DNA of 64,000 nucleotides, from assembly GCA_027923505.1 (NCBI GenBank), contig BROI01000028.1, forward strand, positions 248,001 through 312,000, given 5' to 3'. A program made the position numbers and the translations under genes. Of the stretch, positions 1-64,000 are shown in pieces. The number at the start of each line of letters is the position of its first letter. Positions within the stretch are counted from its first letter, which is position 1. The notes below the pieces were generated by a model that saw only the letters and a program-made list of their open reading frames with translations, searched no databases and was not told the DNA's origin. Source of the DNA: Mayamaea pseudoterrestris. Lineage: Eukaryota.

Positions 1-11545: not shown

Positions 11546-11865
11546 CAGCTTTGCATTAAGTTTGCCTAGTGAAATATGTATATTTACAACTAAGGTAGCC
11601 GAGGAAGGATGGTATATACACGCACTGCTGTACAAGTACTTGTACCAGTATTGATAGGTGCTGGACGCGCGAAGCGAGAGCAAGATCCGCGACAACATCG
11701 TAGCGGTACCCACTAGTACCACTCAGACGTTGCGTTACCGCTTTACTAAAATGCAGCAACCAACCATGCGACGGATTCTCACACAGCCTCCTTGATCAGC
11801 AACTCAAGTTATTCGACCGTCTCGACCACTACCCCCTTCACCTTTTTCTCTAGACATTCACAATC

Positions 11866-12565
11866 ATGGTTTCCAAGAAAATGGTAGGTCAACGACGCCG
11901 GAGGGGGCCGCAGATATTCTCTTGCCCGCCCGAGATGGATGTCGTTTCGGGGATTATGATGCGACGGAAATTGACCGGACCCATTTGTGCAAACAGGTTG
12001 ACAGATCTGTAAAGATTTGGATATTGGTCTAGCTATATTTGCAGAACTGCTTAGAATCTGGTCTGTGGCGTCGATTGGGCATTTGATTGCTCCGCTACAA
12101 GCGAATCTCAGTTCGTCGTGTGAAATGAAGCCGGTCAATTTGAAAACGAATATCAGCCTGTGCTCCTTTTACTGAATAGTTTTATTGCAAAATGGCAAAC
12201 GAATCAATGCTCACAGCACGTTGATTCCAATAATTTGTTTCGCTACACAGAAACGCACCCAGGACTCGATGAACAGTCGTCTCAAGCTCGTCATGAAGTC
12301 GGGCAAGGTCCAACTGGGATACAAAATGACGATCAAGGCTCTCCGCAAGACAAAGGCCAAGATGGTGCTTATTGCTTCCAACTGCCCCCACTTGCGAAAG
12401 TCTGAGATTGAATACATGGCCATGCTTGCCAAGACTCCCGTTCATCACTACGGTGGCGACAACACTGCGCTTGGAACTGCATGCGGAAAGCTTTTCAACT
12501 GCAGCATTCTCACTGTCATTGATGCTGGTGACTCGGACATTTTAGTCAGTAGTAACAAGGAATAA
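11866..12565 (+). CDS. RPL30: 60S ribosomal protein L30 (eL30); exon 1 11866-11883, intron 11884-12250, exon 2 12251-12565
   Basis: [25 protein letters not shown]...[30 protein letters not shown]...DAGDSDI. Confidence 0.95.
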
Positions 12566-12761
12566 AATAGTTGCCAAAACTTTTACATGTAGCTGCACAT
12601 GTTTCTTTTACTAAAACACGGCTCATAGTACTCGTAAGTAATCTAAAGATTCATCTCGCCTCTAATAGCCTACATCACTAATTGTTCACTCTTTTGACGA
12701 CTCCAAATTCCAAATCGGCTAGCGGTACAAAAAGAGGATATCGCAACCAGAGCTTAGCAAT

Positions 12762-15700
12762 CTACTTAGCGCCCTTCTTCTTTCTTGCTTTTTTTACTTG
12801 CGCCGTCGACTCCCATTCTTCCTGAGCAACGGGCGCACCAAGTCCTCTCTTGCTGATAAACTCGGTGGCAAAGTTATTGACTGGCGGAGTCGAGCCGAGA
12901 TACGCAGTCAAATATTGCCGAATTTCAGAGGCATTATTGAGAGTCATGCAAAATGACACCAGAGTCAAGTCGTCCGTGCCGTTTAGCTTCATCATCTGGT
13001 CAAGGCACCACTTCTCCAACGCCGGAGACATCTTCGCCCCAAACTCTTCCGCGGCACTCGACGTGGAATTTTGGTGCTGAATTGTAAGGCTTTGTCGGGA
13101 ATTTGCGTCGCCAGAGCTTTGCTGTCGCTCCCGACCACTCGGAACAGGTAAGGAGCTTGCCTTCGTCAGCACGGCAGCGGCCGTTGGCTTGACTGAGCCA
13201 CTTTGCCACGCGGTGCTTCCACCTCGAGCAGCTGCAACGTTGGCCCACCCGCTGCTAGATGCCCCAGGCTTTTGCTGCTGCATCGCAAGGACTGCGTTTC
13301 TGCGAGCTTCTTCTTTTTGAATCTCCGCCAAAGTCTTTGCATTCGTCTTTGGCGAGGGAGTTGTACCCCATGCAGGGGCCGGAGGTGCCGCTGGCGCAGC
13401 CTTGGGCGCTTCCTTGACTGCTTTCGCCGAAGGAGGTGCCGCCTTTCGTTCCTTCGTCTTCTTCTCGACGACAGGCTCGGAAGTTTCTTGCTCGTTTGTG
13501 GGCATCCCAAGCATCATTTTCAATTGCTGCGACGACGAATCGCTACCCCCATTAGCAACTGGTGCTGATGCAGCCGCCGCCGCTGCAGATGCGGCATCTT
13601 CCCTTCTTCTTGCATCCTCTTTCGCCAGTCTCTCCTGCTCTAGTCGCACAGCCTCTTCTCTAGCAAAGCGCGCGCGCTGTTCCCGCTCAGCCGCTTCCTG
13701 CGCTTCAATGCGCGCTCGCTGCTCTGCTTCTCGACGAGCCTTTTCTTCCATTTCCTCCCTAGCAATTTCGGCAGCCGATTTTCCGGGAGCAGCAAAAGCA
13801 TTATCAAGATCTGGAAAGAGCATTTGCAACGGTCGAAATGGCCCAGACTGTTGTTGGCTTATTGGCAGATCTCCTTTAAAGTAGCCTGCCTCCAACCACT
13901 GACGCATTTCATTGGACCGGAACGGTCCTTGAATATTGCCTTGCGGATCTGAATAATACCAAGGTGCATCTGGTACTATCGACGGAATCGCATTGACCGC
14001 AGCCTGTCGTCGCTTTTGCAACTCTTGTTCTTCGCGTCTTCGTCGCTCTTCCTCCTGCTGACGTGCGATATTGTCCTGCTGATGTTGTTGCTGCCATTGG
14101 GCGTTTGTCATGTTCAAAATCGCCATCTCCGCCCCGAACGACGCATCATGACGAATGGTGATGCGTCTAGGGTTTCGCAACAACAAAGCTCGCAGCGCAT
14201 CAACACTGCTGAGAATCGGAATGACTCTAGTATCTTCAGCATGTAGCGTCGACAAAATTGATGGGAGATCTGACCGGCCCCATGAATTTTCAAGTATTGT
14301 GGTAGTGCGCTCTAGCAGTACAGTCTCTACCTGCGACTGAACCACTGCTGGCTGTTGTTGCTGCTGCATTTGCGCTTGTCGCGATCGTTCTTCCGCCTGC
14401 TGCTGAGCAATGCGACGCTGAGTCTCCTCCTCCTGCCGACGTCGAAGCTCATCCGATCTTCTCTTCTGTTCCTCCAGTTCCGACAAGACGTTCATATCGA
14501 GACCCTTGCTGTCAGTTTGGACCGTTGGCAGCAGCGATGTTCCCCATGGGTTTAACGATATGGAAGAGCCGTCAATAGCTTTCTGCTGAGCGGGAATGTC
14601 CCATGGAGATAATGGCTTGTTTTCAGCGCCAGCCAAAGCGCTTAGATTCAAGCCTGGTAACTCATCCCGTTTGACACCAATCATATCCATCAGCCGTGAG
14701 CTTGCCGTTGCGTCCTCAGCACCAGCTTTTACCGCCACGCCCGATAAGGAAGCAACTTGCTCATTGATGTCACTCTCGATGGGTTCGCCAAAATCCTCGA
14801 AAACGTTAACATCGTCACCAGAGCCTGACCGAATCGTCGTTCCAACAGTGGCAAGCGGCCGAGCAGGATCTATCTTAACCAAATGCGTATCATCAGCTTC
14901 AGAATCGGTTCGACTCGCAATTGAATTCGCTCTAGCTCGGTCGCCATGGAGCTCGCGTTCCAACTCCCGCGATGCCTCGGCCATTCGATCAAAGTCAAAT
15001 GGTTCATCACTTGGCGGAGCACCAAATGCACTAAAGTCCATGGCAGCGCCACCTGATGCCGAGACTGGATCATCCCAAAGCTCGTCTGCATTATTAGCAT
15101 CTCGCTGCTTCTTGGCTTGATCGGCCGTCGGTAGTGCAACTCCTCGCTCCCATCGACCCGAACCCTCGCGCCTTCCTCCCGAAGCGGCGCGTCGCGCGCC
15201 AAGTCCACCTTCGTCCAGCGGTTGCAGCGACATGCCTGGAGCCGCAGCCACGATTTTGGAGGTGCGGCGTGGTTGAGTGGCCCAGATTGCGTCAGCGTCA
15301 AAATTATCCCAGCAAACCGGGTCCTGACCTTCCTCGGACAAGATGGCATTACCAAAAAGCTCCTTGAGAGTCTGTGGCGGCTCGGAGAGCGGCGCTGGTC
15401 GCATTGATAGCAGTCGTTCTCGCGTGAATCGAATGACCTTTTGCTGCTGCTCTTGCACCTTTGGCAGATTGCCTTCACTCACATTGGAATCTGAACGCAT
15501 GCGCTCAAATCTACCAGCAGCACCACCGCCTCCTCGAGCCTGCGTCTCTGCAGCCGTCGGAGCCCGAGCTGCAAGTTCTGAGAGTGACCGTCCACTTGAT
15601 TTGCCGGATGTCGTGGCAGTTGAGCTTGCTGTCGCTCCAGAGCCACGCAATGCGTCACTGCGAATGTGATTGTTACTATGGTTTCCTCCTCCAAGCGCTG

Positions 15701-15896
15701 CTGCTGCAGCTGCTGCATCCTCCTCATCATCCAACGCAGCAAAGGCGTTCATGTCTCGTCGGACTACCGAATGTACTGGCTCATGATTCGTTTCAGTCTT
15801 TTTCGTTCGTTCCGAAGCAACGGTGGGAGGCGGTTGGAAGCCCTTGCTTCCGCCCTTCCAAGCAGGTCGAAGCGACGAACTTGTGGAGGAGCTCAT
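12762..15896 (-). CDS. GYF-domain protein (GIGYF/Smy2-like translational repressor)
   Basis: GYF domain WYYSDPQGNIQGPF...MRQWLEAGYF. N-terminal 'IRFTRERLL' eIF4E-family-binding-like motif. C-terminal 'WC...LVSFCMTL...EIRQYLTAYLG...FATEF'. Confidence 0.88.
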   Translation of the reverse strand: MSSSTSSSLRPAWKGGSKGFQPPPTVASERTKKTETNHEPVHSVVRRDMNAFAALDDEEDAAAAAAALGGGNHSNNHIRSDALRGSGATASSTATTSGKSSGRSLSELAARAPTAAETQARGGGGAAGRFERMRSDSNVSEGNLPKVQEQQQKVIRFTRERLLSMRPAPLSEPPQTLKELFGNAILSEEGQDPVCWDNFDADAIWATQPRRTSKIVAAAPGMSLQPLDEGGLGARRAASGGRREGSGRWERGVALPTADQAKKQRDANNADELWDDPVSASGGAAMDFSAFGAPPSDEPFDFDRMAEASRELERELHGDRARANSIASRTDSEADDTHLVKIDPARPLATVGTTIRSGSGDDVNVFEDFGEPIESDINEQVASLSGVAVKAGAEDATASSRLMDMIGVKRDELPGLNLSALAGAENKPLSPWDIPAQQKAIDGSSISLNPWGTSLLPTVQTDSKGLDMNVLSELEEQKRRSDELRRRQEEETQRRIAQQQAEERSRQAQMQQQQQPAVVQSQVETVLLERTTTILENSWGRSDLPSILSTLHAEDTRVIPILSSVDALRALLLRNPRRITIRHDASFGAEMAILNMTNAQWQQQHQQDNIARQQEEERRRREEQELQKRRQAAVNAIPSIVPDAPWYYSDPQGNIQGPFRSNEMRQWLEAGYFKGDLPISQQQSGPFRPLQMLFPDLDNAFAAPGKSAAEIAREEMEEKARREAEQRARIEAQEAAEREQRARFAREEAVRLEQERLAKEDARRREDAASAAAAAASAPVANGGSDSSSQQLKMMLGMPTNEQETSEPVVEKKTKERKAAPPSAKAVKEAPKAAPAAPPAPAWGTTPSPKTNAKTLAEIQKEEARRNAVLAMQQQKPGASSSGWANVAAARGGSTAWQSGSVKPTAAAVLTKASSLPVPSGRERQQSSGDANSRQSLTIQHQNSTSSAAEEFGAKMSPALEKWCLDQMMKLNGTDDLTLVSFCMTLNNASEIRQYLTAYLGSTPPVNNFATEFISKRGLGAPVAQEEWESTAQVKKARKKKGAK

Positions 15897-16567
15897 TTGA
15901 AAATGACGTTGCGTAGCGTATGCAGTAATCGAATGTACAAGCCGAAAGCGTTGCTGGTATGCTGATCGATTTGTATGGTGTGTGTCAGCTGAGCGAGACC
16001 GTCTGTTGAAAGGCAAGAGAGGCGTCAAAAGCGAATGAGAAACTTGACGTGCAAGATTCCGTTCCATAACGTAAAACTAGACGATCGAGGGAATCCTAAA
16101 ACAAAATCTTTCGTTCCAGAACCATGGTCGTCAAACATGCAGCTTTTGCCATAATATAGTCGCCGTTACGATACAAATAGAAGTCTACAGTGTTCTTTGA
16201 ACAGAATGGAGCAGAAATTTTAACAGTCGGATGGAGATACGGTCACTAATCCCGCAAACAGAGGGCACCCGAGACGCATAACCTACCGCGCAGTTTGTGC
16301 ACGAAGATCGGATTCCCTCGAATACGTCATCAGCGCGCCGCGAACCGAGGAATTTGCCGAAAGTAGCCTTACTAGTAGCCTACCCATGTTTTACCTTTTC
16401 AATCTTTCGTAGTTTATAACAAGATGTGGAAGAGATCATCTATGATGAAGTACGCTAACGTGACATTTGAAACCGTAAATCGTGCCGTGCTAAGCTTAAA
16501 TGAATCATCGCATAGTATGGGTGAGGCGAAAACGCTCCACTATAATGCACATCTACCATTTCAGCGA

Positions 16568-17832
16568 TTAAACAGGCAGCTCGCCCGAATCGGCAATGGT
16601 AACCTTGGCCTTTGGGGTGCCCGAGTTGGTTCCCTGAGCTTCAATGTTCTTGACAATGTCCGTTCCTTCCAAGACCTTTCCAAAGACAACGTGACGACCA
16701 TCCAACCAGGGAGTTTTGACAGTTGTGAGGAAGAATTGCGATCCATTCGTGTCTGCAATGAATGTGGAGAAAACGATTAGCGAAATTGACTCGCAATCTC
16801 AGCGCAGTGCACGCTCCAATGGCAAAGAAACTCACCCTTGCCAGCGTTTGCCATGCTCAAGTAAAAGGGTCCTTCGTGCTTTAGTTCAAAGTTCTCGTCA
16901 GCAAACTTTTCACCTTCAATTAGAAGTAGACTTTGCGTGAGTCGAAATGTAACACAACAGTGTTATACAAGGCGTCGACATTAGAAGCGCGACGTACCGT
17001 AAATGCTCTCGCCTGGAAGGATGAGAACAAGTTATACTGAGACTTTCGTAGCATGCAGTTATGAACCGGATACAAAGGCACCAGGTTACACAGTCATACA
17101 ACTGGCTACACGGCTTTTGGTATCCCCAGCCGTGCCCGAATTAAACGCTTCTCGCTTTTAGGGTATCCAGATCCAGAGGGCCGGCCAATAATCGGCCACG
17201 ATGGGAGCTATTTCATATGAGATCAACTGCAGCACTCAGACTCACCTCCGCGTCCATTGAACTGCGTAAAATCACCTCCCTGGACCATAAAGTTGGCTGT
17301 TTTCGGCAAGAAGAGTGATGCGTCAGAGTCGTTTCATGCATGCTCATAGACTGCAGTCGTCAGTCGTCAGTCGTCGCCATCCGCTTTGTTGTTACTTACG
17401 AATGATGCGATGAAAGATTGATCCCTTGTAGTGCAGAGGCTTGCCAGATTTGCCAGTGCCCTTTTCGCCAGTGCAAAGCGCCCGAAAGTTCTCCGCCGTC
17501 TTTGGAACCGTGTCACCAAAGAGGCCCATGACGATGCGGCCGCCAGTGTTGGATCCTTCAATCTCAACGTCGAAAAAGACCTTGTGCGTGACCTTTTCTC
17601 CGGAGCTGCAAAAGTTATATGAATCAAGCACAGCGTCAGAAAACAAAATGATACTAGTTGTGCTAACAGCATGAGAAATCCTGCAAACGTGCAATCCCTT
17701 GTTGCTCGGTCAATCCTTTTGCTCATTTTTGTTCGCTTTCAGAAAGCACTTGGCCATAGCTGTCACTTACGATTCCACAGGCACAAACACCACAAAGAGA
17801 ACAGAGAGGATCGATAACAAAAAGAGCTTCAT
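16568..17832 (-). CDS. Secretory-pathway cyclophilin (peptidyl-prolyl isomerase, cyclophilin-B-like); 6 exons including a 15-nt microexon (16998-17012)
   Basis: Spliced by hand: [13 protein letters not shown]..|[95 protein letters not shown]. All introns are GT-AG. Confidence 0.92.
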
Positions 17833-18371
17833 GGCAAGACGTTCACGGTAACTACGTTGTTTTGGAGGACCACTTTGTTTGGTCATGGCGAATGGCTTTC
17901 GCGAAAGATCCATTCAGTCACGCTAGTCTTAGCGGTACTGGTTTCAAGCGGCACTGAAAACACAGAACTTCGTGTCCGCCATTGAGGAGCGCAAATTTCG
18001 TGCACGTACATCAAGCGCGACTATCGTGTTAACAAGTTTATTCTAACAATAGCAAAGCGACCATACTGGCACTTGATAGAGAGGAGAATAGTAGTGGGGC
18101 AGTAGAAGAATTTGGACGAAGACAGCGAGTATAGCTGACTGTCACTTCACTGACACGCACGCACGGTGCAGTTTCATTTCCCATTTTCGACGCGACCTGC
18201 AACCATTCGACGCCGCTTAACTTCGTAGTTGCTGCCACTACTTGCGACTGCTTCGTTAGGAGACCTTCTAACGTGCAAAACAGTAACGGATTATAACAAT
18301 TGAATCGCACGCACAACGCGACCGCAACATTATCACATATCCGATTCCAGCAATTTGTTTTACAATCAACC

Positions 18372-19904
18372 ATGGGCGGCAAGCGAATGATTGGAGAATA
18401 CAGTGAGGATCATCTTGTTCGTACTGCCAAGGATGTTGTAATAAAAAAGACAAAGGATTCTGTGGTCCTCGACCCGGTGGCGGAGCAAAAGATACCAAAG
18501 TTTGATCTCGATGGTATGTGCTGTTGTTCTGCAATTGAACCACTATGTTGCTTGTCATCATCACCGCCGTTTTGCTCTAACGCTTACATCCATCAATACA
18601 CAGAATTGACAATTGGCCGCGTACTTGGTCGCGGTGGCTTTTGTGTCGTGAACGAGATTAGTAGAATCAAGCTCAAGAAGCAAGCAGCACCGACGGACGG
18701 TTCCAATCACACTTCCGATCAGGCGGACGAGAGCGTCATTTATAACGTCGTTCAAGATCGAGCTTTCATGGAAAAGTACTGTATTCGCGACAAAAAGGAC
18801 ACTCGCTACGCTATCAAGAAACTGCAAGAGTCCGCATGGCGTGATCCGCAAACCTTTATCAATGGCATTGTCGACTTGGCCATTGAGGCACGCTTTTTGA
18901 GTGTGATTCGGCACCCCAACATTATCAAAATGAGAGCCGTCGGCTCTGGTTCGCCCGTCTCGACGACTTACTTTGTCGTCCTTGATCGCCTGTATGATAC
19001 CTTGTCGGTGCGACTGAACAAGTGGCGGCAGCGAAAGTTTACTGGCATCAAGCGACTGTTGGACCGCAAGGGCAAGAAGGAATTGGCGTTTTGGTTGGAG
19101 CGAGTGACGGTCGCATATGACTTGACAGTTGCATTGAAGCATTTACACGACATGCAGTAAGTGATAGTCTTTGTTTTGCGTGTAATGGTTTGTTTGAACT
19201 CAATCTCATCAAATAATCATTTCTTCTCACTCTACTCAAACAACAGCATCATGTACCGAGACGTGAAACCCGATAAGTAAGTTGAGCAAATTAAACCGTA
19301 TATACAGTACGGCAGTGTGGACGAGTTCAAGCTAACCTCCTTACTGTTTCTCTCAGCATCGGATTTGATGTGCGAGGAGACGTCAAAATATTCGACTTCG
19401 GCCTTGCAAAAGAATTTGACCCGGACAAGTCAACAGACGGCTTGTATAATTTAACTGGCGATACAGGCAGCCCTCGATATATGGCAATTGTAAGTGAGAT
19501 GCTGCTTTCTAAGATTGTTGCTTCCGCCGTCATTTAACATTTAATATACTATGCAGGAAGTTGCATTAAACAAGCCGTACAACGAAAAAGTTGATGTATA
19601 CTCCATGGCAATCCTTTGTTGGCAAATGTTTTCTATGGAAACACCTTTTGAGGGCTACACGGTGCGTATGTTCAACAAGAAAATAGTGGAAGGTGGGCAT
19701 CGTCCGAAATGCGAGGCGACGTGGCCAGTGGAGATCCAGAACATGCTTCGACAGGGCTGGTGCGAGTCGAAGGACCGTCTGTCAATGGAGGAATTCTCCA
19801 ACGTGTTGCGGGATGAAATCAACAAGAACTCGGACGAAGAAGTCTGTGATATTATGGATGCCTCGCGAAAGAGTGAAATGTCGTTACGGCGAGGACAAAA
19901 TTGA
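18372..19904 (+). CDS. Protein kinase (TKL-like, stramenopile type); 5 exons (introns 18514-18603, 19157-19246, 19277-19356, 19490-19556)
   Basis: Spliced motifs LGRGGFCVV, YAIK, YRDVKPDNIGF, DFG, TGSPRYMAIE and DVYS. Confidence 0.9.
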
Positions 19905-20043
19905 CATGGAACTCGTTGTGACGCGACTGTAATTTTGAGCATTATGCTATTTTGTTTTCTCTAATAAGTTTCTAATCATTTGTATCTACAATTTTACGTG
20001 CATCTTTCGTTGCAATCCAACCTACGCATGAACACCATGAAGT

Positions 20044-20889
20044 TTAGAGTCGCAATCTTCCTCGACTCACAACCCAGACGGTCGCAATGAGTGCCCCGAG
20101 GCCCGCATTCAATGGCTTGAGTTCCTCAATTATTTTCGACAACGAGGACCCAACAGGACCTTGCTTACCAGTCAGTGTTGCAGCAAACGGCAGATTGCTC
20201 GTGACACTATCATAGTGCGGATCCATGCTACCTCCCAAGTTGCGACGATAGCGTGAATCCGTGTGCGAGCCGCCCAACCACGCCACCAACGCTGGGCCCA
20301 TCCACCAAAGACGCAATGGCGCTCCTGCCGGATGCAAAGCAGCGTTGCCCAATCCAATTAAACCAAAGCTCCACAAGCCTGGATGTCTCGTGATGCGTTC
20401 CAAACCAAATAGGCAAGCAGACGGATCGGCAGCGTTCGTCTCCTGCGACCCTTGACGAGGCGCAAAGTCGAACGGACATCGTACCTGCATGGTCGTCGGT
20501 GAAATCGGAACTTGCATGGCTGGTAAACCTTGCAGTGCCAGCACCAATCCAAGGGTAAGACTCGTCCAAGACGCCGCCATGGCAACAATTGGATGACGCA
20601 GCAGGCCGAACCGAGTTACTGCACTTGCGACGGAAGATGCTTGCTGCTGCTGCCGCTTGCGCAAATAGTAGTAGGAATATCCAATGGATCCCATGGCGGC
20701 GGTACTGCAGGTTCCGTAGAGCCAGTGGTAGGGGTCGTCGCCTAGTTGGTCAATGAGAAAGGTGCGATTCTCCGAAAGGACTGCATTCTCGGCGACGAAC
20801 AAGGCCCATCCTGAGAGTGCCCAGCCAATGGATGACGTGAATGGAATTTTTGTAGCTGCTTTTGCAGTTGCTGTAGTTGCAGCATTCAT
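20044..20889 (-). CDS. NnrU-like domain membrane protein
   Basis: Several TM helices. 'GLERITRHPGLWSFGL', 'HTDSRYR' and 'TSNLPFAA' resemble NnrU/Z-ISO-family motifs. Confidence 0.65.
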   Translation of the reverse strand: MNAATTATAKAATKIPFTSSIGWALSGWALFVAENAVLSENRTFLIDQLGDDPYHWLYGTCSTAAMGSIGYSYYYLRKRQQQQASSVASAVTRFGLLRHPIVAMAASWTSLTLGLVLALQGLPAMQVPISPTTMQVRCPFDFAPRQGSQETNAADPSACLFGLERITRHPGLWSFGLIGLGNAALHPAGAPLRLWWMGPALVAWLGGSHTDSRYRRNLGGSMDPHYDSVTSNLPFAATLTGKQGPVGSSLSKIIEELKPLNAGLGALIATVWVVSRGRLRL

Positions 20890-21146
20890 GATTTACGAAT
20901 GCTGTGAAGGTATGAAGAGAGAAAGTAGAGTGAATGTTGTTGTGTTCGTGTGATTGCGGCGAAAAATGAAGCAAGCATGAAAACGAAGCATTGATGACGT
21001 GGCAAAACCGTTCCGACGTCTGAAACTCGCGCGCGATGACCGCGACCGCGCCATCATGACCGTCGATCAAAAGCGCGAGAGATCCAACGGCTTTCTTCTT
21101 AGCATTGCACCAATCGACTTCATCATTGACAGACACAAAGAGCAAG

Positions 21147-22481
21147 ATGTCAGCCATGTTTGCCAATATAGCCAAGTTTCAAAGCCGACGAAATGCCGCG
21201 GTGCGAGGCAGTGACGACGAGCAAGAATCAGACGATGACGACGATCAGAGCTACAACAACGACAAGGCTTACAATGGAACAGACGACGTTGCTAACTTCC
21301 TACCATTGGAGGAGCATAATCATGCAGACCCCATAACAGCAGCAATCTCGTCTTCGCCTCAATCGGGATTACCCTCATCCTCCTCTCGCCATGCCGAAAA
21401 GGCATCCAATTCAACAAGCCAGCAGCATCCATGTTCTAAGATCCAATTAACCATCAAAAAATACGCCAACATGATTCTCAATCGCAAATTGCGCAGTACA
21501 AAGGTCATGGCACTATTTCTTCTACTCTTTATTGTCAAACTTGCAATCGCGACGATTGTCTTGCGAAAGCTGGCTGGAGGTAATAATGGAACGACGGTTG
21601 ATTCCTCTTTGAATGCTGCAGCAGCATCAGCCGCAACAACGAGCTGGTTCCAGGCACCATTTACCGTCAGTGGCTTGCTCATATGGACGCAGAAGCATCC
21701 ACTACAAGGAATGCTATGTTTAATACTAGTCATTGCTGGTGCCGTTGTTGTCATGGTGCCTGTTGGAACGCCGCTGACGCTTGGATGCGGATACATTTAC
21801 AAGGGCGCCTACGGCTGGAAGGTTGGTTTAAGCATTGCAACTTTTGTGGCAATCGGTGGAAGTGCACTGGGCGCCGTCACTTGCTTTGTGCTTGGTCGAT
21901 ACCTGATGCGAAACCAGGTGCGGTCCTGGACGAAATCGTATCCGTTGTTCGGAGCTATTGACATTGCCACCAAGGAGAATGGGCTCAAAATCATGGCCAT
22001 GCTTTATTTGACGCCAATTCTTCCACTCGGGCCCGTTAGTTACATGTGTGGAACGACGTCAATGAAGCTGAGTCACTTTGTGGTCGCCAAGATTGCCTCC
22101 TTGCCGCTCATGTTTCTGTATACATTCATTGGCGCCAGCATGAGCGCTTTGATTGGTACGGGCTCCAAGGGCATGGAGGATGAACTCAAGGAGATTGAGT
22201 CGAATCGAACCTTGATTATATCTGGTATTTGCTTGAGCTTTGTCATGATTGCGGGCATTACACATTACATCAAGAAGGAATTGAACAGGGTAAGTCGGTG
22301 CATCGAGCGATGCTGCAAGCTAGCGAACTCCGTGCATGTTTTAATCCATGTCTCTCTTTGACAGATACTGGAGCGCCAGCAAAAGTTAAAACCTGGGGAA
22401 GAGGACGATACGAATACTGACCTTGAAGAAGGCGATGCTTCGACGATTGAGCTGAAATCAACTCGCCGACGGGCAAAGTAG
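21147..22481 (+). CDS. VTT/DedA (SNARE-associated Golgi protein, TMEM64/Tvp38-like) membrane protein; intron 22290-22364
   Basis: 'VP.GTPLTLGCGYIY', 'GSALGA..CF.LGRYL.R' and 'LTPILPLGPVSYMCG.T'. The final exon reads in frame to TAG at 22481. Confidence 0.85.
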
Positions 22482-22819
22482 CTATCGCAGATGCTTTTCG
22501 ATTTAAACATGATTACGTCGAAGGGAGATTTGGGCTGTAAGATGGCCCATGGGCTTCTATCTTAGAAGCTTGACCTTATCGCGTTGGCAATGCCAAACTC
22601 TTCTCATAATAACAGTGCCAGCCGACCGCTAGCCATTGGGACTCGTTTCATAGCGTCCCCATAAGTTAACAGTCTAAGCTGTGAGCGTATGGCTAACTTA
22701 ATTTGCCGCATAATGCTAGTTTTATGGTGGACAAATCATTATGCTGCAGTCTCTACAGCAACTAAAAACGATCAATGGTTAATAAAGTTCGTACAACCGC
22801 ATAATCTATTGCATTTGTT

Positions 22820-23212
22820 TTACGCGGCTAGCTTTGTCGCAATAATTTGCGCTTTTTGCTTCTTGGCAACCATCACCTTGAATCGCCCAAAGTCGTTCAA
22901 GTTTGCCCGCTTGCTTCGCGACGCCAGTTTCTTGGCCCAGCTGCTCGCCTCCCACTTTTCCAATGTTCCAGCGTCTGCGTATGCCTTCTCTAAAGTCTTT
23001 TGGCGGGCATTTCTTTGGATTTTCACAGTCAAGTCGGTCAATGCCACTCGTCCAAAGGAAATGACTTGTCGCACAATTCCTTGGCCGGGAGGAGCGTCAA
23101 TGAGACACTTGTTTTGGTCGACAATATCAATGACACAGGCGAGCTTTCCCTTGTCTGGACCAAAGTTGATCAGGACGATGCGTCCGACTTCCATGTAGCG
23201 ACTGAACGGCAT
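22820..23212 (-). CDS. RPL14: 60S ribosomal protein L14 (eL14)
   Basis: MPFSRYMEVGRIVLINFGPDKGKLACVIDIVDQNKCLID...SSWAKK...LNDFGRFKVM. Confidence 0.95.
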   Translation of the reverse strand: MPFSRYMEVGRIVLINFGPDKGKLACVIDIVDQNKCLIDAPPGQGIVRQVISFGRVALTDLTVKIQRNARQKTLEKAYADAGTLEKWEASSWAKKLASRSKRANLNDFGRFKVMVAKKQKAQIIATKLAA

Positions 23213-23511
23213 GATGGCAGTGTTTGTAGGTGCTATGAATGAGGTGAGAAGATGGGTGCACGGCGAGTTGTTCGAATGCATCGAGCTGCGGCTGGAACCG
23301 TGTCGGAAGGTTTTAGTAAGCGGTAAGATGAATGAATGCTCATTAGCGTCTGACAATTGACTCGAGCAACGTGATCATTTACCGTTCACGTGCGCACCTG
23401 AGCACTTCATTATCGCACCACGACTTGTTATTGGATGGCGTCGTGACCGCTATCTCATCACACTGACTTGCTTCTTGAGCAACAGCAGTCTGCTCAAATA
23501 AACAATCAACC
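23213..23511. promoter_or_regulatory. Probable bidirectional promoter shared by RPL14 and RPL8
   Basis: The two ribosomal protein start codons diverge ~300 bp apart. Confidence 0.55.
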
Positions 23512-24379
23512 ATGGGTAAATACGTACAGGTATGTCTACCAATAGCGAAAGAATGTTATTGTAGCTAGCGACTCTGTCGTCTCACCATTCACGTTCTCTC
23601 TTTCACCTCTACTTCACTCGCAGGCCCAACGTCGCGGAAAGTCGACCATCTTCAAGAGCCACACCCGCACTCGCAAGGGTGCGGTCAAGCTCCGCGCGTA
23701 CGACTACGCCGAGAAGCACGGCTACATTCGTGGCGTCGTCAAGGAGATTCTGCACGACCCTGGCCGAGGTGCTCCCATTGCCAAGGTGCAGTTCCGCAAC
23801 GCCTACCACTACAAGCGCGACAATGAGATTTTGGTCTGCACGGAAGGCATGTACTCGGGACAGTTTGTTTACTGCGGCAAGAAGGCGGCGCTAGCTGTCG
23901 GAAATGTACTTCCATTGTCGTCAGTTCCGGAAGGAACCATTGTCTGCAACGTGGAGGCCAAGTTGGGAGACCGCGGTGCATTTGCTCGTGGGTCAGGAGC
24001 CTTTGCTGTTGTTGTCACGCATGACGACGAAAAGGGCACTACTCGTCTTCGCCTACCATCGGGAGGAAAGAAGACTGTCCCATCCACTGTCCGAGCGCAG
24101 ATTGGAATTGTCGCTGGCGGAGGCCGAACGGACAAGCCGCTGCTCAAGGCGGGACGCGCCTACCACAAGTACGCCGTCAAGCGAAACTGCTGGCCAAGAA
24201 TTCGAGGTGTAGCCAAGAATCCTGTGGAGCATCCTCACGGAGGAGGTAACCATCAGCACATTGGTATGCCCTCGACTGTTTCCAAGGAGCGCCCTGCGGG
24301 TAGAAAGGTTGGTTTGATTGGAGCTCGTCGTACGGGACGGCTTCGCGGAGTCAAGAAGACGGCCCAGGACAGGGACTAA
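23512..24379 (+). CDS. RPL8: 60S ribosomal protein L8 (uL2); intron 23530-23623
   Basis: [16 protein letters not shown]...HDPGRGAP...[25 protein letters not shown]...[10 protein letters not shown]. Confidence 0.96.
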
Positions 24380-24923
24380 GCTTCATTATAGATTGGTTGA
24401 ATGGATTGTCAATTTACTATATCTACTAGTAGCGAGAATTTATAGTTTAATAAGTTTTTGGTAGCTTAGGGAGTGCAATACTACTTACTGCAGAGAGGGA
24501 GGAATAGAGTTCCAGACTCAACATAATCATCCTAGACTCCGTTACAGTACAGTACCGACTAATTGACATCGCTGCATAGCTCATCTTTTGCACATTAGCA
24601 GCAGCAGAAATTTCACGCTGCGATGTAATACAGTAATGCAACGTACTATATACCGGTACGTATCGATAGCTAAACGACCGAGGTTGAGTAACGCGGTAAG
24701 AAGTCGTGCTGCGACATGCGACAAAGATTCGTGCGTCCCGTTCATGCCGACCGATTAGTGCATCAAACTGTCGACAGGCAAGGAAAACCTGCGAACGTTA
24801 CATATACAACCATTTCGACACTCTTATATTCCAAATCAAGTGCTACCTGATCTTCTGACTTCATTTCACATTTGGAATTTCTTTTAAACGTCAAATTTGT
24901 CGCCAGCCAGTTATTTCATTACA

Positions 24924-26330
24924 ATGACATCCGTTCCATATCCGTACTTTACCAATGTACCATTTGCAGCCACTTTGACTGCCGTCGGACGATGCCGAAT
25001 TCATCCTTCTGGCTCCGAGTATCGCGAAATTGTCGACAAGAACAAGCAGCAGGCCATGGTTCAGCTGGAAGATTCCATTGCGACCGATGCAGAAAGAAAG
25101 AAACTACAGAAACAGTACATGAAGGAGGGTGTGGCAATGGCGAAAAAGTATTTGGAACAATCGCTCTCATTAGACGTTAGCATTTGCGATGTTGAAGTGG
25201 TGCTGGAAGCTGCTGATGTCATTGAGACGGATGGATGCATTTGCGCTTGTCTGCTGGACGCTGGCTGTCAAACAATTGTCTGCGACAATGCTAGCGCACT
25301 CGAGGCGAGCAAGGTACCAAGGGAACGTGTCATGGCAAGCTTTTCGTATGATGGAGACTCGTCTACTATACTTGAATCGATTGAAACGACGAAGGAACTC
25401 TGCAGCATGGTCTCGATTGAGATAAAGCATGGCTCGCACATGGACAAAGAAATTATCTTACGGCTCATTTCTGAGCTGCATGCCAGGGAAATGCACCTTG
25501 TCATTAGTATCCCAGCTGATCAATGCCAGCAAGAAGAACTTGCCGAACTAGTTGCGCGTGTTTGTTCCGAGCTGAAGGAAGGAGCTGGTACAATTTGCTT
25601 GCGAGACCCTACGGCTGATCAATTGGGACGATCCTTTGCTGCTTGTCTCAAGACGGATCGGGATGATGGCTTGTTTACAACTGTCGTGTGCGCACGTAAC
25701 GGTGAAGCTCTTGGGCTGGTGTATAGTAGTACAGAGTCGATTGTGGCTGCGCTGGAAAACGGACGAGGTGTATATTATTCAAGGAGCCGACAAGGACTCT
25801 GGCGCAAGGGAGATACCAGTGGTCACTATCAAGATTTGCACCGCCTCGACGTGGACTGCGACGGCGATGCACTTCGATTCACAGTCACGCAGCGCGGCAA
25901 GGAATGTCCAGCCTTCTGCCATTTGGGAACGCTCACCTGCTGGGGCCTTCCTCGTGGATTTCGTCAGCTGGAAGGTGTGCTGCAGGATCGCTTACGATCG
26001 GCGCCAGAAGGCTCGTATACGGAGCGATTGTTTAATGACTCTAATCTGTTGCGCGACAAGCTGGTTGAAGAGGCACAGGAGCTCTCGGAAGCAGACGACA
26101 AGCAGGACGTGGCAGGGGAGCTTGCGGATGTATTGTACTTTGCTTTCGTCAAGGCTACAAAGGCAGGTGTGACAATTGACGATGCTGTCGCGGAACTAGA
26201 CAGGAGAGCCCGGAAAGTGACTCGGCGCCAAGGCGACAGCAAAGCTTTTAGGATCGCGGCTGGTAATGCAATTCTTGCAAAGCCAACTATTGGTGATGAG
26301 AAATTGAATGCTTATAACTGCTTTTACTAG
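24924..26330 (+). CDS. hisIE: Histidine biosynthesis protein: phosphoribosyl-AMP cyclohydrolase + phosphoribosyl-ATP pyrophosphohydrolase, with an N-terminal extension; no histidinol dehydrogenase domain
   Basis: 'YYSRSRQGLWRKGDTSG', 'DCDGD', 'CHLG..TCW' (HisI) and 'GSYTERLF...KLVEEAQEL...ELADVLYF' (HisE). Confidence 0.9.
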   Translation: MTSVPYPYFTNVPFAATLTAVGRCRIHPSGSEYREIVDKNKQQAMVQLEDSIATDAERKKLQKQYMKEGVAMAKKYLEQSLSLDVSICDVEVVLEAADVIETDGCICACLLDAGCQTIVCDNASALEASKVPRERVMASFSYDGDSSTILESIETTKELCSMVSIEIKHGSHMDKEIILRLISELHAREMHLVISIPADQCQQEELAELVARVCSELKEGAGTICLRDPTADQLGRSFAACLKTDRDDGLFTTVVCARNGEALGLVYSSTESIVAALENGRGVYYSRSRQGLWRKGDTSGHYQDLHRLDVDCDGDALRFTVTQRGKECPAFCHLGTLTCWGLPRGFRQLEGVLQDRLRSAPEGSYTERLFNDSNLLRDKLVEEAQELSEADDKQDVAGELADVLYFAFVKATKAGVTIDDAVAELDRRARKVTRRQGDSKAFRIAAGNAILAKPTIGDEKLNAYNCFY

Positions 26331-26367
26331 TCTATATTGTTTAAATTAGCGTAAAATGCATTGTTTA

Positions 26368-27455
26368 GGATGCGCTACAAGATGGTGTGCCTGGCTGGTG
26401 TCTTTGTGGACTGCAATGTGATTGGTGACAAGTTGTCCCCAGCCTCAGCCTGCAGATGCCATGACATTCAACTGCCCATATAACACGCCATGTATACACC
26501 CAAATCACACCAGAATGCTGGCAACATCATTATTTATTCTGCGCTATATTATGGCATGCCAGGCTGGTGTCCTAGTAGACTGCAATGTGAATCGTGAGAA
26601 CTTCTCACCAGTCTCAGTCCACAGATGCCGTGACATTCAAACGCCCCTGCAGCAAGCCATGCATACACCCAAATCTCACCCGAATGGTGCCAACATCATC
26701 ATTTTTTGGACTGCGCTACAAAATGGTAATTTCGGCTGGTGTCTCAGGGGATGGCAATGTAATTGCTGACAACTTGTCACCAGTCTCAGCCCGCTGATGC
26801 CATGACATTCCAACACACCTACAGCAAGCTCTGTAGGTGCCCAAATTACACCAGAATGGTGCCAACATCATTATTGGGTCTGTGCTACAAGATGATAGGC
26901 TTGGATGGTGTCTCAGGGGATGGCAATGTATTTGGTGACAACTTGTCACCAGTCTCAACCCACAGGTGCCATGACATTCAAATGCCCCTACAGCAAGCTC
27001 TGTAGCTGCCCAAATGTGCCAACATCAATTTTAGGCTGCCCTACAAGATGGTAGGCTTGGATGGTGTCTCAGGGGATGGCAATGTATTTGGTGACAACTT
27101 TTCACCAATCTCAGCCCACAGATGCCATGACATTCAAATGCATCTACAGCAAGACCTGTAGGTGCCCAAATTACACCAAAATGGTGCCAACACCATTTGC
27201 TAGGCTGCGCTACAAGATGGTAGGCGTGGCTGGTGTCTCAGGGGATGGCAATGTATTTGGTGACAACTTGTCACCAATCTCAGCCCGCAGATGCCATGAC
27301 ATTCAAACACTCCTACAGCAAGCCCTGTAGGTGCCCAAATTACACCAGAATGGTGCCAACACTATTTTCTAGGCTGTGTTACAAGATGGTAGGCTTGGAT
27401 GGTGTCTCAGGAGATGGCAATGTATTTGGTGACAGCTTGTCACCAATCTCAGCCT
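26368..27455 (+). repeat. 169-bp satellite, left block (~6.5 monomers; most diverged at the outer edge)
   Basis: Repeated ..gcgctacaagatggtaggcttggctggtgtctcaggggatggcaatgtatttggtgacaacttgtcacca.. with ~169-bp period. Boundaries are approximate. Confidence 0.95.
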
Positions 27456-30400
27456 GCTTCAGTTAGCAGGTACTATGTGACTGCCTACCCTAGCAGTGGC
27501 AAACATCAGATCCCCACAATCTCTTTGTAAACTGGCTTGAAGCATGATCCAAGGTCACAAATGGATATTGTATAGTGCATTCACTTTGTGCATTTGCCTC
27601 CTGCATGTTGCCTGCTTCCAGATCCGCAGAAGTTGCTGGTATGTACTACCCAACTGCCGAACACCAACCTAGCAGTGGCAAACATGAAGTGCCCACACAC
27701 TCTATGCGTACAGCCACTGTGCATGATCCGAGTGCACAAGACATACCTCCTTGGTGAATTTGTTTTGCGCATCAGCCTCCTGCTTGCCTTTTGCCTTCAG
27801 GTCAGCATCTTCAGTTAGCAGGTACTATGTAACTGCCTACCCTAGCAGTGGCAAACATCAGATCCCCACAATCTCTATGTAAACTGGCTTGGGGCATGAT
27901 CCAAGGTCACAAATGGATATTGTATAGTGCATTCACTTTGTGCATTTGCCTCCTGCATGTTGCCTGCTTCCAGATCCGCAGAAGTTGCTGGTATGTACTA
28001 CCCAACTGCCGAACACCAACCTAGCAGTGGCAAACATGAAGTGCCCACACACTCTATGCGTACAGCCACTGTGCATGATCCGAGGGCACAAGACATACCT
28101 CCTTGGTGAATTTGTTTTGCGCATCAGCCTCCTGCTTGCCTTTTGCCTTCAGGTCAGCAGCTTCAGTTAGCAGGTACTATGTGACTGCCTACCCTAGCAG
28201 TGGCAAACATCAGATCCCCACAATCTCTTTGTAAACTGGCTTGGGGCATGATCCAAGGTCACAAATGGATATTGTATAGTGCATTCACTTTGTGCATTTG
28301 CCTCCTGCATGTTGCCTGCTTCCAGATCCGCAGAAGTTGCTGGTATGTACTACCCAACTGCCGAACACCAACCTAGCAGTGGCAAACATGAAGTGCCCAC
28401 ACACTCTATGCGTACAGCCACTGTGCATGATCCGAGGGCACAAGACATACCTTCTTGGTGAATTTGTTTTGCGCATCAGCCTCCTGCTTGCCTTTTGCCT
28501 TCAGGTCAGCAGCTTCAGTTAGCAGGCACTATGTGACTGCCTACCCTAGCAGTGGCAAACATCAGATCCACACAATCTCTTTATAAACTGGCTTGGGGCA
28601 TGATCCAAGGTCACAAATGGATATTGTATAGCGCATTCACTTTGTGCATTTGCCTCCTGCATGTTGCCTGCTTCCAGATCCGCAGAAGTTGCTGGTATGT
28701 ACTACCCAACTGCCGAACACCAACCTAGCAGTGGCAAACATGAAGTGCCCACACACTCTATGGGTACAGCCAATGTGCATGATCTGAGGGCACAAGACAT
28801 ACCTCCTTGGTGAATTTGTTTTGTGCATCAGCCTCCTGCTTGCCTTTTGCCTTCAGGTCAGCAGCTTCAGTTAGCAGGTACTATGTGACTGCCTACCCTA
28901 GCAGTGGCAAACATCAGATCCCCACAATCTCTTTGTAAACTGGCTTGGGGCATGATCCAAGGTCACAAATGGATATTGTATAGTGCATTCACTTTGTGCA
29001 TTTGCCTCCTGCATGTTGCCTGCTTCCAGATCCGCAGAAGTTGCTGGTATGTACTACCCAACTGCCAAACACTTTGTGCATCAGCCTCCTGCTTGCCTTT
29101 TGCCTTCAGGTCAGCAGCTTCAGTTAGCAGGTACTATGTGACTGCCTACCCTAGCAGTGGCAAACATCAGATCCCCACAATCTCTTTGTAAACTGGCTTG
29201 GGGCATGATCCAAGGTCACAAATGGATATTGTATAGTGCATTCACTTTGTGCATTTGCCTCCTGCATGTTGCCTGCTTCCAGATCCGCAGAAGTTGCTGG
29301 TATGTACTACCCAACTGCCAAACACCAACCTAGCAGTGGCAAACATGAAGTGCCCACACACTCTATGCGTACAGCCACTGTGCATGATCCGAGGGCACAA
29401 GACATACCTCCTTGGTGAATTTGTTTTGCGCATCAGCCTCCAGCGCCAACTAGCAGTGGCAAACATGAAGTGCCCACACTCTTTGCGTACAGCCACTGTG
29501 CATGATCCTTCTGCGTACAGCGAGGGCACAAGACATACCTCCTGTATTTGTCAGCCCCCTGCTTGCCTTTTGCCTTCAGGTCAGCAGCTTCAGTTAGCAG
29601 GTACTATGTGACTGCCTACCCTAGCAGTGGCAAACATCAGATCCCCACAATCTCTTTGTAAACTGGCTTGGGGCATGATCCAAGGTCACAAATGGATATT
29701 GTATAGTGCATTCACTTTGTGCATTTGCCTCCTGCATGTTGCCTGCTTCCAGATCCGCAGAAGTTGCTGGTATGTACTACCCAACTGCCGAACACCAACC
29801 TAGCAGTGGCAAACATGAAGTGCCCACACACTCTATGCGTACAGCCACTGTGCATGATCCGAGGGCACAAGACATACCTTCTTGGTGAATTTGTTTTGCG
29901 CATCAGCCTCCTGCTTGCCTTTTGCCTTCAGGTCAGCAGCTTCAGTTAGCAGGTACTATGTGACTGCCTACCCTAGCAGTGGCAAACATCAGATCCCCAC
30001 AATCTCTTTGTAAACTGGCTTGGGGCATGATCCAAGGTCACAAATGGATATTGTATAGCGCATTCACTTTGTGCATTTGCCTCCTGCATGTTGCCTGCTT
30101 CCAGATCCGCAGAAGTTGCTGGTATGTACTACCCAACTGCCGAACACCAACCTAGCAGTGGCAAACATGAAGTGCCCACACACTCTATGCGTACAGCCAC
30201 TGTGCATGATCCGAGGGCACAAGACATACCTCCTTGGTGAATTTGTTTTGCGCATCAGCCTCCTGCTTGCCTTTTGCCTTCAGGTCAGCAGCTTCAGTTA
30301 GCAGGTACTATGTGACTGCCTACCCTAGCAGTGGCAAACATCAGATCCCCACAATCTCTTTGTAAACTGGCTTGGGGCATGATCCAAGGTCACAAATGGA

Positions 30401-33400
30401 TATTGTATAGTGCATTCACTTTGTGCATTTGCCTCCTGCATGTTGCCTGCTTCCAGATCCGCAGAAGTTGCTGGTATGTACTACCCAACTGCCGAACACC
30501 AACCTAGCAGTGGCAAACATGAAGTGCCCACACACTCTATGCGTACAGCCACTGTGCATGATCCGAGGGCACAAGACATACCTCCTTGGTGAATTTGTTT
30601 TGCGCATCAGCCTCCTGCTTGCCTTTTGCCTTCAGGTCAGCAGCTTCAGTTAGCAGGTACTATGTGACTGCCTACCCTAGCAGTGGCAAACATCAGATCC
30701 CCACAATCTCTTTGTAAACTGGCTTGGGGCATGATCCAAGGTCACAAATGGATATTGTATAGTGCATTCACTTTGTGCATTTGCCTCCTGCATGTTGCCT
30801 GCTTCCAGATCCGCAGAAGTTGCTGGTATGTACTACCCAACTGCCGAACACCAACCTAGCAGTGGCAAACATGAAGTGCCCACACACTCTATGCGTACAG
30901 CCACTGTGCATGATCCGAGGGCACAAGACATACCTCCTTGGTGAATTTGTTTTGCGCATCAGCCTCCTGCTTGCCTTTTGCCTTCAGGTCAGCAGCTTCA
31001 GTTAGCAGGTACTATGTGACTGCCTACCCTAGCAGTGGCAAACATCAGATCCCCACAATCTCTTTGTAAACTGGCTTGGGGCATGATCCAAGGTCACAAA
31101 TGGATATTGTATAGTGCATTCACTTTGTGCATTTGCCTCCTGCATGTTGCCTGCTTCCAGATCCGCAGAAGTTGCTGGTATGTACTACCCAACTGCCGAA
31201 CACCAACCTAGCAGTGGCAAACATGAAGTGCCCACACACTCTATGCGTACAGCCACTGTGCATGATCCGAGGGCACAAGACATACCTCCTTGGTGAATTT
31301 GTTTTGCGCATCAGCCTCCTGCTTGCCTTTTGCCTTCAGGTCAGCAGCTTCAGTTAGCAGGTACTATGTGACTGCCTACCCTAGCAGTGGCAAACATCAG
31401 ATCCCCACAATCTCTTTGTAAACTGGCTTGGGGCATGATCCAAGGTCACAAATGGATATTGTATAGTGCATTCACTTTGTGCATTTGCCTCCTGCATGTT
31501 GCCTGCTTCCAGATCCGCAGAAGTTGCTGGTATGTACTACCCAACTGCCGAACACCAACCTAGCAGTGGCAAACATGAAGTGCCCACACACTCTATGCGT
31601 ACAGCCACTGTGCATGATCCGAGGGCACAAGACATACCTCCTTGGTGAATTTGTTTTGCGCATCAGCCTCCTGCTTGCCTTTTGCCTTCAGGTCAGCAGC
31701 TTCAGTTAGCAGGTACTATGTGACTGCCTACCCTAGCAGTGGCAAACATCAGATCCCCACAATCTCTTTGTAAACTGGCTTGGGGCATGATCCAAGGTCA
31801 CAAATGGATATTGTATAGTGCATTCACTTTGTGCATTTGCCTCCTGCATGTTGCCTGCTTCCAGATCCGCAGAAGTTGCTGGTATGTACTACCCAACTGC
31901 CGAACACCAACCTAGCAGTGGCAAACATGAAGTGCCCACACACTCTATGCGTACAGCCACTGTGCATGATCCGAGGGCACAAGACATACCTCCTTGGTGA
32001 ATTTGTTTTGCGCATCAGCCTCCTGCTTGCCTTTTGCCTTCAGGTCAGCAGCTTCAGTTAGCAGGTACTATGTGACTGCCTACCCTAGCAGTGGCAAACA
32101 TCAGATCCCCACAATCTCTTTGTAAACTGGCTTGGGGCATGATCCAAGGTCACAAATGGATATTGTATAGTGCATTCACTTTGTGCATTTGCCTCCTGCA
32201 TGTTGCCTGCTTCCAGATCCGCAGAAGTTGCTGGTATGTACTACCCAACTGCCGAACACCAACCTAGCAGTGGCAAACATGAAGTGCCCACACACTCTAT
32301 GCGTACAGCCACTGTGCATGATCCGAGGGCACAAGACATACCTCCTTGGTGAATTTGTTTTGCGCATCAGCCTCCTGCTTGCCTTTTGCCTTCAGGTCAG
32401 CAGCTTCAGTTAGCAGGTACTATGTGACTGCCTACCCTAGCAGTGGCAAACATCAGATCCCCACAATCTCTTTGTAAACTGGCTTGGGGCATGATCCAAG
32501 GTCACAAATGGATATTGTATAGTGCATTCACTTTGTGCATTTGCCTCCTGCATGTTGCCTGCTTCCAGATCCGCAGAAGTTGCTGGTATGTACTACCCAA
32601 CTGCCGAACACCAACCTAGCAGTGGCAAACATGAAGTGCCCACACACTCTATGCGTACAGCCACTGTGCATGATCCGAGGGCACAAGACATACCTCCTTG
32701 GTGAATTTGTTTTGCGCATCAGCCTCCTGCTTGCCTTTTGCCTTCAGGTCAGCAGCTTCAGTTAGCAGGTACTATGTGACTGCCTACCCTAGCAGTGGCA
32801 AACATCAGATCCCCACAATCTCTTTGTAAACTGGCTTGGGGCATGATCCAAGGTCACAAATGGATATTGTATAGTGCATTCACTTTGTGCATTTGCCTCC
32901 TGCATGTTGCCTGCTTCCAGATCCGCAGAAGTTGCTGGTATGTACTACCCAACTGCCGAACACCAACCTAGCAGTGGCAAACATGAAGTGCCCACACACT
33001 CTATGCGTACAGCCACTGTGCATGATCCGAGGGCACAAGACATACCTCCTTGGTGAATTTGTTTTGCGCATCAGCCTCCTGCTTGCCTTTTGCCTTCAGG
33101 TCAGCAGCTTCAGTTAGCAGGTACTATGTGACTGCCTACCCTAGCAGTGGCAAACATCAGATCCCCACAATCTCTTTGTAAACTGGCTTGGGGCATGATC
33201 CAAGGTCACAAATGGATATTGTATAGTGCATTCACTTTGTGCATTTGCCTCCTGCATGTTGCCTGCTTCCAGATCCGCAGAAGTTGCTGGTATGTACTAC
33301 CCAACTGCCGAACACCAACCTAGCAGTGGCAAACATGAAGTGCCCACACACTCTATGCGTACAGCCACTGTGCATGATCCGAGGGCACAAGACATACCTC

Positions 33401-36400
33401 CTTGGTGAATTTGTTTTGCGCATCAGCCTCCTGCTTGCCTTTTGCCTTCAGGTCAGCAGCTTCAGTTAGCAGGTACTATGTGACTGCCTACCCTAGCAGT
33501 GGCAAACATCAGATCCCCACAATCTCTTTGTAAACTGGCTTGGGGCATGATCCAAGGTCACAAATGGATATTGTATAGTGCATTCACTTTGTGCATTTGC
33601 CTCCTGCATGTTGCCTGCTTCCAGATCCGCAGAAGTTGCTGGTATGTACTACCCAACTGCCGAACACCAACCTAGCAGTGGCAAACATGAAGTGCCCACA
33701 CACTCTATGCGTACAGCCACTGTGCATGATCCGAGGGCACAAGACATACCTCCTTGGTGAATTTGTTTTGCGCATCAGCCTCCTGCTTGCCTTTTGCCTT
33801 CAGGTCAGCAGCTTCAGTTAGCAGGTACTATGTGACTGCCTACCCTAGCAGTGGCAAACATCAGATCCCCACAATCTCTTTGTAAACTGGCTTGGGGCAT
33901 GATCCAAGGTCACAAATGGATATTGTATAGTGCATTCACTTTGTGCATTTGCCTCCTGCATGTTGCCTGCTTCCAGATCCGCAGAAGTTGCTGGTATGTA
34001 CTACCCAACTGCCGAACACCAACCTAGCAGTGGCAAACATGAAGTGCCCACACACTCTATGCGTACAGCCACTGTGCATGATCCGAGGGCACAAGACATA
34101 CCTCCTTGGTGAATTTGTTTTGCGCATCAGCCTCCTGCTTGCCTTTTGCCTTCAGGTCAGCAGCTTCAGTTAGCAGGTACTATGTGACTGCCTACCCTAG
34201 CAGTGGCAAACATCAGATCCCCACAATCTCTTTGTAAACTGGCTTGGGGCATGATCCAAGGTCACAAATGGATATTGTATAGTGCATTCACTTTGTGCAT
34301 TTGCCTCCTGCATGTTGCCTGCTTCCAGATCCGCAGAAGTTGCTGGTATGTACTACCCAACTGCCGAACACCAACCTAGCAGTGGCAAACATGAAGTGCC
34401 CACACACTCTATGCGTACAGCCACTGTGCATGATCCGAGGGCACAAGACATACCTCCTTGGTGAATTTGTTTTGCGCATCAGCCTCCTGCTTGCCTTTTG
34501 CCTTCAGGTCAGCAGCTTCAGTTAGCAGGTACTATGTGACTGCCTACCCTAGCAGTGGCAAACATCAGATCCCCACAATCTCTTTGTAAACTGGCTTGGG
34601 GCATGATCCAAGGTCACAAATGGATATTGTATAGTGCATTCACTTTGTGCATTTGCCTCCTGCATGTTGCCTGCTTCCAGATCCGCAGAAGTTGCTGGTA
34701 TGTACTACCCAACTGCCGAACACCAACCTAGCAGTGGCAAACATGAAGTGCCCACACACTCTATGCGTACAGCCACTGTGCATGATCCGAGGGCACAAGA
34801 CATACCTCCTTGGTGAATTTGTTTTGCGCATCAGCCTCCTGCTTGCCTTTTGCCTTCAGGTCAGCAGCTTCAGTTAGCAGGTACTATGTGACTGCCTACC
34901 CTAGCAGTGGCAAACATCAGATCCCCACAATCTCTTTGTAAACTGGCTTGGGGCATGATCCAAGGTCACAAATGGATATTGTATAGTGCATTCACTTTGT
35001 GCATTTGCCTCCTGCATGTTGCCTGCTTCGCAGATCCGCAGAAGTGTGGTATGTACTACCCAACTGCCGAACACCAACCTAGCAGTGGCAAACATGAAGT
35101 GCCCACACACTCTATGCGTACAGCCACTGTGCATGATCCGAGGGCACAAGACATACCTCCTTGGTGAATTTGTTTTGCGCATCAGCCTCCTGCTTGCCTT
35201 TTGCCTTCAGGTCAGCAGCTTCAGTTAGCAGGTACTATGTGACTGCCTACCCTAGCAGTGGCAAACATCAGATCCCCACAATCTCTTTGTAAACTGGCTT
35301 GGGGCATGATCCAAGGTCACAAATGGATATTGTATAGTGCATTCACTTTGTGCATTTGCCTCCTGCATGTTGCCTGCTTCCAGATCCGCAGAAGTTGCTG
35401 GTATGTACTACCCAACTGCCGAACACCAACCTAGCAGTGGCAAACATGAAGTGCCCACACACTCTATGCGTACAGCCACTGTGCATGATCCGAGGGCACA
35501 AGACATACCTCCTTGGTGAATTTGTTTTGCGCATCAGCCTCCTGCTTGCCTTTTGCCTTCAGGTCAGCAGCTTCAGTTAGCAGGTACTATGTGACTGCCT
35601 ACCCTAGCAGTGGCAAACATCAGATCCCCACAATCTCTTTGTAAACTGGCTTGGGGCATGATCCAAGGTCACAAATGGATATTGTATAGTGCATTCACTT
35701 TGTGCATTTGCCTCCTGCATGTTGCCTGCTTCCAGATCCGCAGAAGTTGCTGGTATGTACTACCCAACTGCCGAACACCAACCTAGCAGTGGCAAACATG
35801 AAGTGCCCACACACTCTATGCGTACAGCCACTGTGCATGATCCGAGGGCACAAGACATACCTCCTTGGTGAATTTGTTTTGCGCATCAGCCTCCTGCTTG
35901 CCTTTTGCCTTCAGGTCAGCAGCTTCAGTTAGCAGGTACTATGTGACTGCCTACCCTAGCAGTGGCAAACATCAGATCCCCACAATCTCTTTGTAAACTG
36001 GCTTGGGGCATGATCCAAGGTCACAAATGGATATTGTATAGTGCATTCACTTTGTGCATTTGCCTCCTGCATGTTGCCTGCTTCCAGATCCGCAGAAGTT
36101 GCTGGTATGTACTACCCAACTGCCGAACACCAACCTAGCAGTGGCAAACATGAAGTGCCCACACACTCTATGCGTACAGCCACTGTGCATGATCCGAGGG
36201 CACAAGACATACCTCCTTGGTGAATTTGTTTTGCGCATCAGCCTCCTGCTTGCCTTTTGCCTTCAGGTCAGCAGCTTCAGTTAGCAGGTACTATGTGACT
36301 GCCTACCCTAGCAGTGGCAAACATCAGATCCCCACAATCTCTTTGTAAACTGGCTTGGGGCATGATCCAAGGTTACAAATGGATATTGTATAGTGCATTC

Positions 36401-37730
36401 ACTTTGTGCATTTGCCTCCTGCATGTTGCCTGCTTCCAGATCCGCAGAAGTTGCTGGTATGTACTACCCAACTGCCGAACACCAACCTAGCAGTGGCAAA
36501 CATGAAGTGCCCACACACTCTATGCGTACAGCCACTGTGCATGATCCGAGGGCACAAGACATACCTCCTTGGTGAATTTGTTTTGCGCATCAGCCTCCTG
36601 CTTGCCTTTTGCCTTCAGGTCAGCAGCTTCAGTTAGCAGGTACTATGTGACTGCCTACCCTAGCAGTGGCAAACATCAGATCCCCACAATCTCTTTGTAA
36701 ACTGGCTTGGGGCATGATCCAAGGTCACAAATGGATATTGTATAGTGCATTCACTTTGTGCATTTGCCTCCTGCATGTTGCCTGCTTCCAGATCCGCAGA
36801 AGTTGCTAGTATGTACCACCCAACTGCCGAACACCAACCTAGCAGTGGCAAACATGAAGTGCCCACACACTCTATGCGTACAGCCACTGTGCATGATCCG
36901 AGGGCACAAGACATACCTCCTTGGTGAATTTGTTTTGCGCATCAGCCTCCTGCTTGCCTTTTGCCTTCAGGTCAGCAGCTTCAGTTAGCAGGTACTATGT
37001 GACTGCCTACCCTAGCAGTGGCAAACATCAGATCCCCACAATCTCTTTGTAAACTGGCTTGGGGCATGATCCAAGGTCACATATGGATATTGTATAGTGC
37101 ATTCACTTTGTGCATTTGCCTCCTGCATGTTGCCTGCTTCCAGATCAGCAGAAGTCTGGTGTCTACCCAACTGCCGAACCTAGCAGTGGCAAACATGAAG
37201 TGCCCACACACTCTATGTGTACAGCCACTGTGCATGATCCGAGGGCACAAGACATGCCTCCTTGGTGAATTTGTTTTGCGCATCAGCCTCCTGCTTGCCT
37301 TTTGCCTTCAGGTCAGCAGCTTCAGTTAGCAGGTACTATGTGACTGCCTACCCTAGCAGTGGCAAACATCAGATCCCCACAATCTCTTTGTAAACTGGCT
37401 TGGGGCATGATCCAAGGTCACAAATGGATATTGTATAGTGCATTCACTTTGTGCAGTTGCCTCCTTCATGTTGCCTGCTTCCAGATCCGCCGAAGTTGCT
37501 GGTATGTACTACCCAACTGCCGAACACCAACCTAGCAGTGGCAAACATGAAGTGCCCACACACTCTATGTGTACAGCCACTGTGCATGATCCGAGGGCAC
37601 AAGACATACCTCCTTGGTGAATTTGTTATGCGCGTCAGCCTCCTGCTTGCCTTTTGCCTTCAGGTCAGCAGCTTCAGTTAGCAGGTACTATGTGACTGCC
37701 TACCCTAGAACGGTGGCAAAACATCAGATC
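27456..37730 (+). repeat. 352-bp satellite, ~29 tandem units, mostly identical; each unit is a diverged 179+173-bp dimer
   Basis: Identical small ORFs recur every 352 bp (27575, 27927, 28279 ... 37438). cctagcagtggcaaacat occurs twice per unit (27489, 27668, 27841). Confidence 0.98.
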
Positions 37731-40700
37731 CGCTACAAGATGGTAAACTGGCTGGTGTCTCAGGGGATGGCAATGTATTGTGGTGACATCACTTGTCACC
37801 AATTCCCTCAGCCCACAGATGCCATGACATTCAAACAGCGATACAGCAAGCCCTGTAGGTGCCCAGATTACATCAGAATGGTGCCACCACCATTTTCTAG
37901 GCTGGGCTATAAGATGGTAGGCTTGGCTGGTGTCTCCGGGGATGGCAATGTATTTGGTGACAACTTGTCACCAGTCTCAGCCCGCAGATGCCATGACATT
38001 CAAACGGCCCTACAGCAAGCCCTGTGGGTGCCCAGATTACATAAGAATGGTGCCAACATCATTAATCAGGCTGCGCTACAAGATGGTAGGCTTGGCTGGT
38101 GTCTCCGGGGATGGCAATGCCCGCAGATGCCCTGACATTCAAACGCCCCGACAGCATGCCCTGTTGGTGCCCAAATTACACCAGAATGGTGCCAACTCCA
38201 TTTTCTAGGCTGTGTTACAAGATGGTAGGCTTGGATGGTGTCTCAGGAGATGGCAATGTATTTGGTGACAACTTGTCACCAATCTCAGCCCGCAGATGCC
38301 ATGACATTCAAACGGCCCTACAGCAAGCCCTGTAGGTGCCCAGATTACATCAGAATGGTGCCAACACCATTTTCTAGGCTGGGCTACAAGATGGTAGGCT
38401 TGGCTGGTGTCTCAGGGGATGGCAATGTATTTGGTGACAACTTGTCACCAATCTCAGCCCGCAGATGCCATGACATTCAAACGGCCCTACAGCAAGCCCT
38501 GTAGGTGCCCAAATTACACCAGAATGGTGCCACCATTATTATTCAGGCAGCGCTACAAGATGATAAGCTTGACTAGTGTCTCAGGGGATGGCAAGGTATT
38601 TGGTGACAACTTGTCACCAATCTCAGCCCGCAGATGCCATGACATTCAAACAGCCCTACATCAGGCCCTGTAGGTGCCCAAATTACACCAGAATGGTGCC
38701 AACATCATTATTCCAGCTGCGCTACAAGATGGTAGGCTCAGCTGGTGTCCTAGGGGATGGCAATGTATTTGGTGACAACTTGTCACCAATCTCAGCCCAC
38801 AGATGCTGTGACATTCAAACAGCCCTACATCAGGCCCTGTAGGTGCCCAAATTACACCAGAATGGTGCCAACATCATTTTCTAGGCTGCACTACAAGATG
38901 GTAGGCTTGGCTGGTGTCTCGGGGGATGGCAATGTATTTGGTGACAACTTGTCACCAATCTCCGCCCGCAGATGCAATGACATTCAAACGCATCTACAGC
39001 AAGCCCTGTAGGTGCCCAAATTACACCAGAATGGTGCCAACACCATTTTCTAGGCTGCGCTACAAGATTTTAGGCTCGTCTGGTGTCTCAGGGGATGGCA
39101 ATGTATTTGGTGACAACTTGTCACCAATCTCAGCCCGCAGAGGCCGTGACATTAAAACAGCCTACATCAGGCCCTGTAGGTGCCTAAATTACACCAGAAT
39201 GGTGCCAACATCATTATTCCGGCTGCGCTACAAGATGGTAGGCTTGGCTGGTGTCTCAGGGGATGGCAATGTATTTGGTGACAACTTGTCACCAATCTCA
39301 GCCCGCAGATGCCATGACATTCAAACGCCCCTACAGCAAGCCCGGTAGGTGCCCAAATTACACCAGAATGGTGCCAACACCATTTTCTAGGCTGCGCTAC
39401 AAGATGGTAGGCTTGGCTGGTGTCTCAGGGGATGGCAATGTATTTGGTGACAACTTGTCACCAATCTCAGCCCGCAGATGCCATGACATTCAAAACGCCC
39501 CTTCAGCAAGCCCTGTAGGTGCCCAAATTACACCAGAATGGTGCCAACACCATTTTCTAGGCTGCGCTACAAGATGGTAGGCTCAGCTGGTGTCCGAGTG
39601 GATGGCAATGTATTTGGTGACAACTTGTCACCAATCTCAGCCCGCAGATGCCATGACATTCAAACGCCCCTACAGCAAGCCCTGTAGGTGCCCAAATTAC
39701 ACCAGAATGGTGCCAACACCATTTTCTAGGCTGCGCTACAAGATGGTAGGCTCAGCTGGTGTCTCAGGGGATGGCAATGTATTTGGTGACAACTTGTCAC
39801 CAGTCTCAGCCCGCAGATGCCATGACATTCAAACGCCCCTACAGCAAGCCCTGTAGGTGCCCAAATTACACCAGAATGGTGCCAACACCATTTTCTAGGC
39901 TGCGCTACAAGATGGTAGGCTCGGCTGGTGTCTCAGGGGATGGCAATGTATTTGGTGACAACTTGTCACCAGTCTCAGCCGCAGATGCCGTGACATTCAA
40001 ACGCCCCTACAGCAAGCCCTGTAGGTGCCCAAATTACACCAGAATGGTGCCAACATCATTTTCTAGGCTGCGCTACAAGATGGTAGGCTTGGCTGGTGTC
40101 TCAGGGGATGGCAATGTATTTGGTGACAACTTGTCACCAGTCTCAGCCCGCAGATGTCATGACATTCAAAAGCCCCTACAGCAAGCCCTGTAGGTATCCA
40201 AACTACACCAGAATGGTGCCAACGCCATTTTCTTGGCTGCGCTACAAGTGTTAGGCTTGGCTGGTGTCTCAGGGGATGGCAATGTATTTGGTGACAACTT
40301 GTCACCAATCTCAGCCCGCAGATGCCGTGACATTCAAACGCCCCTACAGCAAGCCCTGTAGGTGCCCAAATTACACCAGAATGGTGCCAACATCATTTTC
40401 AAGGCTGCGCTACAAGATGGTAGGCTTGGCTGGTGTCTCAGGGGATGGCAAGGTATTTGGTGACAACTTGTCACCAATCTCAGCCCGCAGATGCCATGAC
40501 ATTCAAACGCCCCTACAGCAAGCCCTGTAGGTGCCCAAATTACACCAGAATGGTGCCAACACCATTTTCTAGGCTGCGCTACAAGATGGTAGGCTTGGCT
40601 GGTGTCTCAGGGGATGGCAATGTATTTGGTGACAACCTGTTTTCAATCTCAGCCCGCACATGCCATGACATTCAAACGGCCCTACAGCAAGCCCTGTAGG

Positions 40701-43700
40701 TGCCCAAATTACACCAGAATGGTGCCAACACCATTTTCTAGGCTGCGCTACAAGATGGTAGGCTCGGCTGGTGTCTCAGGGGATGGCAATGTATTTGGTG
40801 ACAACTTGTCACCAATCTCAGCCCGCAGATGCCATGACATTCAAACGCCCCTACAGCAAGCCCTGTAGGTGCCCAAATTACACCAGAATGGTGCCACCAC
40901 CATTTTCTAGGCTGCGCTACAAGATGGTAGGCTTGGCTGGTGTCTCAGGGGATGGCAATGTATTTGGTGACAACTTGTCACCAATCTCAGCCCGCAGATG
41001 CCATGACATTCAAATGCCCTAACAGCAAGCCCTGTAGGTGCCCAAATTACACCAGAATGGTGCCAACACCATTTTCTAGGCTGCGCTACAAGATGGTAGG
41101 CTCGGCTGGTGTCTCAGGGGATGGCAATGTATTTGGTGACAACTTGTCACCAATCTCAGCCCGCAGATGCCATGACATTCAAACGCCCCTACAGCAAGCC
41201 CTGTAGGTGCCCAAATTACACCAGAATGGTGCCAACATCATTTTCTGGCTGCGCTACAAGATGGTAGGCTTGGCTGGTGTCTCAGGGGATGGCAATGTAT
41301 TTGGTGACAACTTGTCACCAGTCTCAGCCCGCAGATGCCATGACATTCAAACGCCCCTACAGCAAGCCCTGTAGGTGCCCAAATTACACCAGAATGGTGC
41401 CAACACCATTTTCTAGGCTGCGCTACAAGATGGTAGGCTTGGCTGGTGTCTCAGGGGATGGCAATGTATTTGGTGACAACTTGTCACCAGTCTCAGCCCT
41501 GCTGCCTTACACTTTGCAAACGCCCCTACAGCAAGCCCTGTTGTGGGCCCAAATCAGCAGAGACGTTCTTGCCAACACCATTTTCTGGCTGCGCTACAAG
41601 TATGGTACGCTCGGCTGGTGTCTCAGGGATGGTGCGAAGTATTTGCGTGACAACTTGTCACCAATCTCAGCCCGCAGATGCCATGACAATCAAACGCACC
41701 TACAGCAAGCTCCGTAGCTGCCCAAATTACACCAGAATGGTGCCAACATCATTAATCAGGCTGTGCTACAAGATGGTAGGCTTGGCTGGTGTCTCAGGGG
41801 ATGGCAATGTATTTGGTGACAACTTGTCACCAATCTCCGCCCGCAGATGCCATGACATTCAAACGCATCTACAGCAAGCCCTGTAGGTGCCCAAATTACA
41901 CCAGAATGGTGCCAACACCATTTTCTAGGCTGCGCTACAAGATGGTAGGCTTGGCTGGTGTCTCAGGGGATGGCAATGTATTTGGTGACAACTTGTCACC
42001 AATCTCCGCCCGCAGATGCCATGACGTTCAAACGCACCTACAGCAAGCCCAGTAGGTGCCCAAATTACAACAGAATGGTGCCAAAACAATTTCTAGGCTG
42101 GGCTACAAGATGGTAGGCTTGGCTGGTGTCTCAGGGGATGGCAATGGTATTTGGTGACAACTTGTCACCAATCTCAGCCTGCAGATGCCATGACATGCAA
42201 ACGCCTCTACAGCAAGCTCTGTAGGTGCCCAAATTACACCAGAATGGTGCCAACACCATTTTCTCGGCTGCGCTACAAGATGGTAGGCTCGGCTGGTGTC
42301 TCAGGGGATGGCAATGTATTTGGTGACAACTTGTCACCAATCTCAGCCCGCACATGCCATGACATTCAAAACGCCCCTACAGCAAGCCCTGTAGGTGCCC
42401 AAATTACACCAGAATGGTGCCAACACCATTTTCTAGGCTGCGCTACAAGATGGTAGGCTCGGCTGGTGTCTCAGGGGATGGCAATGTATTTGGTGACAAC
42501 TTGTCACCAATCTCAGCCCGCAGATGCCGGGACATTCAAAAAACACCTACAGCAAGCCCTGTAGGTGCCCAAATTACACCAGAATGGTGCCAACACCATT
42601 TTCTAGGCTGCGCTACAAGATGGTAGGCTCAGCTGGTGTCTCAGGGGATGGCAATGTATTTGGTGACAACTTGTCACCAGTCTCAGCCCGCAGATGCCAT
42701 GACATTCAAAACGCCCCCACAGCAAGCCCTGTAGGTGCCCAAATTACACCAGAATGGTGCCAACATCATTATTCAGGCTGCGCTACAAGATGGTAGGCTC
42801 GGCTGGTGTCTCAGGGGATGGCAATGTATTTGGTGACAACTTGTCACCAATCTCAGCCCGCAGATGCCATGACATTCAAAACGCCCCTTCAGCAAGCCCT
42901 GTAGGTGCCCAAATTACACCAGAATGGTGCCAACACAATTTTCTAGGCTGCGCTACAAGATGGTAGGCTCAGCTGGTGTATCAGGGGATGGCAATGTATT
43001 TGGTGACAACTTGTCACCAATCTCAGCCTGCAGATGCCATGACATTCAAACGCCTCTACAGCAAGCCCTGTAGGTGCCTGAATTACACCAGAATGGTGCC
43101 AACATCATTTTTTAGGCTGCGCTACAAAATGGTATGCCTGGCTAGTGTCTCAGGGGATGGCTATGCGATTGGTGACAACTTGTCAACAGTCTCAGCCAGC
43201 TGATGCCTTGACATTGAAACGCCCCTACAGCAAGCCATGTATACACCCAAAAAACACCAGAATCTTGCCAACATCATTATATGGGCTGCGCTACAAGATG
43301 GTAAGCTTGGCTGGTGTCTCAGGGGATGGCAATGCAATTGGTGACAAGTTGTCAACAGTCTCAGCCAGCTGATGCCTTGACATTGAAACACACCTACAGC
43401 AAGCCATGTATACACCCAAATTACACCAGAACTGTTCCAACATCATCATTTGGGCTGCGTTACAAGATGTTATGCCTGGCTGGTGTCTCAGGGGATGGAA
43501 ATGCGATTGTTGACAACTTGTCACCAGTCTCAGCCCACAGATGCCATGACATTCAAACACACCTACAGCAAGTTCTGTAGGAGCCCATGTCCAAATTACA
43601 CCAGAATGGTGCCAATGTCATTTTTCAGGCCGCGCTACAAGATGGTAAGCTTGGCTGGTGTATCAGGGGATGGCAATGTAATTGGTGACAAATTGTCACC

Positions 43701-46700
43701 AGTCTCAGTCTGCAGATTTGCCTTGACATGCCCGCAGATGCCCTGACATTCAAACGCCCCGACAGCATGCCCTGTTGGTGCCCAAATTACACCAGAATGG
43801 TGCCAACTCCATTTTCTAGGCTGTGTTACAAGATGGTAGGCTTGGATGGTGTCTCAGGAGATGGCAATGTATTTGGTGACAACTTGTCACCAATCTCAGC
43901 CCGCAGATGCCATGACATTCAAACGGCCCTACAGCAAGCCCTGTAGGTGCCCAGATTACATCAGAATGGTGCCAACACCATTTTCTAGGCTGGGCTACAA
44001 GATGGTAGGCTTGGCTGGTGTCTCAGGGGATGGCAATGTATTTGGTGACAACTTGTCACCAATCTCAGCCCGCAGATGCCATGACATTCAAACGGCCCTA
44101 CAGCAAGCCCTGTAGGTGCCCAAATTACACCAGAATGGTGCCACCATTATTATTCAGGCAGCGCTACAAGATGATAAGCTTGACTAGTGTCTCAGGGGAT
44201 GGCAAGGTATTTGGTGACAACTTGTCACCAATCTCAGCCCGCAGATGCCATGACATTCAAACAGCCCTACATCAGGCCCTGTAGGTGCCCAAATTACACC
44301 AGAATGGTGCCAACATCATTATTCCAGCTGCGCTACAAGATGGTAGGCTCAGCTGGTGTCCTAGGGGATGGCAATGTATTTGGTGACAACTTGTCACCAA
44401 TCTCAGCCCACAGATGCTGTGACATTCAAACAGCCCTACATCAGGCCCTGTAGGTGCCCAAATTACACCAGAATGGTGCCAACATCATTTTCTAGGCTGC
44501 ACTACAAGATGGTAGGCTTGGCTGGTGTCTCGGGGGATGGCAATGTATTTGGTGACAACTTGTCACCAATCTCCGCCCGCAGATGCAATGACATTCAAAC
44601 GCATCTACAGCAAGCCCTGTAGGTGCCCAAATTACACCAGAATGGTGCCAACACCATTTTCTAGGCTGCGCTACAAGATTTTAGGCTCGTCTGGTGTCTC
44701 AGGGGATGGCAATGTATTTGGTGACAACTTGTCACCAATCTCAGCCCGCAGAGGCCGTGACATTAAAACAGCCTACATCAGGCCCTGTAGGTGCCTAAAT
44801 TACACCAGAATGGTGCCAACATCATTATTCCGGCTGCGCTACAAGATGGTAGGCTTGGCTGGTGTCTCAGGGGATGGCAATGTATTTGGTGACAACTTGT
44901 CACCAATCTCAGCCCGCAGATGCCATGACATTCAAACGCCCCTACAGCAAGCCCGGTAGGTGCCCAAATTACACCAGAATGGTGCCAACACCATTTTCTA
45001 GGCTGCGCTACAAGATGGTAGGCTTGGCTGGTGTCTCAGGGGATGGCAATGTATTTGGTGACAACTTGTCACCAATCTCAGCCCGCAGATGCCATGACAT
45101 TCAAAACGCCCCTTCAGCAAGCCCTGTAGGTGCCCAAATTACACCAGAATGGTGCCAACACCATTTTCTAGGCTGCGCTACAAGATGGTAGGCTCAGCTG
45201 GTGTCCGAGTGGATGGCAATGTATTTGGTGACAACTTGTCACCAATCTCAGCCCGCAGATGCCATGACATTCAAACGCCCCTACAGCAAGCCCTGTAGGT
45301 GCCCAAATTACACCAGAATGGTGCCAACACCATTTTCTAGGCTGCGCTACAAGATGGTAGGCTCAGCTGGTGTCTCAGGGGATGGCAATGTATTTGGTGA
45401 CAACTTGTCACCAGTCTCAGCCCGCAGATGCCATGACATTCAAACGCCCCTACAGCAAGCCCTGTAGGTGCCCAAATTACACCAGAATGGTGCCAACACC
45501 ATTTTCTAGGCTGCGCTACAAGATGGTAGGCTCGGCTGGTGTCTCAGGGGATGGCAATGTATTTGGTGACAACTTGTCACCAGTCTCAGCCGCAGATGCC
45601 GTGACATTCAAACGCCCCTACAGCAAGCCCTGTAGGTGCCCAAATTACACCAGAATGGTGCCAACATCATTTTCTAGGCTGCGCTACAAGATGGTAGGCT
45701 TGGCTGGTGTCTCAGGGGATGGCAATGTATTTGGTGACAACTTGTCACCAGTCTCAGCCCGCAGATGTCATGACATTCAAAAGCCCCTACAGCAAGCCCT
45801 GTAGGTATCCAAACTACACCAGAATGGTGCCAACGCCATTTTCTTGGCTGCGCTACAAGTGTTAGGCTTGGCTGGTGTCTCAGGGGATGGCAATGTATTT
45901 GGTGACAACTTGTCACCAATCTCAGCCCGCAGATGCCGTGACATTCAAACGCCCCTACAGCAAGCCCTGTAGGTGCCCAAATTACACCAGAATGGTGCCA
46001 ACATCATTTTCAAGGCTGCGCTACAAGATGGTAGGCTTGGCTGGTGTCTCAGGGGATGGCAAGGTATTTGGTGACAACTTGTCACCAATCTCAGCCCGCA
46101 GATGCCATGACATTCAAACGCCCCTACAGCAAGCCCTGTAGGTGCCCAAATTACACCAGAATGGTGCCAACACCATTTTCTAGGCTGCGCTACAAGATGG
46201 TAGGCTTGGCTGGTGTCTCAGGGGATGGCAATGTATTTGGTGACAACCTGTTTTCAATCTCAGCCCGCACATGCCATGACATTCAAACGGCCCTACAGCA
46301 AGCCCTGTAGGTGCCCAAATTACACCAGAATGGTGCCAACACCATTTTCTAGGCTGCGCTACAAGATGGTAGGCTCGGCTGGTGTCTCAGGGGATGGCAA
46401 TGTATTTGGTGACAACTTGTCACCAATCTCAGCCCGCAGATGCCATGACATTCAAACGCCCCTACAGCAAGCCCTGTAGGTGCCCAAATTACACCAGAAT
46501 GGTGCCACCACCATTTTCTAGGCTGCGCTACAAGATGGTAGGCTTGGCTGGTGTCTCAGGGGATGGCAATGTATTTGGTGACAACTTGTCACCAATCTCA
46601 GCCCGCAGATGCCATGACATTCAAATGCCCTAACAGCAAGCCCTGTAGGTGCCCAAATTACACCAGAATGGTGCCAACACCATTTTCTAGGCTGCGCTAC

Positions 46701-49340
46701 AAGATGGTAGGCTCGGCTGGTGTCTCAGGGGATGGCAATGTATTTGGTGACAACTTGTCACCAATCTCAGCCCGCAGATGCCATGACATTCAAACGCCCC
46801 TACAGCAAGCCCTGTAGGTGCCCAAATTACACCAGAATGGTGCCAACATCATTTTCTGGCTGCGCTACAAGATGGTAGGCTTGGCTGGTGTCTCAGGGGA
46901 TGGCAATGTATTTGGTGACAACTTGTCACCAGTCTCAGCCCGCAGATGCCATGACATTCAAACGCCCCTACAGCAAGCCCTGTAGGTGCCCAAATTACAC
47001 CAGAATGGTGCCAACACCATTTTCTAGGCTGCGCTACAAGATGGTAGGCTTGGCTGGTGTCTCAGGGGATGGCAATGTATTTGGTGACAACTTGTCACCA
47101 GTCTCAGCCCTGCTGCCTTACACTTTGCAAACGCCCCTACAGCAAGCCCTGTTGTGGGCCCAAATCAGCAGAGACGTTCTTGCCAACACCATTTTCTGGC
47201 TGCGCTACAAGTATGGTACGCTCGGCTGGTGTCTCAGGGATGGTGCGAAGTATTTGCGTGACAACTTGTCACCAATCTCAGCCCGCAGATGCCATGACAA
47301 TCAAACGCACCTACAGCAAGCTCCGTAGCTGCCCAAATTACACCAGAATGGTGCCAACATCATTAATCAGGCTGTGCTACAAGATGGTAGGCTTGGCTGG
47401 TGTCTCAGGGGATGGCAATGTATTTGGTGACAACTTGTCACCAATCTCCGCCCGCAGATGCCATGACATTCAAACGCATCTACAGCAAGCCCTGTAGGTG
47501 CCCAAATTACACCAGAATGGTGCCAACACCATTTTCTAGGCTGCGCTACAAGATGGTAGGCTTGGCTGGTGTCTCAGGGGATGGCAATGTATTTGGTGAC
47601 AACTTGTCACCAATCTCCGCCCGCAGATGCCATGACGTTCAAACGCACCTACAGCAAGCCCAGTAGGTGCCCAAATTACAACAGAATGGTGCCAAAACAA
47701 TTTCTAGGCTGGGCTACAAGATGGTAGGCTTGGCTGGTGTCTCAGGGGATGGCAATGGTATTTGGTGACAACTTGTCACCAATCTCAGCCTGCAGATGCC
47801 ATGACATGCAAACGCCTCTACAGCAAGCTCTGTAGGTGCCCAAATTACACCAGAATGGTGCCAACACCATTTTCTCGGCTGCGCTACAAGATGGTAGGCT
47901 CGGCTGGTGTCTCAGGGGATGGCAATGTATTTGGTGACAACTTGTCACCAATCTCAGCCCGCACATGCCATGACATTCAAAACGCCCCTACAGCAAGCCC
48001 TGTAGGTGCCCAAATTACACCAGAATGGTGCCAACACCATTTTCTAGGCTGCGCTACAAGATGGTAGGCTCGGCTGGTGTCTCAGGGGATGGCAATGTAT
48101 TTGGTGACAACTTGTCACCAATCTCAGCCCGCAGATGCCGGGACATTCAAAAAACACCTACAGCAAGCCCTGTAGGTGCCCAAATTACACCAGAATGGTG
48201 CCAACACCATTTTCTAGGCTGCGCTACAAGATGGTAGGCTCAGCTGGTGTCTCAGGGGATGGCAATGTATTTGGTGACAACTTGTCACCAGTCTCAGCCC
48301 GCAGATGCCATGACATTCAAAACGCCCCCACAGCAAGCCCTGTAGGTGCCCAAATTACACCAGAATGGTGCCAACATCATTATTCAGGCTGCGCTACAAG
48401 ATGGTAGGCTCGGCTGGTGTCTCAGGGGATGGCAATGTATTTGGTGACAACTTGTCACCAATCTCAGCCCGCAGATGCCATGACATTCAAAACGCCCCTT
48501 CAGCAAGCCCTGTAGGTGCCCAAATTACACCAGAATGGTGCCAACACAATTTTCTAGGCTGCGCTACAAGATGGTAGGCTCAGCTGGTGTATCAGGGGAT
48601 GGCAATGTATTTGGTGACAACTTGTCACCAATCTCAGCCTGCAGATGCCATGACATTCAAACGCCTCTACAGCAAGCCCTGTAGGTGCCTGAATTACACC
48701 AGAATGGTGCCAACATCATTTTTTAGGCTGCGCTACAAAATGGTATGCCTGGCTAGTGTCTCAGGGGATGGCTATGCGATTGGTGACAACTTGTCAACAG
48801 TCTCAGCCAGCTGATGCCTTGACATTGAAACGCCCCTACAGCAAGCCATGTATACACCCAAAAAACACCAGAATCTTGCCAACATCATTATATGGGCTGC
48901 GCTACAAGATGGTAAGCTTGGCTGGTGTCTCAGGGGATGGCAATGCAATTGGTGACAAGTTGTCAACAGTCTCAGCCAGCTGATGCCTTGACATTGAAAC
49001 ACACCTACAGCAAGCCATGTATACACCCAAATTACACCAGAACTGTTCCAACATCATCATTTGGGCTGCGTTACAAGATGTTATGCCTGGCTGGTGTCTC
49101 AGGGGATGGAAATGCGATTGTTGACAACTTGTCACCAGTCTCAGCCCACAGATGCCATGACATTCAAACACACCTACAGCAAGTTCTGTAGGAGCCCATG
49201 TCCAAATTACACCAGAATGGTGCCAATGTCATTTTTCAGGCCGCGCTACAAGATGGTAAGCTTGGCTGGTGTATCAGGGGATGGCAATGTAATTGGTGAC
49301 AAATTGTCACCAGTCTCAGTCTGCAGATTTGCCTTGACAT
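37731..49340 (+). repeat. 169-bp satellite, right block (~68 monomers as assembled, including a 5,611-bp exact tandem duplication)
   Basis: 169-bp period (e.g. gctgcgctacaag at 39561, 39730, 39899). The ORF track repeats with an exact 5,611 offset (38235/43846 ... 43450/49061). Confidence 0.97.
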
Positions 49341-49546
49341 CTTTTTGGTAGCTGCAGATACCTGGGACTTCAACTGCAGCTCTGCTGCTTGTAGTGTACA
49401 AGTAGGGCATGACTGCAGCTCTGCTTTCTAGAGTGTAGGGTGAATCTTTATTGAGTCTGGATGGTTGCTGCGACCGTAGAGATAGCTTGGACCTAACAGT
49501 TAACTTTACGTCTCTCTTTTTTCGCGGATCGTACCGGTACTGCTCG

Positions 49547-50359
49547 ATGAGCTTAGCGCGCGACGATGACGATCAAACCGATGAGCACTCTATCGTAAAT
49601 GACAGTATTGACAACGCAATCATGTGCGAATCAGAGTCTGAAGATGTTCACTTTATGAACCTGGCCCTGAACGTTGCCAGAAAAGCGTTGAGTGTCGGCG
49701 AAGTCCCCGTCGGCTGCGTCATCGTTCTTGCAACCGACCAGGGACCCGTCGTCGTGTCCCACGGCGCCAATCTCGTCAACGTGACACGTGACGCTACCAG
49801 ACATGCCGAAATTGTTGCCATTGATCGAATGCTAACCGGAGGAACATCCAGCGACATGCTGCGCTTGCCTGTCGACGTTTACTGCCAGCCTGGTCGAGCA
49901 CATTTGCTACCAAAGAACTCGCCGCTGCTGGCATGTTCAGATCCAGAGGTGTTGGAAAAGCATTTGAAGGATGAATGGGTGAACGTTGAGAATGATCCGA
50001 CGCATTGGAAGAATCAATACGGGTGGGGTAGTGGACGGCGCCATTGCTTGGATGATTTCAAAAAGTGTCGGCTTTACGTCACGTGTGAGCCATGCATCAT
50101 GTGCGCTGCCGCCTTGAGTCAAGTGGGAATCGGCAAGGTCATTTTCGGGTGTCGAAACGAAAAGTTTGGAGGATGTGGGTCTATTTTGTGTCTACATGAG
50201 GACATACATCCACATCACAATGGATATCCAATCGTTGGTGGCATTCTGGAGGCCGAGGCGATCGCATTGCTACGATCCTTTTACGAAAGGGAGAATATGC
50301 ACGCACCAGACGACAAACGAAAACGGAAGGACATCAAAGTAGAGACAAATGACGAATGA
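49547..50359 (+). CDS. ADAT2: tRNA-specific adenosine-34 deaminase catalytic subunit (ADAT2/Tad2)
   Basis: 'EVPVGCVIV', 'N...DATRHAE', 'LYVTCEPCIMCAAAL', 'FGC.N.KFGGCGS' and 'LLRSFYEREN..AP'. Confidence 0.9.
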   Translation: MSLARDDDDQTDEHSIVNDSIDNAIMCESESEDVHFMNLALNVARKALSVGEVPVGCVIVLATDQGPVVVSHGANLVNVTRDATRHAEIVAIDRMLTGGTSSDMLRLPVDVYCQPGRAHLLPKNSPLLACSDPEVLEKHLKDEWVNVENDPTHWKNQYGWGSGRRHCLDDFKKCRLYVTCEPCIMCAAALSQVGIGKVIFGCRNEKFGGCGSILCLHEDIHPHHNGYPIVGGILEAEAIALLRSFYERENMHAPDDKRKRKDIKVETNDE

Positions 50360-50516
50360 TGACTGGGACTCAAGAAGCTTTTGACTGTCAGAACAAATTC
50401 GTCTTCGTCCATGGAACAACTCTGCCTATCCTAATTACTATGTAGAGTCGTCAGCACATGATTCAATGGCAGACTTCAGGCCTCATACGTACACCACACT
50501 TTGTGTTTAAACCATT

Positions 50517-52691
50517 TTAACTAAATAAAAAAGTTGACTTTTCGCCACAAAGCATGTTACTGCTGTTCTTGCTACCAACAATTCGTTCCAGCGCGAACTT
50601 TTCGTATTTGGTAAACAAGGCGAGACAGCTTGCAGACGCGCCATCGTCCGTTTCTGACCCATCGTTCAACAGATTTATCATTTGGGGGTAAAACTCGGAA
50701 TGCTCCGGCAGACCCAGGAACACAAGATGATGAGCGCCCTTGATGAAGTGTCGATGGAAATAGTGCGCACGACCCGTGTAGAGCATGATGGGCTTGCGCC
50801 CCTGCAGGAAACGTGCCCTCGCTCGACTCGTTTCAGTGTGGCGAGAATACTCCGTCACCATGACGAATGATGCTTCATCTTTTAGCAACCGATTGCGCAC
50901 AGATATGAAGTCAAAGTATGACGGAATGAATATCAGCGTGTGTGACTGTTTACTCTTTAAAATCTGAGCGAGCACTTTTTCAGTAAAATAACGCAGGCGA
51001 TCTTCGCTGTGCTTCAAAAATGAGCTGGTAGGCACGCGTTGAAAGACTTGCTGTGTTGGTAGCAAGACGTTTGTAATACTCGATGAATCATTGTCACTTT
51101 GATGGCGAAAGCGCGCAATGCCCGCAATGCTTTTGGCATGCCGCTTAAAGGTGCTTGCTATCGCTGGGTCAAGAAAGCTTGACGATATAATCAGCTGTCT
51201 CCAATGCGATCCTTGACCATCCAGTAGATAATTGCGGACGCGGCTAAAGTCAATGTCTGTGGTATCCTGCGGTTGCTGGTTAAGCTCGGGCAAAAGATCG
51301 TTCAGATGATCCCAGTTTTGCATCAGGAGGACATCGCCTCTCAGCACAAGGCATACTTCTATGCTCGACAAGAACAAAAATCCACGCTCGTCCTCCTCCT
51401 TATTGTTGGCGTTCATTTTCAATCCGATCGGAGATGCAATGATGATATCACTCTTGTAGAAATCAGAAAACAACTTGGTGGACCAAGCATTGTCGTCGTC
51501 GTTCTTCTTCTTTTGTTTGTTCTCTTGAAGAGAGATTCCAAGCTTAAAGTCATCATCATCATTCACATCATCACCAAAAAGTTCTATCCAATCCTTGCCT
51601 TTCTTACTGATGGCCTTGCGACGATGCAGCTCGGCCTTATCGGTCGGGTCAGTGCTCTCTTTTATTGGCGGACCAAATTCGGTTTCGAAGCGTTCATTTT
51701 CAGCAGTGTCACCAAGCATCGACTGCAACTGCTTGACAAAAGCGTAGCAGCATCCTCGTGTCGGCAGCAACACTAGCACAGTCGGCCGTACGTAGCCCTG
51801 GTCGCGCTGCCAAGTAGATTGATCAGATTCGTCAGACTGTTCAGCCTCGATTGTTTGTAGCCGTCGGTTCTGACGCTGGATGCGTCCCCTGCTGGTCAAG
51901 ACGTGGTTAAGAGTATGCAGAGCAAAAGTTGTATGGTCCTTGCTATGAGTGGGCGTAGTGACAAGCATGTCGGCGTAAAGCGACGCAAACGGAAACAAAA
52001 GGCTTTGGGAGGTGCTCATGTTGGCACACTGGTCTTGCAAAACTTTGCGCATCGACGAGTGTACGAGAGCCTTTGTGCGAACTTTGCATTGCCAATTCAA
52101 ATCAGATTCATGGCTGAGTTCCAGTTTGTCATATAGCGACTTGCTAACCTGCAAACTGACGCATTTGCTAGCATGAAGCTTCACCTCTGATCCCTGAATT
52201 TCGATCATCTGTTGGCTGCGAGCTTCCTCGTTGCCAGCCAAGGAAGCATGCGAGAATCGATCGGCAAAGGCATCTAAATGTAAAAGCAATGTCGAAAGAT
52301 GATTCTCGCCGGGATTTGCATTGTCAATCTCCATTATGGACGTGTCATCGTCGGATGAGCCGCTGTCCGACGACGCATCTGATTCTTCGCCATTAGCCTT
52401 TTGTCGAAGCGATTGCAGCAACTTCGAGCAAGCCTGCTCTTCATCGTCACTTATGTCGTCATTGTTTACTTGCTGAGAGGCTTCCAACGCCTCGTCCATG
52501 TCTCCAGCTATAGATGGTTCATGCTCGGCGTATGATCGACGGTCCGTTTTCCGAGTTAGCAGTCGGCTCTTGCCGACTCGCTTCCTTTGCGCTCCCAAAT
52601 CTACTTCTCCCCATTGACGCTCAAGCTTTGCTTTCGCACGAGCTTTCGTTCCCTTTGGGCCTTTGGATCCTTTCGTTTTGGTCTTTGCCAT
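50517..52691 (-). CDS. UTP25: U3 snoRNA-associated protein 25 (UTP25/DEF)
   Basis: 'LHTLNHVL', 'RDQGYVRPTVLVLLPTR', 'DDDFKLGI', 'FYKSDIIIASPIGL', 'LSSIE', 'MQNWDHL', 'IFIPSYFDF..VRN' and 'LYTGRAHYFHR..IKG'. Confidence 0.93.
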   Translation of the reverse strand: MAKTKTKGSKGPKGTKARAKAKLERQWGEVDLGAQRKRVGKSRLLTRKTDRRSYAEHEPSIAGDMDEALEASQQVNNDDISDDEEQACSKLLQSLRQKANGEESDASSDSGSSDDDTSIMEIDNANPGENHLSTLLLHLDAFADRFSHASLAGNEEARSQQMIEIQGSEVKLHASKCVSLQVSKSLYDKLELSHESDLNWQCKVRTKALVHSSMRKVLQDQCANMSTSQSLLFPFASLYADMLVTTPTHSKDHTTFALHTLNHVLTSRGRIQRQNRRLQTIEAEQSDESDQSTWQRDQGYVRPTVLVLLPTRGCCYAFVKQLQSMLGDTAENERFETEFGPPIKESTDPTDKAELHRRKAISKKGKDWIELFGDDVNDDDDFKLGISLQENKQKKKNDDDNAWSTKLFSDFYKSDIIIASPIGLKMNANNKEEDERGFLFLSSIEVCLVLRGDVLLMQNWDHLNDLLPELNQQPQDTTDIDFSRVRNYLLDGQGSHWRQLIISSSFLDPAIASTFKRHAKSIAGIARFRHQSDNDSSSITNVLLPTQQVFQRVPTSSFLKHSEDRLRYFTEKVLAQILKSKQSHTLIFIPSYFDFISVRNRLLKDEASFVMVTEYSRHTETSRARARFLQGRKPIMLYTGRAHYFHRHFIKGAHHLVFLGLPEHSEFYPQMINLLNDGSETDDGASASCLALFTKYEKFALERIVGSKNSSNMLCGEKSTFLFS

Positions 52692-52921
52692 GATGCTTTG
52701 GTGGCAGTGCGGAAATGTAACATGGCGAAATCGTTGGTTGTCGCGGCGAAGCGTCGAGAACCGGTGCGAGCAAAGTTGCCTCTCACTTGAATGAGCTATG
52801 TTCCGCAAACTTCTGTACCGAAAGAAGCTCATATCACTATCATATGCAGCGCAAGCTTACAATTCATAATCTATAATGATATATATTTTATTCTAAACAC
52901 TCGTATACATCTATGTCCTTC

Positions 52922-55900
52922 TTAAAAGGCAGGTGCCGAAGAATGAGCAGCAACGAGAGGGGTGCGCTCACTCCTCAAAGCTTCCGCATCTTCAAACAAG
53001 AATTCGCCAACTGGAGTTTCGACATGTAAAGAGCCTCCCTTTTCGAGCCAGTACACTGGCCGCTCGTCGCTATGAGCGGTCAAATTCTGGCGAGTGGCTG
53101 CCGACGCCAGCGATGCGGCTTCCTGTAAATTGTTCATGCTCGTGCTTGCATTCATGCCTCTACGTTTTTGAATGATAGCAGCAATTATACTCTTGCTGTT
53201 CAAAACTCCTTCATTGTTCACATCAAGACAGCGAAAAGCGGCAAACGTCTCCTTGATATCCGTTTCCGACACCTTGCCCAAACGAACCAGCATGGCCAAC
53301 GAAAACATTTCGCGCGTGCACTCGTCAAGACCATCAGGGCGGTTTGCCGACAAACGTAATCGTTGAATTAACGGACCCGTGGCAAGTTCTCTCAACGCCG
53401 CGTCGTCCAATTCGTCCCCAAACTGCGTCAAGACTGCCCTCTCAATGCGCCGCTTACGGAGCTCGATGGGTATCATACTGATCGACGACATGTTGTTCAG
53501 CAGAATTGTTCCAGCTACTAAAATATAAACAGTGGCAAACAATTTACCGCCCAGTGTGACAGGGACTATGTCGCCATACCTGAGGCAAGCAGGTGTAAGC
53601 TTAAGTCATTCGCCAATTGCAGAGCTGCCAAACATTAATCAACTTACCCAACAGTCGTTAAGAACACAGTGGTAAAGTACCAGCTGTCAACAAGCGAAAA
53701 TCCTTCAATGAACCAAAAGCCAAGGCAGCCCACAGCAATAATTACCATAGAGTTGAAGAGCGCCTGCCGCAAAGTAAGCACGACGTACTTAATTGCCTTA
53801 ACTTTTGAAATCGCTTCGTCAACTATCTCCTCTGTTGTGGATGTCGAATCGGATCCACTGCATGAATAGTCGTCGGCATTGCTGTCAAAGTCGCTGTTGC
53901 GTTCGAAAGTCGAAGGCTCGTGCGCAATGTTTTCGTTCATAGTTGACGTTTGTATGTTATCGTGAGACATTCTCCTCACTCGATTAGGCGTCCCTCCTTG
54001 CAATGCACCAGGCTTTGTGAAATCAATAGAGTCGTGGCGGGTGTGTTCTTGCCGATCAAGAATGCTCCGTGTAACTGGAGACGAAAGGTGATAACTTGAC
54101 TTCGACGCACTCGATGCTGGCGATGCCTCAAACACTCCTCCGGTTGTATGATGAACCGATTCCCTAGAAGATGTCTGCGCCAGCGGTGGAGGAAATGTTG
54201 CTTCACCTTTGTTAACCAGAGACTGCTGATTATATTGTTGTAATTGGCTGCCACTTCCGTCAGAGGCAGCCGCAACTACTCTATGTGTTGCAACCGTATG
54301 TGAAATGCCAGCACCCCGTTCATTTTTTCTCCCTTGGCGAGATTTTGTATCGCGGACGTAAATTGCGGTATGATTTGCATTTGAATCAACATGACGCTCT
54401 GACGAGAATCTTTGTAATCGGGGTGTATCACTACGTCCGACTGCAGCACTTTTGTAACGACGCGTCGTTCCATTGGAAGCTTCCTTCATCGTCTGTAGTC
54501 GAGCACAATTTGGGCATGAATCGATCAGCTTCGCTTTCCTGTCTCGTCGTGCTTTATCATCCAGCATGCCAGCAATGTAACTTCCAAGCAACAAACCGAT
54601 GCAAGCCACACCAAAGTAAATAAAAATAGAGCAGATAATCTTATTGGCCCAGCTCGTCGGTACAAAGTCTCCGAGTCCAGCCGTTGTGAGTGTTACAACG
54701 GCGAAGTAGATGCAATCTCCGGTCTCCCAACCTTCCTCAAGGCCAAATATAAAGAGGGATGCAATCACGTAGATCGAGAAGTATAGCGCAAGATAACTGC
54801 CTGGCCCCTCGAGTTGACGAGGTGCATCGTCGACAGTAAAAAATTCGCGTTGCCGCGTTTTGCACCTCGGACAAACGTAGAAGTGATAATTCTTGCCTTC
54901 CTGCTCGCCAACAGAGGAAGTTTGAGGCAGAAACATTGCTCTCTTCGCCTTCTCGACAGATGTCTTGCCAATATTCGCAAAAGGATTATTGCTTGGGCTA
55001 GGACGTAAATTCTCAATGTCTGACTCAAGATGCTCAAGGTTCGAATACGTTGACGTAGCAAATTGAACATGCCCAGTTGGTGTGGCACGAGCACTGTTGT
55101 CATTGTCAAAATGGAATGCATAATCATCCTCTTCTCCAACCTGTCTAAGTGCATCGCCGAAAACATTCACTGGTTTAACTGGGCCACCAAACGAAGTCGG
55201 TGGTAATTGGAGCATCTTTGGAGGCCACGAGGTTGCAGAATGATGATCAATTTGTGCCTGCTGTTGTAAAGATGATAATGCGCCATACAAACCGTTGTCC
55301 GTAGTTTGCGAGGACGCCGGCATGACTAACAAGGATTGTTCCGCTGTCTGCAGTTGCTGTTGCTGCATGCCTTGTCGCGGCTGCTGTCCTACAGTCCACG
55401 TTTTTCGCCTTGCAATAATTTCTGGCTTTCTGGGAAAATGCCGACCTTCATCCTCCTCATCGTCATCGCCGTCGTCATCTTCCTGCGTCGACTTGAAGCG
55501 CTTGCTGCTGCGCGTATTCTTCCATTCCTGTCGACCAGTAGCAGTCCTCGTAGCAACAGCTTCTCCACTTCGAAAACGTCTATTCTCGTTTGCATGTGGC
55601 TGAGCTTGTTGCGGTTGCTTGGTTTGAAACGTAATGGTACGAACCGTTGGTCGCTGCTGTATTGCGCGGTGTGCGGCCCCATTACTCGGCCGCACCTGTC
55701 TTGACGTACTGCTATTCCTGACTGGGCCATTGCCTCCCCCCGACGCATGAGTCGCCCCGACCATGTTTGGTAGCTTAAAATTAGACCCATCGTTAATATT
55801 CTTTTCAGTTTCATTTGCAGTATCCTCATCGTCTGAATCAGACAAAGTCATGGCAATGGAATCGTCCGCAGCAAGTGTTCGATGCTGCCCTCCCTCGCGC

Positions 55901-56667
55901 AATAGAAAAGAGCCATGTAGATTGTCATAGTCATTAACATGTAGCATGGCATTGGATGATCGAGTGGGTGACTTTGTCGTGACAGATTGCAGCTGATGCC
56001 GCAAAAAGTAGCTGTCAACGTCAGTCACCTCGCTTGCATCGCGGTGTGGAGGATTCGGCATGGGCGGAAGCTTTCGGTCGTCAGCATTTCCAGCAGCAGC
56101 ATCATTATTTCCAGTACTCGTCGATGGAGGCAAGAGTCGTTGACTATAGGTTCCCGTCGAATTGAAGTCGACACTTGACGACAAGGTCGGCGGAACAAAA
56201 TGAAACTGAATCAAATTCCTCACTCGACCAGGCATTGCCGGACTATCCCAGCTGCTCAAACTCGTATTTCCGGGACTCGAAGGCGCAGAATGACGCGGCG
56301 ATCGATGGCGACGCATTTGTCGGTTTTGCTGACGCTGCTGCTGCTGTTGTTGCTCATCCTCGTCGCTCGACTGATGCCTTCCAAACAGTCGCGCTCGATG
56401 GGGTGCACGAATCACTTGACCGCTGGAAGCATCGCGGTCGTCTTCACTATAGGAAGGCTCACTCATAAAGAATCGATTACTGTCCTCGTCAATGACTGAA
56501 TGCGTTGGTGTATGGAGGCGATAAGATGATAGGTGCGGATGTTGCGCCGGACTGTCAATGGTATTGAGCTGCTCCGGTTCGCCGGCGGTTGCTCGATTCG
56601 CTTCCTCCTCGTCATCATCCTTGCTGCTCGAGGGAGCATCGGCGGCCGCAGCCCCATCCTCGCTCAT
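52922..56667 (-). CDS. Two-pore-domain potassium channel (TPK/KCO-like) with a long disordered N-terminus and a C-terminal EF-hand-like motif; intron 53580-53647
   Basis: Pore 1 'YFAVVTLTTAGLGDFVP'. Pore 2 'YFTTVFLTTVG|YGDIVP' is restored by splicing. 4 TM helices. 'FRCLDVNNEGVLN'. Confidence 0.9.
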
Positions 56668-57104
56668 GATAAGCAACGATATAGCCGTGAGCTAGATTCC
56701 AATTGATCAAGCTGAAAGGTGAGAATACTATAGCATGGGGGATGGGCCACGATTGGCAAACATGATGCGGTCGCGTGGTGGTCGTCACAGATTTTGGCGC
56801 ACCGAAGAGTTCTGAGCAAGCGGTACTGAAAAGACAGATTGACAGATTTACAGCTTGAAAACGATTGACTTTCGGTACACAAAGCTTTATAGTCGTGCGA
56901 TGACGTGGCATCGGAATTCGAAACATCTGGCTCGAAAGTTCTTCGCGTCCATGGACGAAGCGAGAAGTCACCGTCGTCCAACGTCGAACCTCTCACTTTG
57001 ACGACATCCTACATCAGAACACTTCCGAGAGCGACACCAAATCAATCGACAAAAGTCTGCTCGCAGAGCCAAGTTCACAGCTTCATATAGGATCAAGAAG
57101 AAGT

Positions 57105-58622
57105 ATGTATCTGCTCGTCGTCATTCTCATTTCATTTGCCTCGAGCCAAGGCGTGACTGCCTTCTTCAGCCTTCCTCCTTCCTTGGCGTTAGACACCACG
57201 ACTCGCGCTATTGCCAGTCGCCGATGCGCCTTTTTCAATGCAGGTGAATATGAACAATATGACGATGACAATATGGAGCGACATGGACACCACCATAGCG
57301 ATGCTCTTGCTCACAATTTGAGACGCACCGACCCACTCATATTTTTGACTCAACGAGCGATTCAGTCATTCATGGTTCTTTTGGCATCGACGCGCGATCC
57401 TCATACGAGCAAATGGATTGAGGTGAGTGTCATTGTTTGAGAAGAATAGTATGTGAGTAGACAGAGACAAGTATAAAAAGCGACAACTTGATTACTTTGG
57501 TTTGAAGCTCCTTGGTCAAAACTTTTGACACCACCCACATCACTGCTACCGGTAGCCCAATCATGAAATTACTCACACTGAATCATCACATTAGGACAAC
57601 TACAATTGCCAAGGTATCGAGCAGTATCACGGAACGGGAGCATTCAATTTGACCCTTTGGCCATCCTGGGAGTCCTTGTTGACTGACATGCTTCAGAAAC
57701 CCGAAGATGTTGTTGTAGTGAGCGCCAAGCGACGGGGACGAGGCCATGGAGGATGGAGCAAGAACAATCCCTATCTAGAAGAGGTAAGAACTGAATTTGT
57801 TTGCTGCGATTTTGTGCGTTCTCTCGTGTAAGCTTACTAAACATTCCTTGTGTCACTCTATTTTAGCGCTGGGTTGAATTCAACATTGACATCAACCCAC
57901 CATCGATTGTGACACGTATACTGTCTGTTCGAGAGCAGATTGGGAAGGAGTGGCTGCATGATTTGGACACCATGGTAGTTGCCAACGAGCAGATTTTGAC
58001 CAGTTACAAGGAGAAGAGTACAAGCGCTCGGTCCGACGAGTGCTTGGACGAGGACGCGGAATCTCCCTCCGAAGATTGCCTTGCTACAGAGACAAAGGCG
58101 ACCAAGAGCAGTGCCTATGACCGTACTTCTATGCTACTTATGGACAATACCATTGAATTCGAGTCACTCAACTCATCGCCCCAGCGTAAAGGCAATTTCG
58201 ACCTCTTGATACTGCTCGCAACACAGGAAAGCATTCACAGAGTGTTGCGCGAGTATCGCGACGCTGGACTGAGCCGCCAAGTGTCGTTCGAGTGGCTTCG
58301 AACTTTTTACATTGACCGGGTGGCAACGTTCTTTGACGGCAGCCAAGAGTATGGCCGAGCCGATGACTTTTTGGAAGAACTGTTGCTGACGCCACCATCC
58401 ATGAAGACTGTCAGCAACAAGGTGGAACTTGTTGATCCATTTCGTATCGCCGAGGATGTCATTCGGACACGGTCCATGGTTGGAATGGAGTGGAAGGAAA
58501 AGATGAAGGATGTTTCCGCAGCGCACTTGGAACTGCGTCGTTTATTGTTGCTGCGGCACATGGAGAATGCGGCAACACCATCCCCGTTTGCACAAGCGGC
58601 CGGAAGCGAAGGTTTTGAGTAA
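57105..58622 (+). CDS. Plastid-targeted hypothetical protein with a putative tandem RbcX-like fold (paralog of 10376-11545); 3 exons (introns 57423-57594, 57784-57866)
   Basis: Signal peptide plus 'VTA-FF' motif. The exons splice in frame, and conserved blocks are shared with the 10.4-kb gene. Confidence 0.8.
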
Positions 58623-59178
58623 TTCCTTGGTGGAGTCGTACATAGCATGCAGGAGCTGGATGTGCAATGATGTTCGCCCAATTGTTCTCGCCGAGGCGTA
58701 CACTTTCACCGTCGACTGTAGTATTGACTCGATTGTGAGTTACCGCTCGAGATCAAAAGAGCATTAAAGTACATATTTTGCGTATGATTCTTAATAACAT
58801 TTGTAACATTTGAGCAAGATGGGTACAATGAGTCGCCTTTTTCGAAAAGAAGTGGGTTATGATGATGGCTTGCACATAATAGCGCATGTCGCATAGCGTC
58901 TCGTGAGCGAGACGATTCGGAAGCCTCGAGACGACTCGTCGCCTTGACTGCCATGGACAAAGCATCAACAACGATCAAGTCTTCTTGTCTTGCTGCCTTG
59001 GTACGCGTCTTATATGTTTGTTTAATGTGTTTTGTGAATGTATTCTGCTACAACTTGCTAATGATGATGCACATCTCACGTTCCCTCGGCTTTCCACCTC
59101 TCGCCCTCTCGCTGCTCGGTGCACAGCTCGACTTCTTTTATACTACTTACTTTCTCTAGATAGATCCAATTAGCAAAT

Positions 59179-59913
59179 ATGAATCGTGTATTCGGAAAGA
59201 AGAAAGCCACGGGTCCCGCACCATCGCTCGAGGACGCCTCAACTGGTATAAACGCGCGCATTGATGGAATGGATTCCAAGATTGAAGGACTCGACAAGGA
59301 GCTGCGTGACTTTAAAAACAAAATTAAAACTTGCAAGACTCCAGCAGCCAAGAAGCAATTGCAGAAGCGAGCTTTGGAGACTTTGAAGCGCAAGCGTATG
59401 TACGAAAAGCAGCGCGACATGGCTAGTGCTCAAGCCTTTAACATTGATCAGACGGCTTTTAGTTTGGAATCTTCCAAAGCTACGGTTTCGACAGTCGCCG
59501 CCATGAAGGCTGCTAACAAGGAGCTAAAGAATGTGATTCGAAAGGATTTGGATATTGACGATGTAGATGGACTTGCAGATGAAATGGCGGAGCTTATGGA
59601 TGATTGTAAGTATTCTTCTCGCGGAAATCAATTTGCTTCTTTTTCATACGCGAGTTCTGACTGTCCTCTTTTTCTCTGTTCTCCAGTCAACGAAATCAAC
59701 GAGGCTCTTGGACAGAATTTTGCCACTCCGGATGATATTGACGAGGCGGACCTGGATGCTGAGCTCGATATGCTTGGAGATGAGCTGGAGGATCTTGTTG
59801 GCGAGGAGTCCGTTCCTTCGTACCTCATGCCGGCGATGCCGAGTGTAACTCCAGGTCAGAAGGAAGAAGACGAGTATGGGCTGCCATCAGCGCCTATCGG
59901 AACGAAGAGTTAG
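59179..59913 (+). CDS. VPS60: ESCRT-III subunit Vps60/CHMP5 (Snf7 family); intron 59606-59686
   Basis: MNRVFGKKK, 'LKRKRMYEKQRD...Q.FN.DQ', 'TVAAMK' and 'DIDEADLDAELD'. Removing an 81-bp GT-AG intron gives DD|FNEINEAL. Confidence 0.92.
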   Translation: MNRVFGKKKATGPAPSLEDASTGINARIDGMDSKIEGLDKELRDFKNKIKTCKTPAAKKQLQKRALETLKRKRMYEKQRDMASAQAFNIDQTAFSLESSKATVSTVAAMKAANKELKNVIRKDLDIDDVDGLADEMAELMDDCKYSSRGNQFASFSYASSDCPLFLCSPVNEINEALGQNFATPDDIDEADLDAELDMLGDELEDLVGEESVPSYLMPAMPSVTPGQKEEDEYGLPSAPIGTKS

Positions 59914-59967
59914 CGGCTTTATCTATTGTTATGACACTAGTTTGTAATCAGGATAAGAAATTCTTAT

Positions 59968-62902
59968 TTAAGCGACCATCATTCGAGAAATAAGTCGCTG
60001 CCGCTGATCGTAGACGTAGCCAGCCTCTCTAAACGTGTCAGTCTTGAGAAATTCAGCCACATTGTAGATGCGTTTCTCTCTTGCTTTGCCTTCCAATTCG
60101 TCCAATGGCACGTCCAGACGTTCCATAGAATCTTCAGGTCGGTTCCGCTGTCGTAGACGAATGATTTGATACATTTGTTCCTTTCGGAACATGTCCTGAA
60201 GCAAGTGCAATAGCAAGTGAGCACGGTCTTCTCCGCTGGTGATAAATTTGGCAAATGATCGACGTAAGGATCGACGGACACTAAACTTTTGAGCGTCGAT
60301 AAAGCTGCCAAGCATCATGCGGATGGCGGCGTCAACATCATCGTCGCGTATGTAGTCCCGTAAGTGCATTTTGGCATGCGCTTCAGACATGCGCATGATT
60401 GATTCAATATGTCGAACGGCAATCGGAACACCACCAGAAGCTGCAGACTCGCGTCGGAGAGCCACGTAGAGGGAGGCGACTTTCTCTTGATCGAAAGTGT
60501 TGCCTTGCAAGTTAGGCTTCACGTTGGCTCGTGCGTACTGGATGTACTTGCGAAGAAGATCCTGCGACACGAGATCTGGACGATCAACCGCCGCATCTAC
60601 CTGCCGGGGCTGAACTTCGCCATGCACTGTAGGTACACTGCGCATATGACTGCTGGTGACAAACTTGGCGAGGCGCTCGTCAGCTACTGGATCGACAACA
60701 TCCTGAAGGACGCAGAGAATGTCAAACCGCTGCAGAATTGGATCAGTAAGCTCGACATTGTCAGACAAGGTGTTGGAGCTGTCGTATCGCCCTCCGATTG
60801 GGTTGGCAGCTGCGATGACTGAACATCGCGCTTGTAGCGAAGTCACAATCCCCGCCTTTGATACGGAAATGCTCTGCTGCTCCATTGCTTCGTGGATGGA
60901 GGTTCGATCCTGTTCATTCATCTTGTCAAACTCGTCAATCAGACAAACGCCTTTATCAGCAAGAACGAGAGCACCGCCTTCTAGCGTCCACTCCTTGGTC
61001 ACCGGATCTTTGTGCACGCTTGCCGTCAGGCCAACGGCACTTGCTCCTTTTCCAGTGGAGTATACGGCTCTTGGTGCAGTATTCTCGGCATATTTTAAGA
61101 GCTGACTCTTACTAGTTCCCGGATCACCAAGCAAAAGAACATTAATGTCTCCACGAATGCGATGCTTATCGTTCACATTCTTGGGAACGCCACCAAACAG
61201 ACTCATGGCCAAAGCCATCTTGCAAAAGTCATGTCCGAAAATACTGGGCGCAATACTCTTGGCAATGCGCTGTCCAATGTTCGGGTCTCGCGAAAGCTCC
61301 AATATTTGGCGGATGTCACTTTCGGATAGGTTGGAGGCACTTGATGCATCCTCCTTTCGAGTGACATGGTTGGCGCTGATGAATGTGCTAAAAACCGGAA
61401 ACCCGCTTTTGATCGTAAGGCTTCCGTCGAAAGTATTCTCGTAAACACCCGTGACTTCCACTTCCTCTCCTGGTCGAGCAACGTCAATCAAATCGTCCGC
61501 CATGAGGACTTCCTTGGTACGAGGAACGCGACCTGGTGGCACCGACCCTGGCGTTTCCTGAAGGTTAACGCGTTGTACATTACGATAGATAGACAAAGTT
61601 GGATGCAATCGGAAATGCGAAGACTCACACTGCTCGCTTGGGCAGCTATCAGGCATGTAAGCTTGCGCAACGTTGGATCCCAAACCTTCGACGCGGAACG
61701 GACCTTGCGAGCGCTTGCAGCTCATGCATTGGTAGTAAGCTAGCTGGAGCTGTGGAAACACGCTCGACCGACGCGTAATGACGCCATGTACCTTGACTAA
61801 GTTGTCCAAATGAGATCGGCGCAAGTCGCGGAGCGAATCAAGAATGGGAACTTCGCTGATGCGAACGTGAATTTCTGACTTGATGGCATTGTACGACGGA
61901 AACAGCATGAGAGTGTGCCTCGTAGCCGCTTCGTTCAAGACCAGCAGCATGTCTTTGGGAGCATCGGCCAACCAATAAGCTAGAACCGGTTCCGAGTCCA
62001 TGAGATGCAAGTAAGAGACTTGAAGTGTAGAGTAATTGGACGCGCACATGGCGCGAATTTTTTGCTCGTAGATGCCATTGCCTCGACGACGGCGATTATT
62101 TCCATCGTCGCTTGGGCCAGTGTAGTGACGAACAAACGCCCGAAAGCGGCGCTGAATTTCCCGACGGGTTCGGTCTTGCGCAATCCATTCGCGCAGAGGA
62201 ACATCAAACGCTTCCAGGTTGACTTGGTCATCGCCGTCCAAGTCTTCCTCATCCGTCTCGTCATCTCCTTCCTCCTCCTCTTCTCCTCGCCCAAACATGC
62301 CTCGACGAGCTTGTCTCGCTTCGTCATCCTCCTCCGTCTCCATTGCATCAAGCATGCCATAGAATCCAGTGTTTCGTCCATCCTTGGTGCGCCTTGAAAT
62401 TTCTCGTTCGGCCGCTGCTCGCTCCTCGGCCGTCATGTTCCCATAGTCGCGGTCGTCAATGTCTTCCGTACCATAATTATCCAAGGCTTCAATGCGCTGG
62501 TAGTCGCGGTCGGCATTCTCCAACAAGTCTTCGCCTTCTCCTTCTTCCTCTTCGTCGTCAAGCTGGTCATCAAAGTCTTGATCTTCGGGTGCTTCCTCGG
62601 CTTCTGGAGCAGGGTCTGTTTCAACGTTATATAGTTAGACGTGCCAACAGTAAGATAGCGTTCAAGCTCATGAAATAGATAAACTTACCATCAACTTCCT
62701 TGTACTCTTCATCTTCGCCTCCAAACCGCAACTCTCTCGCTTCCTCTTGAACCTGGCGCTGACGACGACGCTTGTTCGCTAGCCTGCCGAGACGCGCGGC
62801 TCGGACCGATGCCTGCGACGGCCCATTTTCCTCGTTATCATCCGAATCCTGCAAGTCGTCATCTTCGTCCTCTGGACGAGGTCGGCGCGGAGGTTCCGCC
62901 AT
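59968..62902 (-). CDS. MCM2: DNA replication licensing factor MCM2; intron 62616-62688
   Basis: Acidic N-terminus with 'DRDY..IEALDNY...DID', zinc finger, 'QETPGSVPPGRVPR', Walker A GDPGT.KSQ, IDEFDKM and 'AVRHIES'. Confidence 0.96.
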
Positions 62903-63224
62903 GGTTGAATGGTGTCCTGTAGGAACGCTTGGTCAATGGTTGTGGATCCGTGCTGGCGCGGCGTGCGCGCGTTTTGCGCCAATGCCATGAAAGTCACACA
63001 CGATTCACAAAAATACTCCGTCAGCGGTGCGACAAAGGACCGTACGTCAGCGACAGCAGGCGCGGTTAAAACGACGCGCCGTATTGGATGCTCGATGATG
63101 GCCCCTTTGCAACTGGATTGTTCCATGCGCCAATTGACGATGCAGTAGTAGATTACTAGTAAAAGCACCATCAATACATTCATTATTTACTATTCAGCTG
63201 CAAACCAACAAGCCAACAAGAGTC

Positions 63225-64000
63225 ATGATATTCCTAGCTCTTGTCGTTGCTGCAACCTTGTCCGTATCGGTTGCATTTGCTCCGATCCGACCGGCATCAC
63301 TGCGAATCGTGGCAACAGCTCCGTCGTCGTCAACGACATCCTTGCATGTCACTAAGGAGGAATTGCTCGAAGCGCGGGAAAAAATTGATGGCATCATCAA
63401 CAATGTCAATGCTGGCCCAATCTTTGTAAGGCTAGCTTGGCATGACTCTGGAACATTCGACGTGAATGTCAAGGAAGATTGGCCAGCGGCGGGCGGTAAG
63501 TATTAAGTATCATTGATGCAATACACGTTACACGTGAGAGGGAGACACCGACAACGAAGAGGAGCATTAAGATTTGGCTTTGCTTGTATGACTTTGTTCT
63601 CATATGAATGTCGCCTATCATTGCAGGAGCAACTGCTTCGATCCGATTCGCCCCCGAGATCCAGCATGGCGCCAATAAAGGCCTGTCGAACGCCGTCAAA
63701 CTGCTCGAGCCAGTCAAGAAGGCTTGCCCAAACGTGAGCTATACAGACATTTATCAAATGGCGAGTACCCGAGCCGTTACTTTGGCTGGTGGACCAGTCA
63801 TGGACATGAAGTATGGTCGCGTCGACGCTGCAGATCCGGCCGACTGCAGCCCCGAGGGAAATTTGCCGGATGGCAGTCCAGGCCCTAATGGCAAGTACGG
63901 AGGTGCTGGTGGGACGGCTTCGACCGAAGCATCAACTCCGAATGAGCATTTGCGCAAAGTGTTTTACCGCATGGGACTTAACGATGAGCAAATTGTTGCC
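63225..64000 (+). CDS. APX: Plastid-targeted ascorbate peroxidase (class I heme peroxidase), 5' part only; intron 63496-63626
   Basis: Signal peptide plus 'SVAFAP', 'RLAWHDSGTFD', 'SIRF.PE..HGANKGL', 'MKYGRVD', 'PEGNLPD' and 'HLRKVFYRMGLND'. The gene runs off the window end. Confidence 0.92.

What the first reader, a model, noticed from the sequence alone, without database searches (positions are those of the whole stretch)
26368..49340. Nested two-family satellite island of nucleosome-sized units: candidate satellite-type centromere in a diatom-like genome
Seen: a ~23-kb gene-free block inside otherwise tightly packed genes, arranged as [169-bp array] - [352-bp array, almost all units identical] - [169-bp array]. 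All basic periods (169, 173, 179 bp) are about one nucleosome repeat. The 169-mer is ~51% GC by hand count. Known: animal and plant centromeric satellites have such lengths (alpha satellite 171 bp, Arabidopsis 178 bp). The centromeres described for Phaeodactylum tricornutum are instead short, low-GC and non-repetitive. Inference: this may be a different, satellite-based centromere type for this lineage, with the homogeneous 352-bp core as the active domain.
Basis: partly seen in the sequence, partly recalled or inferred. Interest (0 to 1): 0.85.

Follow-up and report, generated by a model that had tools for sequence, protein, structure and literature searches.

The report
Abundant satellite DNA island in diatom
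A 23-kb gene-free block in a pennate diatom genome is built from two unrelated tandem repeats that look very abundant genome-wide and chemically silenced; it could mark a centromere, but nothing here tests that.

Summary
Window 26367-49340 is [169-bp array, 6.5 units] - [352-bp array, 29 units of a 173+179 dimer] - [169-bp array, 68 units], all on one strand, with no coding or RNA-family signal. The host is a raphid pennate diatom.

New evidence:
- Both families look hyper-abundant. In Logan contigs of two runs from two studies, summed word depth on the 169-bp bins is 0.5-4 million against about 100 on the flank, and 88,000-502,000 against about 30. This island is therefore one locus of a major satellite.
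- CpG observed/expected is 0.22-0.33 across the island against 0.98-1.23 in every flanking bin. That is a methylation-decay signature of heterochromatin.
- The fine structure may be assembly-shaped. 16 of 29 352-bp units are identical. The right array contains an exact 5,611-bp duplication (0 mismatches) with out-of-register joints, ending exactly at the array end.

The centromere reading stays untested: no whole genome is held, and there are no CENH3 data. The island does not resemble the low-GC diatom centromeres in print. I put the centromere reading at about 0.3.

The parts
26367..27457 (+). Left 169-bp satellite array: 6 whole units and one 87-bp partial. Identity to a core unit rises from 78-80% at the outer edge to 96% next to the 352-bp array.
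27456..37730 (+). 352-bp satellite array, 29 units. Each unit is a dimer of 173- and 179-bp halves about 65% alike. It is unrelated in sequence to the 169-mer.
30060..36373 (+). Homogeneous centre of the 352-bp array. Perfect period 352 runs over 30060-35029 and 35047-36373. 16 of the 29 units are exact copies.
37731..49340 (+). Right 169-bp satellite array, 68 units and a 103-bp partial. In-register identity between units at lags 1 to 11 is about 0.90, with no favoured lag (no short higher-order period). The last four units are 84-89% identical to the core unit.
38117..43727 (+). First copy of an exact 5,611-bp block (about 33 units). Its left joint is out of register, giving a 138-bp unit at 38068-38205.
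43728..49338 (+). Second copy of the block, with 0 mismatches to the first. The joint between the copies makes a 190-bp unit (43627-43816). The identity ends at 49340, the last base of the array.
45055..45075 (.). Example of the perfect 10+1+10 palindrome TTGGTGACAA-C-TTGTCACCAA carried by the 169-bp unit. The unit also holds two smaller dyads.
24924..26330 (+). Left flanking gene with PRA-CH and PRA-PH domains (histidine biosynthesis). Its stop codon lies 36 bp before the first satellite base.
49547..50359 (+). Right flanking gene of the cytidine/deoxycytidylate deaminase family. Its start codon lies 206 bp after the last satellite base.

Best explanation
This is one locus of the two dominant satellite-DNA families of a raphid pennate diatom: non-coding tandem arrays packaged as CpG-methylated heterochromatin. 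SHOWN: a 169-bp family and an unrelated 352-bp dimeric family lie head to tail on one strand in a single intergenic gap between housekeeping genes. Both look present in the genome at thousands of single-copy equivalents. Both are about four-fold depleted in CpG, while all flanking DNA is not. INFERRED: the arrays grew by tandem amplification (unequal exchange, replication slippage, gene conversion). The 352-bp family expanded most recently inside an older 169-bp array, because the centre is homogeneous, the outer edges are diverged, and both 169/352 joints are out of register with short shared letters. Long-term cytosine methylation of the repeats produced the CpG-to-TpG/CpA decay. The assembled copy numbers are probably not the true ones. 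Whether the kinetochore assembles here is open; I rate it at about 0.3 (see rivals).
For: Array anatomy. Non-coding: 0 Rfam matches at gathering score over the whole window and 0 at E<=1 over 36200-39800. 0 tRNAs. No frame longer than 181 aa. Of 6 array ORFs scanned against Pfam at E<=0.1, 0 had a match above a family's cut-off; two had faint matches far below it. Abundance (Logan contigs only): in X1, 56,948 of 555,133 contigs lay on 24501-29400. Summed word depth was 546,624-4,026,092 on the seven 169-bp bins against 76-206 on the eleven flank bins. In X2, from another study, 11,667 of 182,933 contigs lay there, with 87,534-502,212 against 30-55. On the 352-bp bins the depth was 3,424-430,274 (X1) and 22-30,324 (X2). 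Contigs cross from the flank gene into the first roughly 30 bases of the array in both runs (record 2, 679 letters with 1 difference; record 14, 862 letters with 9 differences). The left boundary therefore exists in reads of two studies. Methylation signature: CpG o/e is 0.20 (169 left), 0.23 (352) and 0.30 (169 right) against 1.07 and 1.12 in the flanks, with TpG+CpA o/e 1.65-1.79 against 1.17. All eleven 2-kb bins lying wholly inside the island are 0.22-0.33, and all 19 bins lying wholly outside are 0.98-1.23. Flank DNA outside ORFs is 1.10. Per unit, the 169-mer has 3 CpG against 11.2 expected (P=0.0004). The 352-mer has 5 against 21.4 (0 of 5,000 shuffles reached so few). Its two halves have 1 against 9.5 and 4 against 11.7. 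Within the 169 family, transitions at CpG run at 7.9% (C>T) and 12.7% (G>A), against 4.0% and 2.4% elsewhere (42 units, second exact copy left out).
Against: The tool states that summed word depth of contigs is not a copy number. 26,958 of the 56,948 X1 contigs fit two places of the stretch, so absolute copy numbers are only orders of magnitude. The number of distinct contigs is inflated by sequencing errors on a very deep repeat, so I do not use it as a measure of diversity. CpG depletion is an indirect signature, and each family is in effect one amplified sequence. The case rests on three independent units (169, 352a, 352b) all being depleted, plus the excess of CpG transitions. No methylation data were seen. 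The order of events (352 younger than 169) is inferred from homogeneity, which an assembler or polisher can also create.
Confidence: 0.8

Rival explanations
1. Satellite-type regional centromere. The island, probably much longer in the real chromosome, is where CENH3 nucleosomes and the kinetochore sit. The homogeneous 352-bp array would be the active core and the 169-bp arrays the pericentromere. This adds a function to the best explanation rather than excluding it.
For: The 169-bp family looks present at thousands of single-copy equivalents in two runs of two studies. From my own recall, not from any call, the most abundant nucleosome-sized tandem repeat is the centromeric one in most plants and animals studied (Melters et al. 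2013). The locus is interstitial, with at least 26 kb of genes on the left and 14 kb on the right, so it is not a chromosome end. Its layering is centromere-like: an identical centre (16 of 29 units), 169-bp units 95-100% identical to the core unit inside, and 78-89% at both outer edges. The 169-mer carries a perfect 21-bp dyad; a perfect 10+1+10 palindrome is expected about 1.6e-4 times in 169 random bases (my arithmetic). It shows heterochromatin-type CpG decay. The window holds no low-GC spot of the P. tricornutum type that could be an alternative centromere: the lowest 500 bp is 40% GC and at most one 100-bp box of 32% GC or less falls in any 3 kb.
Against: None of the defining features was testable. 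The diatom centromeres found in the held literature are short, low-GC and non-repetitive: P. tricornutum by ChIP-seq and episome tests (10.1101/096016, passages read), and F. solaris predicted at 36-42% GC (10.1101/2021.11.10.468027, passages read). The island is 50% GC, like the rest of the window. As assembled it is only 23 kb and abuts genes at 36 and 206 bp, a tiny share of the family. If that size is real, the bulk of the satellite, and perhaps the centromere, lies elsewhere. High abundance equally fits many arrays per chromosome. No 10-bp WW periodicity exceeds shuffles.
Confidence: 0.3
2. The satellites are real, but the fine structure of this island is partly an assembly product. The array would be collapsed, with far fewer units than in the cell. 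Units would be homogenised by consensus polishing. The 5,611-bp block would have been traversed twice by the assembler or left as an unmerged contig overlap. This concerns structure, not function, and can hold together with either reading above.
For: 38117-43727 and 43728-49338 differ at 0 of 5,611 positions, while neighbouring 169-bp units differ by about 10%. The identity spans 11,224 bases, which is 2.000 copies plus 2 shared letters. It stops exactly at the array end, 49340. The block start is joined out of register in BOTH copies, to a truncated unit at 38116 (138-bp unit) and to the terminal partial unit at 43727 (190-bp unit). A simple biological tandem duplication would leave the first copy in its native, in-register context. 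4,970 bases have perfect period 352. Read-derived depth suggests hundreds to thousands of 352-bp unit equivalents against 29 assembled.
Against: Very young arrays can be truly identical. Microhomology joints (the 2 letters AT) are also what replication-based duplication leaves. The left boundary of the island is bridged by contigs in two independent runs.
Confidence: 0.35
3. Mis-join: the left and right flanks belong to different loci or chromosomes, each ending in 169-bp satellite, and were joined through the shared repeat.
For: The family is abundant enough for an assembler to connect unrelated array edges. Three internal joints are out of register.
Against: All units on both sides have the same orientation. 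Left units nearest the 352-bp array find their best matches (94-97%) among right-array units. No direct evidence of a break was seen.
Confidence: 0.08
4. A tandemly repeated functional gene cluster (small RNA genes, or a protein with repeats) or the internal repeats of a mobile element.
For: None beyond the tandem structure and the dyads in the 169-mer.
Against: 0 Rfam matches, even at E<=1. 0 tRNAs. Unit lengths 169 and 352 are not multiples of 3, and no frame exceeds 181 aa. No Pfam family above cut-off in 6 of 6 array ORFs. DNA folding is not better than shuffles (z -1.73 and 0.06). No terminal repeats or transposase frames at the edges.
Confidence: 0.03

Closest known systems
Centromeric satellites of animals and plants (human alpha satellite 171 bp, Arabidopsis CEN180/178 bp; names and lengths recalled)
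   Same: Nucleosome-sized unit (169; 173+179). Head-to-tail arrays on one strand. A dimeric higher-order unit. Homogeneous centre with diverged edges. Looks very abundant genome-wide. CpG-decay signature. Short dyad symmetry in the unit.
   Different: No CENH3, per-chromosome or cytological evidence. 50% GC rather than AT-rich. Only 23 kb as assembled, directly abutting genes. No multi-copy higher-order repeat in the 169-bp array: no favoured lag from 1 to 11, and the 33-unit block has exactly 2.0 copies.
Phaeodactylum tricornutum centromeres (Diner et al., preprint 10.1101/096016, passages read) and predicted Fistulifera solaris centromeres (10.1101/2021.11.10.468027, passages read)
   Same: Same lineage (pennate diatoms). 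Intergenic position in a gene-dense chromosome.
   Different: Those are short, low-GC, non-repetitive stretches: 500 bp of low-GC DNA suffices for episome maintenance, and the F. solaris predictions are 36-42% GC and 1.4-2 kb. Here the lowest 500 bp inside the island is 46.6% GC, and the DNA is purely tandem repeat.
PpSat1/PpSat2 satellites of the oomycete Phytophthora parasitica (PMC7290008; abstract and outline read)
   Same: Two abundant, mutually unrelated satellite families in a stramenopile genome, differing in length, organisation and dynamics, with function unknown.
   Different: A different lineage, and sequence relatedness was not tested. I did not read their unit lengths or locations, so no closer comparison is made.
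Layered-expansion model of primate centromeres (recalled, no call)
   Same: A young homogeneous array in the middle splits an older array into two more diverged flanks of the same orientation.
   Different: Here the inner and outer layers are unrelated families, and the pattern may be partly created by the assembly.

Membership tests
Satellite DNA | Long head-to-tail tandem arrays of a unit far larger than a microsatellite | tested here: met
   169 bp x 6.5 and x 68; 352 bp x 29; all hits on the + strand
Satellite DNA | Non-coding | tested here: met
   Longest stop-to-stop frame is 181 aa. 0 Rfam matches, 0 tRNAs. No Pfam family above cut-off in 6 of 6 array ORFs
Satellite DNA | High copy number in the genome, beyond one locus | tested here: met
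   Summed word depth is 0.5-4 million against about 100 on the flank (X1), and 88,000-502,000 against about 30 (X2). These are orders of magnitude only, from contigs, not raw reads
Centromeric satellite / regional centromere | Occupied by CENH3 (CENP-A) nucleosomes | not testable with these tools
   No ChIP data. Literature searches found such data for no diatom other than P. tricornutum
Centromeric satellite / regional centromere | One such locus per chromosome | not testable with these tools
   No whole genome held. No look-alike stretches found in other windows of the scan
Centromeric satellite / regional centromere | Homogeneous (often higher-order) core flanked by diverged monomers | tested here: inconclusive
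   The pattern is present, but the homogeneity and the exact 5,611-bp duplicate may come from the assembly
Centromeric satellite / regional centromere | Intrinsic nucleosome phasing signal (about 10-bp WW periodicity); supportive, not defining | tested here: not met
   Peak power is 0.46 (169) and 0.31 (352). 59% and 86% of 1,000 shuffles reach as much
P. tricornutum-type diatom centromere | At least 500 bp of low-GC (about 32% or less in 100-bp boxes), non-repetitive DNA | tested here: not met
   Island 500-bp GC is 46.6-53%. The window minimum is 40%. At most one low-GC 100-bp box per 3 kb; criterion
Higher-order repeat (HOR) array | Several tandem copies of a multi-monomer block, in register | tested here: not met
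   For the 169-bp family, there is no favoured lag from 1 to 11, and the 33-unit block has exactly 2.0 copies with out-of-register joints. The 352-bp dimer does meet it (29 copies of a 2-monomer unit)

The most novel reading that the evidence does not exclude
Some raphid pennate diatoms have satellite-based regional centromeres. In this species the megabase-scale 169-bp family would form methylated pericentromeric heterochromatin on the chromosomes. The young, homogeneous 352-bp dimer array nested in it would be the CENH3 core. That centromere architecture is unlike the short, low-GC, non-repetitive centromeres of Phaeodactylum, so centromere type would have switched within diatoms.
Probability: 0.27. 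Interest if true: 0.8.

Novelty: new member of a known kind. Interest (0 to 1): 0.5.

Why it matters
In the held literature, diatom centromeres are known from one species by experiment, with two more by prediction. All are short, low-GC and unique, and they are the basis of diatom episome and artificial-chromosome design. Six full-text searches found no report of a satellite-type centromere in a diatom, nor a paper characterising diatom satellite DNA. A diatom whose genome carries very abundant nucleosome-sized, CpG-depleted satellite would show that classical satellite heterochromatin exists in this lineage. It would also give a concrete pair of probes (the 169- and 352-bp units) for CENH3 ChIP, FISH and methylation mapping, which would settle whether centromere architecture varies within diatoms. 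If the arrays turn out not to be centromeric, the result is an ordinary, though previously undescribed, satellite family. The locus would still serve as a caution about how assemblies render such arrays.

Tried and rejected
- Whole-genome search for other islands: no genome is held for this window.
- Earlier notes of the scan: nothing for this genome, for either unit by sequence, or for the words diatom/satellite/centromere. The 8 findings shown concern bacterial, plasmid or primate repeats and do not bear on this.
- Metagenome contigs with a 22-base core motif: 2 loci. Both match only over the 22-23 bases of the motif and carry no satellite, so they are chance hits.
- Viral contigs with a 30-base 169-unit motif and a 33-base 352-unit motif: 0 and 0. 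Prokaryote genome contigs with a 24-base motif: 0.
- RNA evidence: no RNA holder listed. This says nothing about expression.
- Runs X6 and X7 (other organisms, same study as X1): 359 of 9,369,044 and 531 of 459,145 contigs lay on the satellite bins, at about a thousandth of X1's summed depth, and nothing lay on the flank bins. This could mean related species share the satellites. It fits library cross-talk from the very deep X1 satellite equally well. I draw no conclusion on conservation.
That joint, the 352/169 joint and the right boundary therefore remain unchecked in reads.
- Similarity between the two families: local score 9-11 against 11.3 +/- 2 for shuffles, so unrelated.
- Nucleosome-positioning periodicity: none above shuffles.
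- Single-strand DNA folding of whole units: z -1.73 and 0.06, not distinctive.
- Rfam at E<=1 and Pfam on array ORFs: nothing usable.
- The 2026 centromere atlas preprint (10.64898/2026.09.17.752431) was searched for diatom and stramenopile terms: 0 occurrences.
- Supplements of the bioRxiv preprints (the centromere tables of Diner et al. and of the F. solaris paper) were not consulted and may hold tandem-repeat details.
Full report
OBSERVATION. The island is real and sits at the stated place. Tandem Repeats Finder reports a 169-bp array at 26359-27454, a 352-bp array at 27456-37731 (29.2 copies, 94% matches; also seen as period 173 at 62%), and 169-bp arrays from 37731 to 49328. Nothing comparable lies elsewhere in the 64 kb. 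BLAST of one unit of each family against the window gives 76 and 64 hits, all on the + strand and all inside 26367-49340. The 169-mer is 51.5% GC and the 352-mer 49.4%. The island as a whole is 50.0% GC against 49.5% outside.

ANATOMY, 169-bp ARRAYS. The left array has six units and an 87-bp partial. Identity to a core unit rises from 78-80% at the outer edge to 96% beside the 352-bp array. The right array has 68 units and a 103-bp partial. Most are 95-100% identical to the core unit, and the last four are 84-89%. Among 42 non-redundant units, in-register identity at lags 1 to 11 is about 0.90 with no favoured lag, so there is no short higher-order period. The unit carries a perfect 10+1+10 palindrome and two smaller dyads.

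ANATOMY, 352-bp ARRAY. The array has 29 units, each a dimer of 173- and 179-bp halves about 65% alike. 16 units are exact copies, with perfect periodicity over 30060-35029 and 35047-36373. The edge units are 95.5-99.7% identical, and there are truncated units around 28813-29550. The two families share no similarity above shuffles. Both 169/352 joints are out of register: the left array stops at unit position 87 and the right array restarts at position 7.

NOT A GENE. There are no Rfam matches at gathering score for the window, or at E<=1 over a stretch covering both families. There are no tRNAs. No stop-to-stop frame exceeds 181 aa. No Pfam family scores above its cut-off in six array ORFs. 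Whole-unit DNA folds are not better than shuffles.

HOST AND CONTEXT. The flanks are dense with ordinary eukaryotic genes, including an aminotransferase, a GDSL lipase, a GYF-domain protein, UTP25, a potassium channel, Snf7 and MCM2. The MCM2 protein is 73-77% identical to named raphid pennate diatoms (Amphora coffeaeformis 77%, Seminavis robusta 75%, Nitzschia sp. 74%, Cylindrotheca fusiformis 73%). Its best hit overall is an unnamed sequence at 84%. The satellite begins 36 bp after the stop codon of a histidine-biosynthesis gene (24924-26330) and ends 206 bp before the start codon of a deaminase-family gene (49547-50359).

NEW EVIDENCE 1: THE FAMILIES LOOK HYPER-ABUNDANT. Ten public runs hold part of 22000-30000, and all are kept only as Logan contigs. 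I laid four of them on 24501-29400.
- X1: 56,948 of 555,133 contigs lay there. Summed word depth is 76-206 on the eleven flank bins, 546,624-4,026,092 on the seven 169-bp bins, and 3,424-430,274 on the 352-bp bins.
- X2, from another study: 11,667 of 182,933 contigs lay there. The depths are 30-55, 87,534-502,212 and 22-30,324.

The tool warns that summed contig depth is not a copy number, and almost half of the contigs fit two places. But the stretch holds only about seven 169-bp units, so multiple laying cannot account for a gap of three to four orders of magnitude. Sequencing errors redistribute depth among contigs without adding to it. I therefore read both families as present at hundreds to tens of thousands of single-copy equivalents, which for the 169-bp family would amount to about a megabase or more. 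The 75+29 units assembled here are then a small part of them. In both runs a contig runs from the flank gene about 30 bases into the array (records 2 and 14). The left boundary is thus real in two independent data sets.

NEW EVIDENCE 2: A METHYLATION-DECAY SIGNATURE. CpG observed/expected is 0.20, 0.23 and 0.30 in the three arrays against 1.07 and 1.12 in the flanks, with a matching excess of TpG+CpA. In 2-kb bins, the eleven bins wholly inside the island are 0.22-0.33 and the 19 wholly outside are 0.98-1.23. Flank DNA outside ORFs is 1.10, so this is not a coding effect. The three independent units each have far fewer CpG than shuffles: 3 against 11.2, 1 against 9.5 and 4 against 11.7, all with P<=0.0014. 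Within the 169 family, transitions at CpG are two to five times more frequent than at other C/G sites. The simplest reading is long-standing cytosine methylation of the repeats, meaning constitutive heterochromatin beside unmethylated genes. That diatoms methylate repeats is my recollection and comes from no call.

NEW EVIDENCE 3: THE FINE STRUCTURE MAY BE ASSEMBLY-SHAPED. 38117-43727 and 43728-49338 are identical at all 5,611 positions, although neighbouring units differ by about 10%. The identity covers exactly 2.000 copies plus two shared letters and ends on the last base of the array. The block start is joined out of register in both copies, giving a 138-bp unit at 38068-38205 and a 190-bp unit at 43627-43816. 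A simple tandem duplication would leave the first copy in its native context. Two hard edges look more like a graph edge traversed twice, an unmerged overlap, or a complex replication-based event. Add the 4,970 bases of perfect 352-bp periodicity and the depth excess. The assembled length of 23 kb should then not be trusted in either direction. I could not test the joints in reads.

IS IT A CENTROMERE? None of the defining features could be tested. In favour:
- high apparent abundance of a nucleosome-sized unit;
- interstitial position between genes;
- a homogeneous centre with diverged edges;
- dyad symmetry in the unit;
- the heterochromatin signature;
- no low-GC stretch of the Phaeodactylum type anywhere in the window (lowest 500 bp is 40% GC).

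Against, or neutral:
- The diatom centromeres found in the held literature are short, low-GC and non-repetitive. P. tricornutum was characterised by ChIP-seq and episome assays, with similar low-GC regions predicted in T. pseudonana (10.1101/096016, passages). F. solaris predictions are 36-42% GC with no highly repeated elements (10.1101/2021.11.10.468027, passages).
- The island is not AT-rich.
- The abundance equally fits many arrays per chromosome.
- The 'active homogeneous core' may be an artefact.
- No 10-bp WW periodicity exceeds shuffles, so the nucleosome argument is length only.

I put the centromere reading at about 0.3.

WHAT IS IN PRINT. Six full-text searches found no satellite-type centromere in a diatom and no paper characterising diatom satellite DNA. 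A 2026 atlas of centromere architectures does not mention diatoms or stramenopiles. The nearest stramenopile parallel found is the pair of satellite families of Phytophthora parasitica (PMC7290008, abstract). The library lacks most subscription-journal papers, so absence here is not proof.

VERDICT. The best-supported account is a locus of the genome's major satellite DNA: two unrelated families, the younger nested in the older, silenced as methylated heterochromatin, and imperfectly rendered by the assembly. As satellite DNA it is a new member of a known kind. It would be a notable new variant only if CENH3 proves to sit on it.

Noticed in passing
window 38117-49340: Exact 5,611-bp tandem duplicate (0 mismatches) inside a satellite whose neighbouring units differ by about 10%. 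The copy number is exactly 2.000, both copies start at an out-of-register joint, and the second ends on the last base of the array. It may be an assembler artefact or a very recent complex duplication.
   Followed up: partly
window 24501-29400, runs X6 and X7: Runs labelled as other organisms, from the same study as X1, hold both satellites at roughly a thousandth of X1's summed depth. That includes a 382-letter contig of the 352-bp unit with only 2 differences. This is either shared satellites in related species or cross-talk between libraries.
   Followed up: no
window 24924-26330: The histidine-biosynthesis ORF (PRA-CH and PRA-PH domains at residues 265-428) has about 260 N-terminal residues without any Pfam match, and its 3' end lies 36 bp from the satellite. 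Its terminator or 3' UTR would have to lie in the repeat.
   Followed up: no
window 1152-1286, 9185-9293, 12548-12656, 19892-20048, 24364-24496, 24797-24901, 26258-26388, 52796-52956, 58749-58863: The only stretches of 32% GC or less are nine short (about 100-160 bp) patches, mostly at gene boundaries. None approaches the 500 bp of low-GC DNA that acts as a centromere in Phaeodactylum.
   Followed up: yes
window 28813-29550: An irregular patch in the 352-bp array with truncated units of 260, 345, 27 and 98 bp. It marks old rearrangements near the left edge, in contrast to the perfect centre.
   Followed up: no
window 24501-26400, X1 and X2 contigs: The flank gene shows several single-base differences and small indels between the window and contigs of both runs, and some bins carry two contigs. 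This is consistent with a heterozygous diploid or with strain differences.
   Followed up: no
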